Source: a bacterium (lineage in GTDB: Bacteria > Bacteroidota > Ignavibacteria > UBA10030). From it: DNA of 64,000 nucleotides. The stretch spans positions 64,001 to 128,000 of the forward strand of contig JAZDJN010000091.1 in the NCBI GenBank assembly GCA_043803945.1, given 5' to 3'. Under the pieces are notes generated by a model. It was not told the DNA's origin. It did not search any database and worked only from the letters and a program-made list of their open reading frames with translations. Shown here in pieces: positions 1 through 64,000 of this stretch (the stretch's first letter is position 1; each line of letters starts with the position of its first letter). The position numbers and the translations under genes were made by a program.

Positions 1-113
1 TTTCAGACACCCTCATCCTCTGTAAATTGCACTCATGCTTTTACATTTTTTGGATAACGATTCTGTCTAAGTGCGGAGATGTTAGAACTGTTGAATATAT
101 GAGGTATAATAAG

Positions 114-968
114 ATGAGCAAGATTTTATTCCCAGGATTGTATCGCGTCTTCGCTTTAGCGAGTGCTCTTATTGTCATCAGCTCGTCAGCAATGGCCGAC
201 AGCGGCACCATCGACAAAGGTGGAGAACTGGCATTAATCATCACCGGAGCATTGACGGCGTTCTTCATCGTACTCATTTTCTTTGTCATCTTTGTGCTGA
301 ATGGCAACATCGATCCGCTGACTGCGATTCTGAGGGCCGTATGGGAACACATCGTTCCGCAGGATGCCGACAAGGCGATTGCGATGGATGAGGATTTCGA
401 TGGAATTACCGAACTCGACAACCAAATACCGCCCTGGTTCAATTATCTCTTTGCAGGATCGGTTGTCTTCGCTCTTATGTACATGCTCGATTATCACGTC
501 TGGGGAACAAGTCCACTGCCCGGTACTGAATTTTCGCAGGAAGTCGCGGCGGCAGATCTCCTTCGGCGGGTACGAATTGCATCCGAAGGTACCATCGATG
601 AAAACCAGCTCACGGCCCTGAAAGATTCTGAATCGATAAAGTCCGGCTCTGAAAAATTCATGAAGAATTGTGTGAGCTGCCATGGGAACAAGGGCGAGGG
701 AATCGTCGGGCCAAACCTGACCGATCAATTCTGGATTCATGGCGGCGGTGTGAAAGAGATCTATGCAACCATTAAAAACGGAATCCCCGCAAAAGGGATG
801 ATCAGTTGGAAATTAGTCTTCACTCCAAAAGAGATTCAACTGCTCTCGAGTTTTATCCTCTCTCTGCAAGGTACCAATCCACCGAATGCAAAGAAGGCCG
901 AAGGAGTACTCTATGTTGCTCCGAAGATGGCTGTAAAAGATTCAACAAAACAGAAGGCAACATCGTAA
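114..968 (+). CDS. ccoP: cbb3-type cytochrome c oxidase subunit III (CcoP), Bacteroidota type
   Basis: FixP_N motif DFDGITELDNQIPPWF, TM helices, one heme motif CVSCH, GPNLTDQFWIHGG. Start moved to ATG 114 (GAGGT upstream); the ORF track starts at 27. Confidence 0.9.
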   Translation: MSKILFPGLYRVFALASALIVISSSAMADSGTIDKGGELALIITGALTAFFIVLIFFVIFVLNGNIDPLTAILRAVWEHIVPQDADKAIAMDEDFDGITELDNQIPPWFNYLFAGSVVFALMYMLDYHVWGTSPLPGTEFSQEVAAADLLRRVRIASEGTIDENQLTALKDSESIKSGSEKFMKNCVSCHGNKGEGIVGPNLTDQFWIHGGGVKEIYATIKNGIPAKGMISWKLVFTPKEIQLLSSFILSLQGTNPPNAKKAEGVLYVAPKMAVKDSTKQKATS

Positions 969-983
969 GAATCGAGCATTGAC

Positions 984-2402
984 GTGGAAAATAGAGAATT
1001 ACAGAGCCAGCCCTCCTTCCGGGATCAGCTCGGTATCGTCTCGAAGGAAGGGAAACGGAAATGGGTCTACCCGCGTAAACCGAGCGGCCCCTTCCATCGC
1101 GCACGTCTCATCCTTAGCTGGATTCTTTGTGCAATTTTACTCGGTGTACCCTTCATCCGGCTGAATGGCCATCCGGTCATGTTGTTCGACATCACAGAAC
1201 GAAAATTCATCATCCTTGGATTGATCTTTGGCCCGCACGATTTCTTCCTGCTCGCGCTGACGATGATTACAGTGATCGTCTTCATTTTTCTCTTCACTGT
1301 CGTGTTCGGCAGACTCTTCTGCGGTTGGATCTGTCCGCAGACCGTGTTCATGGAAATGGTCTTCCGGAAGATCGATTATTGGATTGAAGGGAATCATCGG
1401 GAACAACGTGCACTCAACGAATCGTCGATGAATGGCACAAAAGCATGGAAGAAGTTATTCAAGCATTCTTTGTACTTTACCATTTCGTTTATCATTGCCA
1501 ACATGCTCCTGGCATGGGTCATAGGAACAGACAAACTCTTCACGATCATCGCCGACCCACCTTCACAACATCTTGCCGGATTAACGGCAATCGTCGCCTT
1601 CACCGGAGTGTTTCATTGGATTTTTGGCTGGTTTCGCGAACAGGCTTGCATCCTCATCTGTCCCTATGGACGGCTTCAGGGTGTCTTATTGGATCGCCGG
1701 TCCACTGTGATTGCGTACGATTTCATTCGGGGAGAACCGCGGAGAAAATATAAGAAAAGTGAATCCCGTGAATTGGGAGATTGCATCGATTGCCATCAAT
1801 GTGTTGAGGTCTGCCCGACAGGAATAGATATCCGTAATGGAACACAACTCGAATGCGTGAACTGTACAGCATGCATCGACGCATGTAATACGATCATGGA
1901 CTCGATCGAGCGGCCGCGTGAATTAATCCGCTACGACTCTATCGAGGGTATAGAGAAAAAAGCCCCGTCTCTGGTTACAATGCGAAGTGTTGGTTACTCG
2001 GTTGTCCTGCTCCTTCTCATCTCCGTATTGAGTTACTTGCTTTACAATCGGTCGGAGATCGATGTGACAATCCTCAGAACTCCCGGTCTGTTCTTCCAGG
2101 AGCAACCCGATAAGCAGGTGAGCAACCTCTACGACGTTAAGGCCATCAATAAAACATTTGAGGAATTCCCCCTCACGTTCAAACTCAAAAATATTGAAGG
2201 ATCTATTTCAGTTCTTGGCGATGTTCACACTCTCAAGCCTCAGGAAGCAGCCTCCGCCCGTCTCTTTGTTATACTTCACCGGAGTCAACTTCGTACGATG
2301 AACACTCCATTCGAAATTGAAATATTCCGGGGCACACAGCTCGTTAACGTCGTCCAGACATCGTTCCTCGGACCCCTACAAATGAAAGGAAAAACGGAGT
2401 GA
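984..2402 (+). CDS. ccoG: cytochrome c oxidase accessory protein CcoG (4Fe-4S, membrane)
   Basis: GRLFCGWICPQTV, CILICPYGRLQ, CIDCHQCVEVCPTGIDIR, ECVNCTACIDAC; follows ccoP. Confidence 0.95.
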   Translation: MENRELQSQPSFRDQLGIVSKEGKRKWVYPRKPSGPFHRARLILSWILCAILLGVPFIRLNGHPVMLFDITERKFIILGLIFGPHDFFLLALTMITVIVFIFLFTVVFGRLFCGWICPQTVFMEMVFRKIDYWIEGNHREQRALNESSMNGTKAWKKLFKHSLYFTISFIIANMLLAWVIGTDKLFTIIADPPSQHLAGLTAIVAFTGVFHWIFGWFREQACILICPYGRLQGVLLDRRSTVIAYDFIRGEPRRKYKKSESRELGDCIDCHQCVEVCPTGIDIRNGTQLECVNCTACIDACNTIMDSIERPRELIRYDSIEGIEKKAPSLVTMRSVGYSVVLLLLISVLSYLLYNRSEIDVTILRTPGLFFQEQPDKQVSNLYDVKAINKTFEEFPLTFKLKNIEGSISVLGDVHTLKPQEAASARLFVILHRSQLRTMNTPFEIEIFRGTQLVNVVQTSFLGPLQMKGKTE

Positions 2403-2842
2403 AGCTTCATTGGGGAATCGGTCTTGGTATCGGTTTCGCCTTCTTCGCGCTGGGGATTCTGGCGCTGGTTATCATTTCCATGAATCAGAAAATCGATCTG
2501 GTCAGCGACGATTACTATCAGAAAGAATTACGTCATCAAGAGCAGATCGAGAGAACTCAGCGCTCGACAGCACTAAAAGAGCGGCTCGAGGTAACGAGCG
2601 TTGGAACCCGTATCTCAATTCGTTTCCCAAAGATGTTTTCACCAGGCAATCTTAAAGGGACACTTTCTTTTTACAGGCCGGCAGACCGCTCGAATGATTT
2701 CTCGATCTCAATCTCCCTCGATTCAACCAATGCGCAAAGTGTCATCACTGATTCACTTGTTAAAGGTTTGTGGAGGTTGAAAGCATTCTGGACAAGCGCT
2801 CAGCTTGAGTATTATCACGAAGAAGCATTGATTATCCAATAA
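2399..2842 (+). CDS. ccoH: FixH/CcoH family protein
   Basis: N-terminal WG..I TM helix, DLVSDDYYQKEL, FYRPAD...D, KGLW; overlaps the ccoG stop. Confidence 0.88.
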   Translation: MKLHWGIGLGIGFAFFALGILALVIISMNQKIDLVSDDYYQKELRHQEQIERTQRSTALKERLEVTSVGTRISIRFPKMFSPGNLKGTLSFYRPADRSNDFSISISLDSTNAQSVITDSLVKGLWRLKAFWTSAQLEYYHEEALIIQ

Positions 2843-2843
2843 G

Positions 2844-3557
2844 GTGTTTATGGAATTTTTTGCAGGACTGATGTTTGGTTTCGCCGGTAGTCTGCATTGC
2901 ATTGGGATGTGCGGCCCCATCGTACTGGCACTTTCCACCGGACAACAATCTTTCTCCAAACTCCTTCTGGGGCGGCTAGCCTACAACCTTGGAAGAGTCT
3001 TCACATACACCATGGTGGGAGCAATTGTCGGATGGATCGGCGGTGCTTTGCTGATTCCGTTACTTCAGGAAAAACTCACCATCATCATGGGAGTTGTCAT
3101 TCTGATAGGCGCACTTTTTCCGCTGCTCGTTAAATCCGCTTCAACTATTCGCTTGCTTCCCCAGCCGTTGTATCAACGATTAATCTCTCAGATCGCATCG
3201 CTTCTTACGACACAATCAGTTCACACGCTGTTTCTTCTTGGCATATTGAATGGATTGCTTCCCTGTGGATTTGTGTATATGGGTATTGCCGGAGCAGTGG
3301 CTACCGGCTCGTTGATTGGCGGTGTATTGTTTATGGCTGGATTCGGTGTTGGTACGATTCCAGCAATGTTGAGCTTTGCGATTTCACCGAGACTTATTTC
3401 GGTCAATGCCCGCACCAAACTCGCACGCATGCTCCCCGCGTTCACAATACTAGTTGGGATTTTGCTGATCGTTCGGGGTTTGGCTTTGGGGATTCCTTAT
3501 CTCAGCCCAAAACTTCAGGATCGGGCCGCTTCGATGCAAATGGAACACCATCACTAA
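2844..3557 (+). CDS. DsbD_2 / TauE-SafE-like membrane protein (cbb3 oxidase maturation)
   Basis: GSLHCIGMCGPI, YNLGR, NGLLPCGFVY, FGVGTIP motifs, His-rich C-terminus; usual neighbour of ccoGH. Confidence 0.88.
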   Translation: MFMEFFAGLMFGFAGSLHCIGMCGPIVLALSTGQQSFSKLLLGRLAYNLGRVFTYTMVGAIVGWIGGALLIPLLQEKLTIIMGVVILIGALFPLLVKSASTIRLLPQPLYQRLISQIASLLTTQSVHTLFLLGILNGLLPCGFVYMGIAGAVATGSLIGGVLFMAGFGVGTIPAMLSFAISPRLISVNARTKLARMLPAFTILVGILLIVRGLALGIPYLSPKLQDRAASMQMEHHH

Positions 3558-3607
3558 TTTTTTTTAAACTAGAAAGTACTCCAACATTCCTAAAAGAAAA
3601 AGCTTTG

Positions 3608-4513
3608 ATGAATACACTGCAGCGTTGTCTCAATACGATTTTCTGTTTGCTTGTGCTGTCGGCAAATTTATCACTGCTGCAATCCCAGCCATCCGCTAAC
3701 GATTCAATTCAACTCTTAATTCGTTGCGATGATCTCGGCATGTGCCACAGTGTGAACCTTGCTGCGAAACGACTCTTCGAGTCAGGACTTCCAGTCTCAG
3801 TATCCATTATGTTCGCCTGTCCCTGGTATCAGGAAGCGGTCGACCTCCTGAAGCAGTACCCGGATGTATCGGCAGGAGTTCACTTAACGCTTAATGCAGA
3901 ATGGAAGAATTATCGTTGGGGACCAGTGTTAGGAAAAGTTGCTGTACCAAGTTTGGTAGACAGCATCGGCTTTTTTTTTCCTTCAAGAGCAACATTTTTT
4001 GCCAACAATCCTAAGATTGCTGAGGTCGAGAAAGAGCTGCGCGCACAAATTGAGCGGGCATTAAGCTCAGGAATCAGGATCGATTATCTCGATTACCATA
4101 TGGGTACTGTTGTGGACACACCTGAGCTCCGGGCATTGCTTGAGAGATTAGCGAACGAATATCACCTTGGCATCTCTCGCTACTTTGGAGAAAGGGATGT
4201 TGCCGGCGTTTATAAGCTCGCTCCCGAAACAAAGACAGACTCACTTCTTGCTACGATCTCGGGTTTAAAGAATGGACCAGTGCAACTTCTTGTTTGCCAT
4301 ATCGGCCTGGATACTCCCGAGATGAGCGCTCTCATCGATCTGAACACTTTTGGTTTGGCTCAGATGAGTAAGCATCGTGAAGCTGAACTCAATGCACTTC
4401 TTTCAAACGATTTTCGGAAGATCATCAAGGATAAGAAGATACGATTGTTGACTTATAGGGATATTATTAGACGAATGGGTCTCGACAAGATGCAGAGGCC
4501 AGGAGTAGAGTGA
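3608..4513 (+). CDS. YdjC/ChbG/HpnK family carbohydrate deacetylase, exported
   Basis: IRCDDLGMCHSVN, GVHLTLNAEW, ELRAQIE, LDYHMG; signal peptide. Confidence 0.85.
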   Translation: MNTLQRCLNTIFCLLVLSANLSLLQSQPSANDSIQLLIRCDDLGMCHSVNLAAKRLFESGLPVSVSIMFACPWYQEAVDLLKQYPDVSAGVHLTLNAEWKNYRWGPVLGKVAVPSLVDSIGFFFPSRATFFANNPKIAEVEKELRAQIERALSSGIRIDYLDYHMGTVVDTPELRALLERLANEYHLGISRYFGERDVAGVYKLAPETKTDSLLATISGLKNGPVQLLVCHIGLDTPEMSALIDLNTFGLAQMSKHREAELNALLSNDFRKIIKDKKIRLLTYRDIIRRMGLDKMQRPGVE

Positions 4514-4652
4514 GCAGTTGATGTTAGACATCTGAAGTGTTTTACTGAAATCTGGATTGAGTGTAATACCGCAAGGCACGCTGAGGACACCAAAGAAAAT
4601 CCTAAAATGAAAGAGTAGATAGAGAAAGACATTTCGTATTTACTCAACTCGC

Positions 4653-4795
4653 TTAGTAATCCTACTACTTTCACTTATCTTTCGCCCACTTTCCCAAGAG
4701 GGCTGGGAGGATTCTACAAGCTGCTGCAGATAAATCTCATTGAGAACTCCGACTCCATCGACAAATCCCCCTTCCCCCCTTTTCGAAAGGGGGAA
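4653..4795. repeat. ~140-bp dispersed intergenic repeat, copy 1 (copy 2 at 36772-36920)
   Basis: TTAGTAATCCTA.TACTTTCACTTATCTTTC...GGATTCTAC...GCTGCAGATAAATCTCATTGAGAACTCC...GACAAATC is shared with 36772-36920; ends in palindrome TTCCCCCCTTTTCGAAAGGGGGAA. Confidence 0.85.
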
Positions 4796-5021
4796 ATTGT
4801 GCCCGCAGAAGAACAACAATCATCAACACATCCAGTCATTATCTTGCCCCGATATACACAAATGGAAACCAAATTGCCCTTTGCGTGAACTGTGTTGAGC
4901 AATTATATCATTCCTTAAAATACCTTTGTGCACCTTGTGTCCTCGGCAGTAGTATCTCTTTATGCGATCCAATCGTACTTGTTTTGTGAAATGCAGAAGA
5001 GTAAGCCGTTCCTGAAAAACT

Positions 5022-5062
5022 AAAAAAACGCTTTCAGGAGACTTCTGAAAGCGCTTTTTTTT
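5022..5062. terminator. intrinsic terminator, bidirectional shape
   Basis: A7-CGCTTTCAG-loop-CTGAAAGCG-C-T8; lies just downstream of the 3' tRNA fragment. Confidence 0.7.
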
Positions 5063-5190
5063 GTGGGCACTACTGGGGTCCCCGCCCGACCGCATTTGAG
5101 TCTGATTATCGGTCGGGCGGGTCCACCAGAGGCGGATGAGCTTTCCGCCAAAAAGACGACGGACAAACTGGCTCAGAACCAGTGACCTTA
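5063..5190 (-). pseudogene. copy of the tRNA-Val 3' half, split by a 95-bp insertion
   Basis: GTGGGCACTACTGGGGTC (5063-5080) + GAACCAGTGACCTTA (5176-5190) matches tRNA 5256-5288 with one mismatch; the insert 5081-5175 is nested palindromes. Confidence 0.8.
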
Positions 5191-5217
5191 TCCTTGGAGC
5201 AGTGAGTTCAATGAAAG

Positions 5218-5253
5218 AAAAAAGCACTTTGAATTCACCTTTCAAAGTGCTTT
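5218..5253 (-). terminator. intrinsic terminator of tRNA-Val
   Basis: AAGCACTTTGAA-loop-TTCAAAGTGCTT with an A-tract on + (U-tract on -), immediately 3' of the tRNA. Confidence 0.75.
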
Positions 5254-5256
5254 ATG

Positions 5257-5331
5257 TGGGCGCTACTGGGGTCGAACCAGTGACCTTACGCGTGTGAGGC
5301 GTACGCTCTGAACCAACTGAGCTAAGCGCCC
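5257..5331 (-). tRNA. tRNA-Val(CAC), CCA not encoded
   Basis: Reverse complement GGGCGCTTAGCTCAGTTGGTTCAGAGCGTACGCCTCACACGCGTAAGGTCACTGGTTCGACCCCAGTAGCGCCCA; acceptor stem GGGCGCT/AGCGCCC, anticodon stem TACGC/GCGTA with loop CTCACAC, GGTTCGA T-loop. Confidence 0.96.
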
Positions 5332-5343
5332 AAAGAACATAAA

Positions 5344-5396
5344 AACCAACTGTTTACCCGCCGGAATACGAAGTACTCGGCGGAAGCTAAGCGCCC
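5344..5396 (-). pseudogene. copy of the tRNA-Val 5' end, split by a 32-bp palindromic insertion
   Basis: AACCAACTG (5344-5352) + AGCTAAGCGCCC (5385-5396) equals tRNA 5311-5331; insert TTTACCCGCCGGAATACGAAGTACTCGGCGGA. Confidence 0.75.
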
Positions 5397-5635
5397 TCTC
5401 TTAAAACTTGGGCAATTCAAATAACAACTATCACGAATTCTGTTGAGTGTAGAATCACTATAAAAGCGTTCTACAATTTTCTCTACTGAGTAGCACTAAC
5501 CTCTTGATGAATATAATAGATAGTGTTTGAAAAAACAACTTCCGGTAGGGTTGAGCTGCAAGGGTTTGATTTGCACATTGATTCAATAGTGTCCCACTTC
5601 CTGGTGGGGAGCGAGGGAAAGTGATTGCAGGACCC

Positions 5636-5965
5636 CTAGGAAATAATAGTCACGATTATTTCCACGACCTCGCGATATTTTCCCGGTATAATCGTTCCAA
5701 TCTTTTTCTCGATTATTCGACTTTCAGCAGTAAATAATTTGTTCGGACGGGCATAGGAAGGGTCTTGAGTCAGGGAGCCTATAGCAAAATCGATTCGTTT
5801 CAACTCCACCGAATAGATGTCGCTTCGCGATGCAGTTATCTGGCAGAGAATGACATCCTCACCAAGGGGGTCCGAAATGACCAAAGCAGGACGTCTCTTT
5901 ACTGTAGAAAGGTCTGAAAATGGGAATGGCAGAGTTACACCATCCCCTTTTACAAATCTAACCAT
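5636..5965 (-). CDS. mazF: PemK/MazF family endoribonuclease toxin
   Basis: GD.V.LPFPFSD....KRRPALVIS, ILCQIT, SYARPNKLFT. Confidence 0.9.
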   Translation of the reverse strand: MVRFVKGDGVTLPFPFSDLSTVKRRPALVISDPLGEDVILCQITASRSDIYSVELKRIDFAIGSLTQDPSYARPNKLFTAESRIIEKKIGTIIPGKYREVVEIIVTIIS

Positions 5966-6186
5966 GCAGCATCCTCTTCAGGAGAGTCCCAGTCTTTTGC
6001 AAGTGCCTTCTCTGATGCTAACATCGTATCCGGGAATGGCCTAATCAACTCATGGATGAAGAACGGCCTGGTCTTCAAGGGACTTCCTGTAGAGCTAGAT
6101 TCGATGCCAAGAGCAAGTGAGATTATTACTTGCCCTGATGCTAGCCATGTGCTGGAATCCACAGAACATGTCTCGTCAGGATTCAT
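5950..6186 (-). CDS. putative antitoxin of the PemK/MazF toxin
   Basis: C-terminal LASEKALAKDWDSPEEDAAW.DL motif typical of small antitoxins upstream of this PemK subfamily; overlaps the toxin start; N-terminal half not recognised. Confidence 0.7.
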   Translation of the reverse strand: MNPDETCSVDSSTWLASGQVIISLALGIESSSTGSPLKTRPFFIHELIRPFPDTMLASEKALAKDWDSPEEDAAWLDL

Positions 6187-7004
6187 CGTGTGTTCCTTGG
6201 ATTGAATAGTTTCGCCACGTCTTTCTCTTTGATGGGTTGGAAGCCACCCGTCTTCGTTATTGCCGCAATATCTATATTGCCTCCGACACCACGCAAGCCA
6301 ACATAGAAGGATTGCATTTCCATGGTTGTCCGAACGAGCAACGCCGAAAGATTTATACAGTCTTGAAGTGGCAAGAATTGATACGGGATTTGTACCTGCA
6401 ATTGTGACAACGCTTTCGAAAGCAATGTAGTTTGCTCTGCAGTAAGGCCTAAGGTTTTCTGGACAAATGGTACGAGTTGAGGGTCATAACCGTGTATTAA
6501 CCTCCCAACGAACTCCTGCTGGCCTCCCCACACTGGGCCGAAATCCGACGTGTGCCACTCCTTTGGAACTGGTCGGGAAGGAATGTCTATCTCATAAACG
6601 CGTCCATAGGCTTCTCCCTCATCATAACCGCCTAGCATGAACACCATATCTGGCTGACCAGCCCACTGTTCAGGATTTGGCATCTTTTGGCCTATCCACA
6701 TCTGCATGAAGAAATCACCGAGCTTTTCCGCTACCTCTCCCACCTTGAGTCTTTTCTTCTCGATTGAAGCTTCGAACTCGGGGATATAGCTGTGGGCTGT
6801 CCTTGGATTCTGCTGACCAATGGCTCCCAAACCGTAAGTCACAATGCCGACATAATCCTGCCCGTTAACGCGCAGCAGTTTCGTAGTATTATCAAACGTT
6901 GCCGGTAAAACGGGACCTCCTGGAATCTGGGCCATGAGGGTGACCCTGCTATCTGCGGCGAGGACTATCCCCTCTGGGCCTTTGAAAACAATACCTAGGG
7001 ACAT
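6183..7004 (-). CDS. proteasome-beta-like Ntn-hydrolase (Anbu/BPH/connectase-like), Ser1
   Basis: M-SLGIVFKGPEGIVLAADSRVT, ..TTKL, C-terminal GVGGNIDIAAIT..G, the pattern of proteasome-type Ntn folds. Confidence 0.78.
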   Translation of the reverse strand: MSLGIVFKGPEGIVLAADSRVTLMAQIPGGPVLPATFDNTTKLLRVNGQDYVGIVTYGLGAIGQQNPRTAHSYIPEFEASIEKKRLKVGEVAEKLGDFFMQMWIGQKMPNPEQWAGQPDMVFMLGGYDEGEAYGRVYEIDIPSRPVPKEWHTSDFGPVWGGQQEFVGRLIHGYDPQLVPFVQKTLGLTAEQTTLLSKALSQLQVQIPYQFLPLQDCINLSALLVRTTMEMQSFYVGLRGVGGNIDIAAITKTGGFQPIKEKDVAKLFNPRNTR

Positions 7005-7108
7005 TTTCGTTCCAATGATATGCTTGGGAATTGCTATGAAGTATAGAGAATATTTTCTATCAGATCAAGTGCTAATGACCCAGCAAGAACAGCTTCAAAA
7101 TGAAATCT

Positions 7109-7260
7109 TTAGTTGGAAGACAGCGTTATTCTGTTCACAGTACTGTGCATTTGCTCAGGCTGAAGATGCGGGTAGATTTCCGTCACCTTGCTCAAAGGTT
7201 GTCCAAGTAGTTTCTGTACTCCGTCGAGAGAAGCTCCATCCTGCACCAACCATCGGCACG
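7109..7260 (-). pseudogene. C-terminal remnant of a tyrosine recombinase/integrase
   Basis: WLVQDGASLDGVQKLLGQ...KVTEIYPHL resembles box II (LLGH..T.IY.H); catalytic His is changed to Gln; HxLRH and the N-terminus are absent. Confidence 0.75.
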
Positions 7261-7535
7261 CCGAGAGTTGCTCTTCCTTCAGAGGTGTCCGCATGATGGA
7301 CCTCCTTGGTACCATGGAGCCAGAGCGTACTACGTGGAAGATAATCGGTGCTTTGGGAGTGGTTACAACTATGCAGTTTCAAGTGACAAAGTCAACGTCC
7401 GGAAAGTACGCTTCCTTACAGTGAACTCAGAAACGAAGTATTGCTCTCAATCTGGCAGACGTAATTGCCTCCGCGTTCCAAACGGACAAGCGCGGTATCC
7501 CTACCCACACATGAGAGCCACGAGAAATGCGGAAA

Positions 7536-8306
7536 TCAATAGTTCCTGGCAATACGAAAGCCGACGTTAACAAACCGGATGTCTGGACCACCACCACCCC
7601 GAAGGACAATGCGACAACCGTTGTCGCTGCTGTACCACCCACCTCCGCGGCTCATTCGTACCACACCACTTTCTGGACCTGTTGGGTTTGTTTGAGCACT
7701 CGTTGTGCATGGTCCATCCCAATCATTCACCCATTCGTCGACATTGCCACTCATATCAAAGATGCCAAGCTCATTTGCCTTCATCGTTCCGACTGAATGA
7801 GGCCTGTAGTCTGAATTGCCAAGATGCCACGCCACCGAATCCAATGTGTTGCTCCCGCAATATGTGTACCCCTGGCTGCGGTTCCCGCCACGGGCCGAAT
7901 ACTCCCATTCCGCTTCTGTCGGTAGGCGGTATTTCGTCGTCCCTTCCCTCTGATTGAGATAGCTCAACCAGTCTTGAATGTCATACCAACTTACTTGCCC
8001 CACGGGCAGACTATCTCCCTTGAACTCGCTGCTCGGAGACTCACTCAAGCTAGTTCCCCCGTTCGCCTGCTTCCAGAGGACGATTTCGCGCCAGAGCTTC
8101 TGCGTCACCTCATACTTGCCAATGTAGAAATCGCTCAGCGTGACCGAATGAGATGGCTGTGTGTACACCTCAGTGCTGCCGCTCCCCATCTGAAATGTGC
8201 CACCTTGCACAACCACCATGTTTGGCAGCATTGAAGGTATGGGCTTGCAGCCAATTGAGATCACAATCGCACAGAAAAAAAAGTAAGGCAGGATGAGAGT
8301 CTTCAT
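7536..8306 (-). CDS. FGE-sulfatase (SUMF1)/CLec-fold lipoprotein
   Basis: Lipobox ISIG-C; GGTFQMG, YEVTQ, RLPTEAEWEYSARGG, NELGIFDMSGNV.EW, RGGGW...GFR; start taken at MKTLIL. Confidence 0.9.
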   Translation of the reverse strand: MKTLILPYFFFCAIVISIGCKPIPSMLPNMVVVQGGTFQMGSGSTEVYTQPSHSVTLSDFYIGKYEVTQKLWREIVLWKQANGGTSLSESPSSEFKGDSLPVGQVSWYDIQDWLSYLNQREGTTKYRLPTEAEWEYSARGGNRSQGYTYCGSNTLDSVAWHLGNSDYRPHSVGTMKANELGIFDMSGNVDEWVNDWDGPCTTSAQTNPTGPESGVVRMSRGGGWYSSDNGCRIVLRGGGGPDIRFVNVGFRIARNY

Positions 8307-8477
8307 TTGAATCTCCTTCGACCCATGATTCACTGCGGATTAAAGATACAAAACAAAGAAGGACAAGGCAATAACAATTTCAGCCTTCCCCCCTTTTGTA
8401 ACATATGTGAAGCAAATGTTTTGCCTCAGGTATACACCTCAATATGACTGGGGATACACCTTAGTTGGCGAAGAGTC

Positions 8478-8555
8478 GAACACTGATGATACTGATCGAA
8501 CAGATACTCACCCATCTGTGGTGATCTGTGCTTTTTCTGTGTAATCAGTGTTCTA
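8478..8555. repeat. REP-like imperfect inverted repeat (AACACTGAT...ATCAGTGTT family)
   Basis: AACACTGATGATACTGATCGAACAGAT paired with ATCTGTG..ATCTGTG...ATCAGTGTT; relatives at 12036-12066 and 27410-27520. Confidence 0.6.
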
Positions 8556-8624
8556 TCTCTTAAGAAAAATAGCTGAGGGGCTATTCCTCTTTAATGAGTT
8601 ACCTCAGCGAAATAATCCGCTTCC

Positions 8625-9338
8625 CTATTTCACCAATCGCTTTTGGAGATAGTGTATCTCCGCGTCAATGGTTTTCAATCTCTTCTGTTCATACTCCGAT
8701 GAAGCATTCTCTGCAATGGATAAGAGATCTTCTTCCCAATCACCCGGCAGATATTCCCTTACAGTAAATCCGCCTGAAGTGCTTCCCGAAGTGGTTTCGA
8801 TTATTTCATACTCACGTGAGTTATCCGCAAGCAGCATGAGAGCGGCGGGAGAATAACTATCCCGATTTTTTCTCTCCTCACACTCGAGGACCACTTCATC
8901 CTGCAGGCATACCTTCAGACTATTACCGCCATTCATTTCAATTGTTAATGATCGCGATTTTGAGGTTGCACGATAAATGCCCTCCTCCCCATACACAGAC
9001 AGAATCTTGAATGCCGCCTGAGGGAGCTCAGCCTTCGACGCCTTCGCCAGCCGGCGTTCCAGCTTTCGCTTTAACCGACTCATTTCCCTCTTCTTCTTAT
9101 CGAGATTTCGCTCGAATGCCGGCTTGACTGCCCGTTCGATAGAAGCCCAGATGGCAGCAAATATCATTATTGGAAGCAGCAGATGAAACAGCAATCCCAA
9201 CAATGTCGAAAAGCCCCATAGACTTTTATACCAGGAGAATGGCAGGATATTAAACGAGAGGTAGATCAAAAAAATGCATACTATCACAGCAATAATATTC
9301 AATACACTGCGGAGAAAGCGATATGATACCGTGGTCAT
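8625..9338 (-). CDS. hypothetical membrane protein (2 N-terminal TM helices, coiled coil)
   Basis: 237-aa ORF, GGAGG RBS, hydrophobic N-terminus; no family recognised. Confidence 0.7.
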   Translation of the reverse strand: MTTVSYRFLRSVLNIIAVIVCIFLIYLSFNILPFSWYKSLWGFSTLLGLLFHLLLPIMIFAAIWASIERAVKPAFERNLDKKKREMSRLKRKLERRLAKASKAELPQAAFKILSVYGEEGIYRATSKSRSLTIEMNGGNSLKVCLQDEVVLECEERKNRDSYSPAALMLLADNSREYEIIETTSGSTSGGFTVREYLPGDWEEDLLSIAENASSEYEQKRLKTIDAEIHYLQKRLVK

Positions 9339-9584
9339 AATGTGCCTCCTGGTGAGAACATACCCTGGATGGTAAATTGACGATAAGATTCAGCCATGAT
9401 TGATGATGAATAATATGACAATCCCTCGCACAATGCTGTTAATCACGTCACAGATAAAACGGGAATACTCATAGAGCTGCGAAAGAGAGCCAATTGGAAA
9501 GGTTAATTCTTTTCACCGATTCTTAGGAACAATTTTTCCAGACCCATACTCCTTGCCCTTAAAAAAGTTTTTCACTGAAAATCC

Positions 9585-9613
9585 TTGCATCAAGCTTGGA
9601 ATTGCAATATTAT
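9585..9613 (+). promoter_or_regulatory. sigma70-type promoter of the hybrid kinase
   Basis: TTGCAT-17 bp-TATTAT, about 30 bp upstream of ATG 9644. Confidence 0.5.
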
Positions 9614-9643
9614 TCGACAATTCCTCGAAGGGGATACCCTACT

Positions 9644-11896
9644 ATGATGGTACTTTCAGAACAAGAGGTTGAAGCAATCCTGGAAAACATGAGCGATGGA
9701 TTGTTGATCCTCAACAGTTCATTAGTCATCGAATATGCTAACATTCAGTCATCTAAAAACCTAAACCAGGATCATCTTCCCGGGAAATCATTTTATGAGA
9801 TCTTTCCAGGCGCTTCAAGCTCACTCAAAAAGCTTGGGATAGACGATCTCCTCAGCCTCCAGCAGCCAATTTCATTCGAAACATCTCTGGGAGATTCCAA
9901 ATCACCAAATAACTTCTCCATCCAAATTCAACCCTTCAACCTTCGATTCTTTGTGATCCTAAGACTCTTCGCTGAGCCAAATGCAGTAAAAGATTCACCA
10001 TCATTAGCGTGGGCTCAATTGAGGACAATAATCGAGAGTATCCCTGACGAGGTGGCATTTAAAGATTGTCAGCGCCGCTTTCTCCTCGCTAATTCAGCCT
10101 CGGTGCAAGCATTGAAACAATCCTCCGAAGCGGATGTGCTTGGTAAGAGAGATGAAGACCTACTCCCCCTCCATGTAGCACAAGTCCATGTGAGAGAAGA
10201 GGAAGAAATCATTGCTACCGGTAAATCGATTTTAAATTTTGAAAATACTAAAGTTGATAGCACAACAGGCGAGGTGATCGGGTGTAAGCTCATTTCTAAA
10301 GTCCCTGTCCGCAATCCTCGCGGAGATATTATCGGCCTCCTCGTTGTGAACAGGTCCATCACGGAACGGAAAAGATACCTGGTAGCCCTCAAAGAGAGCG
10401 AGGAATTGTTCCGCAAAGTCATCGAGAGTACCGGCGAAGGTGTTGCCCTTCTCAGTAAAGATGGCCGTTTTATCCTTGTCAACCTCGCGACGGAAGAACT
10501 GTTCGGACTTTCAAGAAGCCAACTGCTTTCAAGAAGCCTATTCGATTGTATCTCACCCAATTGCTCCGAACATCTGAAATCAGAACTCTTCAAGCGAAAA
10601 GGCAAACAGGCGAGTACGTTTGAATTAGAAATCCATCGCTCCGATGGTTCCAAACGAATGGTGCTGGTTACTGCGACCTCCGTTCTTCAGACCGATGGAA
10701 GCTATGCAGGCTCACTGGGAATATTCCGTGACATGACCGAACACAAGCGGACTGAAGAGGCGCTCCGTGAGACGCAAAAGATGAAGAGCCTCGGTATCCT
10801 TGCCGGCGGAATCGCTCACGACTTCAACAATTTGCTGCAAGCTGTCCTCGGTCACGCGTCCCTTGCGCTTCAGCGGCTCGATCGGCATCATGCTGCTTAC
10901 GCCAACATCCAGAAACTGGAGACGGCGGCAATGCGAGCTAGTGAACTAACCCAACAGTTGCTTGCCTATTCAGGCAGAGGGAAATTTCAGACAACTCCAA
11001 TCTTTTTGAATACGTTCATCAGGGACAACCTTCATTTCTTCGAAGTCTCGATTCCCAAATACATCCAGCTTCACACCGCTCTCGCCGCTGATCTTCCTCA
11101 CATTGAAGCAGATTCAGGCCAGATTCAGCAAATCGTAATGAACCTCATCATCAATGCTACGGAGGCCATTGGAGATCGTGCTGGAAATATTCACATCGCC
11201 ACCTCGTCACTCTACATTCCGGCAGATGACCGGGCATGCTGGGTGAGAGCTGGAGAAGAACTTGACGCAGGGACTTATGTCCTCCTGGATGTGCATGATG
11301 ATGGAAGCGGCATGGCCGAAGAAACACAGCAGCGAATATTCGATCCATTTTTCTCAACAAAATTTACCGGTCGCGGGTTAGGGCTTGCCGCGGTCCTGGG
11401 AATCATACGAGGTCATAAAGGCGGGATCCAGGTCCAGAGCAACGTGGGAGTGGGAACAACATTTCGTATTGCCCTTCCGGCTGTACAATCATTCGCTCTC
11501 AACGAGAGGAAATCCATGGCGGAAGAAAAAGAAATTACAGGCGCTATCCTTGTCATTGATGATGAAGAGTACGTTCGGGATCTGGTGGCCGATATCCTCG
11601 ATACATTTCACATCGCTGTCGTCACCGCAGAGAATGGAGAGGGGGGATTAAGTATTTACTCCGACCACCGCGATAAAATTAGTGCTGTGCTCCTGGATTT
11701 ATCAATGCCAGGTATCGGAGGCGAAGAAACATTCAAACGACTTAAAGCCCTAAATCCGAACGTCAAAGTCATTCTCTCTTCGGGGTATTCCGAGGTAGAA
11801 GCGGTTGAGCGATTCGCCGGACAGGGCCTTGCCGGCTTTCTTCAAAAACCCTATAAACCGGAACTCCTGATCTCCGTTCTGAAAAGCCAGATGTGA
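9644..11896 (+). CDS. multi-PAS hybrid sensor histidine kinase with receiver domain
   Basis: PAS repeats, H-box LAGGIAHDFNNLL, N-box QIVMNLIINA, DDGSGM, FDPFFSTK..GRGLGL, receiver ILVIDDE..LDLSMPG..QKPY. Confidence 0.93.
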   Translation: MMVLSEQEVEAILENMSDGLLILNSSLVIEYANIQSSKNLNQDHLPGKSFYEIFPGASSSLKKLGIDDLLSLQQPISFETSLGDSKSPNNFSIQIQPFNLRFFVILRLFAEPNAVKDSPSLAWAQLRTIIESIPDEVAFKDCQRRFLLANSASVQALKQSSEADVLGKRDEDLLPLHVAQVHVREEEEIIATGKSILNFENTKVDSTTGEVIGCKLISKVPVRNPRGDIIGLLVVNRSITERKRYLVALKESEELFRKVIESTGEGVALLSKDGRFILVNLATEELFGLSRSQLLSRSLFDCISPNCSEHLKSELFKRKGKQASTFELEIHRSDGSKRMVLVTATSVLQTDGSYAGSLGIFRDMTEHKRTEEALRETQKMKSLGILAGGIAHDFNNLLQAVLGHASLALQRLDRHHAAYANIQKLETAAMRASELTQQLLAYSGRGKFQTTPIFLNTFIRDNLHFFEVSIPKYIQLHTALAADLPHIEADSGQIQQIVMNLIINATEAIGDRAGNIHIATSSLYIPADDRACWVRAGEELDAGTYVLLDVHDDGSGMAEETQQRIFDPFFSTKFTGRGLGLAAVLGIIRGHKGGIQVQSNVGVGTTFRIALPAVQSFALNERKSMAEEKEITGAILVIDDEEYVRDLVADILDTFHIAVVTAENGEGGLSIYSDHRDKISAVLLDLSMPGIGGEETFKRLKALNPNVKVILSSGYSEVEAVERFAGQGLAGFLQKPYKPELLISVLKSQM

Positions 11897-11927
11897 GGCG
11901 AAAGCGTTTTGATGATCAGAATTCAAA

Positions 11928-12148
11928 CCACGAAGTCACACGAAGTGACGAAGTAATAAAAGAACCTCATCCACTATAATTCCTTTTCTAGATCTTCGTG
12001 TTCCTTCGTGGATGAGTATTTTTTCTTTATCCCATATCTGTGCAAATCGGTGTGTCATCTGTGGTGGATTAACTGTGGGGTAAAATATATTTTTCTATTA
12101 TTCAGTTTTCTTTTTGTTCTTCGCGTCCTTTGTGTCCTTCGTGGTTGA
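11928..12148. repeat. cluster of REP-like repeats (ACCACGAAG..CAC.AAG / CTTCGTG..CTTCGTGG and ATCTGTG families)
   Basis: ACCACGAAGTCACACGAAGTGACGAAG...CTTCGTGTTCCTTCGTGG; ATCTGTGCAAATCGGTGTGTCATCTGTGG; CTTCGCGTCCTTTGTGTCCTTCGTGGTT (inside the uvrC 3' end). Confidence 0.65.
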
Positions 12149-14030
12149 ACTTTTCGTCCAAGCTTCTAGGTGTGGAATCAACATCCGGAATTGATTCTGC
12201 AAAATACTCTTTGATCTTTTGTGAGACCTTTGCTCCGACGATTTCAGATAATTGCTCTTCTGAAGCAAACCGAACTCCTTGAACAGATCCAAATGCCTCC
12301 AGGAGTTCCTGCGCCCGTTTTTTCCCGATCCCGCGAATGAGATCTAACTCCGTATTGAGAATCCGTTTTGATCGTACAGTACGGTGGTAGGTGATAGCAA
12401 ACCGGTGTGCTTCATCTCGAATCTGCTGCAACAAGCGCAAACTCGAGGAGGTGCGCGGCAAGACAATGGGATCCTGGTGGGCAGGCAGAAATATCTCTTC
12501 CAGCCGTTTTGCAAGACCGATCGAAGGAATAGTGTGAATGCCAATGTTTTCCAGGACTTCCACTGCGCTGGAGAGCTGACCTTTTCCTCCATCGATCATG
12601 ATCAGATCCGGGAGTGTTTCCTTTTCTTCCAGAACCCGTGTATACCGCCGGCGAATCACCTCCTGCATGCTCGCAAAATCGTCGGGGCCCTGGACCGTCC
12701 GGATCCGGAATTTACGATACTCGCTCTTTTTCGGTTTGGCATCGACAAACACGACCAGCGAGGCAACTGTATCACTTCCCTGAATATTTGAAATATCGAA
12801 ACATTCGATCCGTCGCGGCGCCGCCGGTAAGCGAAGGTCACGCTGAAGCGATTGCACTGAATGTGGAATCAATTCGCCGCGCTTGAGCAGCTGCAGTTCG
12901 AGTTCCTGCAACAGATACTCGGCATTCCTCTTAACCAGTCCAACGAGCTTATACTTCTCACCCGCTTTGGGAACCTCAAAAGAAATTTTTTTCTGATATC
13001 GTTCCGAAAGCCAATCTTGTAGAAGCTGGATCGAAGAGACAGCAGCGGAGAGAACAATTTCATCGGGCATATCATCGACATCGAGATAATAACGCTCCAG
13101 AAGAGTCTCAAGGATCTCGCCCTCCTCCTTCCCTGCAACATTCGCCATGGCAAAATGCCTGCTGCCGATGAGTTTACCATCCCGTACCCGAAAGACGACA
13201 CCGAAAGCATCGTCATCTTTCAGAGCGACGCCGAGGATATCACGATCCACCTTATTGGGATCGAGAACTTTTTGCCGCTGAGAATACACCGAGAGGGCGC
13301 GCAGCCGATCACGCGTCATGGCAGCGTCCTCAAACCGGAGATTCCCGGCATGCTCTTCCATTTCTTGATGGAGCACAACGACGACAGATTCTGTCTTCCC
13401 TCTGAGGATCTGTGCTACCTTCTCAATCATCGCATGGTACTTCTCCCGGGTAACGTACCCCTCACACGGTCCGTCACATTTTTTTATGTGATAATCCAGG
13501 CAGATTTTAAACTTCCCGGCGGTAATGGACTCCGCTGACAAATCGTAATTGCAGCTCCGGATCATAAAAATATCACGTACCGTTTTGAGTGCAGAACGCA
13601 TGGAACGGACATCGGTATAGGGGCCGAAGTATCGCGAGCCATCATTCACGATGCGGCGGGTGACAAAGACTCGTGGAAATGGTTCATTGGTGATGATAAT
13701 ATAGGGAAAACTTTTATCATCCTTGAGGATCACATTGTAGCGCGGCTTCAGCTTCTTAATGAGGTTCGCTTCAAGAATGAGCGCCTCAATTTCTGAATCG
13801 GTGACAATGATTTCCAGGTCGCGGATCTTCCCAACAAGGGCATCCGTCTTGGGATCAGTCAGGCGGGATTTATGGAAGTATTGCCGAACGCGGGAGCGAA
13901 GATTTTGCGCCTTTCCGACATAGATCACCTTCCCTTCGCTGTTCTTGAACTGATAGACTCCGGGTGTGAGGGGAAGAGCATCGAGTTTTTCCCGCAGTCC
14001 CCATTGACTATTGTCGAATTGAATATCCAT
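12102..14030 (-). CDS. uvrC: excinuclease ABC subunit C
   Basis: GIY-YIG PGVY..IYVGKA.NLR.RV..YF, RIECFDISNIQG, PDLIMIDGGKGQL, RDEAHRFAI, HhH GIGKK. Confidence 0.98.
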   Translation of the reverse strand: MDIQFDNSQWGLREKLDALPLTPGVYQFKNSEGKVIYVGKAQNLRSRVRQYFHKSRLTDPKTDALVGKIRDLEIIVTDSEIEALILEANLIKKLKPRYNVILKDDKSFPYIIITNEPFPRVFVTRRIVNDGSRYFGPYTDVRSMRSALKTVRDIFMIRSCNYDLSAESITAGKFKICLDYHIKKCDGPCEGYVTREKYHAMIEKVAQILRGKTESVVVVLHQEMEEHAGNLRFEDAAMTRDRLRALSVYSQRQKVLDPNKVDRDILGVALKDDDAFGVVFRVRDGKLIGSRHFAMANVAGKEEGEILETLLERYYLDVDDMPDEIVLSAAVSSIQLLQDWLSERYQKKISFEVPKAGEKYKLVGLVKRNAEYLLQELELQLLKRGELIPHSVQSLQRDLRLPAAPRRIECFDISNIQGSDTVASLVVFVDAKPKKSEYRKFRIRTVQGPDDFASMQEVIRRRYTRVLEEKETLPDLIMIDGGKGQLSSAVEVLENIGIHTIPSIGLAKRLEEIFLPAHQDPIVLPRTSSSLRLLQQIRDEAHRFAITYHRTVRSKRILNTELDLIRGIGKKRAQELLEAFGSVQGVRFASEEQLSEIVGAKVSQKIKEYFAESIPDVDSTPRSLDEKFNHEGHKGREEQKEN

Positions 14031-14051
14031 GACAATAATTGGTGTACTCTG

Positions 14052-14951
14052 TTAATCAGGAGAATAACCGAGCCGCTTGAGTTGGGCTTCGTTCTCGCGC
14101 CATTTTTCTTTTACCTTGACATGGAGTTCAAGAAAAACAGGTTTCTGGATAAAGCTTTCGATTGCGCCCCGTGCCTGTTCGCCAAGCGTTTTTAGCGCTT
14201 CCGCCCGCTTCCCGATCAGGATTCCCTTTTGAGAATCGCGTTCGACTATAATGTCCGCTCGTATAAGGGTTTTCCCGACGGCCCTTTCCTTGAACTCAAG
14301 AATTTCAACGGCTGTGGAATAGGGAATTTCTTCCCAGAACATTTCAAATATTTTCTCCCGAATCAGCTCAGCAACGAAAAATCGTTCCGGCTGTTCGCTG
14401 ATCTCATCCAGAGGATAATATGGAGGATGTTCCGGCAGCTTCCGCTCAATTGTTTTCAACAAGTCGTCGAGATTCTCAAGCTTCAAGGCAGAGATGGGGA
14501 TGATTTCGGTAAACTGGTTGCGTTGAGAAAATGCATCGATCATCGGCAGGGCCGCCTTCTTATCATCAATGTCGATTTTATTGATAACCAGGAGACATTC
14601 TTTTATGCCTCGAGAGCGTTGAAGAATTTGTTCCACGGGTTCAGGCAGTTCCAATCCATGGGAGAGATCGGTCATCACGAGAATGAGATCTGCATCATTG
14701 ATCGCCAGCTCCGCACTTAGCATCATTTTTTTTTGAAGCAGGTAGCGTGGATTCAGCAGACCGGGCGTATCGAGAAAGATGATCTGGCATGTTTTAGTAC
14801 TCAGGATGCCAAGAACGCGCTGCCTCGTGGTCTGAGGTTTGGGAGTAACAATGGAGAGCTTCTGCTGGAGCAGGGCATTTAATAAGGTGGATTTACCGAC
14901 ATTCGGCTCACCGATGATTGCGACGTAGCCAGATTTGAATTGTGGTTCCAT
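14052..14951 (-). CDS. era: GTPase Era
   Basis: GEPNVGKSTL, KPQTTR, DTPG, NKID, KH domain EEIPYS..SQKGILIG; start at ATG 14951 after AGGAG. Confidence 0.97.
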   Translation of the reverse strand: MEPQFKSGYVAIIGEPNVGKSTLLNALLQQKLSIVTPKPQTTRQRVLGILSTKTCQIIFLDTPGLLNPRYLLQKKMMLSAELAINDADLILVMTDLSHGLELPEPVEQILQRSRGIKECLLVINKIDIDDKKAALPMIDAFSQRNQFTEIIPISALKLENLDDLLKTIERKLPEHPPYYPLDEISEQPERFFVAELIREKIFEMFWEEIPYSTAVEILEFKERAVGKTLIRADIIVERDSQKGILIGKRAEALKTLGEQARGAIESFIQKPVFLELHVKVKEKWRENEAQLKRLGYSPD

Positions 14952-14974
14952 AGCTCCTGACAAGTAAGAAAAAA

Positions 14975-15093
14975 AACCACTAAGGACACGAAGGAAGAAC
15001 TGTAAAAATGAAAATATTTCAAATCAATTTAATTCCATTATATGCTTTGTGTCCTTCTCAACCAGAGGCTGATGCACCTCTGGTGCAGTGGTT
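14975..15093. repeat. REP-like inverted pair whose right arm is split by a 30-bp palindrome (15057-15086)
   Basis: Left arm AACCACTAAGGACACGAAG; right arm CTTTGTGTCCTT|AGTGGTT interrupted by CTCAACCAGAGGCTGATGCACCTCTGGTGC. Confidence 0.7.
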
Positions 15094-15119
15094 GGATTTT
15101 CCTTCCAAGCTACGAGAAA

Positions 15120-18573
<3,454 letters not shown>

Positions 18574-18609
18574 GAGTCTCTTCTTTTAAAAAGTGAAAAA
18601 CGTGCGAAG

Positions 18610-18638
18610 AATATACCCAATTTTCGTACTCCAATCAA
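18610..18638 (-). promoter_or_regulatory. sigma70-type promoter of secA
   Basis: Minus strand TTGATT-17 bp-TATATT. Confidence 0.55.
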
Positions 18639-18735
18639 GAAACGGAGAACTGATGAATTGATTGCATTTGTAGGATTTTCCATCCACATTTTGGCACAAT
18701 TACGCATCCTCCACCTTCTTTACTGATGAGATCAT

Positions 18736-20244
18736 ATGAATCCCGGAAGAATAACTTCTTGTTCTCAAAGACAAATCAAGCAATCGCTTACTCTATTGTT
18801 GCTGAGCCTGCTCCTCACCAGCTGCTCTTCCTTCTCTCCATTCGGGGGTAACCGTGATCCTCTCAGTCAACTGCGGAGCGATATTGATCAGGTACTGAGA
18901 GATTCCATTTTTATTCCTTCTCAGGTGAGCATCAAAATCTCTTCAATCCAGTCAGGTGAACTTCTTTTTGAACGCAACAGTAAACTCCTCATCCGGCCGG
19001 CCTCGAATATGAAGCTTCTCACCAGTGCTACAGCCCTGGCAATACTTGGTACGTCCTATTCATTCTCGACGGTGATTTCGAGCGACTCAATTCTCTCTGA
19101 TGGAACAGTTCTCGGGAATGTCTACCTGAAGGGATTCGGGAATCCCGATCTCCTCAGTGCCGACATTGAGCAATTCGCGGCGCAGATCAAAGATAACGGC
19201 ATAAAGCGCATTATGGGGGGCGTTGTGGCTGACGTCTCCTTTTTCGATGATTTGTTTTGGGGACAGGGCTGGCAATGGGATGATGAACCATATGATTATG
19301 CGGCGTTTATCTCTCCACTGACGGTCAATGATAACTGTATTCGAGTCATAATTACTCCCGGATCGAACGCAGGAGAACCGACGATCATCACCACCGATCC
19401 CAACACGGAATACATCACACTTCAAAACCAGACAAGGACTGTATCTGACACTGCAAGAAAGAGGATACAAATTCAAAGGCTTTTCGCGGAACACTCCAAC
19501 ACGATTGTTGTCACCGGTGAAATCGTTGTCGGAGCAAAACCCGTTCGAGAAATTACGACAGTATGGAAACCGGAACTGTACACCGCTCAACTCTTCCATG
19601 AAGCACTCATCCGCAACGGTATGTCAATCCAGCGCACTCCATCAATAGGAATCGCTCCTGTGGGTAAAACTCTTGTACAGCACAACCGCAGCATCGATTC
19701 CTTGGTCATCAATCTTAATAAAATCAGTGACAACCTTTCTGCGGAAATGACTTTAAAAACACTCGGGGCTGTGCGCCGAGGAACGCCAGGTACGGCTCGA
19801 AACGGGATTTATGTTGTGAATGAGTTCTTAAACACACTCGGCATCGATACAACAGCATATACCATTGCTGATGGCTCGGGCCTCTCCTATTACACACTTC
19901 TGACGACAGAGATGATTCTCAAACTGCTTCAGGGAATGGCGAAGAATAAAGAGCTCTTCCCTTTGTACTATAAATCGCTGCCAATCGCCGGCGTTGATGG
20001 TACGCTGAGAACTCGTATGAAAGGGAGTGCCGCGGAGAAGAATCTCCGGGCAAAGACAGGATCGATTAGCGGCGTCAGTTCGCTCTCTGGATACGTAATA
20101 TCGAAGGATGGAGAATTAATCGCCTTCTCCATGTCGATGCAGAATTTTATCTACCCGATGTCCCTCTATCGCAAGGCACAGGATCAGATTGGAGTTCTGC
20201 TTGCAAACTTTAGCAGAGAGCGTGTGAGCCTGTCTACGCGTTAA
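18736..20244 (+). CDS. dacB: D-alanyl-D-alanine carboxypeptidase/endopeptidase PBP4 (S13), lipoprotein
   Basis: PASNMK (SxxK), SDN (SxN), DGSGLS, AKTGS (KTG); lipobox LLTSC. Confidence 0.95.
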   Translation: MNPGRITSCSQRQIKQSLTLLLLSLLLTSCSSFSPFGGNRDPLSQLRSDIDQVLRDSIFIPSQVSIKISSIQSGELLFERNSKLLIRPASNMKLLTSATALAILGTSYSFSTVISSDSILSDGTVLGNVYLKGFGNPDLLSADIEQFAAQIKDNGIKRIMGGVVADVSFFDDLFWGQGWQWDDEPYDYAAFISPLTVNDNCIRVIITPGSNAGEPTIITTDPNTEYITLQNQTRTVSDTARKRIQIQRLFAEHSNTIVVTGEIVVGAKPVREITTVWKPELYTAQLFHEALIRNGMSIQRTPSIGIAPVGKTLVQHNRSIDSLVINLNKISDNLSAEMTLKTLGAVRRGTPGTARNGIYVVNEFLNTLGIDTTAYTIADGSGLSYYTLLTTEMILKLLQGMAKNKELFPLYYKSLPIAGVDGTLRTRMKGSAAEKNLRAKTGSISGVSSLSGYVISKDGELIAFSMSMQNFIYPMSLYRKAQDQIGVLLANFSRERVSLSTR

Positions 20245-20308
20245 TTGGACTTTGTCTGCTGAGAATCCATTTGAGTTTGCCACGACTTTTGTCTAAGTTC
20301 ATTACGAG

Positions 20309-21286
20309 ATGAACAGAGTAACACTATATCGCACAAGGGCCCTGGTGCTCACGTTTTTTTTCTTCGCTTTTGTCGCTGCGCAATCGATAAAACCACCATC
20401 AACGCAGCCTGCTCGAGTTCCGAAGACACAACCATTGCAGTTTGATGAACAACAGGCATTCCGGTATCTCACCAAACAGACTTCCTTTGGACCAAGACAT
20501 CCGGGTTCGAAGGGGCATGCTCAGTGCCAGGAATACCTGGAAAAGGAATTACAGCGACTGAGTGATGCCGTGCAACTGCAAACCTTTACCTATCTGGCAG
20601 CCGACGGCAAAGCCTACCAGCTTACAAATATTATCTCTTCGTTCAATCTCAATGCCACAAAGCGCATCCTCCTCACCGCACACTGGGATACCAGGGCAGT
20701 TGCCGATAAAGACACTGAGGAGAAAAACAGGACCAGGCCTATCCTCGGTGCCAACGATGGTGCCAGTGGTGTGGCTGTGCTGCTGGAAATTGCACGACAA
20801 ATGAAATTGCTTGCACCCCCCATCGGGGTTGATCTCATTCTCTTTGATGGCGAGGATGTTGGAACCTCTGGGAAACCAGAAACTTTTTGCACCGGATCCA
20901 GATATTTTGCCAAGAATAAGGCCCAGGGATTCCGGCCCCGATTCGCCATCAATCTCGATATGATCGGCGATGCGGTGCTGGAGATAAAGCGGGAACAATA
21001 TTCGGATCAGTATGCCCGAGATGTCGTCGATCTGGTTTTCAAATCAGCAGCAGAGGTCGGCAGCGTTCAATTCAAGAATGTTCCGGGTTTTCAAGTGTAC
21101 GACGACCATGTACCACTCAATGAAGCTGGCATTCGTTCTATTGATCTCATCGATTTTGACTATCCCAACAGTGAAAAAAACTACTGGCATACCTTGGAGG
21201 ATACCCCCATTCATTGCAGTCCGAAGAGCCTGGGTGCCGTAGGAAAAGCTCTGATCCATCTTCTCTACTCGCAAGGAGCGCAATAG
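20309..21286 (+). CDS. M28 family metallo-enzyme, probable glutaminyl cyclase
   Basis: FGPR.PGS.GH, AHWDTR, GANDGASG, FDGED.G, LDMIG, DDHVP, YWHT.ED. Confidence 0.8.
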   Translation: MNRVTLYRTRALVLTFFFFAFVAAQSIKPPSTQPARVPKTQPLQFDEQQAFRYLTKQTSFGPRHPGSKGHAQCQEYLEKELQRLSDAVQLQTFTYLAADGKAYQLTNIISSFNLNATKRILLTAHWDTRAVADKDTEEKNRTRPILGANDGASGVAVLLEIARQMKLLAPPIGVDLILFDGEDVGTSGKPETFCTGSRYFAKNKAQGFRPRFAINLDMIGDAVLEIKREQYSDQYARDVVDLVFKSAAEVGSVQFKNVPGFQVYDDHVPLNEAGIRSIDLIDFDYPNSEKNYWHTLEDTPIHCSPKSLGAVGKALIHLLYSQGAQ

Positions 21287-21290
21287 CACC

Positions 21291-21968
21291 ATGGCACATC
21301 AACACCCACTATCCTTCGGGCGATACGAGACTTATAGAATTCTCATCCCGGGATTCTACTTTACAACACTGCTTTCACTGCTGTTCTGGTCGGCTTTTCC
21401 TTATGTCTATCCGGTGCCATTGTTTTCCGAATTGATCTTTATCATCCTGTTTTCCACCATCCTCATCATTGCCGGCCTATCGCTTTACGCAAAGGAAACG
21501 ACGAAACGTCGGAAGGCGTTTTTAGAGAATCAGCCCAGCCAATACTTGCAGGGCAAAGTCCGCACGATGGCCGATGTGCCTGTGCTCGAGGATGATGAAG
21601 CCCGAAGATTGTACTTTTACATCCTCAATAATCACATCCCGGCAACCTTTCACGAAAAGATATTCTTTTTTGGTACGGTGTATCACATCATGATTCAGAT
21701 TCGCCGGACATCGTTTGGATTTGCCCTTCTCGGAACAGCAATGATGGCGATCTTTCTCTCCGCTGGGATGACAATGGGATCCCTTCATGGACTCGTCATC
21801 TTCACTGCGGCAGTGTGGCTCGTCTACCTTTTGAATGTTCGCTATAATAAAGCCGATAGAAAAATGCAGGAAAATTATCAGGATCAAATCTATTGGCTTC
21901 AAATGCATAACGATCTCATCGAAGAGATTATTCGAAAACGTTCAACTTCCCCAACACAAAGCGTATGA
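21291..21968 (+). CDS. hypothetical integral membrane protein (about 4 TM helices)
   Basis: 225-aa ORF between M28 and prmA, ATGA overlap with prmA. Confidence 0.75.
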   Translation: MAHQHPLSFGRYETYRILIPGFYFTTLLSLLFWSAFPYVYPVPLFSELIFIILFSTILIIAGLSLYAKETTKRRKAFLENQPSQYLQGKVRTMADVPVLEDDEARRLYFYILNNHIPATFHEKIFFFGTVYHIMIQIRRTSFGFALLGTAMMAIFLSAGMTMGSLHGLVIFTAAVWLVYLLNVRYNKADRKMQENYQDQIYWLQMHNDLIEEIIRKRSTSPTQSV

Positions 21969-22846
21969 AACACGAATCCTGGATTCAAATCGGCCTTTCG
22001 ATCCCCTCATCACACCATGACCTCATCACCGGTCAACTCTCCAGCTTAGGATTTGGCGGATTCCTACAGGAAGAGATCTCTCTCTTCTGTTACATCGAGC
22101 AGAAACGATGGACAAAGACTGTCGAGAAGTCATTAAAAAGGCTCCTCGATCAATTCTCAGCGGAATTCCCAGAGGCTTCAACAAAGATTTCAAAGAAAAC
22201 GATCGTCATGAAGAATTGGAATGCCGAATGGGAAAAATCTATTGGGATCATTGAAGCCACGCATCGTATAATCATCAAACCGTCCTGGAAGAAACTTCGC
22301 AAGAAAGATAAGGGCAAGATCATTATTGAGATCGACCCTAAAATGGCATTCGGAACAGGTCATCACGAAACAACGCGTCTTTCTCTCACGCTTCTCGAGG
22401 AATATATCGAGAAGGGAATGAAGGTTCTCGATTTTGGTACCGGCACAGGAATCCTGGCAATTGCCGCGGCAAAACTGGGTGCATCGTTTGTCGTCGCTAT
22501 TGATAATGATCCATGGGCCATTGACAATGCGAAAGAAAATGTCCGCAAGAATAAAGTCAGCAACTCGATTACGTTAAAAACAGGCGACATCAGCAAGGCA
22601 GGGAGAACACACTTCGATCTGGTTATCGCCAATATTGATTTGCCCACGATTACCAAGATCTTTCCACAGCTACTTTCAACGTTGAAGGTTGGATGTGATC
22701 TCATCCTTTCGGGAATCCTTGAAACCGACTTGCCTCAGTTTGTTGACTTCCTCTCTAATCAGGGAGCAGTGCCGCTTGAAATTCTTAATGAAAATGAATG
22801 GATTGCCATCGCATTAACCAAGGCGGATGCGAATCTCAGCGATTGA
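21965..22846 (+). CDS. prmA: ribosomal protein L11 methyltransferase
   Basis: IDPKMAFGTGHHETT, VLDFGTGTGILAIAA, DND, ANI, LILSGIL. Confidence 0.96.
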   Translation: MKHESWIQIGLSIPSSHHDLITGQLSSLGFGGFLQEEISLFCYIEQKRWTKTVEKSLKRLLDQFSAEFPEASTKISKKTIVMKNWNAEWEKSIGIIEATHRIIIKPSWKKLRKKDKGKIIIEIDPKMAFGTGHHETTRLSLTLLEEYIEKGMKVLDFGTGTGILAIAAAKLGASFVVAIDNDPWAIDNAKENVRKNKVSNSITLKTGDISKAGRTHFDLVIANIDLPTITKIFPQLLSTLKVGCDLILSGILETDLPQFVDFLSNQGAVPLEILNENEWIAIALTKADANLSD

Positions 22847-22971
22847 CATTGACACCAATACGATTCTCATGCTCATCGCTGAGATAGACCGGCATGGGAA
22901 GGTGTACACTATCCGGGATGAACAGACTATGCCACGCCTGGGAAAAGGTGTCGATGCCGGAGGAGATGATC
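22827..22971 (+). pseudogene. ppx: N-terminal remnant of a Ppx/GppA phosphatase
   Basis: MRISAIDIDTNTILMLIAE...RDEQTMPRLGKGVD matches the Ppx N-terminus (DIGTN changed to DIDTN); similarity ends after ~45 codons at the convergent desulfurase 3' end. Confidence 0.8.
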
Positions 22972-24138
22972 TCAGGCAGTTTTTAATGAGAGTTGTCGCT
23001 GAATTACTCTTTGAAGTGCATTCAATGCATATTCGACTTCTTCAACGGTTGTCATACGGCTCAGAGAGAACCTTATAGTGGCACGTGCTGTTAACGTATC
23101 ATAACCCATCGCATGCAGAACATGAGAAGGAAGCAGGCTTCCTGAGGTACAGGCAGAGCCGCTTGTCACCGCCACGCCTTCCAAGTCCATACCCATGATT
23201 ATCGCTTCGCCATCCAGAGTATAGATCGTAGATGGGAAGGAGACACTCAGTATATGCGGGAGCCTCATTTGCGGGTGTCCGTTGATGAGAACTCCGGGAT
23301 ACTCGGCACGAAGTCGATTCTCCATCAGCAATCGAAGGTGTTCGACATGGCGGACATCCTGTTCCTGCGTCTTCACTGATCGTTCCAATGCCCGGGCAAA
23401 TCCCACTGCTGCGCAGAGGTTTTCCGTTCCTGCCCGGCGATTGGATTCCTGTGAGCCTCCCTCAAGAAATGAATTGATCCTGGTGCCTGTTTTAATGACG
23501 ATCGCTCCGATCCCCTTCGGGCCAAAAAACTTATGTGCACTGACTGCGGCAAGGTCAATACAAAGCTCATGGAGATTGAGCGGGACTTTTCCAACTGTTT
23601 GAACAGTATCGGAATGGACAGGAATGCCGTACTCTTTCGCAACAGCGACGACATCGTTCACCGGCTGAATCATTCCGATTTCATTGTTACTGTGCATGAC
23701 TGAAATAAGACCTGTAGTGTTCTTAATCAGCTTCCGAATATCATCCGGATTCACCATACCGAATGAGTCGACATGAAGAACGTCAATCTCACACCCTTCA
23801 GCAGAGAGTGACTCCACAGTATGGAGCACAGCATGGTGCTCAATGGACGAAACGATAAGATGGGTTTTTCCATTCTTCCGGTTCGCGGCAACAATCCCCT
23901 TCAGCGCGTGGTTATCCGCCTCAGTGCCGCCGCTCGTGAAGAAGAGTTCCTGTGTCTCGATACCGAGCAAGCGGGCAATGGCCTCGCGCTGTTCTTCCAG
24001 CAATACTCTCGCTTCCCGGCCATAGGCATGAATGGACGATGGATTGCCGAAGTATTGAAGAAGGTACGGTTGCATTGCTTCTGCGACCGATGGATCCAGA
24101 GGTGTTGTTGCGCTATAATCGAAATAGACTCTTTCCAT
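22972..24138 (-). CDS. iscS: cysteine desulfurase (IscS/NifS class I)
   Basis: YFDYSATTP, GNPSSIH, FTSGGTEADN, SAHKFFGPKG, RAGTEN, SGSACTS. Confidence 0.93.
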   Translation of the reverse strand: MERVYFDYSATTPLDPSVAEAMQPYLLQYFGNPSSIHAYGREARVLLEEQREAIARLLGIETQELFFTSGGTEADNHALKGIVAANRKNGKTHLIVSSIEHHAVLHTVESLSAEGCEIDVLHVDSFGMVNPDDIRKLIKNTTGLISVMHSNNEIGMIQPVNDVVAVAKEYGIPVHSDTVQTVGKVPLNLHELCIDLAAVSAHKFFGPKGIGAIVIKTGTRINSFLEGGSQESNRRAGTENLCAAVGFARALERSVKTQEQDVRHVEHLRLLMENRLRAEYPGVLINGHPQMRLPHILSVSFPSTIYTLDGEAIIMGMDLEGVAVTSGSACTSGSLLPSHVLHAMGYDTLTARATIRFSLSRMTTVEEVEYALNALQRVIQRQLSLKTA

Positions 24139-24174
24139 AGATCGATTCTGCTCTTATTGTGTTAATAAGGTAAC

Positions 24175-24205
24175 AAAAAAGCCGGTCAAATAGTGTGGCC
24201 GGCTT
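24175..24205 (-). terminator. intrinsic terminator after the ECF operon
   Basis: AAGCCGG..-loop-..CCGGCTT with an A6 tract on +. Confidence 0.65.
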
Positions 24206-24232
24206 ACCTGTCTAGAACGAGGGGAGTAAACC

Positions 24233-24721
24233 TTATTGCATTTGTCTCATTGGTCTTGGTGCGTCCCGCATAATATTCATCAGTTCACGAGTGAATTTTA
24301 ATTCAAAGACGAGATATTCGAATATCTGTTTTGCACTGAGAATTTCGTGGAGTTTGTCGATGTATTTTTTCTTGGTATCCTGGGCCAATTGTTCCAGATC
24401 CTGTAATTCCTGAAGTGCCTTTTCATAATCCGCATTTGATACTTTTGCAGCACGCCATGTTATTGCCTGCTTGACGATCCCCTCCTGCTTTTGCTGAATC
24501 TCCCGAATGGCGTCACGATGTTCATTATAACGGACGATAAACTTCAATGAGGTCTCTTCATCAAGCTTCAACACTTCCAGCATTCTCATTTTTTTAAATT
24601 GTTCAGCGCGTTCCATCGCTTGTCGAGGCATCATCTGCGGCCGATTTTGTGCAACAGCCCAATGCCCTGCGAAGAAGATCAACAAGCTCCACGGTAGCAG
24701 AACTCTCAGCAGTGATTTCAT
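24233..24721 (-). CDS. exported helical protein (Spy/CpxP-like third gene of the ECF operon)
   Basis: Signal peptide ending AVA-Q; L.LDEE...F...Y and ILS.KQ..Y motifs; ATGA overlap with the anti-sigma gene. Confidence 0.7.
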   Translation of the reverse strand: MKSLLRVLLPWSLLIFFAGHWAVAQNRPQMMPRQAMERAEQFKKMRMLEVLKLDEETSLKFIVRYNEHRDAIREIQQKQEGIVKQAITWRAAKVSNADYEKALQELQDLEQLAQDTKKKYIDKLHEILSAKQIFEYLVFELKFTRELMNIMRDAPRPMRQMQ

Positions 24722-25356
24722 GGGATAATCCTTTCTCCTAATCGTTCCAGAAGAGTGTTCAATTCCGATTCCGATATGCTCTCAAGTTGGATAGAGGTTC
24801 CATTATTCAGAGTATTCGATAATAATCCGGACATTGCAGGCACTTGTTCCTCCAAGAGATCGATCGATAAAGCCTTGCTGCCAATTTCCGATAACGCTTC
24901 GTGAGTCGATGTCGTTGCGTCCAGTGGTTGAAAACTGAACTGATCCAGTGCAGCTTCCGTAAGATCACTCATAGTCATATCCTGCATGGCCGCTGCAAGG
25001 CCATTATCCACAGTCTCAAAAGTACCCTTGGGATAGTCCAAATTGATGAGCAAAATAACCAGAGCGGCGGCAGCAACAACCGGAGCCATGCGTTGAAGGA
25101 TGGAAGAATACAATGAGATTCTGAACAATGTCGGCTTCTCGATCCGTTCTCGCACACGAGGTACGATTGTGGAAAAATAGCCGCTCGGAACGATAGGATG
25201 TTTCCCCGCCTCAAGCTGTGTGAACAGTGACCGCAGCGCATCAGATTCCTGCCGGCACTTCGCACAGCTCAGCAAATGGTTCTCGACCGCCTTTGAGGTT
25301 TCTCCATCCAACGTACCGTTGAGAAAATCAGGGAGTATTTCTTCAATGTGTTTCAT
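24718..25356 (-). CDS. zf-HC2 anti-sigma factor
   Basis: HLLSCAKC (HxxxCxxC), VPSGYF, one TM helix; overlaps the sigma gene. Confidence 0.88.
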   Translation of the reverse strand: MKHIEEILPDFLNGTLDGETSKAVENHLLSCAKCRQESDALRSLFTQLEAGKHPIVPSGYFSTIVPRVRERIEKPTLFRISLYSSILQRMAPVVAAAALVILLINLDYPKGTFETVDNGLAAAMQDMTMSDLTEAALDQFSFQPLDATTSTHEALSEIGSKALSIDLLEEQVPAMSGLLSNTLNNGTSIQLESISESELNTLLERLGERIIP

Positions 25357-25900
25357 TGGCCTTCTTTACAAAATCTTGAATTTTACGAATCGCATGAAAA
25401 TAGTTTGCTTTCAATCCACCAACGGAGGTCTTCAATATCTTGGCAATTTCTTCATACGGCAACTCATCATAGTAGCGAAGAAGAAAGACAGCCTTTTGTT
25501 GTTTTGGTAATGTCGCTATAGCTTTCGTAATCAGTTCGCGCTGCTCTTCACGCTCAAGAATCCAATCCGGAGGATCGCTTTCGACATCCTCTGTATCGAA
25601 GAGTTCATCAATACGAAAAAAATCTCTTACTTTTTGTCTGCGAATCGAGTTCAGCGCAATATTGATGGTAATCCGATACAGCCAGGTATAAATTGAGGAT
25701 TCACCCCGGAATCCACCAAACGATTCATACGCTTTGACGAATACTTCCTGTGTGATATCGTCGGCTTGATCATGATCGTTGACATATTTCCGTGCAAGCC
25801 AATAGACCTTTTCCTGGTATTTCAACACAATCCGGTTAAATGCTGACTCGTTCCCTTGTTGAAATTCCTCAATAAGTTGCGCGTCCGAATATTCTGCCAT
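25343..25900 (-). CDS. ECF RNA polymerase sigma factor
   Basis: ADDITQEVFVKAY, FRGESSIYTWLYRI..N, LP.QQKAVF.LRY...YEEIA. Confidence 0.95.
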   Translation of the reverse strand: MAEYSDAQLIEEFQQGNESAFNRIVLKYQEKVYWLARKYVNDHDQADDITQEVFVKAYESFGGFRGESSIYTWLYRITINIALNSIRRQKVRDFFRIDELFDTEDVESDPPDWILEREEQRELITKAIATLPKQQKAVFLLRYYDELPYEEIAKILKTSVGGLKANYFHAIRKIQDFVKKANETH

Positions 25901-26001
25901 GGAGTCTTATGGTTACACAGAAGTTTGACAGAGCACTGAAATAAAAGTTTAAGAGCCAAACCGATATTCTCCCCTTCGAAAACGTTGAGAATCGGCACTT
26001 A

Positions 26002-27279
26002 TTACTCATTTCTTTTGATAATAACGAGGGTGAGGTCATCCGAAGGAGGCTCATGGCTTACAAAACGTTCAACATCTTCCACAATCCCGCTTTTTACACG
26101 CTCAGATCCTTCACTCGCCAGGGTCTTGAGTTGTTCCATCAAACGCTCTTCCGAGTATTGATCTTTCGCCGGATTCATTGCTTCAGTTACACCGTCAGAA
26201 TAGAGCACCAGAATGTCTGATGGCTCTAATTGCACTTGAAGATTTTGGTATTCGGCAAAGTCGAACATTCCCAATGGGATACCTCCACCGGCCAGCGTTT
26301 CAACCGCATGGGTTTTATACCGATAGAGATACGGATAATTATGTCCTGCATTCAGATAATTAAACATTCCCGTTTCGACATCCAAAATACCGGCAATCAA
26401 TGTAATAAATCGTTCTGCTTCAGTATGCTCATAGACGAAGGTGTTCAAGCCTTTTCCAAGATTATCGAGCTCTTCGATTTGTCCCAGATAAGCATGAATG
26501 TACGCATGGACAGTAGAAACTAGTAACGCCGCGGGGATTCCCTTTCCGGAAACATCAGCAACAAGAAATAAGCTTTTCGTCTCAGAGAGTTTGATGACAT
26601 CGTAGTAATCACCACCGACCATCTTTGACGGTTTGGTGATAGCAGCAATATCGTAGTTCGGGATTAGGGGGATTTCTTTCGGGAGAAGGCGCCGCTGAAT
26701 CGATCCGGCAATTTCAATCTCACGCTCCATCTTCTTCTTCTCAACTTCTGATTCGTGCAGGCGTGCATTTTCAATCGCCAGGGCTACGTGGACCGAAAAC
26801 GCTTCAAGAAAATGTTCATCCTCCCGTGTAAAGGTGCCACGGACTTTATTCAGGATTTGAAAGACCCCAATAATTTTTTCATTCCGGTCCCTCATCGGCA
26901 TACACAGCATCGTCTTTGTCTGGAATCCTGACCGCAAATCGAAACCGGAATAAAAGCGTTTATCCTTCCATGCATCTTTGAGATTTACCTTCACCCCTGT
27001 CTTTCCGACGTGGCCGGCAATCCCCGTACCAAGCGGAAGACGAATTTCTATTAACTCCCTCCCCTTGACTACTTTAGACCAGAGTTCATCCCGTTCTTCA
27101 TCTACAAGATAAATAGTACCTCTCGTTGCCTTCAGATTACTGGTGGCAAGGTCAAGAATTAACGAGAGAAGTTTTTCAAGATTAAGAGTCGAATTCAGAA
27201 TTCGGGAAGCATCAATGAGAGCTTCCAGCCGTTTAAGCTGCGATCTGTTCGAACGGTGTTTGGGGGATGCTGTACCCAA
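26002..27279 (-). CDS. GAF + SpoIIE (PP2C, RsbU-like) phosphatase
   Basis: GAF with GIAG.V..DKRF..D..SGFQTK.MLC.P..NK; VGGDYYD, ADVSGKG, NAGH, YSDGVTEA, DDLT. Confidence 0.92.
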   Translation of the reverse strand: MGTASPKHRSNRSQLKRLEALIDASRILNSTLNLEKLLSLILDLATSNLKATRGTIYLVDEERDELWSKVVKGRELIEIRLPLGTGIAGHVGKTGVKVNLKDAWKDKRFYSGFDLRSGFQTKTMLCMPMRDRNEKIIGVFQILNKVRGTFTREDEHFLEAFSVHVALAIENARLHESEVEKKKMEREIEIAGSIQRRLLPKEIPLIPNYDIAAITKPSKMVGGDYYDVIKLSETKSLFLVADVSGKGIPAALLVSTVHAYIHAYLGQIEELDNLGKGLNTFVYEHTEAERFITLIAGILDVETGMFNYLNAGHNYPYLYRYKTHAVETLAGGGIPLGMFDFAEYQNLQVQLEPSDILVLYSDGVTEAMNPAKDQYSEERLMEQLKTLASEGSERVKSGIVEDVERFVSHEPPSDDLTLVIIKRNE

Positions 27280-27325
27280 GAGCTTGTCCTTCTACAAGTT
27301 GGGGGGAAATTCACTACGATGAAGG

Positions 27326-27354
27326 AGTATACGCTGAAGTGAAGAGATTATCAA
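27326..27354 (-). promoter_or_regulatory. sigma70-type promoter of the GAF-PP2C gene
   Basis: Minus strand TTGATA-17 bp-TATACT. Confidence 0.55.
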
Positions 27355-27375
27355 CTTCATTTTCGGTATTTCTCA

Positions 27376-27539
27376 GTAAGTGTTCAGCAAGATGGGTAAT
27401 CCATTATTCTTACCACTGATGGCGCACCGATGATCACCGAGGATGATAACTGGAGTACGTCGTATATCTTAAAAATAATAAAATAATATTATCTGTGTAA
27501 ATCCGTGTGCCATCGGTGGTGAAATTGCTGAGCAAATAC
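27376..27539. mobile_element. MITE-like element with imperfect TIRs enclosing a REP-like pair
   Basis: GTAAGTGTTCAGCAA...TTGCTGAGCAAATAC (12/15 inverted match); inside ACCACTGATGGCGCACCGAT / ATCCGTGTGCCATCGGTGGT. Confidence 0.45.
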
Positions 27540-27551
27540 GGTTTTCAAATG

Positions 27552-27575
27552 AAAAGGCAGCCAGAGGCTGCCTTT
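27552..27575 (-). terminator. intrinsic terminator after scaffoldin B
   Basis: AAAGGCAGCC-AGA-GGCTGCCTTT. Confidence 0.7.
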
Positions 27576-27603
27576 CTTCTATGCTAAAAAACCGGTACCG
27601 AAA

Positions 27604-29487
27604 TCATCTGACGAGGGTCATCTTCTTTGAAGCATGATTTTCCCCTCCACTGATGCGATAGAAATAGACGCCGCTCGGCATACTCCGCCCATCGTCATTG
27701 GTTGCATCCCAAACGATGCTATGAATCCCGGCATTCATGTGTTTTCCCACAAAAAGCGAACGCACCTTAATCCCGATCATATTGTAAATCTCAAACGTAA
27801 CCGGAGCTTCCTTTGGCAATGAGAAATAGATTGTGGTTGTCGGATTGAAAGGATTCGGGAAATTCTGTCCAAGAGAAAATTCTGTTGGTATCAATTCTTC
27901 CTTCTCTGCAACTTCCGTTAAGGTCATATTCCATTCGGTCGAGTCTTTTGCGCCTTTCACATCGGTGAATACACAGGTGACCTTTCGCGGCATGTTATGG
28001 GCACCGGTAAAGGTGTCAGTATAGGTGCTGTCAAGTCCACTCTTTTTCGTGACACCATCAACTTTCCATGTATAGTTAACGGTATCCTTATCGAGGTCCT
28101 GAACACTGACCGTAAATTTTATTGGGACATTTACGGAGATCGTACCGGCATTCTGAGGAGTCCGAAGCAGCAGTGTAGGCTTCCGGTTTACATCAGTAAC
28201 CGTGATGGAAACGACTGTGCTATCGCTCAATCCACCGGAGTCGGTGACCTTAAAAGAAACAGAATAGCTGCCGGCTTGTGTAAATGATGGTGTCCATGAA
28301 AAGGCTCCGTTTGACTGATTCAATGCAGCACCAGAGGGCAGATTGGAAGAGGTGTAGACAAGAAGGTCTGCATCCGCATCTGATGCAGTAACGTTGAAGG
28401 ATAAAGCCTGACCTTCAGCAACACTCTTGGCTGTTATCGGAGTAATGACCGGTTTCTGGTTGACATTTGTCACGGTGATCGTAACAACAATTGAGTCGCT
28501 CAGCCCTCCTGTATCCGTTGCTTTAAAAATGATCGGATAGGCACCTGCCTGTGTGAACGAAGGAGTCCACGCAAATGCACCTGTGGTTTGATTAAGTGAT
28601 GATCCCTGAGGAGAGTTTGGTGAACTGTAAGTGAGTGCGTCGCCGTCGGGATCAGTCGCACTCAATGTAAAAACCAGTAACTGTCCCTCCGAAGTGGATT
28701 GAGGGGAAACGGTATTCATTGCCGGTTTCTGGTTGACATTGCTGACCGTTATTGAAAAGGCAAGACTGTCACTGAGTCCAAGGGCATCGGTGGCTCTTAT
28801 CATCACCGAGTATGAACCCGATTGAGAAAGCGTAGGAATCCAGGTAAATACTCCTGTTGTTGCATTAATCGAAGCTCCCATCGGAGGATTAGAAAGACTG
28901 AAGGTAATTGCATCAGCATCCGGATCGGTTGCGGTGACGGTGAATGAAAGCTGTTTCCCTTCATCGATTGTTTTCGCCGGTATGGGATTGAGTACTGGTT
29001 TGCGATCGACGATAATAGAGCCGCTCTTGATCGAGTAGGTCAATCCTCCTCGTAAATTGAATGAGGTAAAGGTAAGATTGGTTTTTCCCTTTGCGCGCAA
29101 CTCCGCTTTTACATAAATGAGCCTTCCACTTCCTGTAAGATCTGTTGTACCGGCAGCTGCGACTGAAAGAGTATCCGGAATTTTATCCCAGTTCGTGATG
29201 ATTAATCCACCAGCTGCATCAATAACTTCGGCAAATGTCCCAGGATATTCGGTTCCGATAAGTTTCGCGATCGTTGAATCATACGCTATCCGGAAGTCAA
29301 ATGATTTCACCGCTTTGCCAGTCAAATCACCGATATATATCGGGATCTTCATGATCGTCCCAGGCGCCCCAATAGTGTCGGGGAGAGTGACCGGAATTGC
29401 CTGTCCATAGGTGAATGCCGTGATAACTGTTGTCAGGAGTATTGTCGTAATCAGCCGTTTCATAATTTTTCCTATTAAATTTTCCAT
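27604..29487 (-). CDS. mini-scaffoldin B: cohesin + 3 cadherin/He_PIG Ig domains + Ig + T9SS CTD
   Basis: Signal peptide ..TYG-Q; cohesin-like IPIYIGDLTGKAVKSFDFRIAYD..LSVAAAG..LTGSGRL; three repeats KP...EG..L.F...ATD.D.D.L....P.GA......G.F.WTP...Q.G.Y; CTD LGQNFPNPFNPTT...KKMTLVR. Confidence 0.85.
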   Translation of the reverse strand: MENLIGKIMKRLITTILLTTVITAFTYGQAIPVTLPDTIGAPGTIMKIPIYIGDLTGKAVKSFDFRIAYDSTIAKLIGTEYPGTFAEVIDAAGGLIITNWDKIPDTLSVAAAGTTDLTGSGRLIYVKAELRAKGKTNLTFTSFNLRGGLTYSIKSGSIIVDRKPVLNPIPAKTIDEGKQLSFTVTATDPDADAITFSLSNPPMGASINATTGVFTWIPTLSQSGSYSVMIRATDALGLSDSLAFSITVSNVNQKPAMNTVSPQSTSEGQLLVFTLSATDPDGDALTYSSPNSPQGSSLNQTTGAFAWTPSFTQAGAYPIIFKATDTGGLSDSIVVTITVTNVNQKPVITPITAKSVAEGQALSFNVTASDADADLLVYTSSNLPSGAALNQSNGAFSWTPSFTQAGSYSVSFKVTDSGGLSDSTVVSITVTDVNRKPTLLLRTPQNAGTISVNVPIKFTVSVQDLDKDTVNYTWKVDGVTKKSGLDSTYTDTFTGAHNMPRKVTCVFTDVKGAKDSTEWNMTLTEVAEKEELIPTEFSLGQNFPNPFNPTTTIYFSLPKEAPVTFEIYNMIGIKVRSLFVGKHMNAGIHSIVWDATNDDGRSMPSGVYFYRISGGENHASKKMTLVR

Positions 29488-29533
29488 GATAACCCCCTTG
29501 TTCCTATTTGCTTTCGTAATTGCTCAGTTAGTT

Positions 29534-29640
29534 TGCCACAAAGCCACTATGACACAAAGTCTTTTTAACGACATCGGAATAGTATCGAGAAAAAAAATAA
29601 ATATCTTACTTTTACTTTGTGACTTTGTGCCTTGGTAGTT
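29534..29640. repeat. REP-like inverted pair (CCACAAAG..CACAAAG / CTTTGTG..CTTTGTG)
   Basis: GCCACAAAGCCACTATGACACAAAG...CTTTGTGACTTTGTGCCTTGGTAG. Confidence 0.55.
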
Positions 29641-29773
29641 TAGTGTTTGCCTACTTTCTAATATATAAAATTCTTCTTTCGATTTCTACTCACAACACCT
29701 GATTAAGTATATCGATATCTACCGCATCCTATTGTATCCTTTGTCACACACATTCCATACGGTTATTCCTGGA

Positions 29774-32700
29774 TCACCGGATAAGTAGCATTCTTTTCGA
29801 TGCACGATAACCAGATGTTTCAAGGCAATAAAGATAGATACCTGAGGAGGCTGCTTCTCCCGTCTCCGTTCTTCCATCCCATTGAACTCGTTGTTCACCG
29901 GCCTCGAGTTCACTGTTTTTCAATGTCTTAATCAACCTGCCGGAAATATCAAAAATCTGCAATTTTACGTGCCCTGAGACCGGCAATTGAAATTGAATCA
30001 TCGTAGAGGGATTGAATGGATTAGGGTAATTCTGCATTAGCGCAAAATGGTGGTGAATCGCCACCGCTTCATACTGAATCTTTTCGATCACACGCTCATT
30101 CAGCATAGCTTCGAATTCCAATTCTAAGGATACGGTTGGATTCAACCGTTCTAGCGTAAATTGAGCGATACTACCCTTTTCGAGCGGTGATGCACCCGCC
30201 ATTACGATTGTAATCGTTTCTCCCTTTATTTCATGGCACAACTGCCAATCTTTAGGAAGAGTTCCGGCTATTGTTCGAATCCCTACTATTGTACTATCCC
30301 AGTTCCCCTTCATTTGAACAGAATAAATTTTTTCACCATCTGTTTGGAGTATGAGCGGTATCTCTATCAAGCTCGTCTGATTGATCCTCCGTTGAACTCC
30401 CCACCCGAGAGAACCCGTTCGTTCACCCTGCTTCATTAGTCGGGGGTGTTCAGGTGCTGGCTGAACCGGAAAAACCGAAATCACTCCGGCAACGTACTGA
30501 AGAATTAACGAAGCATCGTAAGCGGTAATTGTCCCATCCTTTGAAACATCAGCCAGAAAGAGTGTCAGTGGACCGGACAGCAGTTGAATACCGGCTACAT
30601 GTAAGAGGATAAGCGAGGCATCGTATGCGGTGATCACATCATCTCCGCTCACATCCCCGGGACGACGGTTCTGGATAATCGTCACAGATGCCGTTGTGCT
30701 ATCAGATGCACTGCCATCGCTGATTCGAACCGTAATTGTATAACGACCACCTGCCTGCGATAGGAGCGGGATCCAACGAATCCGCCCCTCATTGGTCAAT
30801 GAACACCCCGGCGGAGCATTCAGCAGATTGAAGATGAGCGGATCGCCATCAGCATCGAATGCCAGGTAGGTGAACAGCAGGGAGTCTTGTCCCGCACGCA
30901 AGGTCGTATCACGCAAGATCCTCGCAAATCTCGGTGTGCGATTAACATTTTGTACGCTGATCGCCGAGGAATTCGTAATCGTAAACTGACCATCAGAAGC
31001 GGTGACAATAATCGAATAGGAACCGGCCTGTAAAAATGTTGGTACCCATCGAAGGATTCCATTCTTTTCGTCGATGGAGACACCTGTGGGTGGATTCAGG
31101 AGTGCGTAGAGAATCTCCTCGCCATAATCACGAGGATCAGTACTGAACTTGTAGATGAGAGTATCATTTTCTCTGATTACCGTGTCTCTCAGTGCCTGCA
31201 GAAAGAGAGGCGGCCGTGTTGGATAACCAATAGTAAACCGCGTTCCCTCTGGAATGAGATTAGCCAATGATCCTGTCGATCGAACTATGAGCAACGTATC
31301 GCCTGTACTTGAAACCTCCAGTGCATTCCTTCCATAGCTTAATCCGGATCCCTGCAATTGCCAGGGAGTCGCTAACAGATTACTCTCCTGCCGTCGTATA
31401 AGACGCAGATCAACGATGCGGCTAAATGCCTGATCAGATTTTATTGTCTGAACTTCGATGTCACATTGCTGAGATTGGGACAGTGTCGGCAATGTCGATT
31501 GCAACGACCAGTAGCGTAGTCCATAACTCCCTATTCGGATACCATTGCCCGCATCAAATGGCAATCCAACTGTCCCTTCTGCAGAACCAACAACCGCCTG
31601 AACCTCAATTGTTGGATTGGCTGTTGCCGGATACGCAGCAGTAAACGTCATAATGAATGGTTGATACCCTGTAACACTGCCAACAGGAAATTCATATTTT
31701 CCATTTGCCCACTGGAGTGGATTCCCCGCACCCACGCTGATGCTCTGACGAACTCTGCCGAGAATATGGGAAACATTTGCACCAACGATCCCGGTGCGAT
31801 CGAATCCCTGCTGCGAAGCCTGTTGGGAAAGTGTAATGCTGGTAGTATCGGCCCGGAGTATTCCGTTGATGAAGTAGAGGAGTGAACCGGGATCCAGTTT
31901 CAGATCGCCGCCGCTCAGGCGAAATCCCAGTCGATTGTTTAATCGAAGATGAATCGCCGATGATCCACCCGGTAACACCAAACCCTGTGAGGGAACTTGA
32001 ATAAGTTGTTCCTGGTTGCCCTGCAGGTCGATCGTGGTAGCAGAACCGGTTGGGTTGATGAAACTTCCTGCCTCGATCGTTAACGTTCCCTGAATGTGTA
32101 ACGGTTGAGGAGCGAATGACCCCGGCACTCCAAGTGCTATGCCGCCTCCCGTACAATTCAAACGCAAATCGCGTACGGTGCATTCCCGATGGAGCGTTAC
32201 CCTTGTCGCGTTTCCCAGTGTATCGTTTACTACCTCGAGACTGAGGATTGTTTTACCAGGACCTGATTGAAGCTCTTTGTCCGACGATGTCAGCGAGGTA
32301 CCAGAGCAATACCGAAGATAATAGCGTGAGACAGTCGGAGCATCCTGTGCTCCAAACGATGATTCGAATCTTCCCCGTCCAATGCTGAGCCGGGAGTTCT
32401 CGGCAAGCGTAAGATTATTACTGCCTTCATCCAATTCTCCATCCATCAGGTACAGAGTTCCCACGATAACAACATCTTTATCGAGTGTCACATTGTCCCG
32501 ATCCGCCGATTGATTCGGATTGGAAATAACCAGATCTTTAAGGATGGAGAACGAAGCCGGCAATTCCCGTTCTGTGATGAGGTTGCCGTTGGCAGAATCA
32601 ACGAGATAGAGAAGATTTATTCTGCCTTCAAAAAGTGGAGCGGTTGAGATCTTAGCATCGGTTCGCCGTCTGATGACCGTCGCATTATCGGCAAGCAGAA

Positions 32701-35700
32701 GCGTACCGGCGGGAACTGCCAGTATTCCTCGCGAGAGATCCAGAGAACGTGTAATGTTAATTTTTTGATTCAGGGCTTCCGACTTCACTCCGGCGGGATT
32801 ATCTATACGGAGCTGTGAAATTCGAAAATCCGGTCCGGGATCGATGTACTGTTGCGCGTGGCCGGCCAGAAGGAATATTCCTGTCGTCGAAGAGATGCTC
32901 CCGCCATTCCGATTAAATGCCCGTAAACCGACTCCACTCCCCACACCATCCAGGGAGAGGTTGTTCGCTCCAAGTGAGAATTCTCCTCCGCTCTGTGTGA
33001 AAATATCAGTCACATGAAGTGTATGGATATCTGCGGTAAGCGATTCCAACGTAAAAATGCTTTGCGGATTAATAGGATCGAGAAGCAATTCTTCGATGCT
33101 ATAATCGTTGGCTACTTCAATCCCGGTACGAAATCCAGTAAGGATAAGCCTGCCCCCTCCCACTCCTGGAGTATTATTGGAAACGATGGCGATCTTATTT
33201 CCTGCCAAAGCTCCCTTGTCAAGCAGAGCGATGGCCGAACCGGACATTGTCAGATTAAAAGCATTCAACGAGAGAGATGGAATTCCAATGGAATCCTTTG
33301 ATCCGATGGTCAATCTGCCAATGATCCGGGCATCTGAACTCAATCGTGTCGGTGCCAGGATCGTAAGATTCAGCAGCGCAGTTTCCACTACATTACTGAG
33401 TTGAATGGAGGTTTGAGGTTGTGCTATTACCAGTGAACCACCTGCAGAAAGAAAACCCTGTGTATTTGATCCTTGCGCAAATCCTCCTGCACCAGCGATA
33501 ACCAGATCGTAGCTGGTGAAGTTCAACAAACCAGAAGAAAATTCTACACCGCCCATTGCATAAACAGCACTGGCCAGGGTTAGCAGTGCACCGCCAATAT
33601 TGAGCGATCCGAAAATCGTTTGTTCGCTTGCCAGCACCACCCCGCTCGCATCCCGTGAACCCATGCGGAGTACTGTGATACTGGAGGGTACTGTTCTGAA
33701 AGATCCCATGAAGCCCTGAATGTACTTGATGGAACAAATATTTTGCGAAGCGATGATAATGTTGCCCAGAAGCGCAGCATCCCGGGTGAACTCGCTGCCA
33801 AGTATATTGACCTGCGCTCCACTCACGAGGAAATAATCGCCAACATCGGCCGTAAACAACATTCCACGAATTTGATGAGTAACGTCGGAAGCGCGCAACT
33901 CAACCACGTTGCCATTGAGGCCGTTGGAGGCAAACCGGACTGCAGCCAGCGGACCGATCGAGAGTGCTCCTTGAAATACCAATCCGCTTGCCGGAAGATC
34001 CAGATAGGCAAGCGAACCCGTTGCGAGGTTTCCATCATTGTCCCGAGTATCGCTGTTGACATTCAACGTAAGCGTTCTTACAAGGCCTGGTTCGGAAAGG
34101 AATTCGCTGCCGATGGCCGCAGCCGCACTCAGTGAACCCAGATACTCAATATCGAATGACTGTCGACCAGTATTGAACAATCCGCCCGACAGGACGATAC
34201 CATTCGAGAGAGCAAGATTTCGTGTTATACGCGCCTGGGATCCCGCTGGTTCGATGATACTGGAAGGGACATTCAAAGAACCGGTGAACAAATTCAGCAC
34301 CCCGCTAAAACGAGTATGACCCAACACGGTGACACTGTTCGTCGTTCCAACATCAATCGTCAAATTCGAACAGAGGCCATTACTTGAACTCTCCAGCACG
34401 GCATTGGCAATTGGTTGAAATCCCGGAAGCAGTGAAGCTCCTCCGAAGATTATTCCCCCGGCCGATTCTGAGGAATATTGACCGTTAATAATAGCTTTCA
34501 CGCCATTGGCGTTGAGGACGATTGAGCTACCCTTGAGATGAAGTTGTGAACCGGTGCTTAGTGAAAACTGGCCGGCAACCTGAAGCGAGTGTTGTATCGT
34601 CACTGCTGAAGCGGTATTGGCTATTGCGAGATTAGTAAGCTGGAGATTTGTACCACCGTCCATAGTTTGCGGAACGGATCCCTGCAGCAACACCACGGAA
34701 GCGAGCGCCATCTGAATTGTTCCATCCAACCGGAGAAAGTTACCATCGATTCGGAGTGTACTTCCCGATGATGTTCCCAAAAGCGTCATCCCACCGGATT
34801 GTGTGTAATGAAGGGTCTTCAGTGTTACTCCATCAGGAACTCTGAGGAGACCATTCATTATATATATTGAATCAGACACTGCGCACGGAACCTCCAATAC
34901 AAGCTCTCCAGCTTGCATTGATAATCGCCCTATGTTGCAGTTCTCGGTATTACAAATTGTTACTCCGCCGTCTGAATTGAGAAAGAGGTTTGAGATTGTT
35001 CCACCATCGAGTGTCATACTCCCATCACGATGTGCAAATATAAGTTTTCCTGATGTAGCCTGGATCGTGCTTCCTTTTGTCCGATGATTGAATATGGCAG
35101 GGCTCGTCTGATTGCCCGAACCGTCATTCAAGAATGGAGCATCCCGAACTGGCAATACCGTAAGATCCCAGGCTCCCAGGTTGATAATCTTGCCGGGAGC
35201 ATTTGTTATCGGGAGCGAAACTGTTGTCGAACCATTCAAGGAGATTACTCCACCGGCTTCTCCGGAATTCAATAATTTGCCCCGAAGAGTACCAGACACC
35301 GATATTGAACCGCTGGAAGTATTAACAATGTGCACCGTGAACGATCTGAAACCAGAATTGGACCCTCTCGTTACTGGAGCAGATATTCCTTTCGAGAAAA
35401 CCAGTGAACCTGCAAAGATGTTTTCCATCAGTACAGAGTAATACGCATCGCCAGACGGCGCCGTGATGGATGCTGCGCTTAACTGGACGGTAGAACTAAA
35501 ATTGATCGACCCGGAAGAGGTATTCCGAACAAGCGATACCCCTTGACCGCTGCCGAATGACAATTCACTGAGAGGTTTGCCAACCGCATCGGGCGAAGCA
35601 AGCCAGACCACAGGCCCGGCAAAGCGGAGTGAACCTATTCCTGTGTTCTCTATTGTAGAGATCGATGCATCACCGGCCGTTGCCAATGCTCCGGCAATGA

Positions 35701-36718
35701 GAAGGAGAGTATCTTTAAAACTTACCTCATTGGAGCTTGCATTCTGAACGTCTGCAACGGAGGCAATTGATGAGAAGGTTCCTGCAGCAATCTTCTTTTC
35801 AAAGACAACATTTCCCGAACGGACAGTGATTGCTTTCACTCCGGCCATAGGCGCTGAAGCAGTCACTGGCACAGCATTACCCGCGAAGCTCATCGCCGCA
35901 GGGAATGTAATTGTTGTCTCAGGGATTTTATCGATCACCAGGGTTCCTTTGCCATAGTCACCATAGCGCGATTCAGGCCCAGCGGTGATACTCGCAGAAC
36001 CTTTATAGAGGAGGCTGAGATCAATCCCCTTTTGAGGTGCTTCAGATCCAAATCGGGCGGTTCCATTGATTTCGATTGTACTTCCACTTCGTAAACGAAC
36101 CAGGGAGCTTGTGTTCAATTGAATGATACCGCCGCGCAAGATGATTCCTGAAGTGACGGAGCCATTCGAATGCTGCGCTGCAAGATTCAGATATTCTTCC
36201 CCTGACATTGAGGTAATTGTTAGAGTTGCAGCGGGGATATCGACAATCAGTTGTGGAATATAGGCATCGGCAGTATGATCGAGGAGAGCACCGTTTGTTG
36301 CTGTGACTGAATTCGGTTCAGCAAGTATTTTTATTTCTTTGTTTGTTCCCAGAGAACGCAACTCGATAGTTAATCCGGTGGAAAGGTTCGGGTATTTCTG
36401 TGAGGAAATTTCGATGTCAGCATTGTCGGCTGGATTGACAGGAGAAGCATCGGTATCGACGCCATCACCGGCATAGATTCCTGCAAAGACGACAATCTTC
36501 CCATTCTGAACAACAGTTGAGAGTGCGGCTTGAAGCGTTGCTTTCGGCCCTGTGCCAGTCGGAGTATTTGTGGGATTTGTTCCGGAATTGAGATCAGAAC
36601 CGTTATTCGCGTCAACGTAGACAATGGCAGTTTGAGCGGCAGCGATATTGAGCCAACAGAGTATTGCGAAAGTCAGCAAGGGGATCGCTAGTGTTCTATA
36701 CTCCGGTCTGCGGCTCAT
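29774..36718 (-). CDS. giant secreted protein B: beta-helix-like body + 2 Ig + dockerin + cohesin-like domain + T9SS CTD
   Basis: Signal peptide ..AAA-Q; DUF1565-like cap YVD...GSD.NSG..GPKATLQAAL..GIY; dockerin GDVSGDDVITAYDASLIL...ADVSKDGTITAYDASLILQ (~30485-30657); cohesin-like IPLIL...YSVQ...WD..ITIVMAG; CTD LMQNYPNPFNPST...KRMLLIR; paralog of 39055-45969. Confidence 0.85.
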   Translation of the reverse strand: MSRRPEYRTLAIPLLTFAILCWLNIAAAQTAIVYVDANNGSDLNSGTNPTNTPTGTGPKATLQAALSTVVQNGKIVVFAGIYAGDGVDTDASPVNPADNADIEISSQKYPNLSTGLTIELRSLGTNKEIKILAEPNSVTATNGALLDHTADAYIPQLIVDIPAATLTITSMSGEEYLNLAAQHSNGSVTSGIILRGGIIQLNTSSLVRLRSGSTIEINGTARFGSEAPQKGIDLSLLYKGSASITAGPESRYGDYGKGTLVIDKIPETTITFPAAMSFAGNAVPVTASAPMAGVKAITVRSGNVVFEKKIAAGTFSSIASVADVQNASSNEVSFKDTLLLIAGALATAGDASISTIENTGIGSLRFAGPVVWLASPDAVGKPLSELSFGSGQGVSLVRNTSSGSINFSSTVQLSAASITAPSGDAYYSVLMENIFAGSLVFSKGISAPVTRGSNSGFRSFTVHIVNTSSGSISVSGTLRGKLLNSGEAGGVISLNGSTTVSLPITNAPGKIINLGAWDLTVLPVRDAPFLNDGSGNQTSPAIFNHRTKGSTIQATSGKLIFAHRDGSMTLDGGTISNLFLNSDGGVTICNTENCNIGRLSMQAGELVLEVPCAVSDSIYIMNGLLRVPDGVTLKTLHYTQSGGMTLLGTSSGSTLRIDGNFLRLDGTIQMALASVVLLQGSVPQTMDGGTNLQLTNLAIANTASAVTIQHSLQVAGQFSLSTGSQLHLKGSSIVLNANGVKAIINGQYSSESAGGIIFGGASLLPGFQPIANAVLESSSNGLCSNLTIDVGTTNSVTVLGHTRFSGVLNLFTGSLNVPSSIIEPAGSQARITRNLALSNGIVLSGGLFNTGRQSFDIEYLGSLSAAAAIGSEFLSEPGLVRTLTLNVNSDTRDNDGNLATGSLAYLDLPASGLVFQGALSIGPLAAVRFASNGLNGNVVELRASDVTHQIRGMLFTADVGDYFLVSGAQVNILGSEFTRDAALLGNIIIASQNICSIKYIQGFMGSFRTVPSSITVLRMGSRDASGVVLASEQTIFGSLNIGGALLTLASAVYAMGGVEFSSGLLNFTSYDLVIAGAGGFAQGSNTQGFLSAGGSLVIAQPQTSIQLSNVVETALLNLTILAPTRLSSDARIIGRLTIGSKDSIGIPSLSLNAFNLTMSGSAIALLDKGALAGNKIAIVSNNTPGVGGGRLILTGFRTGIEVANDYSIEELLLDPINPQSIFTLESLTADIHTLHVTDIFTQSGGEFSLGANNLSLDGVGSGVGLRAFNRNGGSISSTTGIFLLAGHAQQYIDPGPDFRISQLRIDNPAGVKSEALNQKINITRSLDLSRGILAVPAGTLLLADNATVIRRRTDAKISTAPLFEGRINLLYLVDSANGNLITERELPASFSILKDLVISNPNQSADRDNVTLDKDVVIVGTLYLMDGELDEGSNNLTLAENSRLSIGRGRFESSFGAQDAPTVSRYYLRYCSGTSLTSSDKELQSGPGKTILSLEVVNDTLGNATRVTLHRECTVRDLRLNCTGGGIALGVPGSFAPQPLHIQGTLTIEAGSFINPTGSATTIDLQGNQEQLIQVPSQGLVLPGGSSAIHLRLNNRLGFRLSGGDLKLDPGSLLYFINGILRADTTSITLSQQASQQGFDRTGIVGANVSHILGRVRQSISVGAGNPLQWANGKYEFPVGSVTGYQPFIMTFTAAYPATANPTIEVQAVVGSAEGTVGLPFDAGNGIRIGSYGLRYWSLQSTLPTLSQSQQCDIEVQTIKSDQAFSRIVDLRLIRRQESNLLATPWQLQGSGLSYGRNALEVSSTGDTLLIVRSTGSLANLIPEGTRFTIGYPTRPPLFLQALRDTVIRENDTLIYKFSTDPRDYGEEILYALLNPPTGVSIDEKNGILRWVPTFLQAGSYSIIVTASDGQFTITNSSAISVQNVNRTPRFARILRDTTLRAGQDSLLFTYLAFDADGDPLIFNLLNAPPGCSLTNEGRIRWIPLLSQAGGRYTITVRISDGSASDSTTASVTIIQNRRPGDVSGDDVITAYDASLILLHVAGIQLLSGPLTLFLADVSKDGTITAYDASLILQYVAGVISVFPVQPAPEHPRLMKQGERTGSLGWGVQRRINQTSLIEIPLILQTDGEKIYSVQMKGNWDSTIVGIRTIAGTLPKDWQLCHEIKGETITIVMAGASPLEKGSIAQFTLERLNPTVSLELEFEAMLNERVIEKIQYEAVAIHHHFALMQNYPNPFNPSTMIQFQLPVSGHVKLQIFDISGRLIKTLKNSELEAGEQRVQWDGRTETGEAASSGIYLYCLETSGYRASKRMLLIR

Positions 36719-36771
36719 TGCAATCTCATCGATCGAAAACGTTTAATCATTTTTTGTATTATTCAGCTTTT

Positions 36772-36920
36772 TTAGTAATCCTAGTACTTTCACTTATCTT
36801 TCTCCCCCTTTACCAAAGGGGGCCGGCCCGCTCCGCCGACGCGGGAGCGAGGCTGGAGGGGGATTCTACAGCAAGCTGCAGATAAATCTCATTGAGAACT
36901 CCATTGACAAATCTCCCTTC
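36772..36920. repeat. ~140-bp dispersed repeat, copy 2, with a 30-bp palindromic insert (36823-36852)
   Basis: Aligns to 4653-4775; extra CCGGCCCGCTCCGCCGACGCGGGAGCGAGG is absent from copy 1. Confidence 0.85.
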
Positions 36921-37040
36921 GAGGTTGTCCAAAATGTAGGACGAGTTGCCAACTCGTCCACGTTGAGATAGTGAAAACATTTCATATTGCGCAATCTTGA
37001 TCTATGACATACACCCATTAAGTACTTTTTGGACAACCTC
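36921..37040. mobile_element. 120-bp MITE with perfect 14-bp TIRs, containing a GTAG-type REP
   Basis: GAGGTTGTCCAAAA (36921-36934) / TTTTGGACAACCTC (37027-37040); internal GTAGGACGAGTT-GCC-AACTCGTCC. Confidence 0.75.
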
Positions 37041-37199
37041 AATATGGTCCGCGTAGACGAACAACAATGCATGAACCATTCCGTTCTCCATTTATCCAGT
37101 ATATAAACGAATGGAAAATACAATACCCTTATAGTGTGCTAATTATATTAGCATTCACGTTTCTGTTATAATTACAGCTTTAAAATATCGGTTAAAACA

Positions 37200-37234
37200 A
37201 CAAAGGCAGACACCCAGCCGGGGTCTGCCTTTGT
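37200..37234 (-). terminator. intrinsic terminator after scaffoldin A
   Basis: ACAAAGGCAGAC-loop-GTCTGCCTTTGT, followed by TGTTTT on the minus strand. Confidence 0.7.
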
Positions 37235-37260
37235 GAACAACATAAACATTCCAACACCGA

Positions 37261-38964
37261 TTACTTCATCAATGTCATCTTCATCGATGCTTGGAAGCCA
37301 CCGGCATTAAAGCGGGCGATGTAGATACCGGTTGTAACGCTTGCACCGGCTTCGTTCTTTCCATCCCACTTCATGGTATATCGTCCTGCATTCATTGCCG
37401 TTCCGGCAATGAGCGTTCGGACTTTCACACCGAGAACGTTGTAGATCTCGAGTGTAACGGGAGCTTCTTTTGGCAACTCAAAGTTGAGATTGGTTGTCGG
37501 GTTGAACGGATTTGGGTAGTTCTGATTCAATGCAAATTCCGTTGGTATTACTTCAACATCGGAGACCGGTGTCACTGTGGTACTCCATGAAACGGAATCT
37601 TTCAGACCGCCTGCATCCGAGAACACAACTCTAAAGACAAATGCAGTACCGTGTGTCTGTGTTGGAATATACGAAAATGCATTTGTCGTGGACGACTGCA
37701 CGACGCCATTCACAGTCCATACATACGTAACCGCATCACCATCAGGGTCACTTACAGTAACCGAGAAGGAGAACGGAACGTTTCTGGAAATAGCCGTAGG
37801 AGCCGTTGCCGGAACCTGCGCCGATTTCACTGGTTTGCGATTAACGTTTGTCACTGTGATCTTTGCTTTTGCAGTGTCAGTCAATTGACCGTCACTTACA
37901 ACAACATTGATATTATATGGTGTCGCGCTGCCTTGTTCATAGGTCGGCGTCCATGTGAACACACCGGCTGTTGTCACCGCTGCACCTGTTGGGCCACCAA
38001 CGAGTGAAAATGTCAATGGTGTTCCTTCAGGATCAGTGGCAGTATAGGTAAATGAAACAGCTTCATTCTCATTTACTGTCTTATCAGCAAGCTTATTCAC
38101 AAAGACCGGTTTGTTGTTGATTGCAACCGTCACCGTACCATCGATACCAGCACCGGTTGGCGTACCTTCATTGAATTTCACCGAGGTGAACTTCACATCC
38201 GAGGTACCGCCGGCCACGATTTCTGCGACGAGATCTATCAATGTACCGGTTCCTGTTAAAGCATCGGCACCTGCGCCGGCAATTTTCACCGTGCCAGAAG
38301 TGGCAGTATTTGCCTGCACGGAAAAGTTTGCAGACATCGTTCCGGTTTTCGAAACACCGGTGATCTTAATCTTTGCAGGATCGTAGGTGAGCGCCAGCTC
38401 GTAGGAAACGATAGCTTTACCAGTGACATCCTCTGTCTTGATGGGAATATTGAATTTCCCGCCGACAACGGATGTAACGACTGTCGTCTGAACATTGATG
38501 GCAAATGTTGGTGCAGAGACAGAGCCGTCTGTGGTGGCTGCTGACGGAGTACCATCATTGAATACCATCGTTGTAAATGTTAATGGCGACGTGCCTTTGG
38601 CAATCAGTGTTCCCTTCAAATTGATTAATGTACCGCCAGTACTAGCAAGAGGATCGATCTGTGCAGCAGCGATCTTTACGACTCCACCGCTAATATTCTT
38701 CTGGATCGTCATCCCAGCGGACACTGTACCAATTTTATCCACGTCAGTAATTGTGACTATCGTAGGATCGTAAGATATCGACAAGTCATAGGAGATCACC
38801 CCTTTACCTGTGAGATCTCCGACCGTCACAGGAATCGTCACAGCTCCTAACGTTCCCGTTATGTTGGGCATGCTAACAGTAACTTGAGCCACGCTGATCC
38901 CGCTAAAGATCAACACGACCATCGCCACCGCTAGATACCTGGTGAAGAATCTTAAGTTAAGCAT
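37261..38964 (-). CDS. mini-scaffoldin A: 2 tandem cohesins + cadherin-like Ig + Ig + T9SS CTD
   Basis: Signal peptide ..SVA-Q; two repeats IP..(V/T).D.TGK...SY.L...YDP.......GT.S...VKIA.A...L...GTLI.L...GTS...FT...FN.GTP....DG.V; CTD LNQNYPNPFNPTT...MKMTLMK. Confidence 0.88.
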   Translation of the reverse strand: MLNLRFFTRYLAVAMVVLIFSGISVAQVTVSMPNITGTLGAVTIPVTVGDLTGKGVISYDLSISYDPTIVTITDVDKIGTVSAGMTIQKNISGGVVKIAAAQIDPLASTGGTLINLKGTLIAKGTSPLTFTTMVFNDGTPSAATTDGSVSAPTFAINVQTTVVTSVVGGKFNIPIKTEDVTGKAIVSYELALTYDPAKIKITGVSKTGTMSANFSVQANTATSGTVKIAGAGADALTGTGTLIDLVAEIVAGGTSDVKFTSVKFNEGTPTGAGIDGTVTVAINNKPVFVNKLADKTVNENEAVSFTYTATDPEGTPLTFSLVGGPTGAAVTTAGVFTWTPTYEQGSATPYNINVVVSDGQLTDTAKAKITVTNVNRKPVKSAQVPATAPTAISRNVPFSFSVTVSDPDGDAVTYVWTVNGVVQSSTTNAFSYIPTQTHGTAFVFRVVFSDAGGLKDSVSWSTTVTPVSDVEVIPTEFALNQNYPNPFNPTTNLNFELPKEAPVTLEIYNVLGVKVRTLIAGTAMNAGRYTMKWDGKNEAGASVTTGIYIARFNAGGFQASMKMTLMK

Positions 38965-39011
38965 CGTGTCTCCTCTGTGTGTTTATGGTCTAATTAGATA
39001 AGAGTTATTAC

Positions 39012-39035
39012 CCCGAACCGCCGAAGCGGTTCGGG
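39012..39035 (-). other. extra-stable intercistronic stem-loop (cUUCGg) with no U-tract
   Basis: mRNA CCCGAACCGC-UUCG-GCGGUUCGGG between giant gene A and scaffoldin A. Confidence 0.7.
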
Positions 39036-39054
39036 ATGATTTTCTAACTGCACC

Positions 39055-42000
39055 TTACTTGATTAACATCATCTTGTTCGATGCAACAAATGACCCGGCT
39101 TGAACACGATAGAGGTAGAGGCCAGATGCGACTGATTGACCAGCATCATTGCGACCATCCCACACTATGGAGTAGTAACCGGCTTTTTGTTCCTGGGCGA
39201 CCACTGACCGAATCTTCTGACCCTGCATATTATAGATCACCAGGTTCACGGCTGCATCCTGTGCAATCCGATACTTAATGGTGGTTGTCGGGTTGAAGGG
39301 ATTCGGATAGTTCTGATCGAGACCGAACTCGGACGGAACGAGACTGATCTCGGTTGCATCCATGGTCTGACCAATGCCATCATTCAAGAAGCCTTCACCG
39401 CTCACTGTGAGACGGTTCTCTTTGTTCTTCAGCTTGAAGCTCACAACTGCTGCTTCGCCAGTCACAGGGGTTAGACCTGCTGCTGCAACGGTCAATGTAC
39501 CATCTTCGACCTTGTACAGAAGTGTCCAGTCCTGAGGAAGTTTAGATGCAACTTCATTGACTGTGGCGATTGCCGCGTTGAACTTCATTGTGAATTGCAT
39601 CGATGTGATGTTTCGTGCATCATCGGAAACCTTTACGCCCATGGTAACTGCATCCGCTTTCGCAACCGGGTTCTTCCATTCGATGGAACCGACTGAAGCT
39701 TCGGATTTACCAAGTGCAGCTGGGGCAAATACTACGGGATAGCCAGCAACCTTCTGGAGAATCAAGGATGCGTCGTATGCGTTCACAGTGGTGTTACCAG
39801 AGACATCACCAGCCCAGAGAGCTTCCGGATCGGTAATGGTGATAAGGCCGACTGCGTGTTGCAATGCAAGCGATGCATCTTCTGCGAGTACTGCATTGTC
39901 GCCAGAAATGTCACCTTTAATGCGTGCACGGTTGACGGTAACATTGAAGGTTTGTTCCACTGCTGGAGCAACACCATCTGTTACGCTAACCTTCACGGCA
40001 TACGTCTTTGTGGCATCGAGATACTCTGGCTGCCATGTCAACGCTGTGCCTGTCAAAGCCGGCAGGTTGGTTGCTGTGGCAGGAGCAGGAGTAACGCTAT
40101 CAAATGCATAGGTTAATGCATCGGTATCGAGATCGGAAGCTGCGAGAGTAACATTCAGCCTCTCTGTCCACTTAATGGTCTGTGCAGTGACTGCGGTAAA
40201 CACTGGTGCACGGTTCACGTTATTCACGGTAACCACGACTGTGTCATAAGCGGTCAATGGACCATAGGTATCAGTTGCACTAACAACAAAGTTCGTAGTG
40301 ACTGATGGTGTAGCTTTCGTTGCAAAAGTATATGGGATAGCCCATGTGATCTTTCCAGCGGCCAGAGCAGAGGCACCTTCCGGAGCAAGCACTTTGGCCA
40401 TTGTCACAGCATCGCCACCGAGATCATAATCAACAGCAACCCAGGTCAACTCAACCGTTTCGCCTTCATTCTTTGGCACATCGGCAGGCATCGTTGTGAA
40501 AGTCGGTGCCTTGTTGATTTGGCTATAGGTAAAGAGTGAACCTTGAGTTGTGATACCACCAGTTGCATCGATAGCTTTCACAACCGGCCATGTCAGGTTA
40601 ACAGTAGAGTTATCATACAGCCGTGTACCAGTATTATAATTTTTCTGTTCAAGCCACTGGTTATTGTAATTACCAGAGTCTCGGCGGATCAATCGGACAT
40701 TCTGGATTGCATCTGCGACATATTCTGCATATCCCTCAGCCTGTGCTTCGATATCAAACACATACGAAGGAGCCAGAGGAATATCAGATTTCACGGACCA
40801 GAAGAATCCCGGATAGTTTGTAAGATTCAAATCAGAACCATCTTGTTTCTTCGAGAGAATCTTGAATCCATTTTCACCACCTGGTCGTGAATTCACATGA
40901 CTCACCGTAATGGTAGCCGCACTCTGAGGAGTGTTCTTAAAGAATACGCTCAACGGTCGATAGTAACCAACCGATGCGGGCATCGTTCCAACTGGGAACG
41001 TTACAACACTGCGGTCAATCGAAGTACCAGTGCTATTATTGACATATTTACGAACGTTTCCAACAAAGTGACTGAAATCACCAGTTGCAACCGAACGACT
41101 GAAACCTTGAGTCGGTTTGTTAGTGAGGGGATGGTTACCCTGGATCAACGTCCATACAAAGTCAACAGTAGTGACAATTACACCTTTTGTAAAGATAACG
41201 TTACTGCCAGTACCCATAGTGACGTTACCGCCTCCAAGAGTGACCTTCTTATCGACATCTGCTGTTGCGGCACTGTTGACCTGAACATCGACAGGCGGTG
41301 TCTCGCCTGCACCTACGTCAATATAGTCACCGTCAGCATTCCCATCCACACCGCTTGGTAACGTTAATCCTGCTGCGGGAACCGTTATCGTCTGAAAGGT
41401 AGTTCCTTGGAAGACGACTTTAGGAACGCTCGTTCCAGCCGTAGTCCATGCAACTGTGATGAAATTACCAGCGGTTACTGCTAAATTGCCAGTAATGGTC
41501 AGATTGCGTGTCAGACCTCCGACAGTATTCAACTGTATTCCACCACCGGTAGCGTTAATGGTAACATTCGTTACTGTAGCGCTTGCATGTGGCGTAAGGA
41601 CGGTATTTGTAGTTTTCACCGTAAGACCAAGCAAAGTCGCGGCAGTTTGAAGCTGCTCAGCAGTACTTGTAACGGCAGCACCACCGCTATACACCAAGTA
41701 GTACGATGTCACAGTTGGTGAGTCAGGGCCGGAACCTTCAAAATTACCAGTTCCGATTTCTAACGTACCACCCGCAGCAATCGTAATTGCTTTGGTTGTC
41801 TCATCGAGCAAACCAGCCTGTAGATATAACGTACCGCTTACTGTTACATCTTTGCCCATATCAACCTGATCGTTGACACCACCACCGACAGTTCGGTTGA
41901 CAGTAAAGTTAAATACCGCAGCCGAAAGTTCGTTACCGGTAGCAATGGCAGCAGCCTCAGCACCACTATATTCAACATTGGTATTGGTACCGAAGACTAC

Positions 42001-45000
42001 TGTATTGGTCACTGTTGAGGTGGTAAGAGTACGAATAACCGTTCCACCATCGCCAATTTTCAACTTGCTGGCATCAATCAATAACGCACCGGCTCCACTC
42101 AGTTTCAGCGTACCAGAGACGATCAACAGGTTATCTGTCACTTCGCTGTTTTGTACGCCACCAACTGTGGTTGCAATAGTAAGGTTCGGGATCGTCAGAT
42201 CAACACCTGGTTTAAAGAATTGAGCTGCGCCACCAGAGAAAATCACCTCACCAGTAGCAGATGCAGTAATTGTACCGACGGTTCTCACGAATGCATCAGT
42301 ACCAGCACCATTGGCCAATGAGAGATCATTTGCACCAAGGGCTAATGTACCTTTTGTCATCGTGAAGACACCCGCAGCAACATTACCAACCGTAATAGTT
42401 CGATCGGAGGGTGTGCTTGATCGATTTACGGTGACAGTTCCGTCTGTATTGAGTGTCAGATTAGGAAGCGTCGGATTGCCGTTGCCGTCGAAAGTCACTG
42501 TGGCTCCTGTGACAATGAGTGCGCCGGCTGCACCGAGGGTGTACGAACCTGCTGTGAATGTATAGTTTGTTCCAGAGAGAGTAATATTCGTCGCTCCGAG
42601 TGTCACGGCTGCATTAGTATGTTTCAGAACACCGGACACTGTGAAGCTTGCATTGATCGTGATACCATTACCACCTGTTCCGGCAAACTCGAGATTTGCG
42701 ACGGAGAATGCTGCACCAGGGGTAAAATCAATTGCAGCCGCTGTTTCGTTAAAGATCAGATATCCTGCACCTGTAAATGTTCCGGCACCGGTTCTGAGAT
42801 AATCCGGCGAGGCACCACTGCCATTTTGCTGATAGTTAAATCCGCCGTTCTCGATATTCCCGGCAACCTGTGATGTCGAGCCAGCAATAATCACGTTGCT
42901 GCCGAGGATTAACTTACCGGCAGTCAGCGTCACATTACCAGCAACCGTTGTAAGAGCGCCACCGCGTGTGAAAGTCAGTGTACCGTTGGATACTGTGAGG
43001 TTACCGCCATCAACTGATGTTGATGAACCCTTAATCGTTACCGATGCATTTGGTCCTAATGTCGCATTACCGACAACCAGGTTTCCAGTAAGGGTTGAAC
43101 TTGTGCCATTCATCGTGAAGGTTGCCGTGGCACCTGTTTTTGTACTAACACCCTGTAAGGTGAGATTACCACTTACGACCTTCAGGTCTGTTGAGGTGAA
43201 AGAGTACCCATTATCAGCCGGTTCAAAGGAGAAACTATTGAGCTGAGATTGTGTGTTCGAAGAGGTTGAGGTTGTACCGACTAATGTACATCCATTTCCT
43301 GTTTCTATTAGGATACCCGCTGCAGTGATTTGTCCAATAACTGTGTGCGAACGATTGTCGCCTGTCAAGGTAATCGGATTTGCAGCGTTACCGCCGCTGA
43401 TTAATCCACCCCGACCGACATAGAGAGAACCAGTGATATTCAGGTTCTGTGCCGGGAGGTTGAATTCAGTAATATTCGTTGCATTATCTGTAAGCTTCAG
43501 ATTCCCCTTGATTGTAACCGTTGCGCTGTGCGAAAGAATCAGCTTATTGGCTGCTGATGTCGTCGTAATCGTAAGATTACGAACGTTGGCCGCTGTAAAT
43601 TCAGCTCCGCCTAACGCACTGGCAACCGTCGCAGTGACGTCGCCAGTAATGGCGCCGTAGTACTCAAGATCGTAATCAACCGGGGAATTTGTATTGAATC
43701 CACCTGCTGTCACAATAACACCATTTGTACTTCCAGCACCTGTAGCGAGATTTCGGATGACACTGGCTGTTGTTCCAGTTGGGCCGAAGCTACCACCGGC
43801 ATTGTTGACTTCCAAATCACCGGTAACCATGCGGAGGATACCATTGAATTTCACATTGTTTGCAGCATTCATCTGTACTTTATTCGCAGTACCGACATCA
43901 ATAGTGATATAAGAGTATGTTCCTGTACCAGCGATTGTGGTGCCCGTGACAGCTGCGCCGCCAACCACTGTTGTGGAACCACCAAAGATCACTCCACCAC
44001 CACCAATGGCAGTATAGGAACCATTGTTGATGATGGCAGCACCTACTGCATTGAGGATAATATTCAATGTGCTCATATCGAGGTTTGTGCTTCCTGAAAT
44101 CGTTACTGTTCCAGAGGCACGAATCGATTGACCAACGGTAATGGTTCCAGCCGTATTGGTAAAGGTAAGATTACCAAGTTGAAGCAATGGACCGCCATTG
44201 ACCTGCTGGGTTGTAGTACCGGTGAATGTTACGAAAGAAGCTGCACCGGCGGTAAAGGTACCGGCAGTTCTATTGAAATCATTCTTAACATTCAGAATTG
44301 AAGCAACATTGTTTGCAAGAGTAATTATTCCACCAGACATCGTGAATCCACCGGTGGTCAAGGTAAAGTTACCGACTGCCAGGGTACCACCAGAAAGCGT
44401 CGTGACACCCGCGCCAGAAACAGTCGTGTTAACACTGATGTTTGCTGTACCAGCGCTGACGGATAAGCTGCTCAGGGTTGTCGCATTTGTTCCAAAGGTT
44501 AACGTTCCTGATCCACTCATGGTCACATTGGATAATGTACCGCCATCAAATGAAGCGGCGCCAGAAGCCGATACGACAATACCGGCTGGGCTTGTTGCGG
44601 TAACGGTTCCACCATTGGTCGCATGAGCAACAGAACCCGAAAGGGTTAGCACATTACCACCAAGGGCAACTGTACCGGCGTTGGTAAACGCACCGGCAAC
44701 AGAAAGCGCTGCGGTTACGTTCGTTGTTGCACCACCAACGTTTGTCAACGTACCACGGATTGTGCCACCGGCAATATTCAATGTGCCACCGGAAGCACCG
44801 TTGTTCACATTGAGAATAACATAAGTAATACCGGCTCCACCAGAGGCTGCCGAAAGATTTCCAAGCGTGAGGACACCGGCTGCTCCGTTATTGGCTGTAG
44901 CAGTTGCGTGCCAGGCAGCAGTTGCTTGTGAGTTTGCCAATGATACTGAAGAAGCAAACACAATAGAACCGGTCGATTGGTTATCGACGATATAGGTATT

Positions 45001-45969
45001 TGCACCTGCTGCAAACACATTGGCACCTGTAAAGGTACCGGCAGTCCAAGTCACTGCGCCATTCATTTGTACTGTACCAGTACTTGTATTCTCGATGCTG
45101 CCGAGGTTACCATCGGCTGTACCATCGGTGATACTCAATCCGAGGGTGTTATCGAATTTCAATGTACCAGTACCACTGTTGGTAATGTCATTCGCTCCAA
45201 CGCTAACTGCGGCACTGAAGGTTGCATTACCGCTGGTGACAACGATACCGCCAGTTGCCGTGATGGCGTAAGGTAGTGTCACTGTTGTTCCTGCAGTCTT
45301 TGCTACTGTAATGACTCCCGTTCCATAGGATGCATAGTTTGCCTCGGGGCCACCGGTGACATCGCTGCCGCCGTTATAGGTAAGGCTGAGGTTTGTGCCC
45401 TTCTGCGGAGCCTGGTTTGTAAAGGCCGATGAACCATTCATCACAATACCAATACCGGTTGCTAAACGGAAGAAGGAGGCAGTTCCGATACTCATACTGG
45501 AATTGCGCGTGCCGCTTCCCAGGGTCAGCGTGTTGCTAAGGGTAAAATATTCTGTATTGTTGGTTGTGATGATATTCAGAGTGCCACCAGAAATATCATA
45601 GGTAAATGTACCAGCACTCATTAAAACATTGTTGTTGGAGTTCAACGATCGTAGTTCGATCGTGAGTGATCCGCTGGCGGTGAGAGCGGCATACGTTGCC
45701 GTCGTGATTGCAACGTTACCACCTGCGTTATCACCACCATTGTAGGTACCAGCAAAGATAACAACATTGCCATTATTTGCGACGAGGGAGAGTCCCTTGT
45801 TAATGGTCGCAACAGGTCCAGATCCTGCTGGATTGTTGGTTGCATTGGCACCAGTGTAGGTGTCAGATCCGTTCGTCACGTCGACATACACAGTCGCGAG
45901 TTGACTGAACGCGGTCATCGTTGCCACCAACATCAGTGCAACAACCAATAAGAATGTTTTTGTATTCAT
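39055..45969 (-). CDS. giant secreted protein A: T/G/A/V/N/S-rich beta-helix-like body + 2 Ig + dockerin + cohesin-like domain + T9SS CTD (candidate S-layer/major surface protein)
   Basis: GGAGG RBS; signal peptide ..AFS-Q; cap YVD...GSD..TG..GPVATINKGL..GTY; dockerin GDISGDNAVLAEDASLAL...GDVSGNTTVNAYDASLILQ (~39740-39915); cohesin-like ITSMQFTMKFN..LTVAAAG; CTD LDQNYPNPFNPTT...NKMMLIK. Confidence 0.87.
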   Translation of the reverse strand: MNTKTFLLVVALMLVATMTAFSQLATVYVDVTNGSDTYTGANATNNPAGSGPVATINKGLSLVANNGNVVIFAGTYNGGDNAGGNVAITTATYAALTASGSLTIELRSLNSNNNVLMSAGTFTYDISGGTLNIITTNNTEYFTLSNTLTLGSGTRNSSMSIGTASFFRLATGIGIVMNGSSAFTNQAPQKGTNLSLTYNGGSDVTGGPEANYASYGTGVITVAKTAGTTVTLPYAITATGGIVVTSGNATFSAAVSVGANDITNSGTGTLKFDNTLGLSITDGTADGNLGSIENTSTGTVQMNGAVTWTAGTFTGANVFAAGANTYIVDNQSTGSIVFASSVSLANSQATAAWHATATANNGAAGVLTLGNLSAASGGAGITYVILNVNNGASGGTLNIAGGTIRGTLTNVGGATTNVTAALSVAGAFTNAGTVALGGNVLTLSGSVAHATNGGTVTATSPAGIVVSASGAASFDGGTLSNVTMSGSGTLTFGTNATTLSSLSVSAGTANISVNTTVSGAGVTTLSGGTLAVGNFTLTTGGFTMSGGIITLANNVASILNVKNDFNRTAGTFTAGAASFVTFTGTTTQQVNGGPLLQLGNLTFTNTAGTITVGQSIRASGTVTISGSTNLDMSTLNIILNAVGAAIINNGSYTAIGGGGVIFGGSTTVVGGAAVTGTTIAGTGTYSYITIDVGTANKVQMNAANNVKFNGILRMVTGDLEVNNAGGSFGPTGTTASVIRNLATGAGSTNGVIVTAGGFNTNSPVDYDLEYYGAITGDVTATVASALGGAEFTAANVRNLTITTTSAANKLILSHSATVTIKGNLKLTDNATNITEFNLPAQNLNITGSLYVGRGGLISGGNAANPITLTGDNRSHTVIGQITAAGILIETGNGCTLVGTTSTSSNTQSQLNSFSFEPADNGYSFTSTDLKVVSGNLTLQGVSTKTGATATFTMNGTSSTLTGNLVVGNATLGPNASVTIKGSSTSVDGGNLTVSNGTLTFTRGGALTTVAGNVTLTAGKLILGSNVIIAGSTSQVAGNIENGGFNYQQNGSGASPDYLRTGAGTFTGAGYLIFNETAAAIDFTPGAAFSVANLEFAGTGGNGITINASFTVSGVLKHTNAAVTLGATNITLSGTNYTFTAGSYTLGAAGALIVTGATVTFDGNGNPTLPNLTLNTDGTVTVNRSSTPSDRTITVGNVAAGVFTMTKGTLALGANDLSLANGAGTDAFVRTVGTITASATGEVIFSGGAAQFFKPGVDLTIPNLTIATTVGGVQNSEVTDNLLIVSGTLKLSGAGALLIDASKLKIGDGGTVIRTLTTSTVTNTVVFGTNTNVEYSGAEAAAIATGNELSAAVFNFTVNRTVGGGVNDQVDMGKDVTVSGTLYLQAGLLDETTKAITIAAGGTLEIGTGNFEGSGPDSPTVTSYYLVYSGGAAVTSTAEQLQTAATLLGLTVKTTNTVLTPHASATVTNVTINATGGGIQLNTVGGLTRNLTITGNLAVTAGNFITVAWTTAGTSVPKVVFQGTTFQTITVPAAGLTLPSGVDGNADGDYIDVGAGETPPVDVQVNSAATADVDKKVTLGGGNVTMGTGSNVIFTKGVIVTTVDFVWTLIQGNHPLTNKPTQGFSRSVATGDFSHFVGNVRKYVNNSTGTSIDRSVVTFPVGTMPASVGYYRPLSVFFKNTPQSAATITVSHVNSRPGGENGFKILSKKQDGSDLNLTNYPGFFWSVKSDIPLAPSYVFDIEAQAEGYAEYVADAIQNVRLIRRDSGNYNNQWLEQKNYNTGTRLYDNSTVNLTWPVVKAIDATGGITTQGSLFTYSQINKAPTFTTMPADVPKNEGETVELTWVAVDYDLGGDAVTMAKVLAPEGASALAAGKITWAIPYTFATKATPSVTTNFVVSATDTYGPLTAYDTVVVTVNNVNRAPVFTAVTAQTIKWTERLNVTLAASDLDTDALTYAFDSVTPAPATATNLPALTGTALTWQPEYLDATKTYAVKVSVTDGVAPAVEQTFNVTVNRARIKGDISGDNAVLAEDASLALQHAVGLITITDPEALWAGDVSGNTTVNAYDASLILQKVAGYPVVFAPAALGKSEASVGSIEWKNPVAKADAVTMGVKVSDDARNITSMQFTMKFNAAIATVNEVASKLPQDWTLLYKVEDGTLTVAAAGLTPVTGEAAVVSFKLKNKENRLTVSGEGFLNDGIGQTMDATEISLVPSEFGLDQNYPNPFNPTTTIKYRIAQDAAVNLVIYNMQGQKIRSVVAQEQKAGYYSIVWDGRNDAGQSVASGLYLYRVQAGSFVASNKMMLIK

Positions 45970-46355
45970 TTAATCCTCCATTATAGAGTATTGTTAATTA
46001 GTACTTCAAAAAAAACTTAAATCATTTCCCACTATTCTCTCGCGCCGGGGAGTCGCGAAAGTGAATCCTGAATTGTTGTGATCCAGGATCCGAACCCGAA
46101 GGGAAAACTTCGGGATGAAAAAAAATCAACTAGAATTGATAGCAGTTCTCTTCATCGATAGACTCCTATGCAGTGAGAGATACATGTTGATTGGCGCATT
46201 CAGAATGGGGAACAGAAATCTGAAATTTTTCTTTTGAAGCATCATTCCGCAGTACATAGCAACAGTAATTTCGATGCATCTCTAAATTTTTTGTTGTAAG
46301 CGTTTTGGTCACCAACCCTTTACCGCCCGCAGTCTGGGTGCCAAAATGTGAAGCA

Positions 46356-46384
46356 AATATATGAACATTCCAAGTTGCTGTCAA
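46356..46384 (-). promoter_or_regulatory. proximal sigma70 promoter of giant gene A
   Basis: Minus strand TTGACA-17 bp-TATATT (continues TG, so it also fits the Bacteroidota TAnnTTTG box). Confidence 0.7.
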
Positions 46385-46562
46385 GCATTTTTTTAGGCAA
46401 ACCATTGATTTTCCTATAGCTATGAATCCCTTGCCTAAAGCGAAACACTACTCCTCTTGAGTATCTTGTTGGGGAACATTAAGGAACGGGAGTTGGGGAA
46501 CTGAAATCTCCCGCTTTCTTACCCACAGCTTTTTTACTCTTTTCGCTGTGGTCACTGGGATA

Positions 46563-46591
46563 AGTATAATCAATTCAGGTTCGTTTGTCAA
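46563..46591 (-). promoter_or_regulatory. distal sigma70 promoter of giant gene A
   Basis: Minus strand TTGACA-17 bp-TATACT. Confidence 0.7.
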
Positions 46592-46664
46592 GAGCCTGAG
46601 GGTTAAATTATTCAAATAAATCGCACTGTGTGAGCGGGGTCAAATGAGCGAAAATCAAGATAAT

Positions 46665-46745
46665 ATGAGGGTATGAGCGTAAGAGAGTATGAGAATGAGA
46701 GGTTGAGAGTGTGAGAGGGGGAGACTTGGAGAGAGGGAGAATAAG
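46665..46745. repeat. purine-rich degenerate tandem repeat, ~8-bp period (GAGAnnnn)
   Basis: ATGAGGGT ATGAGCGT AAGAGAGT ATGAGAAT GAGAGGTT GAGAGTGT GAGAGGGG GAGACTTG GAGAGAGG GAGA. Confidence 0.6.
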
Positions 46746-46790
46746 AATTATGAAACTTTCAACCTGAAACTTACACCCTTCCCTCCTTTC

Positions 46791-49700
46791 CTACCTCATC
46801 TTCACAAGCTTCTCGATCCAGTCGAATCTCTCCTCACCAAACCTGCCAGTAATCTTATAGAGATAGACTCCGTTAGCAATCTCATTTCCATCCCTATCTC
46901 TTCCATCCCAGCGCATTCGATTCAGACCAAAACGGAGTTCCATTTGCTGCACCTTTATCTCCTGGATCAGGCGACCCGCGATGGTAAATATTTTTACTGC
47001 TATCTCTTCAGGAATCTTTGAGCCAACGATATTAAATGTAAAATCTGTCGCCAGGTGAAATGGATTGGGGTAATTGAAAATGTCCACCACTTGATTCGTT
47101 TCATCCACCCGAAACGAGATCCTTGCTGCATTGGTGTCGGCAAAGTTGCCAGCTACATCAACCACTTGTACCGACAAAAGATGTTCTCCACTCGTGAGCT
47201 GCGGACGAACGATAAGCGTTGCCTGTGAACCTCCATTCCCCTGCTGAACGACATTTTCTGAAGTTGGAGCAGAATGAATTTTCCTGTCATCAAGCCTTAA
47301 TTCAATCATATTGGGATCTACTATTCGCATTGGGACATTATCAATGAAATCAATGCGGATTTCAGGACGGGCCGAAACATAATCACCCTCGAGAATATGC
47401 TGGCCATCGAATGTAATTTCGATTGAAGGACGCACCGTATCCGAACTCACAATAATTGACAGCGCATAAAGATTATTTGACCGATAGAGTTCAGATAATC
47501 TGTTCTCCGGATCAATAGAGATCATGAGAGTGTGACTCCCTTTTCTACCAGCGGTGTTGAATATCGATTTGAATGCAGAAGCAGAATTCGGAGGTATAGA
47601 AGGAACGACAATGGTATCAAGCGGTATGATCCACTTCCCCTGGAGATGAGCGGTAGCAACAACAGACACACTATCGACCTTCTGCCCTCCGACATTATAG
47701 ACAGAACCATTCAGGATAACATCTTCACCCTCGATTACGGTATCCTGTGAAACGGAGACAACCTGGTAGTTCACTGCTAATTCAGCGGGCGGCTCGAGTG
47801 AAACACTCCATTGTTTTAGCAACGGTGATATTCCGGAAGCATTCGCGAAAAGGTCTGCCTTTATATTGATGGTCGGATAGATGGACGCTGGAATGGATGC
47901 CAGCGATATCGAGGTCTCTGGTGAACGGGAGATCAATGGTTCGACTTCACCATTCTTTTTTCTACCGATGACACTGACCGCAATTTGCGACCCATCTTCC
48001 AGATACTTATCTATTATAAGATTCAACCACTTTCCCGCCGGACCGATATCAGGAGAGATGAGTGATCCCGAGTTCTCCTTCCGTGAGAAGAGCGTATCAA
48101 TGACAGCACGGCCCGTATATGCCTTTCTCCATTGCTCAAACGCCGAGCCAGCCCGCGCACCCTTCCAGCCAATAAATGCCCAGGAATCCCTCAGCTTCAG
48201 GCTATCGATAAAATGGCTTCCAAATGACCTAATAGCCGCGCGAGCTCCAGAAGTTAGCTGCAAAGCACCATCATCAACTACGAGCATCACCACAAGTTTT
48301 CCCGAATTTATTATTGCCAGTGCCATCTGCAAAGAATCTGAATGCGATGAAAGATAATTGGTGTCATACATCCGAATAAACTCAGGAGTGAATGTGACAG
48401 AATCCAGGACAGCAAGCGTAATGCCGCGGGAAAAAGTATTGGGAAGAATGTTCGATCCATCAAGTTCGAGAGCCCCAAAAGAACCATCTCCGAATCCCGA
48501 CGATGTCACTCGAACACGAATGACACGCCCCGCAATCTGCATCTCATTCCGACCTGTCAATTCTGTATGAAGAAATTCACTCTGCACAAAACTCAATGAA
48601 TCGTTTTGCCTCCATTGTACACCCTCCTGTTTTGTGAGAAAGAATTTCCCCTGGGAGACTGAAGCCTCCATTCCAGGCAAACCGACACGCCAGAAGTAGT
48701 ATCGTTCGGCCGGCAAAGCAGGAAGATCAAATGAGGTAACAACGTTCCCCATTTTACTCTCCAGCCGCAGCGGATTCCCAAATCCTTCACTGGAATCGAT
48801 GTCCAGAGCAATGATATCGCTCCCATCCGGCGGTTTCAGGGCGGGATTCAGCACAATAAATTTCTTCACAAACTGAGAATAGTTGGGTAAAGGACTCACC
48901 ACCTTCAGTGTCCTCGAGAGAACATTCAATTGAAGAGAAGCCGTATTATCCGATTCACTGATTTCATCCAGACGGTTTTCTGAGTCTCCCATAATAGTAA
49001 AGCAATGGAGCCCCGGTTTACCCTTGACAGGATAGGCAAGAGAAATGGTGTCTGAATATCTCGGGAGCTTACAGGTTATTGTAGTCTCAATTTTTATTCC
49101 CTGGTATTGATGCAGCCACTTCACGCTCAAGGAATCGGCAGTTACCAATCCAGTATTGAACAGCGGAACACTGAGCAACACTTTCTCATCTTCATCTGTC
49201 GGGGTGGCAGGGATTGCATTGATGGCATCGCCCCGCAGAATAATATTTGGTTTTTGAGGAAGGGCCAATTGAACTATCGGATCGCCAAGGAGTGTGTTCG
49301 TCAACATCATTACTCTATTATGGAGGCTCGACACCCCGCCCGATTCATTACTCCGTTTAATCTTTGCCAGCAAATGTGCTTTTCCGATTTCTCGTACTCC
49401 GTTCCGCAGCAACTCACGATAAAAATATTTTGGGAGCGTCAGGGCTGAGAGTGAAGAGCCAAGCGCGGAATTGCCGATATACGCGATCGCAGAGCCTGAT
49501 TCACCCAGCGTAAAGAGCTCGCCAAATGATCTGATGTCCGGCTCAGCAAATTTCGCGGTTGAACAGCCAAAATCGGAGATCAAGGCAGATCGTCCGCGGC
49601 TATTCTGTAATTGAGCAGGATCGCCAATCCCATTATCCCACGTTTGCGTTCCGCTATGGCCGATGTAGTTGATAACAACTCCTCCCCGATTGAGCGCTTC

Positions 49701-52184
49701 ACGAATCTGGGAAGAAGTATATGGGCCAAAATTCGTTTGAGGATTGTCCGTTTTATAAAAGTGCATTGCCGTTCCACCGATGGGTGGAGGCGTAATCATC
49801 TCTTTAATAATCTCCTCCTGAACCATCTTGAACGACTCAACCTGCCCCGGAGTATTTGGATCTCCACCGGAAAAGAGAAGAAAGCTCTTATTCCAATCGT
49901 CAAAATCTTCCGTATCATATCGTTTGATTTTCTCGATGACCCGTTTCAGTTCTATTATGGAGTTGACCGGTAGGCGTCCGACACAAAGCTGGGGAATCGG
50001 CAATGAGTCGTCCAACACCGCGAACCAGGGATCACTGACAGGGTGGCCATACGATGGGACAGTCGGGATAGGAGCAACCGATGGATTTACAGGTGGAATT
50101 GCATTCTTATAATCATACGTAGCATCTCCGACGAGGAGCAGGTACTCTGGAATCGGCCCCAACCAACGTGTGGTCGATTTGATATATTCCCGGATCGATT
50201 CCGGAGTCGGGTAACCAAATCCAAATTCATTATAGATGTCATCAACATCAACCAATGCGATCTTGCGTTTGTACTGAGACTCGATGGTCGAAGCATACGA
50301 CTTACATTCCGCGATGTATCGCTTATGTGTAATCAAGAGATACTCTGCTGATCGTTGTGAATCACGAAGATTCGGGAAGTGAATACTGCTCTGGGTCAAG
50401 GGGATTTTAATCTTTGCAGGTGAGCATAGCAAATATTTATCTCCGTTCGATACGCTATCGCGAAATGTAATTGTATATGGAGGCCCGGATGAGTGTTCAA
50501 GCACTGAAATTCGTTTCGGAGATGGGCTCAACTTATAAAGAGCGGCGGCGGGTGTTGTAAGTCCTGAAACTCGCACAACCCGAAGGCCATCATTCGGGAG
50601 ATTTGTGAATGAAAAAAAAAGCGTATCTCCCACCGCACTCAACGAACGCGGATACTCAACATCGATCCAATCCACAATCATATAATTAATTGAAGAAGCA
50701 GTTGGCAGCGAGTAGACCCTAATGGCGTTCAGTCCATTCGTTAGGAGTTCAGAGTTAAAGCTCGCCTCGATGATCTCCTGAGAAAACCTGGTGACATCCT
50801 TAGCGGCGAGCGTGTCTGAAGAATTCACCCGCACACGAATGCGATGTGCCGGTTGGCTCTCATCTGCAGCCCAACTTGCCAGGCGAACGAAGAACCTTGC
50901 CGCGGGATAATTTCTGAAGAGATTATTCACCTGAAATGTCGCCTGAAAAGTTGATTTTGCAGAGAGCCAGCTCCACCCCCAAACATCCCCGGCCAGCCAA
51001 CGAGGATCCTGGTGCAGCAGCAAATTATCTCCAACAAATTGCAGAAACGAATTTTTCTCAAGGTGTTGCACCTCAGTATACCAGCTCAGTGTATCAGCAG
51101 CTCCACGGATACCCTCATTGGTACTATATCTGAGGCCCTCTTCCCCGCCCCATGTTAAGCAGTAGTACGATGTGTCGGTATAGCGGTTGAGAAAATTTGG
51201 GTACTCACCCGATGCTGTGGCAATCTTCCTGTACTCTTCCAGTTCATAATTCCGAAAGCCCGGGAATTCCAAATAATCGCCTGGCTCAAATTTTCCATCT
51301 TCCTCACCGGAGCAATAGAGGGGTAATTCCTTTCCTTTATTAAAGAGATGAAATGTTTTCGGATCAATCGAACCAATCTCGGAGATTTCTCTTTGCAAAT
51401 TTTCGTAACGGAGTCGATAGAGTCCATCCTCTGCAATCTTGAGGAGAATGTAGTTCTTCGTGTAGTCGATCCAGTTGCCGGTGGAGTCATTCCACGGCAG
51501 AGGCGATTTGGCAATACGCGGAAGATCCGCGGGATTAGCGACAAGTTCGTTTACGAGTAGATCGTTTGCTGAAGGCTGATTGTTGTGAGAGGAAGGAACT
51601 TCGAGTTTCTGGAATTCGAATCTCGCCTCAATCCGATCGGTGAATTGCAGGAGTGATCCGTTCCAGCGATAAGGGGAGAGGCGGATGCGAGCCAAACGAT
51701 ATCCCCGGTACCAGGCATACCCATACACTTCGAGCAAGGGTATGTTCTCCTGCTGTTCACACTGTCGCAGAAGTACTGTCACCGGAGCTAGCAATGAGGA
51801 ATCATGAGTCTGATGGTAACCGATTGGTATTGAAATCGAATCGGGAACAAGCAATGAGCTCTGAACTTGTCCAATTTGAGATTTGAGAGTGACACCGGGT
51901 GGTATTGCGAGGAAGAATTCCTGTGATGGAAACGCCACCCGTTCAGATGCAATACGAGGTAATGCCGTTCCGATTGCAGCGATGCCCCCTGCGAAATGCT
52001 GATGATACGGAATGAGCTCAACATTCAATACTAATCCTGATGGAAAATTCTTTGTCGTAATTGTACCCCATAAGAAACCCTTTTTGGCGGAGATGGAATC
52101 AGACACCTGAGAAAAAGCCGTCAATGTCAGAAATTGAAAATACACAGTGAGCAGTCGACCGAGCCGCCACAAATGATTATTCAT
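46791..52184 (-). CDS. C25 (gingipain/PorU-like) cysteine peptidase with CARDB and ILEI-like domains and a T9SS CTD
   Basis: Signal peptide; KIAEDGLYRL, YTDTSYY.L, YLLITH, VDDIYNEF..G, YLLLVGDATYD, SDPWF, VGRLP, NYIGHSG (His), FGCST (Cys), LLGDP; ILEI-like DDG..RDSWAFIG.KG; CTD NYPNPF...IFTIAGRLI..WDGRD..GNEIANGVYLYK. Confidence 0.9.
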   Translation of the reverse strand: MNNHLWRLGRLLTVYFQFLTLTAFSQVSDSISAKKGFLWGTITTKNFPSGLVLNVELIPYHQHFAGGIAAIGTALPRIASERVAFPSQEFFLAIPPGVTLKSQIGQVQSSLLVPDSISIPIGYHQTHDSSLLAPVTVLLRQCEQQENIPLLEVYGYAWYRGYRLARIRLSPYRWNGSLLQFTDRIEARFEFQKLEVPSSHNNQPSANDLLVNELVANPADLPRIAKSPLPWNDSTGNWIDYTKNYILLKIAEDGLYRLRYENLQREISEIGSIDPKTFHLFNKGKELPLYCSGEEDGKFEPGDYLEFPGFRNYELEEYRKIATASGEYPNFLNRYTDTSYYCLTWGGEEGLRYSTNEGIRGAADTLSWYTEVQHLEKNSFLQFVGDNLLLHQDPRWLAGDVWGWSWLSAKSTFQATFQVNNLFRNYPAARFFVRLASWAADESQPAHRIRVRVNSSDTLAAKDVTRFSQEIIEASFNSELLTNGLNAIRVYSLPTASSINYMIVDWIDVEYPRSLSAVGDTLFFSFTNLPNDGLRVVRVSGLTTPAAALYKLSPSPKRISVLEHSSGPPYTITFRDSVSNGDKYLLCSPAKIKIPLTQSSIHFPNLRDSQRSAEYLLITHKRYIAECKSYASTIESQYKRKIALVDVDDIYNEFGFGYPTPESIREYIKSTTRWLGPIPEYLLLVGDATYDYKNAIPPVNPSVAPIPTVPSYGHPVSDPWFAVLDDSLPIPQLCVGRLPVNSIIELKRVIEKIKRYDTEDFDDWNKSFLLFSGGDPNTPGQVESFKMVQEEIIKEMITPPPIGGTAMHFYKTDNPQTNFGPYTSSQIREALNRGGVVINYIGHSGTQTWDNGIGDPAQLQNSRGRSALISDFGCSTAKFAEPDIRSFGELFTLGESGSAIAYIGNSALGSSLSALTLPKYFYRELLRNGVREIGKAHLLAKIKRSNESGGVSSLHNRVMMLTNTLLGDPIVQLALPQKPNIILRGDAINAIPATPTDEDEKVLLSVPLFNTGLVTADSLSVKWLHQYQGIKIETTITCKLPRYSDTISLAYPVKGKPGLHCFTIMGDSENRLDEISESDNTASLQLNVLSRTLKVVSPLPNYSQFVKKFIVLNPALKPPDGSDIIALDIDSSEGFGNPLRLESKMGNVVTSFDLPALPAERYYFWRVGLPGMEASVSQGKFFLTKQEGVQWRQNDSLSFVQSEFLHTELTGRNEMQIAGRVIRVRVTSSGFGDGSFGALELDGSNILPNTFSRGITLAVLDSVTFTPEFIRMYDTNYLSSHSDSLQMALAIINSGKLVVMLVVDDGALQLTSGARAAIRSFGSHFIDSLKLRDSWAFIGWKGARAGSAFEQWRKAYTGRAVIDTLFSRKENSGSLISPDIGPAGKWLNLIIDKYLEDGSQIAVSVIGRKKNGEVEPLISRSPETSISLASIPASIYPTINIKADLFANASGISPLLKQWSVSLEPPAELAVNYQVVSVSQDTVIEGEDVILNGSVYNVGGQKVDSVSVVATAHLQGKWIIPLDTIVVPSIPPNSASAFKSIFNTAGRKGSHTLMISIDPENRLSELYRSNNLYALSIIVSSDTVRPSIEITFDGQHILEGDYVSARPEIRIDFIDNVPMRIVDPNMIELRLDDRKIHSAPTSENVVQQGNGGSQATLIVRPQLTSGEHLLSVQVVDVAGNFADTNAARISFRVDETNQVVDIFNYPNPFHLATDFTFNIVGSKIPEEIAVKIFTIAGRLIQEIKVQQMELRFGLNRMRWDGRDRDGNEIANGVYLYKITGRFGEERFDWIEKLVKMR

Positions 52185-53314
52185 TTACTCAATCCTCTCC
52201 CTGTAGTGATTATCGATTGATAGTATTCTATCGTCTCATCGATACACCGGTCATACCCAAAACATTCTTCATTCTTTTTTTTCGCTGCGCTCCCAAGTCT
52301 ATGAGCTTCCTCTGGATGCTCAAGAAGGAATTGGATTGCAGAGGCCAGTGCGGGCGGGTCTTGTGGCGGCACGAGTATCCCAGTTCTGAAATGTGTAATG
52401 AACTCCGATATGCCGCCCACATTAGTGGCAATGTGCGCCTTACCAAGGCTGCCAGCTTCAAGAAGAGTAAGGGGTAATCCCTCCTGGAACGAGGCAAGGA
52501 TAAAAAAATCGGCAAGCGAACCAACCGGCTGGAAGCTTATCGATGAAGGAAGAAAGCGTATAATGTCGCTAAGCTTCTGCTCAACAATTCTCTGTGCGAG
52601 CAATTGCTTCCTCTCACCATCCCCGACGAACAGCACTACGGCATGCTCCCGGCGAAGTATGTCAGCGTTCATACGAATTGCCTCGATAATGGACCGATGA
52701 TCCTTTTCGGGAGAGAGTCGGGCAACACAGGCTATCACCTTGTTTCTTGCCGATAATCCAAGCTCCATTCTTTTTTCCACCAGTTCATAAGTCGTCATTG
52801 GTTTCAGGGCGGGTACACCGGGGAGAATGGTTCTTACAGCACTCACCTTCTTATGAAAGCTGCCAACCAGTTCCTGATTGATTCTCGCGGAGATGGCGAT
52901 GGTATTATCTCCAAATATTGAACAGTGATGGAGGTTGTTGAACAGGCTGTGACACGTTGAGAGATGAATGGTGCCTGTGATTCTTGCGATGATTCTGCCA
53001 AGCAGATCGGAGAATCGTTTATGGGTATGAATGATAGTGATCCTATGCGATTGCACAACGTGGATGAGCGGGAAGAGAGAGTAAGAAAGCAAAGCGATCT
53101 TCTTCATTCTCTCTGTTGGCATATGTGTATGAAGAGGAATGAATGGGATAGGGCACTCAAGCGACTCCCGCAGCGGCCCATCGATTGCTGCCACGACCAC
53201 TTCTATTCCGCGTGAATATAATCCATTGGCCAAGAGTGTCACATGACGGGGCACTCCGCCAATCTCCAGATCATCCGTGAGGAGAAGAAGTTTCATTGGC
53301 AATGAGTGATGCAT
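52181..53314 (-). CDS. glycosyltransferase family 4
   Basis: GGVPRH, VARLSPEKDH, VGDG, S.QEGLPLTLLEA (EX7E), TNVGGI.E; ATGA overlap with the C25 gene. Confidence 0.93.
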   Translation of the reverse strand: MHHSLPMKLLLLTDDLEIGGVPRHVTLLANGLYSRGIEVVVAAIDGPLRESLECPIPFIPLHTHMPTERMKKIALLSYSLFPLIHVVQSHRITIIHTHKRFSDLLGRIIARITGTIHLSTCHSLFNNLHHCSIFGDNTIAISARINQELVGSFHKKVSAVRTILPGVPALKPMTTYELVEKRMELGLSARNKVIACVARLSPEKDHRSIIEAIRMNADILRREHAVVLFVGDGERKQLLAQRIVEQKLSDIIRFLPSSISFQPVGSLADFFILASFQEGLPLTLLEAGSLGKAHIATNVGGISEFITHFRTGILVPPQDPPALASAIQFLLEHPEEAHRLGSAAKKKNEECFGYDRCIDETIEYYQSIITTGRGLSK

Positions 53315-54567
53315 TGCTTTTCATCTTGTCCTTTGAGCATTCTCTCACAGAGTTGTTGAAAACGTACAGTATGGCATTCCCAGGAGAAATGTTCTTTTAT
53401 AAACTCTCTGGCTTCCCGGCCCATCTCACGTATCTCATCTTTCTTATCCATCAGAGCTTCAAACTGTGAAAGCCACCGATAGGGAGTCAATTCGGGAAGC
53501 GGAATGATTCCTTTTCCCATAGAGTAAATGTTTGAAAGAATACCTACTTCTGATGAACCGATAACCGGCACACCGGCCGCAAGCGCCTCGAGTGCGGCCA
53601 AACTCATGGTCTCATACTCGGATGCCAGTGCCAGAGCATCGTACTTCCCGAGCGACTTCATCAAAACCGGATGTGGCTGCCATCCCAGAAATGTTACATG
53701 GGCTTGAAGATTCAACGACATCGAGAGGAATTTGAGCCATCGCAATTGCCAGCCATCACCTGCAACGCTAAGATGAATCCTCTTTCTCACTGAGGATTTC
53801 ATGCTGGCAAGTGCATAGAGCAAGTGCTCGATATTCTTTCCGGGGGAATCGAGCCGTGCAATCGTCAGAATCTGGAGCACGGATGGATCAATGTTAGGGT
53901 CTTTAGATTCAGAGGGAATATGAACTCCTAATGGTATCTCCACGATAGTTTTATCGCAAAAGAGACTTGATATTTCGCGAGTGTGAGGCTTTGAGAGAGT
54001 AACGATACAATCCGCTTGATCGAGGATGGAGATGATTGCCCGGCAGGCTTTTCTCGCGGCAGATTTTCGGAAGGCTCCCGGCCCATCGTGATTTATGATG
54101 ACAAAGGGAATTAAGTGTTCCCGTGCAATTCTCCCAACGATGTTTCCCACAGGGTAAGCAAAATGTTCGAGGATCAAATCATACTGGTTCGCTCTGAGAA
54201 GCGACTCGATTGTCGATTCGAGCTGTCGGCCGACGAGTATGGGCAATATTTCCCAGGTGAGAGAATAGGGCAGATTAAATATCCTCTTATGAAAAACCAG
54301 CCCTCCCCCGCCTGTGCACATCCCGGTTTTTACTGCCCGGTTAGCCTGGATCCATTTTTGTTCTCTTCTAGATCCCAAAAGATTTTTCAATCTCGGCAGC
54401 ATATTGATAACCGAAAGCACATCAACCAAGGCGAACTGTTCTAGCGCATGTACATGATCAATGAACCAGCCCGAGAATGACCAATCTCCCTCAATCGGAT
54501 AGCGGTCCATGACAACCAAGATTCGTGGTAAAGTCTTATGCATACTCATCACTCCATCTTCTGCCAT
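53293..54567 (-). CDS. glycosyltransferase family 4
   Basis: IARLD..GKNI, AGDG, FLGW, SEYETMSLAALEALAAGVPVI. Confidence 0.9.
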   Translation of the reverse strand: MAEDGVMSMHKTLPRILVVMDRYPIEGDWSFSGWFIDHVHALEQFALVDVLSVINMLPRLKNLLGSRREQKWIQANRAVKTGMCTGGGGLVFHKRIFNLPYSLTWEILPILVGRQLESTIESLLRANQYDLILEHFAYPVGNIVGRIAREHLIPFVIINHDGPGAFRKSAARKACRAIISILDQADCIVTLSKPHTREISSLFCDKTIVEIPLGVHIPSESKDPNIDPSVLQILTIARLDSPGKNIEHLLYALASMKSSVRKRIHLSVAGDGWQLRWLKFLSMSLNLQAHVTFLGWQPHPVLMKSLGKYDALALASEYETMSLAALEALAAGVPVIGSSEVGILSNIYSMGKGIIPLPELTPYRWLSQFEALMDKKDEIREMGREAREFIKEHFSWECHTVRFQQLCERMLKGQDEKQCITHCQ

Positions 54568-55526
54568 TTACCATATCTCATGCAAATCCAGTCTACTATT
54601 GCATCGAGAAAAGCCCGCAGCGCTGCACCTTTTCCTCCCCCCTCTTTCTGAAGCACCACGCGATAGAGCTTCCAAGGAATGGCAGCCAACTGAAGTGAAA
54701 GGAAGAGCATTCTTTCCCACCACTGGAATATCAGAGTTCCGAAGAGAAGATGGTTGCGGGTCCCGTAATAGACCTTTATCATATCTCCCGAATGTGAACT
54801 TGCCGATCCATAGTGGTGTATTGTGCAGCGAGGAATTATAGCAAATCGAAATCCCCTTAGAGCAAGTCGGACACAGAATTCGGTATCGTCATAATAGAGG
54901 AAGAAGCGTTCATCAAACTCGCCGTACACCTCAACGAGACTTCGCCTGAAGAGAAAGCATCCGCCGGAAATCATCACAAGCTTGCTGCAGTCTACCCGAT
55001 GCTTTTCGATATCGGTTGCTGTAACCGGGTGCAGAATTTTTGTCCATCGGCGAGGGGGTTGAAGATAAATCGCTCCGGAGAATTCTTCTCTCCCACTACG
55101 GCTGTTGATATAGCGGCCCGTTACCCCTGCTGCATTCTCCGGAGCCGAAAGCATATGACGAACAAATTCTCCTAAGCAATCAGGTGCAACGACAACATCG
55201 TTATCGAGTTTCCAAAAAAATTCAACATCTGCATGAGCAGCGCGCAGCCCCTGGTTATATGCTGCAGGGGCTCCAAGATTTTCAATATTCTTAATGAGTG
55301 CGTTGTACCGAAATCCGCGAAGACTCATCTCCTTGAAGAACTTTTCGATTGCCTCTACAGAACCATCAGTCGAGCCATTGTCAATCACGAGAACTTGTAA
55401 ACACTCTTTTGGATAATGAAGACCGCTCAAGGATTGAAGACAAGCAAGAATATGCTGCCTTCCATTCCAATTGGGAATCAGGGCGCAGACCATCGGGAAA
55501 CGGTGCAAGGACTTCTCCAAAGTCAT
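54549..55526 (-). CDS. glycosyltransferase family 2
   Basis: IPNWNG, IDNGSTDGS, NLG...AYNQG, LDND, FDERFFLYYDDTEFC.R, YY..RN. Confidence 0.92.
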   Translation of the reverse strand: MTLEKSLHRFPMVCALIPNWNGRQHILACLQSLSGLHYPKECLQVLVIDNGSTDGSVEAIEKFFKEMSLRGFRYNALIKNIENLGAPAAYNQGLRAAHADVEFFWKLDNDVVVAPDCLGEFVRHMLSAPENAAGVTGRYINSRSGREEFSGAIYLQPPRRWTKILHPVTATDIEKHRVDCSKLVMISGGCFLFRRSLVEVYGEFDERFFLYYDDTEFCVRLALRGFRFAIIPRCTIHHYGSASSHSGDMIKVYYGTRNHLLFGTLIFQWWERMLFLSLQLAAIPWKLYRVVLQKEGGGKGAALRAFLDAIVDWICMRYGKWQKME

Positions 55527-56980
55527 AGATCACCTCTCTGGAAAAACTCTTTTCGAAAGGCAAGCAGGGAGCAGAAAAGAAAGGCGATGATCCCGAAAAC
55601 GTCCTGCATTACGGTGGGACGATATCCCACAGTGTGGAGAAACCCAATTCTGATGCACCAAGTAGAAAAAACGAGACATATTCCTTTGAACATGGAATGG
55701 ACAACAGATAAGAGTACAATGGAAAGCGGAGCCTCCCTCCGCATGAGCCAAAGATAAAGTACAAACTCAAGGAGAAACGTCATGGAAAAAATCGCTGATG
55801 CCGCGAGAGCTCCGTAACGAGGGATCATCAGCAGATTCATCCCGCCATTAAAGGTGAACAAGACGATGGAAACGATGAGAATTTTCCGTTGTGCATTGAG
55901 CGCAATGAAGTAGCTGCCAATAATCACACTTATGCTTCGAAAGATCATTCCAATAAGAAGAATGCTCAGATAGAAAGTGAGATTCTCATACTCTTTAAAA
56001 AAGACGGAGTGAAGGAGGGATGATCCTCCCGTCAGAAACACCCCAATCCCCGTCAAGAGTATCGAAAGTGTCGTTTTCACAAATGAGGAAAGATGGCCGT
56101 ATAACTGTTCCTTCGGAAGAGTTGATTTTGAAAATACCACCAGCGCAACTGCTCCGGCAGGAGTAATGAGCGCAAACAACGCTTCGCAGATTCGGCAGGC
56201 CACTCTGTACTCTCCCAATTCTCCAAGTGTACGATAGGAACCCAGTAAGAGTGAATCGATGTTCGCCAGAAAAATCATGCATGCCATCGCGAGCACTAGC
56301 GGCAAGCTTGACCGGAGAAGAGCGGTTCCATTGTCTATGAGCATGGTCAATGGAATAAATTCGATACAGGATGGCATTGACCGGTATGCCATAATTGCCA
56401 CGACGGCTGCACTCACTACTGTGGCCACACCAACAATATTCAAATCATGCGGTGATGAGAGAAAAAGAACGACCACCATCATATTACAAACCGCACCGGC
56501 AACCATGGCCACGGTCGCTTCACGAAACCTGCTCGATCCTTTGAGTGCCTGCAGAAGGGAGATATTTTGGAACAAGAGCGCGACACAACAGAAGTAAAGC
56601 AGATGGCGCAACTCAACAGATGTATTCCAGTGCATGATGCCAACCACGATGAGTAAACTCACAAACGCCCACATGCCAACACGGAGAATGAGAAATGCCC
56701 CGATCACACCGGATGATCGGCTGCGGTTTCCGGAGATGGATGAGAGAAGAGGAACATCGAGCTGAAATCCTGCGAGGAGATGGGCAAATGCCATAATCGA
56801 CCAGGCAAAGGAGACGATGCCAAATGCTTCTTTCCCTAACCGGTTTGCCATCACAAGCATCGCCACAAATGAAAATACCCGCACAGTTCCTTCTCCTATC
56901 GACATCAACAGCACTGGAGATATTCTCCTGCTAGAGAGCATCAAGCGATGCTGAACCTGACTATTCTCAACCATTATCAT
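55523..56980 (-). CDS. wzx: Wzx-type oligosaccharide flippase
   Basis: About 12-14 TM helices; RLG...FG, NIDSLLLG, LGEY, N.LMIPRYG..AA. Confidence 0.85.
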   Translation of the reverse strand: MIMVENSQVQHRLMLSSRRISPVLLMSIGEGTVRVFSFVAMLVMANRLGKEAFGIVSFAWSIMAFAHLLAGFQLDVPLLSSISGNRSRSSGVIGAFLILRVGMWAFVSLLIVVGIMHWNTSVELRHLLYFCCVALLFQNISLLQALKGSSRFREATVAMVAGAVCNMMVVVLFLSSPHDLNIVGVATVVSAAVVAIMAYRSMPSCIEFIPLTMLIDNGTALLRSSLPLVLAMACMIFLANIDSLLLGSYRTLGELGEYRVACRICEALFALITPAGAVALVVFSKSTLPKEQLYGHLSSFVKTTLSILLTGIGVFLTGGSSLLHSVFFKEYENLTFYLSILLIGMIFRSISVIIGSYFIALNAQRKILIVSIVLFTFNGGMNLLMIPRYGALAASAIFSMTFLLEFVLYLWLMRREAPLSIVLLSVVHSMFKGICLVFSTWCIRIGFLHTVGYRPTVMQDVFGIIAFLFCSLLAFRKEFFQRGDL

Positions 56981-56993
56981 AAAACCAAATGCA

Positions 56994-58319
56994 TTACTGA
57001 TTTAGCAAAGAGAATTGGACATGGCTGGAAGAATGGAGTACACCCAACTCCAAGCCATCCCGAATTGAAGCGACGGTTCCCTGGCAATTCCATCGCGCAT
57101 TCCTTCCAGCCAAATAAATTTGATGAGAAGCCAGCTTGGTACCCACCTCCTCGACCCAGACAGATCCTGGGTACCGCCAGGCATAGGCCATTGGAATCCA
57201 ATGTGGATCTGCAATCTCACATTCCCCGATAAATTCCCAATCCTGTAATTCATGAATGATGGTATTGCACTCGTCATCAATTTGGCGACTGGTCAATTCA
57301 ATGACAGAGGGAAAACTTTTTTCAACATAGAGACTTACATGTGTTCCTTTTCCACGGTGCTGCTTCGGTAAGAACCGCTCATCGACATTACTGTAGAAAC
57401 CCACGCGATGAATTCCCGTTTTGCTCTCCGGTACATAGAGCCAATGTTCAAGAGGACACCGTTCTCCTTTGCGCGCACCAACATTCAGCAGTAAGAGAGA
57501 TGTATGTGGATCGGGAGGAGATTCAGTACTGAGTCCCGTTGCTTTCACCATGAAGTGCAGCGGCAGAGAGGAGATTATTTTTGAATATGGTTGTATTGTA
57601 CCTTCGGCAAGCTCAATTTCTTTCGCAGTCAGAATAATTCGGACAACCGGGCAAGAAGTTTTTAGATAACACTGAGCGGCTAAGCGGCGGAACAGATCGT
57701 CGAATCCATAGTCGGGATAAGCGAACATCGAATGATATCCGATCTTTCTGCCCGCACTTTTCCTATCTGGAAGTATCTCTCCTCTCTCAACAGGAGTCTT
57801 ATAGAAATCCTGCGGTGCGATGGATTCCCAGAGACCTGCTGTGCACAATCTGTGGTACGGGGCAAAAAACAACTCACCGAGCGTCTCTCCGAATGTAAGA
57901 GTGAGCCACTCTTTCAGTGTCGAGGCCGGTTCATTCCACGGCAAGCGGATTTCTCCGTCGATACGGTCTTTGATATTTCTTCCAAGCATGTGAAGATGAT
58001 GTTGAATGGGATAGGGTATTACACATTGTTGGCGGGTCAGGTAAACTCCGGCTCGACGATCATAAGCAGTAAGCGGGACAAATGCCCTGAGATACCGTAG
58101 AATTTTTGTGTCTGATATTGAAAGCCAATGTCCCCCTGCAATCTCAAACCGATATTCCTGTTCAGACGAAGATCTTCTTTCAGTACGAGGTTGGCCCGGT
58201 GAGAGATAATACGTTGTGCACAATCCGCCGGCGATATTGTTTTTCTCGATGATAGTAAATCCTGAGACACTGCCAGCCGCTAATCCGGCAGGCCCGGCAC
58301 CAAGAATAATGATCGGCAT
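56994..58319 (-). CDS. FAD-dependent oxidoreductase (PPO/UDP-galactopyranose-mutase-like) in glycan cluster
   Basis: GAGPAGL, EK...GGLC, FE..GGHW, F.YP..G, AGR.ARW. Confidence 0.8.
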   Translation of the reverse strand: MPIIILGAGPAGLAAGSVSGFTIIEKNNIAGGLCTTYYLSPGQPRTERRSSSEQEYRFEIAGGHWLSISDTKILRYLRAFVPLTAYDRRAGVYLTRQQCVIPYPIQHHLHMLGRNIKDRIDGEIRLPWNEPASTLKEWLTLTFGETLGELFFAPYHRLCTAGLWESIAPQDFYKTPVERGEILPDRKSAGRKIGYHSMFAYPDYGFDDLFRRLAAQCYLKTSCPVVRIILTAKEIELAEGTIQPYSKIISSLPLHFMVKATGLSTESPPDPHTSLLLLNVGARKGERCPLEHWLYVPESKTGIHRVGFYSNVDERFLPKQHRGKGTHVSLYVEKSFPSVIELTSRQIDDECNTIIHELQDWEFIGECEIADPHWIPMAYAWRYPGSVWVEEVGTKLASHQIYLAGRNARWNCQGTVASIRDGLELGVLHSSSHVQFSLLNQ

Positions 58320-58359
58320 AACAATCCTCTCTATTGTTATTGCAGAAAATCAACAGCAA

Positions 58360-59241
58360 TTATCTGAACATGCTTTTGAGCAGACTGATCAGAAACCAGG
58401 GATTGCCAATCAGATATCGTTTCCACAATCGCCGTGGCTCCTGGGAGAGCCGGATTAGCCACTCACATCCGGCTCTCCCCATCCATCCAGGGCACCGCCA
58501 CTTAATGCCGGAAAGATATTCAAAGCAGGAACCGCCATTGAGAAAAATCCTCGCGCCCGCTTTTGTATAATTGTTCAGGATCCATTGTTCCTGCAGTGGC
58601 ATGCCCATTCCAACGACAATGACATCTGGATGCACTGCTTGAATTGAAGAGAGAAGAGCCTTTCCATCATCCGAAAAATATCCATGATGATACCCCGCAA
58701 TGGTGAGTTTTGGATACCACGATGAAATTCTCCTGACTGCTGTTTCAATAACTGTCGGACTTGACCCTAACAGAAAGACTGAACATCCCGCCTCCTGGCA
58801 GATTGAAAAGACATCATGAATCCAATCGGCCATGACTATTCGTTCCGGTATGTTCTTTCCAACGATCCACCCGCCGAATCGGACACCCTGGCCGTCGCAA
58901 TAGGTCAGCAATGAGTTATTAAGATAGTCAGCAAACCATGTTAGTTGATGTGCAAGGTGAACAGCGTGGATATTTATATAGCTTATCCAGCCTCGCTGGC
59001 GTTGATGCAGAAGCTGGGAGAATTTAGTGGTGAGCATCCGGCGTGATAATGGATGAAGATGAACACCCAATATGTCAACCGATGTCTGCTCCTTGCAGAC
59101 AGGTAACCAAGGTGAATGACGGAGCGGATGACTACGAAGTTCGTCGGTGATGACTCCTTCATACCGCAGATCGGATATTCTCATAATCCCTCCCCAGGAA
59201 ATATGGTGAATAACAAACGTACGGATGAATCCGCTTTTCAT
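58360..59241 (-). CDS. WecB/TagA/CpsF (GT26) glycosyltransferase
   Basis: DGQGV, ERI..AD, HHGYF, VGMGMPLQE.W, EWLIRL.QEPRRLW.RY; alternative start 59184. Confidence 0.93.
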   Translation of the reverse strand: MKSGFIRTFVIHHISWGGIMRISDLRYEGVITDELRSHPLRHSPWLPVCKEQTSVDILGVHLHPLSRRMLTTKFSQLLHQRQRGWISYINIHAVHLAHQLTWFADYLNNSLLTYCDGQGVRFGGWIVGKNIPERIVMADWIHDVFSICQEAGCSVFLLGSSPTVIETAVRRISSWYPKLTIAGYHHGYFSDDGKALLSSIQAVHPDVIVVGMGMPLQEQWILNNYTKAGARIFLNGGSCFEYLSGIKWRCPGWMGRAGCEWLIRLSQEPRRLWKRYLIGNPWFLISLLKSMFR

Positions 59242-59371
59242 GTATCACTATCAGTGGACTAAATAGCAGGGAGCGCTACACAGTTTGCTGAGCAACGCTC
59301 ATTCGGTGCTGCAGATACAATTAGTTATATTTTACTAGGTTTGTCAAGACGAAAATTCAACTTTCTGTTGA

Positions 59372-59418
59372 CAAAAAGCGTGATAACTCATTCAAAGAAA
59401 AAATAGCTATCACGCTTT
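59372..59418 (-). terminator. intrinsic terminator after the HEAT-repeat gene
   Basis: AAAGCGTGATA-loop-TATCACGCTTT with an A5 tract on +. Confidence 0.6.
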
Positions 59419-59449
59419 CCATAACCAAACACACTTCATCGGAACGTGA

Positions 59450-61681
59450 CTAAGGTGTAATTACATTATTTGCACCAGTCAGTAAACGATTTCGTGTTTT
59501 GATGGCTTCATTTTTTATCTGTTCCTTCAATGCAGGCTGCTTCAGTATCTCATCGCATGCTGTGAGGATGAGTCCTCGATCGACTGCAAAGGTAAACCAC
59601 CCTAACGCTTCAAGCGCTGTCACTCGTACGACCGGTTCATTTTGAGTTTCCCTGGCTACTGCAATCAAGGTCGGTACTGCTTCTTTAAAATTATAACGCC
59701 GGAACGTTCGCAGCGTGCTGATTTTCTTTTTCAACCTGACAGTATCACTGAGGATCATCGGTAGGAGTTCTTTGTGAAGCCATTCAATCCTCGACTTGAA
59801 TGATCGCTCAAAATCTGATTTCAGTTTTTCTTTCGACGCACTGGCAGGCAATGCATCAACGACGGGATAGGTGGTTGCGAGCGCCTCTTTCGGACTGATT
59901 AATTCCATGGCGTCTTTCCCGTTGAAGGAGACACGTTCGGAAGGATCGGTGAGAATCGTTTTCGCAATCACCGGTAAATAGTCTTTTCGCCCGATCTCCC
60001 CCATCCACATGACCGATAAGCGGCGAATGTACTCGTATGGATCATTGACAGATTCGAAGAGTAATTGTTCAAATGCTTCCCCGCGTAATTCTGCCATACG
60101 CTTCAACACCTGCATGCGAACAATAAATGAGGGATCGGATTTGAATAGCGAGAGCAGTTGTTGTTCGTACTGTTTGCCATTCAAGCGAGAGAGCATGCGA
60201 ACAGCCAGTTCGCGCAGAATGGGAGCTGAACTCTTTAGATACCGTTTCCAGAGTTCAGCATTGTTCGCCTGGAGCACAATCGCTTTTGAGGGATTCTCAA
60301 TTGAGATAGACTCATAATGAAACGTCGGATCACCGATGATATGACTCTCCAGGAAATTACGTGTTCGGTGCCACTCTCCGACGCGAACACCATAACTCAG
60401 CAATCCCAGCAGTTCATTTGCCCAGAGATCCTGCAGCACGTTCACCGTATTTGCCACGCCTGCGACGGTCTTTCCTTTTCCGAAGACATAGGCGCCGGTC
60501 ACGTAAGGAGAAACGGTGTAGTTCCCGTTGAAGCACTCATCGAACATGATAAATCTTGCCTGCGGTGCAATCTCGTCAATATCGGAGATATAGATATCGA
60601 GCTTCGATGATGCAATCGAATCTACCTTGATAACAGAGTCGACAAACGCTCCCTCAAACCAATCGGCGGTGATCCCATACGCTTTGATGTAATAATTTTT
60701 TGTCTCCTCCAAGGAACGTTTTTGCCGTTGTGCCGTTCGAAGCTTGCTGCGTAAAAACATTTTCACCGATTGCAGATGGTTGTCGGCAGTAACCGAAGGC
60801 GGTTCACCGATCAGGTACTGGGTGTCATCGGCTCCATGGGCGTGGAAGAGCGCCATGTCGAGTTTCGGATCCTGCAGTTCAGTTAACACAATCTCTTTCA
60901 TCTGCGCACTCATAGCATGATTGAGATTTTTAATTTCTCCACCCCGAAGGAAGAACTGAGGGAATTCTTCGCGCAGCGTGTGCAGGTCCGCTTCCCACGC
61001 ACTTAATGCTTCGGAGTGATAACCGTGACCGGTAAAGGTAAAGGCTTTATCGAGCTTATTCTTCTCTTTCTTCTGTTCAGCGACACGCAGCAGATACTTC
61101 TCAATGAGTGTGTACTTGCTCTCATCTTCAACGGGCGGTTTGATGCGTCCACTATAAATATCTCGGTCGATGCGCTGAGGTGATTCTGGAGAAAGCGAAT
61201 AATGATATAAGAGCGGATTGATTGAATCCTTCTTTATGAAGGTAAATTCCAAATCAAAGTCATCGTAATACCGGTCTGAGGGAACCGACGAACGAAGCCA
61301 TGGCTGCTCCTGGTCGAGCTTGAATGCGGAGGTCATATGCTGTGCATCCCGGATCATAGGCATCGGAATATCACCGACAAAGACCACCCCTTCCAGCGGA
61401 GAAGGTTGCTTCGCCAGCTTCAGGATTACCTCTTTTATCTGCTCTGGAGACTGCCAGTCAGCAACAATTAAGTAGGAAGGTAACCCATCCTGTTCAACAC
61501 TCGTCCGATAGGCATCGACGGACTTCTGGATCTTCTCATAGGTTTTCTTATCTACAAATATCGCAAACGATGTTGAACCTTTCGTGGTCGGTTTAATGAT
61601 CTGGATTTCAGATGCAACCAGAACGAACGAACAGAACAGACCAAGTAGTATGATAGAGATGAAACGATGCAAACCCTTCAT
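59450..61681 (-). CDS. exported protein with a C25-like N-terminal domain and C-terminal HEAT repeats
   Basis: Signal peptide; LEGVVFVGDIP, PSDRYYDD, IYSGRI, FHAHG, FDECFNG, IIGDPT; HEAT-like DP..IVR / DPYEYIRR / DPSERV. Confidence 0.75.
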   Translation of the reverse strand: MKGLHRFISIILLGLFCSFVLVASEIQIIKPTTKGSTSFAIFVDKKTYEKIQKSVDAYRTSVEQDGLPSYLIVADWQSPEQIKEVILKLAKQPSPLEGVVFVGDIPMPMIRDAQHMTSAFKLDQEQPWLRSSVPSDRYYDDFDLEFTFIKKDSINPLLYHYSLSPESPQRIDRDIYSGRIKPPVEDESKYTLIEKYLLRVAEQKKEKNKLDKAFTFTGHGYHSEALSAWEADLHTLREEFPQFFLRGGEIKNLNHAMSAQMKEIVLTELQDPKLDMALFHAHGADDTQYLIGEPPSVTADNHLQSVKMFLRSKLRTAQRQKRSLEETKNYYIKAYGITADWFEGAFVDSVIKVDSIASSKLDIYISDIDEIAPQARFIMFDECFNGNYTVSPYVTGAYVFGKGKTVAGVANTVNVLQDLWANELLGLLSYGVRVGEWHRTRNFLESHIIGDPTFHYESISIENPSKAIVLQANNAELWKRYLKSSAPILRELAVRMLSRLNGKQYEQQLLSLFKSDPSFIVRMQVLKRMAELRGEAFEQLLFESVNDPYEYIRRLSVMWMGEIGRKDYLPVIAKTILTDPSERVSFNGKDAMELISPKEALATTYPVVDALPASASKEKLKSDFERSFKSRIEWLHKELLPMILSDTVRLKKKISTLRTFRRYNFKEAVPTLIAVARETQNEPVVRVTALEALGWFTFAVDRGLILTACDEILKQPALKEQIKNEAIKTRNRLLTGANNVITP

Positions 61682-61724
61682 GGCACCATCCTCATGATGT
61701 ATATTTCATCCAAGGTTAGACAAA

Positions 61725-61833
61725 AAGAAAAGCCATGGGCGTCACGACCCCCCCTGCCCCTGTTGATCAAATACGTCGGGCAGCCTGCTTGCGAGCCGAA
61801 GGCACTTCGGCAGGCAGGGGACATGACACCCAC
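61725..61833 (-). terminator. terminator-like hairpin with a 35-bp palindromic insert (61784-61818)
   Basis: TGGGCGTCACG..CTGCCC / GGGCAG|GG..CATGACACCCA arms, split by CCTGCTTGCGAGCCGAAGGCACTTCGGCAGGCAGG; A-tract on +. Confidence 0.55.
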
Positions 61834-61872
61834 ACTTTACTTTTTGTACGGCCTCGAGTATTCATTGAATCG

Positions 61873-64000
61873 TTACTTAATCAAACTCATTTTCTTTACT
61901 GCGGTCAATGTTCCGGTTTTCAGTTGGTAGAGATAGATACCACTTGATAATCCTGTCGAAGAAAATGGAATCACATGCCGGCCGGCATCGAGCCGCTCAT
62001 TCACCAGATCAGCAACTTTCCTGCCCAAGAGGTCAAACACCACGAGCGAGATCTCGGACGGAGCAGATATCGAAAATGCGATCGAGGTTGTGGGATTGAA
62101 AGGATTGGGATAGTTTTGCTCTAACGCGAACTCCAGCGGAATCCCTTCTGCCTGATTAGTGGTGTTCGTAACGTTGGCAGTCGTGAATACCCAACCCGAT
62201 GCCGTATACGCCCATGGATTTCCGCTTTTGTCGAATTCGATTCCATTCAATGTCTGCTCGGGAGGAATATCCGTCAGGTTCGTCCACGACGTTCCACCGT
62301 TTGTGGTCTTCATTACTATCCCCTTGTAGCCAACGACATACCCGACATTGGCATCCTTAAAGTTGATGTCATAAAAGAGTGTATCCGTGCCGGTGAAGCT
62401 GTGGGGAATGTATGTCCACGTCTTTCCGAGGTCGGCGCTGAAGTAAATCATTTTATTGCCAAGCGCCCATGCATGCGTTGCATCGATGATTCTGATCGCA
62501 TAGATAGTACCTGTTTGAGAAACACTTGCCGGATGGCCGTTGATCGTAGGTGTCTGCCACGTTGCGCCGCCGTCTGTGGTATAGCGGAGCGTGCGCGAAT
62601 CTGCACCGTAGATTCCCTGGTTCGCATCAAGGAAGCGAATCGACTTTGACTGTTTTAAGGTGACAGAGTCTTTCTTCGTCCAGGTTGCACCGCCATCGGT
62701 AGTCTTTGCGATTTGGTCTGCGGCATAAACCGTCACCGATCGCGCCAGATAGCCCACTGAGGCATTGATGAAATGAAGAGCCCGTGTCGCCGATTGGAAC
62801 GACTCCTCTGCCGGTGTAATGACCGTCCAGCTCTGACCGCCATTCGTCGTCTTAAGTGCCTGCCCGTAGTCCTGTCCCAAATATCCGGTGTTGGCATCAA
62901 GAAATTGCATGGCGAGAATCTGATCAGCTGCAGTCCCGACAGTTACCTGCGGCAACAATGACCAGCTCTTTCCACCATCGGCAGTTTTTCGCAACGTACC
63001 GTTGGCACTTCCCATAAATCCAATTTGCTGTGTGACAAAATTAATGCCCCTCACGGCATCGGAGAAATTCTGTCTGAGAATCTGCCAGGTTGCCCCGAAG
63101 TCTGTTGAACGCGCCACCATGCCGCTACGCCCCATCACCCAGAGCCGATCGCCAACACCGGTGATCGCATAGAGGATATGGCCAAAGGCCCGTGGCAGCG
63201 GTGTCCAGGTTATGCCAGCATCAGAAGTGCGAAGCATAATCGCTCCTCGCTGTCCGCCTACAATGATGCCGTTGCTCTTATCTTTAAAGTAGACATCGTT
63301 CGCCGATTCATAGGTGATCGATGCAGTCGCCTGATTCATAAAATTATAATTCTTCCCGCCATCGCCGGATCGATAGAGCATGGTTGGCTGCTTCTGATAC
63401 CAGGAGCCCCAGCCAGCCGAAACGACCGTAGTATCATCGAGCACATAAACGCAGTTCAAGGTATTCGATGTATAGGTATAGCCCCCATACAAAGGTTTGG
63501 TTGTCGCTGACCAGGTCGTGCCGCCATCAGTGGTGTATTGTAGGAGTGTGAAGTCGTTGCCGACAGCCGCACCTTTTGTTCCACCAAAGAAGTGAATATC
63601 ATAGAGCGGTTTTGTGAGAGTCTTCTGGCTTGTCCATGTCGCACCACCATCCGTCGTCACGAAGATATCCGAAGCAGAACTCTTTCCGCATACTGCCCAT
63701 CCTTTCTGAGCGTTCTGGAAAAAAACGCTGTACGTAATGCGGGTCGTATCTGTGGTAGGCAGCGTGATTTGTGTCCAGGTTGAGCCGCCATTGGTCGTTT
63801 TAAACACAGAGCGTTTCTCCGCAGCAAGCCATCCGGTGTTAGCATCGAGGAAAAAAATCTTTCGTAACCGTACGCTCACTCCAACATTGGATTCGACCCA
63901 TGTGAGCCCGCCGTCAGTCGATTTATAAATAGCACCGGCATCTCCCACCATCCAACCAGTGTTGGCATCGGCAAAGAAAATATCCCAGCCGCTCTGGCTG
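61873..64000 (-). CDS. YCF48/BNR-repeat beta-propeller protein with T9SS CTD (5' end lies beyond the window)
   Basis: Many F.DANTGW / (S/T)TDGG.TW Asp-box repeats; CTD LEQNYPNPFNPTT...KKMSLIK; frame is open to base 64000. Confidence 0.9.
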   Translation of the reverse strand, partial: SQSGWDIFFADANTGWMVGDAGAIYKSTDGGLTWVESNVGVSVRLRKIFFLDANTGWLAAEKRSVFKTTNGGSTWTQITLPTTDTTRITYSVFFQNAQKGWAVCGKSSASDIFVTTDGGATWTSQKTLTKPLYDIHFFGGTKGAAVGNDFTLLQYTTDGGTTWSATTKPLYGGYTYTSNTLNCVYVLDDTTVVSAGWGSWYQKQPTMLYRSGDGGKNYNFMNQATASITYESANDVYFKDKSNGIIVGGQRGAIMLRTSDAGITWTPLPRAFGHILYAITGVGDRLWVMGRSGMVARSTDFGATWQILRQNFSDAVRGINFVTQQIGFMGSANGTLRKTADGGKSWSLLPQVTVGTAADQILAMQFLDANTGYLGQDYGQALKTTNGGQSWTVITPAEESFQSATRALHFINASVGYLARSVTVYAADQIAKTTDGGATWTKKDSVTLKQSKSIRFLDANQGIYGADSRTLRYTTDGGATWQTPTINGHPASVSQTGTIYAIRIIDATHAWALGNKMIYFSADLGKTWTYIPHSFTGTDTLFYDINFKDANVGYVVGYKGIVMKTTNGGTSWTNLTDIPPEQTLNGIEFDKSGNPWAYTASGWVFTTANVTNTTNQAEGIPLEFALEQNYPNPFNPTTSIAFSISAPSEISLVVFDLLGRKVADLVNERLDAGRHVIPFSSTGLSSGIYLYQLKTGTLTAVKKMSLIK

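What the first reader, a model, noticed from the sequence alone, without database searches (positions are those of the whole stretch)
27604..45969. T9SS-secreted cohesin-dockerin system with no enzymes: candidate self-assembling surface coat
Seen in sequence: four consecutive minus-strand genes, all with a signal peptide and a T9SS-type CTD. The two ~2300-aa proteins each end in Ig-Ig-dockerin-cohesin-like-CTD. The two small proteins contain only cohesin(s), cadherin-like Ig spacers and a CTD. I recognise no glycoside hydrolase or other catalytic domain in any of them. Established: cohesin-dockerin pairs assemble clostridial cellulosomes, and non-cellulosomal modules exist but are mostly of unknown function. 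Inference: a subunit with both a dockerin and a cohesin could polymerise head to tail, and the one- and two-cohesin mini-scaffoldins could cap or cross-link the chains. That would give a Ca2+-dependent lattice or fibril on a T9SS-bearing cell, i.e. cellulosome chemistry used for envelope architecture.
Basis: partly seen in the sequence, partly recalled or inferred. Interest (0 to 1): 0.9.

Follow-up and report, generated by a model that had tools for sequence, protein, structure and literature searches.

The report
Enzyme-free cohesin-dockerin surface fibre genes
Four neighbouring genes of an Ignavibacteria-type bacterium encode two giant rod-like surface proteins and two small partner proteins that carry the "plug and socket" modules known from cellulose-degrading complexes but no enzymes, so they most likely build or stick the cell surface rather than digest anything.

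Summary
Four consecutive minus-strand ORFs sit at exactly the stated coordinates, and all four carry a type A T9SS sorting domain. The two giants (2,304 and 2,314 aa) end in Ig-Ig-dockerin-cohesin-like-CTD. The small proteins carry two and one N-terminal cohesins on Ig stalks. The post-dockerin domain is a true but divergent cohesin, by profile and by fold. The giants' first 1,200 residues model as a confident beta-solenoid, with no significant PDB match and no conserved catalytic-type residue cluster.

What is new here: the dockerin-cohesin-CTD tail is widespread. At least 101 of 144 top cluster representatives carry it. None of the 66 carriers I scanned has a hydrolase, lyase or peptidase family. 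Of 104 carriers, 44 also have extra cohesins. The pairing of a giant with a cohesin protein recurs in two other MAG loci.

Binding itself is untested, because the one docking job gave no answer. Whether the dockerin binds the neighbour's cohesins, its own cohesin within the same chain, or another copy's cohesin stays open.

T9SS-linked cohesin-dockerin systems (Cloacimonadota, 2021) and a neighbouring-gene pair in Chlorobiota (2026 preprint) are already proposed in print. So this is a new variant of a known kind, and the "lattice coat" remains a hypothesis.

The parts
39055..45969 (-). Giant A (P0004, 2304 aa): signal peptide, beta-solenoid body, conserved unknown domain, two Ig domains, dockerin, cohesin-like domain, T9SS CTD
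   Evidence: ORF, translation. 30% identical over its full length to giant B. 53 relatives found, the best at 58% identity.
41110..45903 (-). Giant A beta-solenoid body (about residues 23-1620)
   Evidence: AlphaFold2 model of residues 1-1200: pLDDT 86.7, about 115 short strands. Residues 1201-1620 were not modelled. 0 of 44 PDB matches reach E<=0.001; the best weak ones are EtpA, Ag43, SepA and PL6 lyases. No Pfam or NCBIfam family. Conserved polar columns are mostly Asn and Tyr.
40525..41109 (-). Conserved domain of unknown family (about residues 1621-1815), rich in conserved Arg, Trp and Tyr
   Evidence: Invariant P1659, G1661, P1672, F1677, W1724, R1759, R1763 and W1772 in 20 of 20 giants. 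The Atlas search gave only unnamed clusters. Also present in relatives that lack the dockerin and cohesin, such as P0037 and P0040.
39742..39918 (-). Giant A dockerin (residues 2018-2076)
   Evidence: Pfam Dockerin_1 at 17.6-21.4 bits, below the 22.9 cut-off. Own HMM E 2e-25. Three helices at pLDDT 89-96. D2020, D2031, D2055 and D2066 are invariant.
39340..39690 (-). Giant A cohesin-like domain (residues 2094-2210)
   Evidence: Pfam Cohesin 23.9 bits against a cut-off of 24.1. Profile hits to the P0003 cohesins. Nine-strand model that matches cohesin structures. W2148 and N2196 are invariant in 20 giants.
39058..39309 (-). Giant A T9SS type A C-terminal sorting domain
   Evidence: TIGR04183 at 36.4 bits, cut-off 23.
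37261..38964 (-). Two-cohesin small protein (P0003, 567 aa): cohesin 1 (38509-38889), cohesin 2 (38122-38505), Big_9 Ig, PKD-like domain, CTD (37264-37518)
   Evidence: Pfam Cohesin 50.6 bits in two stretches, and Big_9. TIGR04183 29.8 bits. 27 relatives.
29774..36718 (-). Giant B (P0002, 2314 aa): same layout as giant A. Ig domains 30677-31195, dockerin 30485-30661, cohesin-like domain 30062-30415, CTD 29777-30028
   Evidence: He_PIG, Big_9 and Dockerin_1 (31.4 bits). TIGR04183 35.8 bits. Own HMMs: dockerin 2e-23, cohesin-like 6e-33. Its closest relatives, P0017 and P0018, form a separate paralog lineage.
27604..29487 (-). One-cohesin small protein (P0001, 627 aa): cohesin (29005-29403), three He_PIG Ig domains, PKD-like domain, CTD (27607-27861)
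   Evidence: Pfam Cohesin 25.3 bits, He_PIG 150 bits in three stretches. TIGR04183 31.0 bits. C-terminal 297 aa are 45% identical to P0003.
46791..52184 (-). PorU-like protein (P0005, 1797 aa) directly upstream: Peptidase_C25, ILEI, CARDB and CTD. Possible dedicated cargo-processing or attachment enzyme (inferred)
   Evidence: Peptidase_C25 at 195 bits. NCBIfam PorU2 N-terminal model 364 bits (cut-off 450) and PorU 309 bits (cut-off 420), both below their cut-offs.

Best explanation
This is a non-enzymatic surface-fibre system exported by the type IX secretion system of an Ignavibacteriales-type bacterium.

The parts. Two old paralogs of about 2,300 aa are long beta-solenoid rods. Each carries a conserved domain of unknown family, two Ig domains and a tail of dockerin, cohesin and CTD. 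Each giant gene is followed by a small protein that presents two or one cohesins at the tip of an Ig stalk and ends in its own CTD.

Shown: the domain make-up, the cohesin and dockerin homology and fold, the intact calcium-loop residues, the lack of any catalytic signature, the recurrence of the gene pairing, and the wide spread of the tail on non-catalytic bodies.

Inferred: all four proteins cross the outer membrane through the T9SS. Their CTDs are removed and the proteins are fixed to a surface glycan by a PorU-type sortase, possibly the PorU-like gene next door. The calcium-loaded dockerin of each giant then plugs into a cohesin of another molecule. The most likely socket is on the small protein encoded beside it, and the giant's own tail cohesin offers one more socket. 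The result would be a cross-linked, adhesive fibre layer on the cell surface, not a degradative complex.
For: - Domain calls.
- Calcium-loop Asp at positions 1 and 12 of both dockerin repeats: invariant in 20 of 20 giants, and 87-100% conserved in 111 diverse tails.
- Beta-solenoid body at pLDDT 86.7. Its best, though non-significant, PDB neighbours are beta-helical adhesins: EtpA, Ag43, SepA, EspC.
- No family hit in residues 1-1840. Between residues 30 and 1620 only six charged or His columns reach 80% conservation, and they are scattered.
- Gene pairing: two giant + cohesin-protein pairs in the window. L002 reads giant, two-cohesin protein, one-cohesin protein. L012 has a Beta_helix-dockerin-cohesin-CTD protein followed by a three-cohesin CTD protein. 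L065 has a dockerin protein next to a cohesin-CTD protein.
- Both giant lineages exist in other genomes.
- Tail distribution: 101 of 144 top representatives carry dockerin followed by the cohesin-like domain, and 87 of those have the CTD motif.
- 0 of 66 scanned carriers have a hydrolase, lyase or peptidase family at E<=1e-12.
- 44 of 104 carriers have extra cohesins, including three-cohesin mini-scaffoldins with the tail. That only makes sense if cohesins and dockerins of different molecules meet.
- Precedents for surface cohesin-dockerin pairs in the same superphylum: PMC8542988 and bioRxiv 10.64898/2026.03.19.712371 (passages read).
Against: - No binding is shown.
- Every component has its own CTD, so docking is not needed to stay on the cell.
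- Geometry is awkward. The giant's dockerin lies within about 290 residues of its own anchor point, while the small proteins' cohesins sit at the far end of their stalks.
- The tail models as one compact unit. pTM is 0.68 even though about 100 of 387 residues are low-confidence.
- Weak co-variation links the dockerin to its own cohesin (S2057, N2063 and P2078 with D2197). Both this and the compact model fit a contact within one chain.
- 2 of the 4 non-window tail loci (L001, L003) have no cohesin protein of 250 aa or more nearby.
- The P0004 dockerin and both tail cohesins fall below Pfam's curated cut-offs.
- The PorU-like neighbour is not seen beside the giant in L002.
- Synteny rests on very few loci.
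Confidence: 0.45

Rival explanations
1. Clasp within one chain. The dockerin binds the cohesin that follows it in the same polypeptide. Together they form a rigid, calcium-stabilised base just above the CTD anchor. The tail would then be a structural foot for many T9SS surface proteins and would not link molecules. The small cohesin proteins would bind something else, or would bind the giants only after exchange.
For: - The tail is inherited as a fixed unit on unrelated bodies, with a constant 90-100 residue CTD after it.
- Compact model, pTM 0.68, with a flexible linker of about 20 residues that is long enough to fold back (the linker argument is inference).
- The second dockerin repeat and a patch of the tail cohesin (P2145, W2148, A2164, G2165, N2196) are highly conserved together in 111 tails.
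- Dockerin-cohesin column pairs at z>=3.5: 7 of 7,076, against 2 of 5,002 for dockerin-CTD.
- L001 and L003 carry the tail without a neighbouring cohesin protein.
Against: - The co-variation counts are small and not significant, and they cannot tell a contact within a chain from one between chains.
- I had no model coordinates or PAE, so the contact itself was never seen.
- This reading gives no role to the conserved neighbouring cohesin proteins, nor to the 44 of 104 carriers with extra cohesins.
Confidence: 0.25
2. Head-to-tail polymer or lattice. The dockerin of one giant binds the tail cohesin of the next. The one- and two-cohesin proteins cap, prime or cross-link the chains. Together they give a calcium-dependent coat.
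For: - Each giant has one dockerin and one cohesin.
- The dockerin repeats are near-symmetric in both giants (sequence).
- Other carriers have Coh-Doc-Coh-CTD tails, repeated Doc-Coh units (CDCDC in 3, DCDCT in 2) and three-cohesin proteins with the tail. These are the parts a chaining system would need.
Against: - All subunits are individually anchored by CTDs.
- The tail sits at the membrane-proximal end, so chains would run along the surface at the base of rods tens of nanometres long.
- The short linker allows self-binding within a chain, which would compete.
- The tail occurs on many small, unrelated proteins that are unlikely to be coat subunits.
- There is no evidence of any lattice.
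Confidence: 0.15
3. Degradative, cellulosome-like complex. The beta-solenoid bodies are unrecognised polysaccharide lyases or hydrolases that are displayed on cohesin scaffoldins.
For: - Many right-handed beta-helix proteins are lyases or hydrolases. PL6 alginate lyases, a rhamnogalacturonan lyase, a pectin methylesterase and phage tailspikes appear among the weak fold matches.
- The N-terminal motif of the giants resembles the cap of such proteins (recalled, not tested).
- A CTD-anchored degradative cohesin system has been proposed for Cloacimonadota.
Against: - 0 of 44 fold matches are significant, and adhesins rank above the enzymes.
- No Pfam or NCBIfam catalytic family.
- No cluster of conserved acidic or basic residues in 1,600 residues across 20 giants.
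- The P0004 body has only 7.3% Asp+Glu+Lys+Arg.
- No CBM anywhere in the cluster.
- 0 of 66 other tail carriers have a catalytic family at E<=1e-12.
Confidence: 0.05

Closest known systems
Clostridial cellulosome (type I cohesin-dockerin, e.g. Acetivibrio thermocellus CipA with its enzymes)
   Same: Same two module families: a dockerin with two calcium-loop repeats and a nine-strand cohesin. Small multi-cohesin 'scaffoldin' proteins are anchored to the cell surface.
   Different: No enzyme and no CBM here. The host is Gram-negative and exports through the T9SS, with CTD anchoring instead of SLH or sortase. The dockerin-bearing subunit is a 2,300-aa beta-solenoid that also carries its own cohesin and its own anchor. 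Binding is untested.
Proposed CTD-anchored cellulosome-like complex of 'Ca. Stygibacter' (Cloacimonadota), PMC8542988 (passages read)
   Same: Same superphylum. A cohesin scaffoldin with a T9SS-type CTD plus dockerin-bearing secreted proteins, including a non-enzymatic glycine-rich dockerin protein proposed to form a capsule. Inferred from MAGs only.
   Different: There the dockerins sit mainly on enzymes (GH18, GH57, S8, C25), and the scaffoldin is one 3,755-aa protein with CBMs. Here there are no enzymes or CBMs, and the dockerin-cohesin-CTD tail is not described there.
Cag_2037/Cag_2038 of Chlorobium chlorochromatii, bioRxiv 10.64898/2026.03.19.712371 (passages read)
   Same: Neighbouring genes in a sister phylum. 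One has an N-terminal cohesin and the other a C-terminal dockerin, both on long Ig-repeat proteins. They are proposed to pair on the cell surface and make cell-cell contact (AlphaFold 3 inference by the authors).
   Different: Export there is assigned to a type I system with an RTX end. One partner carries an epimerase/lyase-like domain. There is no CTD, no dockerin-cohesin tandem and no beta-solenoid giant.
Non-cellulosomal cohesin-dockerin pairs of Clostridium perfringens glycoside hydrolases (PDB 2w1n, 2vo8)
   Same: These are the best structural matches to the tail cohesin: rank 1, and rank 48 with target TM 0.64. They are cohesins used outside cellulosomes.
   Different: Those modules join secreted enzymes of a Gram-positive pathogen. 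That they form toxin or enzyme complexes is recalled, not checked here.
Beta-helical adhesins (EtpA, antigen 43, SepA and EspC passenger domains)
   Same: Long, non-catalytic or mostly non-catalytic right-handed beta-solenoids on the cell surface. They are the top, though non-significant, fold neighbours of the body.
   Different: Exported by type V or two-partner systems. There is no sequence relation. The fold match is not significant (best E 0.82).
Type A CTD cargo of the T9SS (Porphyromonas gingivalis gingipains and their PorU/PorV/PorZ attachment complex)
   Same: All four proteins and the PorU-like neighbour match the type A sorting domain above its cut-off. The tail model also matches PorU chain 6za2.
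   Different: Cleavage and anchoring to anionic LPS are known from Bacteroidota (recalled) and are not tested for this lineage. The PorU-like neighbour scores below both NCBIfam PorU cut-offs.

Membership tests
Cohesin (Pfam PF00963), small proteins P0001 and P0003 | Score at or above the curated Pfam cut-off of 24.1 bits | tested here: met
   25.3 bits (P0001, one domain) and 50.6 bits (P0003, two domains).
Cohesin (Pfam PF00963), post-dockerin domain of the giants | Score at or above the curated Pfam cut-off of 24.1 bits | tested here: not met
   P0004 segment 23.9 bits; P0002 segment no hit. 8 of 21 aligned tails reach E<=0.01, the best at 1e-09.
Cohesin, post-dockerin domain of the giants | Homology to verified cohesins at profile level, and a cohesin-type nine-strand beta-sandwich fold | tested here: met
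   The domain profile hits P0003 cohesin 1 (i-E 1e-11), cohesin 2 (6.7e-09), the L012 small protein (8e-09) and the L002 small protein (2.4e-08). Model pLDDT is 86-96 over the domain. Foldseek: 2w1n rank 1, 3l8q rank 7, 2vo8 with target TM 0.64.
Dockerin_1 (Pfam PF00404) | Score at or above the curated cut-off of 22.9 bits | tested here: inconclusive
   P0002 31.4-35.1 bits: met. P0004 17.6-21.4 bits: not met. 17 of 21 aligned tails match at E<=0.01.
Dockerin | Two repeated calcium-binding loops with Asp/Asn at the coordinating positions, each followed by a helix | tested here: met
   D2020, D2031, D2055 and D2066 are invariant in 20 of 20 giants. Three helices at pLDDT 89-96. PDB sequence matches are to dockerins, e.g. 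4uyq_B at E 1.2e-05. The assignment of coordinating positions is recalled.
Cohesin-dockerin system | Calcium-dependent binding between the dockerin and a cohesin | not testable with these tools
   Needs a binding experiment, or a complex model with coordinates that can be inspected.
T9SS type A cargo (TIGR04183) | C-terminal sorting domain at or above the curated cut-off of 23 bits, plus an N-terminal signal peptide | tested here: met
   31.0, 35.8, 29.8 and 36.4 bits. Signal peptides were judged by eye only. Whether the genome has a full T9SS cannot be seen in this window.
Cellulosome / degradative cohesin-dockerin complex | Dockerins borne by catalytic subunits; a scaffoldin with a substrate-binding module | tested here: not met
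   No catalytic or CBM family in the four proteins. No conserved catalytic-type cluster. No significant fold match to an enzyme.
Right-handed beta-helix (Pfam Beta_helix PF13229, pectate-lyase-like fold) | Family match, or a significant structural match to a solved right-handed beta-helix | tested here: inconclusive
   No Pfam match in the window's giants. The model is a confident all-beta solenoid. 0 of 44 PDB matches reach E<=0.001, though all the top ones are beta-solenoids. The analogous L012 protein does match Beta_helix, at 177.8 bits.
PorU sortase (NCBIfam NF033707 / NF052324), the upstream neighbour | Score at or above the curated cut-offs (420 and 450 bits) | tested here: not met
   308.8 and 364.3 bits. 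Peptidase_C25 is met at 195 bits against a cut-off of 23.

The most novel reading that the evidence does not exclude
The dockerin-cohesin-CTD tail is a self-complementary coupling module. It lets T9SS cargo of many kinds plug into one another and into small multi-cohesin primers. Ignavibacteria and their relatives would then build a calcium-dependent protein mesh or fibril layer on the outer membrane from cellulosome parts, with no enzymes involved. This would be a new type of surface architecture, spread across the FCB superphylum.
Probability: 0.2. Interest if true: 0.85.

Novelty: new variant of a known kind. Interest (0 to 1): 0.55.

Why it matters
Cohesin-dockerin pairs are among the strongest known protein-protein links, and they are understood almost only as enzyme organisers in Gram-positive cellulose degraders. 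Here the same modules sit on enzyme-free, T9SS-sorted surface proteins. The dockerin-cohesin-CTD tail recurs in at least a hundred diverse protein clusters, none of which showed a catalytic family among those scanned.

If the modules bind as expected, this is a general way for FCB-group bacteria to assemble or cross-link surface fibres and adhesins. That would give the many 'non-cellulosomal' cohesins and dockerins a testable function. It would also supply new orthogonal binding pairs for surface display. The system is small enough (five cohesins, two dockerins) to be settled by a simple binding matrix.

Tried and rejected
- Docking: P0004 dockerin against the two P0003 cohesins, both given as alignments, with two Ca2+. 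Verdict 'no answer': runs 0.29, 0.32, 0.30 against a mark of 0.32, and controls were not folded. It counts neither for nor against binding.
- Locus scan: the search for related loci seeded on the generic CTD motif. Most of the 77 loci are therefore unrelated CTD cargo and only 4 (L001, L002, L003, L012) hold the tail.
- Vpr fibril lead: PDB 8jmw ranked 2, and 8x39/8x3a 'Serine protease' were the best dockerin sequence matches. The latter are plain tandem dockerins (alignment). The former is a Bacillus peptidase fibril (title and abstract seen in the listing) that matched as a generic beta-sandwich array. Dropped.
- Atlas search of the conserved domain, residues 1600-1820: only unnamed clusters at 0.93.
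- Intergenic regions: the alignment shows no shared element.
- Promoter and terminator scan: 38 promoter-like sites against 28.0 +/- 4.3 expected, and 19 terminator-like sites against 16.6 +/- 4.6. Not informative beyond one strong hairpin.
- Co-variation between the dockerin and its own cohesin: suggestive but too weak to decide. 7 of 7,076 pairs against 2 of 5,002 in the control.
- Literature: Peer et al. 2009 could not be read (not held). The search for 'PorU2' returned only unrelated papers. The M. roseus genome paper says only that its cellulases lack dockerins.
- I had no access to model coordinates or PAE, so whether the dockerin touches its own cohesin in the model could not be seen.

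Full report
**Observation.** The window holds four consecutive minus-strand ORFs at exactly the stated coordinates. They are P0001 (27604-29487, 627 aa), P0002 (29774-36718, 2,314 aa), P0003 (37261-38964, 567 aa) and P0004 (39055-45969, 2,304 aa).

All four match the T9SS type A sorting domain TIGR04183 above its 23-bit cut-off, at 31.0, 35.8, 29.8 and 36.4 bits. All four start with a charged then hydrophobic N-terminus that ends in a small-x-small/Gln motif. I read these as signal peptides by eye only.

- P0003 has two Pfam cohesins (50.6 bits) and P0001 has one (25.3 bits; cut-off 24.1). Both continue with He_PIG/Big_9 Ig domains and a PKD-like domain.
- P0002 has He_PIG, Big_9 and Dockerin_1 (31.4 bits; cut-off 22.9).
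- The P0004 dockerin stays under the cut-off at 17.6-21.4 bits.
- The giants are 30% identical over their full length. The small proteins are 45% identical over their C-terminal 297 residues.

**The post-dockerin domain is a cohesin.** On its own, the P0004 segment scores 23.9 bits against Pfam Cohesin, just under the cut-off. The P0002 segment gives nothing, but the two segments are homologous (E 5e-17).

- In an alignment of 21 tails (A2), 8 of 21 members hit Cohesin, 17 of 21 hit Dockerin_1 and 21 of 21 hit Por_Secre_tail at E<=0.01.
- An HMM of the domain finds the Pfam-verified cohesins of P0003 (i-E 1e-11 and 6.7e-09), of the L012 small protein (8e-09), of the L002 small protein (2.4e-08) and, weakly, of P0001 (9e-04).
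- The AlphaFold2 model of P0004 residues 1918-2304 has mean pLDDT 81.2 and pTM 0.68. It shows three dockerin helices, a nine-strand sandwich at pLDDT 86-96, and the CTD.
- Its PDB matches include the cohesin-FN3 construct 2w1n (rank 1, E 3.3e-10), the type II cohesin dyad 3l8q (rank 7) and the lone cohesin 2vo8 (target TM 0.64, rmsd 4.0 Å over 131 columns).
- The Asp residues at positions 1 and 12 of both dockerin calcium loops are invariant in 20 of 20 giants.

**The body.** Pfam and NCBIfam find nothing in residues 1-1840 of either giant.

- The model of P0004 residues 1-1200 is confident (pLDDT 86.7). It consists of about 115 short strands and only three short helices, one of them the signal peptide. 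That is a long beta-solenoid.
- None of its 44 PDB matches reaches E<=0.001. The best are beta-helical adhesins (EtpA at E 0.82, antigen 43, SepA, EspC), followed by PL6 lyases, a pectin methylesterase and phage tailspikes.
- Across 20 giants, the columns with polar residues conserved at 80% or more between residues 30 and 1620 are mostly Asn and Tyr. Only D36, E209, E790, H875, R1313 and E1347 are charged or His, and they are scattered. The P0004 body is 52% Gly+Ala+Thr+Asn and 7.3% Asp+Glu+Lys+Arg.
- I take this as good evidence against a lyase or hydrolase site, though not as proof.
- Residues about 1621-1815 form a separately conserved domain (invariant W1724, R1759, R1763, W1772 and others). 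It has no family assignment.

**Context.** The cluster sits in a run of minus-strand genes.

- Upstream lies a surface-polysaccharide cluster: a WecB/TagA/CpsF transferase, a Wzx-like flippase, one GT2 and two GT4 glycosyltransferases.
- Next comes a 1,797-aa PorU-like protein with Peptidase_C25, ILEI, CARDB and a CTD. It scores below both NCBIfam PorU cut-offs.
- Downstream are a GAF-SpoIIE phosphatase, an ECF sigma factor and an anti-sigma factor.
- The closest named SecA relatives, at 78-80% identity, are from Ignavibacteriales and Ignavibacteria MAGs.

**Relatives.** P0004 has 53 relatives at E<=0.001 among 7,998 scored candidates. The best is 58% identical. The few that are named come from Ignavibacteria, Ignavibacteriales and Melioribacteraceae MAGs. 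P0017 and P0018 are closer to P0002, and P0006-P0015 are closer to P0004, so the two giants are old paralogs. P0003 has 27 relatives, including one named 'cohesin domain-containing protein' from Rhodothermales.

The one genome scan seeded on the CTD motif, so only 4 of its 77 loci hold the tail.

- L002 (Melioribacter MAG) reads giant, two-cohesin protein, one-cohesin protein. That is the window's parts list.
- L012 (Ignavibacteriae MAG) has a 1,960-aa Pfam Beta_helix protein with the same tail, followed by a three-cohesin CTD protein.
- L001 (propeller body) and L003 carry the tail with no cohesin protein of 250 aa or more nearby.
- L065 has a dockerin protein beside a cohesin-CTD protein.
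- Contig lengths recur between searches: 19,928 for giant P0007 and two-cohesin P0068; 187,715, 114,173 and 35,905 for SecA relatives and giants or cohesin proteins. This hints at further synteny but does not prove it.

**The tail is a widespread module.** I searched a profile of dockerin plus tail cohesin (six window and locus sequences, A6) against 1.84 billion cluster representatives. It gives 31,369 hits at E<=0.001, many of which match through the dockerin part alone (as 34 of the 144 top representatives do). It gives 4,583 hits at 1e-10 and 231 at 1e-30.

- Of the 144 new proteins among the best 150, 101 have a dockerin followed within 70 residues by the cohesin-like domain. Of those, 87 have the CTD motif. 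The tail after the cohesin clusters at 90-100 residues, and protein lengths run from 307 to 3,267 aa. A further 34 are multi-dockerin proteins, of which one has the CTD motif.
- I scanned the 66 carriers of 1,700 aa or less; the longer ones were not scanned. At E<=1e-12, 0 of 66 have a glycoside hydrolase, lyase or peptidase family, and 28 of 66 have no family at all.
- The rest carry SBBP, FG-GAP, PQQ-type propeller, NHL, PKD, He_PIG, Big_9, CHRD, Laminin_G_3, Fib_succ_major, CarboxypepD_reg or Beta_helix modules.
- At E<=1e-05 the summary listed 25 of 55 families, none of them catalytic. The other 30 single-member families were not shown.
- With a slightly wider definition, there are 104 carriers. 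Their architectures are DCT 55, CDCT 20, CCDCT 6, CDC 6, DC 5, CCCDCT 4, CDCDC 3, DCDCT 2 and three others (C = cohesin-type, D = dockerin, T = CTD motif).
- Of those 104, 44 have extra cohesins upstream of the tail dockerin. The extra cohesin often ends four to six residues before the dockerin. Five carriers (P0232, P0242, P0256, P0276, P0293) look like three-cohesin mini-scaffoldins that also bear the tail.

**Mechanism.** What is shown is a parts list: plugs, sockets, anchors and long enzyme-free rods, inherited together.

- That the plugs fit the sockets is inferred from family membership and intact calcium loops.
- Which socket is used stays open.
- The recurring gene pairing and the many carriers with surplus cohesins favour contacts between molecules.
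- The compact tail model, the joint conservation of the second dockerin repeat and a patch of the tail cohesin (P2145, W2148, A2164, G2165, N2196), and weak co-variation favour a contact of the dockerin with its own type of cohesin. That contact could be within one chain or between copies. The co-variation figures are S2057-D2197 at z 5.5, and 7 of 7,076 dockerin-cohesin pairs at z>=3.5 against 2 of 5,002 dockerin-CTD pairs.

**Comparison with what is known.** Cohesins and dockerins outside cellulosomes are long known (Peer et al. 2009, cited by the papers I read; I could not read it myself).

- A CTD-anchored cohesin scaffoldin with dockerin-bearing enzymes, plus a dockerin-bearing capsule-like protein, was inferred for Cloacimonadota in 2021 (PMC8542988, passages).
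- A 2026 preprint infers a cohesin-dockerin pair between neighbouring Ig-repeat giants of a green sulfur bacterium, making cell-cell contact (bioRxiv 10.64898/2026.03.19.712371, passages).
- My searches were: cohesin + dockerin + 'type IX secretion' (10 papers); + Ignavibacteria (2); dockerin + Melioribacter (2); and dockerin/cohesin/T9SS/adhesin (80 papers with at least three terms, 12 listed).
- I found no description of the dockerin-cohesin-CTD tail or of these giants. Supplements were not examined.

**Verdict.** This is a new variant of a known kind. Its interest is moderate to good (0.55), because the tail is widespread, enzyme-free and directly testable.

Noticed in passing
window 46791-52184 (-) and 52181-59241 (-): A 1,797-aa PorU-like protein (Peptidase_C25, ILEI, CARDB, CTD) scores below both NCBIfam PorU/PorU2 cut-offs. 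It sits between a surface-polysaccharide gene cluster (WecB/TagA transferase, Wzx-like flippase, GT2, two GT4) and the four cargo genes. Together these could be a dedicated glycan-anchoring module for this cargo. The adjacency is not seen in L002.
   Followed up: partly
window 40525-41109 (-), P0004 residues about 1621-1815; the equivalent region in P0002: A strongly conserved domain of unknown family with invariant Arg, Trp and Tyr residues. It is also present in relatives that lack the dockerin and cohesin (e.g. P0037, P0040, P0041, P0046, P0047). It may be a binding domain. The Atlas search returned only unnamed clusters.
   Followed up: partly
window 39012-39035: A perfect 10-bp GC-rich hairpin (8 G-C pairs) lies in the 90-base gap between the giant P0004 and the two-cohesin gene P0003. 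By eye, similar hairpins follow P0003 and P0001 in the alignment. They could act as attenuators or terminators that set the ratio of giant to small protein.
   Followed up: no
window about 46660-46790 (minus strand), within the 821-base gap upstream of P0004: A CT-rich, low-complexity stretch of about 130 bases on the coding strand, directly after the PorU-like gene. Two 11-of-12 promoter-like sites lie at 46591-46563 and 46384-46356.
   Followed up: no
search hits, analysed (e.g. P0280, P0288, P0299, P0243): Many large proteins end in cohesin-dockerin-cohesin-CTD, with only four to six residues between the first cohesin and the dockerin. The dockerin is sandwiched between two cohesins. No explanation yet.
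   Followed up: partly
search hits (e.g. P0206, P0209, P0219, P0275): 34 of the 144 top representatives carry 3 to 10 tandem dockerins by my own HMM, and all but one lack the CTD motif. What they plug into is unknown.
   Followed up: no
L030 7286-27498 (Gemmatimonadota MAG): Six consecutive genes encode dockerin-bearing proteins, four of them with a CTD motif, and none has the cohesin-like domain after the dockerin. This is a different T9SS-dockerin arrangement.
   Followed up: no
P0050-P0052 (C-termini): Proteins of about 1,400 aa with LRR repeats carry the modules in the reverse order: cohesin, then dockerin, then CTD.
   Followed up: no
window 24233-27279 (-): A GAF-SpoIIE (PP2C-type) phosphatase, an ECF sigma factor, a zf-HC2 anti-sigma factor and a 162-aa protein of unknown family lie directly downstream on the same strand. 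They may regulate the cluster.
   Followed up: no
window 61873-63951 (-) and 59450-61681 (-): A further T9SS cargo protein with BNR/sortilin-type repeats and a CTD, and a 743-aa HEAT-repeat protein, lie upstream of the polysaccharide cluster.
   Followed up: no

Follow-up and report, generated by a model that had tools for sequence, protein, structure and literature searches.

A PorU-like C25 peptidase encoded with a glycan-synthesis operon: a plausible protein-anchoring enzyme and its anchor in Ignavibacteria-type bacteria

Gene content of the locus

The window analysed here is a 64,000-nucleotide stretch of bacterial DNA, in which seven tightly packed minus-strand open reading frames (ORFs) occupy positions 46791-59241. 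Gene families of this operon were assigned with Pfam and NCBIfam. The features, in the direction of transcription, are:

58360..59241, minus strand: WecG/TagA/CpsF-family (GT26) glycosyltransferase, operon gene 1 (PF03808, 176 bits; TIGR00696, 112 bits, cut-off 69)
56994..58319, minus strand: UDP-galactopyranose-mutase-like flavoprotein, 441 aa (PRK07208, E 1e-20; solved-structure matches)
55523..56980, minus strand: Wzx-type flippase (PF01943, 67 bits, cut-off 28.2)
54549..55526, minus strand: GT2 glycosyltransferase (PF00535, 81 bits)
53293..54567, minus strand: first GT4 glycosyltransferase (PF00534, 79 bits)
52181..53314, minus strand: second GT4 glycosyltransferase, stop overlapping the C25 start (PF00534, 100 bits)
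46791..52184, minus strand: PorU-family C25 cysteine peptidase, clade A, 1797 aa (Pfam, NCBIfam, solved structures, alignment, tree)
51540..51929, minus strand: C25 prodomain-like segment, aa 86-215 (E 2e-5 by BLASTP against the Propeptide_C25 segment of the relative at locus L034)
48945..51479, minus strand: PorU-type N-terminal region and catalytic domain, aa 236-1080 (NF052324, 364 bits; NF033707, 309 bits; PF01364, 195 bits)
49269-50342, minus strand: Pfam C25 domain, aa 615-972 (PF01364, 195 bits)
49656-49658, minus strand: catalytic His843 (YIGHSG motif)
49563-49565, minus strand: catalytic Cys874 (FGCST motif)
48156..48428, minus strand: ILEI/FAM3-like domain, candidate glycan-binding module, aa 1253-1343 (PF15711, 56.5 bits)
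47466..47762, minus strand: CARDB Ig-like domain, aa 1475-1573 (PF07705, 33 bits)
46845..47072, minus strand: type IX secretion system (T9SS) type A C-terminal sorting domain (CTD), aa 1705-1780 (TIGR04183, 26 bits, cut-off 23)
45970..46790, no strand: 820-bp gap separating the C25 gene from the first dockerin/CTD gene (ORF coordinates)
27604..45969, minus strand: four T9SS cargo genes, context only and not a conserved part of the locus (Pfam, paralogy, dockerin similarity), namely:
39055-45969, minus strand: giant paralogue with dockerin and CTD, 2304 aa, first gene downstream of C25
37261-38964, minus strand: cohesin and CTD protein (Pfam)
29774-36718, minus strand: giant paralogue with dockerin and CTD, 2314 aa
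27604-29487, minus strand: cohesin and CTD protein (Pfam)

A preliminary description of this DNA had proposed the gene order WecB/TagA glycosyltransferase, FAD oxidoreductase, wzx, GT2, GT4, GT4 and C25 with short gaps or overlaps, and ORF coordinates together with Pfam and NCBIfam bear this out: from WecG to C25 the junctions measure +40, +13, -4, -19, -22 and -4 nt. The ATGA at 52181-52184, in which the stop of the last GT4 gene overlaps the C25 start, had also been reported and can be read directly in the sequence, and a GGAGAGGA run lies upstream of the C25 ATG, ending 8 nt before it. The flippase of a Wzx/Wzy-dependent cluster is present, and every operon gene has an assigned family. No polymerase gene was found by Pfam, NCBIfam or tblastn; the tblastn search of the 64-kb window with a Wzy_C protein returned no Wzy polymerase or O-antigen-ligase-family gene. 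The six glycan genes do not include an initiating phosphoglycosyl transferase, as all are assigned elsewhere. The region is quite possibly a single operon for a Wzx-dependent sugar-chain pathway that works without a polymerase.

The second gene product gave no match in a Pfam search, although its N-terminus carries a GxGxxG motif. Its best solved relatives are the UDP-galactopyranose mutases 4dsg and 3ukk (E about 1e-8), and all 14 solved-structure matches at E <= 1e-6 are enzymes of this kind; the earlier name "FAD oxidoreductase" was therefore right and can be made more exact, as a UDP-galactopyranose-mutase-like flavoprotein. An orthologue with 43% identity is encoded at locus L031, and 10 further loci have a bacterial Glf in the glycan cluster, as labelled by a custom hidden Markov model (HMM) built on two seeds that pass TIGR00031.

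Domains and family placement of the C25 protein

The catalytic His (YIGHSG) and Cys (FGCST) had been described as retained, and both are invariant in an alignment of 38 homologues. They are kept across all clades examined, except in one row of group B, where both are missing from the aligned segments. In a phmmer alignment to Porphyromonas gingivalis PorU, the window His matches the PorU GH and the Cys falls one column off the PorU Cys. Among solved structures, the window protein matches PorU (6za2) best (E 1e-15), with the catalytic and C-terminal regions aligning and the sorting domain falling on 6za2 residues 1009-1135; PorU is likewise the best match of a 38-sequence clade profile (E 6e-28). 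Like the window protein, gingipains RgpB and Kgp belong to the C25 catalytic family and have a prodomain-like segment at the N-terminus as well as a sorting domain. However, no gingipain catalytic domain was among the solved structures matched at E <= 0.01 by the window protein or by the clade profile. The clade-A profile does match a 214-aa Lys-gingipain W83 chain (5mun, E 1.2e-5), which we take to be the Kgp pro-domain. Thus, of the label "PorU/gingipain-like" in the preliminary description, the first half stands and the second does not: judged by these matches, the protein is PorU-like and not gingipain-like.

Model scores, together with bit scores against 6za2, served to judge orthology. 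The best NCBIfam match is the PorU2 N-terminal model NF052324 (364.3 bits, E 1e-108), followed by the PorU model NF033707 (308.8 bits, E 6.6e-92), but the protein falls below the cut-offs of both (450 and 420 bits, respectively). Genuine PorU2 members score 879 and 939 bits on NF052324, and on NF033707 the clade-A relatives reach 295-302 bits and group B 297-310 bits. Against 6za2, group B scores 91 bits, the window protein 59 and PorU2 38. The phylogeny proposed earlier as a check on the relation to PorU was built by a quick search from 60 proteins, canonical PorU not being among them. It splits a 17-row PorU2 clade from the other 43 rows (SH-aLRT 100), and within the 43 it recovers a 31-row clade A (support 100) that includes the window protein, which therefore stands in a separate supported clade outside PorU2.

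By sequence relationships, the window protein sits in a large clade of Ignavibacteria, in which its closest relatives have 51-53% identity and most members carry the lectin-like ILEI domain. Among the matches listed, this domain occurs in 116 of 120 clade-A proteins and in 0 of 120 group-B proteins; its solved-structure matches are FAM3B/FAM3C, the POMGnT1 stem domain and a cell-surface hyaluronidase. Groups A and B coexist in one genome (loci L023 and L034), which upholds the earlier description of the C25 gene as paralogous, and the sequence comparison supports clade A as a type of paralogue separate from group B, which is the more PorU-like of the two. Because group B resembles P. gingivalis PorU more closely (91 against 59 bits), clade A may not be the main sortase.

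PorU2 (NF052324) and PorV2 (NF052325) pairs occur in Chitinophagia, Saprospiria and Flavobacteriia; no use of either name was found in the literature text that searches by these names reached. PorU2 resembles the window protein in length (about 1700 aa), in being a second PorU-like protein and in having a sorting domain. However, it forms the separate, fully supported clade described above, lacks ILEI, and its gene adjoins PorV2 rather than glycosyltransferase genes.

Conserved linkage to glycan genes and variable cargo neighbours

The coupling of C25 to Wzx and glycosyltransferase genes, suggested earlier from this one locus, is conserved well beyond the window. Clade-A C25 genes lie beside glycosyltransferase genes in 29 of the 30 loci with upstream sequence. 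WecG is near C25 in 28 of these 30: at -1 in 24 (7 of them divergent), and in 4 more within two genes or just downstream. The pairing of WecG with C25 is found, for instance, in a Melioribacter MAG (locus L016). By Pfam, the 113 genes upstream of clade-A C25 include 43 GT4, 26 WecG, 19 GT2 and 8 GT9 genes. In the PorU2 control clade, by comparison, glycosyltransferases make up 2 of 70 upstream genes and PorV2 stands at -1 in 12 of 18 loci, whereas PorV2 adjoins clade-A C25 in 0 of 30. C25 clades other than A are linked to glycan genes as well, though to different ones. Among the loci examined, only L049 and L052 have a WecA/MraY-family initiating gene at -1. Group-B genes adjoin O-antigen-ligase-family, GT9 and GT4 genes and glmS, and the presence of a PseC-type aminotransferase and of a phosphoglycosyl transferase was confirmed at the group-B locus L035.

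The glycan operon could be an ordinary surface-polysaccharide or LPS O-unit cluster that adjoins C25 only because genes for the envelope tend to lie together and their order was inherited. The C25 protein would then act in general type IX sorting, or as a secreted protease, and make no use of the glycan. LolB1 or M23 upstream flanks are common to 15 of the 30 clade-A loci, which fits vertical inheritance, and part of the synteny may indeed be inherited rather than selected. The variable glycosyltransferase content is that of O-antigen loci, and the same account gains from the lack of amine-donor genes: no gene for the supply of an amine nucleophile (compare the seryl of the P. gingivalis linking sugar) was found in the operon or conserved in related clusters, Asn-synthase-like and ATP-grasp genes occurring once each among the 113 upstream genes. 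Elsewhere, porV, porZ or porQ accompany PorU in the genome, and porV is often adjacent. The 64-kb window gave no PorV2 match by tblastn and no named PorV or PorQ family (Pfam, and NCBIfam on 13 of 33 window proteins), and the sole NCBIfam match to PorZ is a weak one to the C25 sorting domain. However, the linkage persists despite WecG inversion, turnover of the glycosyltransferase set and changes of flank (adjacency is kept with differing flanks in the window, L016, L018, L020, L021 and L031). Three separate C25 clades adjoin three different glycan gene sets, against the 2 of 70 of the PorU2 control. Where the upstream neighbour is on the same strand (23 loci), it overlaps or lies within 7 nt in 10, and the C25 protein bears a lectin-like domain. 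We therefore consider an ordinary cluster rather unlikely; if the linkage were inherited synteny only, the finding would shrink to a PorU-like family, unannotated, that lies next to a surface-polysaccharide cluster.

A protein of about 450 aa, outer-membrane-like in character, follows C25 in 20 relatives. It has no Pfam match, its Atlas clusters are all unnamed, and its profile matched no solved structure (best E 0.47). Comparison by hhalign did not favour an analogue of PorV (probability 4.8% against PorV2) or of Wzi (0.5% against Wzi-like proteins). The protein is missing from the 64-kb window, where tblastn found neither of the two types of outer-membrane protein seen in relatives.

The preliminary description had placed C25 directly upstream of cohesin/dockerin genes and proposed that it attaches their products to the glycan. 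These are the next genes on the same strand, but the 820-bp gap before the first of them contains three promoter-like matches on the minus strand (their count in the scanned region is not above shuffle expectation), and the downstream genes are therefore probably a transcription unit separate from the C25 operon. For the 2304-aa protein, Pfam gives the sorting domain only; its dockerin-like segment (about residues 2010-2081) is visible only through the 2314-aa paralogue (E 1e-16). As the dedicated sortase of these neighbours, the C25 protein would be well placed, since all four have type A sorting domains and lie on its strand, downstream. Furthermore, of the 33 related loci whose sequence extends downstream of C25, 6 have a small conserved sorting-domain protein after it, so that cargo genes beside C25 are not rare. 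However, homologues of the window cohesin and dockerin domains were found in none of 73 related loci, and these families are not among the 25 most frequent of 91 downstream genes. Comparison with L018 and L030 places the block in a variable slot between C25 and a conserved ECF-sigma/anti-sigma/NifS block. The co-occurrence envisaged earlier thus extends to glycosyltransferase genes but not to cohesins and dockerins, whose synteny is absent from the relatives. Attachment of these particular proteins by this C25 is unsupported, and a dedicated cohesin/dockerin sortase appears, on these comparisons, very improbable and close to refuted; the four are probably ordinary type IX cargo in a variable slot.

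The same proteins had been put forward as possible carriers of the glycan, given that D-S/T-hydrophobic sequons recur in the scaffoldins. Such sequons are present (2, 2, 13 and 9 in the four proteins) but not enriched, their total of 26 comparing with a shuffle expectation of 24.7, and decoration of the scaffoldins thus draws no support from them. Of the 33 window proteins, it is the C25 protein itself that deviates most, with 19 sequons against 5.4 expected by shuffling (z about 6).

This raises the alternative that the operon builds a Bacteroidota-type protein O-glycan, of which C25 is a major client at D-S/T-hydrophobic sites and not an anchor user. Loci for O-glycosylation in Bacteroidota also combine Wzx with several transferases and no polymerase; we know of no tie between them and a C25 gene. 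The motif (D)(S/T)(A/I/L/V/M/T) is given as the established O-glycosylation motif in passages of two papers (PMC8550257, PMC8729774). Sequons stand 3-4 times over shuffle expectation in C25, the enrichment extends to all 31 clade-A proteins (z 3.4-12), and several sites occupy conserved columns (D576 in 31/31, D1045 in 30/31, D1481 in 29/31). However, such conserved sites may be structural, and the enrichment is found also in group B and part of the PorU2 clade, both without this cluster. In addition, the operon holds no oligosaccharyltransferase candidate, and a general glycosylation locus need not track one client gene. C25 as an O-glycosylation client is unlikely on this balance.

A plausible sortase with its own anchor glycan

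The conserved pairing of C25 with a glycan operon across Ignavibacteria-type bacteria suggests a protein-anchoring enzyme encoded together with its anchor glycan, and we regard it as plausible that the C25 protein is such a sortase. An initiating transferase encoded elsewhere would start a short undecaprenyl-pyrophosphate-linked oligosaccharide, which the WecG/TagA-type enzyme, the GT2 and the two GT4s would extend, the mutase-like flavoenzyme probably supplying a furanose sugar. Wzx would then flip the oligosaccharide for incorporation into a surface glycolipid. The C25 protein would leave the cell through the type IX system by means of its own sorting domain, remove the sorting domains of type IX cargo and join the cargo to the glycan, in the way that P. 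gingivalis PorU uses the A-LS linker of A-LPS; the ILEI domain of the C25 protein could hold the glycan. Sugars in keeping with this gene set would be HexNAc and HexNAc-uronic acid, in a chain that includes a furanose. We infer the size and composition of the glycan, its role as acceptor, the transpeptidase activity and the cargo served. Taken as a whole, an operon that makes the glycan and ends in the C25 transpeptidase that cleaves cargo CTDs and attaches cargo to it is a tentative reading, held with somewhat less than balanced confidence.

In P. gingivalis, porU adjoins porV and lies away from the anchor-glycan genes, whose identification took decades. PorU has in common with the window protein the C25 fold, the His/Cys dyad, the PorU-type N-terminal region and a sorting domain of its own. 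However, the window protein exceeds PorU by about 640 residues, has an ILEI domain in addition and a prodomain-like N-terminus, and its gene is embedded in a glycan operon that has no Wbp/Vim-type genes. Passages of earlier work on P. gingivalis describe the acceptor as a short, non-polymerised linker built on undecaprenyl pyrophosphate by four transferases (PMC13086638, PMC7468200, PMC4560394, PMC8545088). The operon, with neither an unassigned gene nor a polymerase, matches this model of a single-copy, four-transferase A-LS linker.

A broader proposal is that Ignavibacteria-type bacteria have at least two PorU-type sortases, each tied genomically to its own glycan module: clade A to the polymerase-free Wzx operon, with the in-chain ILEI domain replacing a separate glycan-delivery protein, and group B to O-antigen-ligase and LPS-core genes. 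We consider this possible but doubtful. If true, type IX cargo would be sorted onto two chemically different surface anchors, and this would be the first type IX anchor linker glycan readable from the sortase's own operon.

To our knowledge, only in a few Bacteroidota of oral or soil origin is it understood how type IX cargo is fixed to the cell surface. The pairing of a compact glycan operon with a sortase-like gene throughout a whole class would make the anchor chemistry directly testable, along with the division of labour between two sortase paralogues and the role of the in-chain lectin-like domain. Surface display in these environmental bacteria would likewise gain a predictable handle. 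The exosortase (EpsH/XrtA) and PEP-CTERM system differs in its unrelated inner-membrane enzyme family, sorting signal and export route, but there too the gene for a sorting transpeptidase lies within a polysaccharide locus, and passages of one paper report the proposal that the exosortase joins sorted proteins to a glycan-related acceptor (PMC7468200).

The C25 operon and its peptidase

Seven head-to-tail minus-strand ORFs fill window 46791-59241, and the families assigned to them by Pfam and NCBIfam models are listed below in order from WecG to C25.

Genes of the C25 operon
Gene 1 (-): WecG/TagA/CpsF glycosyltransferase
Gene 2 (-): 441-aa protein, no family from Pfam or NCBIfam
Gene 3 (-): Wzx-type flippase
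Gene 4 (-): GT2
Genes 5 and 6 (-): two GT4s
Gene 7 (-): C25 peptidase, 1797 aa

The successive junctions measure +40, +13, -4, -19, -22 and -4 nt, the last (GT4/C25) being an ATGA at 52181-52184, and a purine-rich run, GGAGAGGA, ends 8 nt upstream of the C25 ATG. The gene order and ATGA overlap given in the preliminary description were borne out by the ORF calls, the family models and direct reading of the junction. Its "FAD oxidoreductase", gene 2, has a GxGxxG motif at the N-terminus. The sole solved relatives of this protein are UDP-galactopyranose mutases (E about 1e-8), and a bacterial UDP-galactopyranose mutase lies in the glycan cluster of 10 related loci; it is thus most likely a mutase making a furanose sugar. 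No polymerase, ligase or initiating transferase is present among the six genes upstream of C25, all of which were accounted for.

The C25 protein comprises an N-terminus resembling a signal peptide, a stretch with weak similarity to C25 prodomains, and a PorU-type N-terminal region with the catalytic domain (residues 236-1080), together with ILEI/FAM3-like, CARDB and type A type-IX sorting domains (Pfam/NCBIfam). Its top solved-structure match is Porphyromonas gingivalis PorU (6za2), to which both the catalytic and C-terminal regions align. PorU again came first with a 38-sequence family profile (E 6e-28), and no gingipain catalytic domain was found among the solved-structure matches of that profile. 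His843 and Cys874 are invariant among aligned homologues. The protein scores 309 bits against the NCBIfam PorU model (curated cut-off 420) and 364 bits against the NCBIfam "PorU2" N-terminal domain model (curated cut-off 450). Judged from these comparisons, it is PorU-like on paper, yet a filed member of neither family. The names PorU2 and PorV2 were not found in use in the literature searched.

Relatives of the C25 protein and their glycan-gene neighbours

Scoring of 8000 candidates gave 700 protein-database relatives at E <= 0.001. Among the 120 listed, most are 1730-1830 aa, with a minority of about 2330-2450 aa or truncated, and those with names come mostly from Ignavibacteria or "Bacteroidota" bins; ILEI is present in 116 of the 120, the other four being truncated proteins. 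A genome scan identified at least 73 related C25 loci (L001-L073), with genes called simply as longest ORFs. Sixty proteins, none shorter than 1400 aa, went into an unrooted tree built by a quick search, without canonical PorU, on columns matching window residues 236-1080; 15 loci with shorter or split genes were left out. The tree splits into three parts, each with full support: (i) clade A (n=31), which includes the window protein and its nearest kin, L001-L003; (ii) the PorU2 clade (n=17) of Chitinophagia, Saprospiria and Flavobacteriia; and (iii) a third part (n=12) holding group B (eight proteins of about 1905 aa), L049/L052 and the tandem pair of L050. A further 11 short loci were placed in clade A from BLAST identity alone. 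Group B had 521 matches, and among the 120 listed the C25 propeptide domain occurs in all and ILEI in none. Group B is also the closest of the clades tested to P. gingivalis PorU (91 bits, against 59 for clade A, represented by the window protein, and 38 for PorU2), and the two types occur together in one assembly, NAT134, clade A as L023 and group B as L034. This makes clade A a paralogue type that, on sequence grounds, is probably not the PorU orthologue.

Several genes depart from the usual form. The tandem C25 genes of L050 (9932-19715; 1612 and 1643 aa) are sisters in the tree and have WecG upstream. Clade-A genes are broken into two or three ORFs in L025, L033, L036 and L044, perhaps through frameshifts or assembly errors; what look like downstream sorting-domain genes in L025, L033 and L036 are C-terminal pieces of the split C25. 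A long clade-A variant (about 2390 aa) occurs in L018 (9785-16948), L031 and L008, and the two ILEI and two CARDB stretches of the L018 protein suggest internal duplication of the C-terminal module.

Linkage to glycan genes was surveyed in the 30 clade-A loci with sequence upstream of C25, taking up to four upstream genes each (113 in total, one row having been dropped as a fragment from a split C25 gene). Pfam labelled 43 of these genes as GT4, 26 as WecG, 19 as GT2 and 8 as GT9; the counterpart count from our own HMM labelling of clade-A upstream genes was 97/114. WecG is present in 28 of the 30 loci, at -1 in 24 (seven of them divergent), at -2 in three and just downstream of C25 in one (L020), and Wzx was labelled in 19. 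L002 has three GT4s together with an epimerase and a wzx, and L027 alone shows no glycosyltransferase. In the PorU2 clade, used as a control, glycosyltransferases make up 2 of 70 upstream genes, and PorV2 occupies -1 in 12 of 18 loci. The clade-A adjacency holds despite differing outer flanks and a changing transferase set; however, LolB1 or M23 flanks recur in 15 of the 30 loci, and some of the signal therefore reflects inherited synteny. In L024, a PMT_2 (GT-C fold) gene (8407-9849) lies between WecG and C25.

Other C25 types adjoin other glycan genes. Group-B C25 genes (L034, L035, L037, L041-L043, L045, L046) lie beside O-antigen-ligase family, GT9 and GT4 genes, with a Wzi-like outer-membrane protein gene nearby in some loci and glmS downstream in 7/8. 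Further neighbours are, in L035, genes for a PseC-type aminotransferase and for a phosphoglycosyl transferase and, in L034, a MurJ-like gene. A WecA/MraY-family initiating transferase is found at -1 of C25 in L049 (8292-9272) and L052 (8432-9481). Wzi-like proteins (capsule-anchoring lectin family) adjoin C25 in group B (L041:7516-9186, L045:6563-8242, L046:8032-9705) and in clade A (L018:17668-19431, L030:4816-6462).

Comparison with known anchoring systems

P. gingivalis PorU is reported to cleave the sorting domain and join cargo to a linking sugar (PMC4560394, PMC8545088, PMC7468200). The current model has as linker a single, non-polymerised pentasaccharide, built by four transferases on undecaprenyl pyrophosphate, then flipped and attached to O-LPS (PMC13086638). 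LPS-dependent anchoring is reported in Cytophaga as well (PMC12860637). At the system level, exosortase genes embedded in EPS loci (PMC7468200) are an analogue of C25 in a glycan operon. In the literature searched on Ignavibacteria and type IX secretion, the only mention of Ignavibacteria was a remark that such systems may occur in the phylum.

The window operon combines four transferases, a likely sugar mutase and a flippase, lacks a polymerase and ends in the gene for a PorU-like enzyme. By analogy, it can be read as the P. gingivalis anchor logic condensed into a single operon, whose C25 protein would join type IX cargo to the glycan its own operon builds. Glycan binding may fall to the ILEI domain; the POMGnT1 stem domain, which has the same fold, binds carbohydrate. 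Two results count against this sortase reading: neither a gene for a linking sugar carrying an amine nor a partner outer-membrane protein in the window was found.

Alternatively, the glycan could decorate proteins. The preliminary description proposed the scaffoldins, based on recurrent D-S/T-hydrophobic sequons, but counts of D-[ST]-[AILVMT] in the four cargo proteins show no enrichment (26 against 24.7 expected from shuffles). The C25 protein itself has 19 against 5.4 expected (3-4 times), the strongest outlier of 33 window proteins. The sequon is enriched in all 31 clade-A proteins (z 3.4-12), with several sites at conserved columns. As the motif is of the O-glycosylation type, this supports a rival reading, with the C25 protein itself heavily O-glycosylated. 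Group-B proteins are enriched as well, as are some of the PorU2 clade.

The cohesin/dockerin block and other downstream genes

Window 27604-45969 encodes two giant paralogues (2304 and 2314 aa, 30% identity), both ending in a dockerin-like segment and a type IX sorting domain. It also encodes two proteins that carry cohesins (two in the 567-aa protein, one in the 627-aa protein) as well as sorting domains. From sequence, the four proteins would make up a cohesin/dockerin set, in an Ignavibacteria-type genome, that is exported through the type IX system. A gap of 820 bp lies between the block and the C25 gene. Its cohesin, dockerin and other non-sorting parts have no homologue in the ORFs of the 73 loci (E <= 1e-3), one weak Ig-domain match excepted, and no cohesin or dockerin appears among the 25 most frequent Pfam families of 91 downstream genes from 33 loci. 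In L018 and L030, C25 is followed by GT2, the Wzi-like protein, ECF sigma, anti-sigma, a 162-aa protein and NifS-like; the ECF/anti-sigma/162-aa/NifS block is 55-62% identical to window 22972-25900 (ECF 61-62%). In the window, a GAF-SpoIIE phosphatase gene precedes this block, the two together spanning 22972-27279. The cohesin/dockerin block and the phosphatase fill a variable slot between C25 and the ECF block. The missing homologues, the variable slot and the 820-bp gap together argue against the C25 protein being dedicated to the adjacent cohesin/dockerin proteins, as had been proposed, since the two are not syntenic in the genomes seen. Of the proposed co-occurrence, the link of clade A to glycan genes is supported in the loci surveyed, and that to cohesin/dockerin genes is not.

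In 20 clade-A loci, C25 is followed by a gene for a conserved ~450-aa protein (e.g., L015:15181-16533, L023:16209-17540), which the window lacks. With its signal peptide, aromatic last residue and lack of a Pfam family, this protein is probably an outer-membrane barrel; it has no profile similarity to PorV2 or Wzi-like proteins. A family of small conserved sorting-domain proteins (157-320 aa), whose N-terminal motif is LPVELVYF...WGTATE.NN.GFE, is encoded between C25 and this protein.

Members of the small sorting-domain family
L011: 15355-16014
L012: 15099-16058
L021: 14785-15462
L023: 15370-16155
L024: 15237-15992
L028: 14944-15414

Elsewhere, window 1-5331 holds genes unrelated to the C25 operon: cbb3-oxidase accessory genes (FixP-like, FixG-like, DsbD_2), a YdjC-like gene and tRNA-Val (5256-5331).
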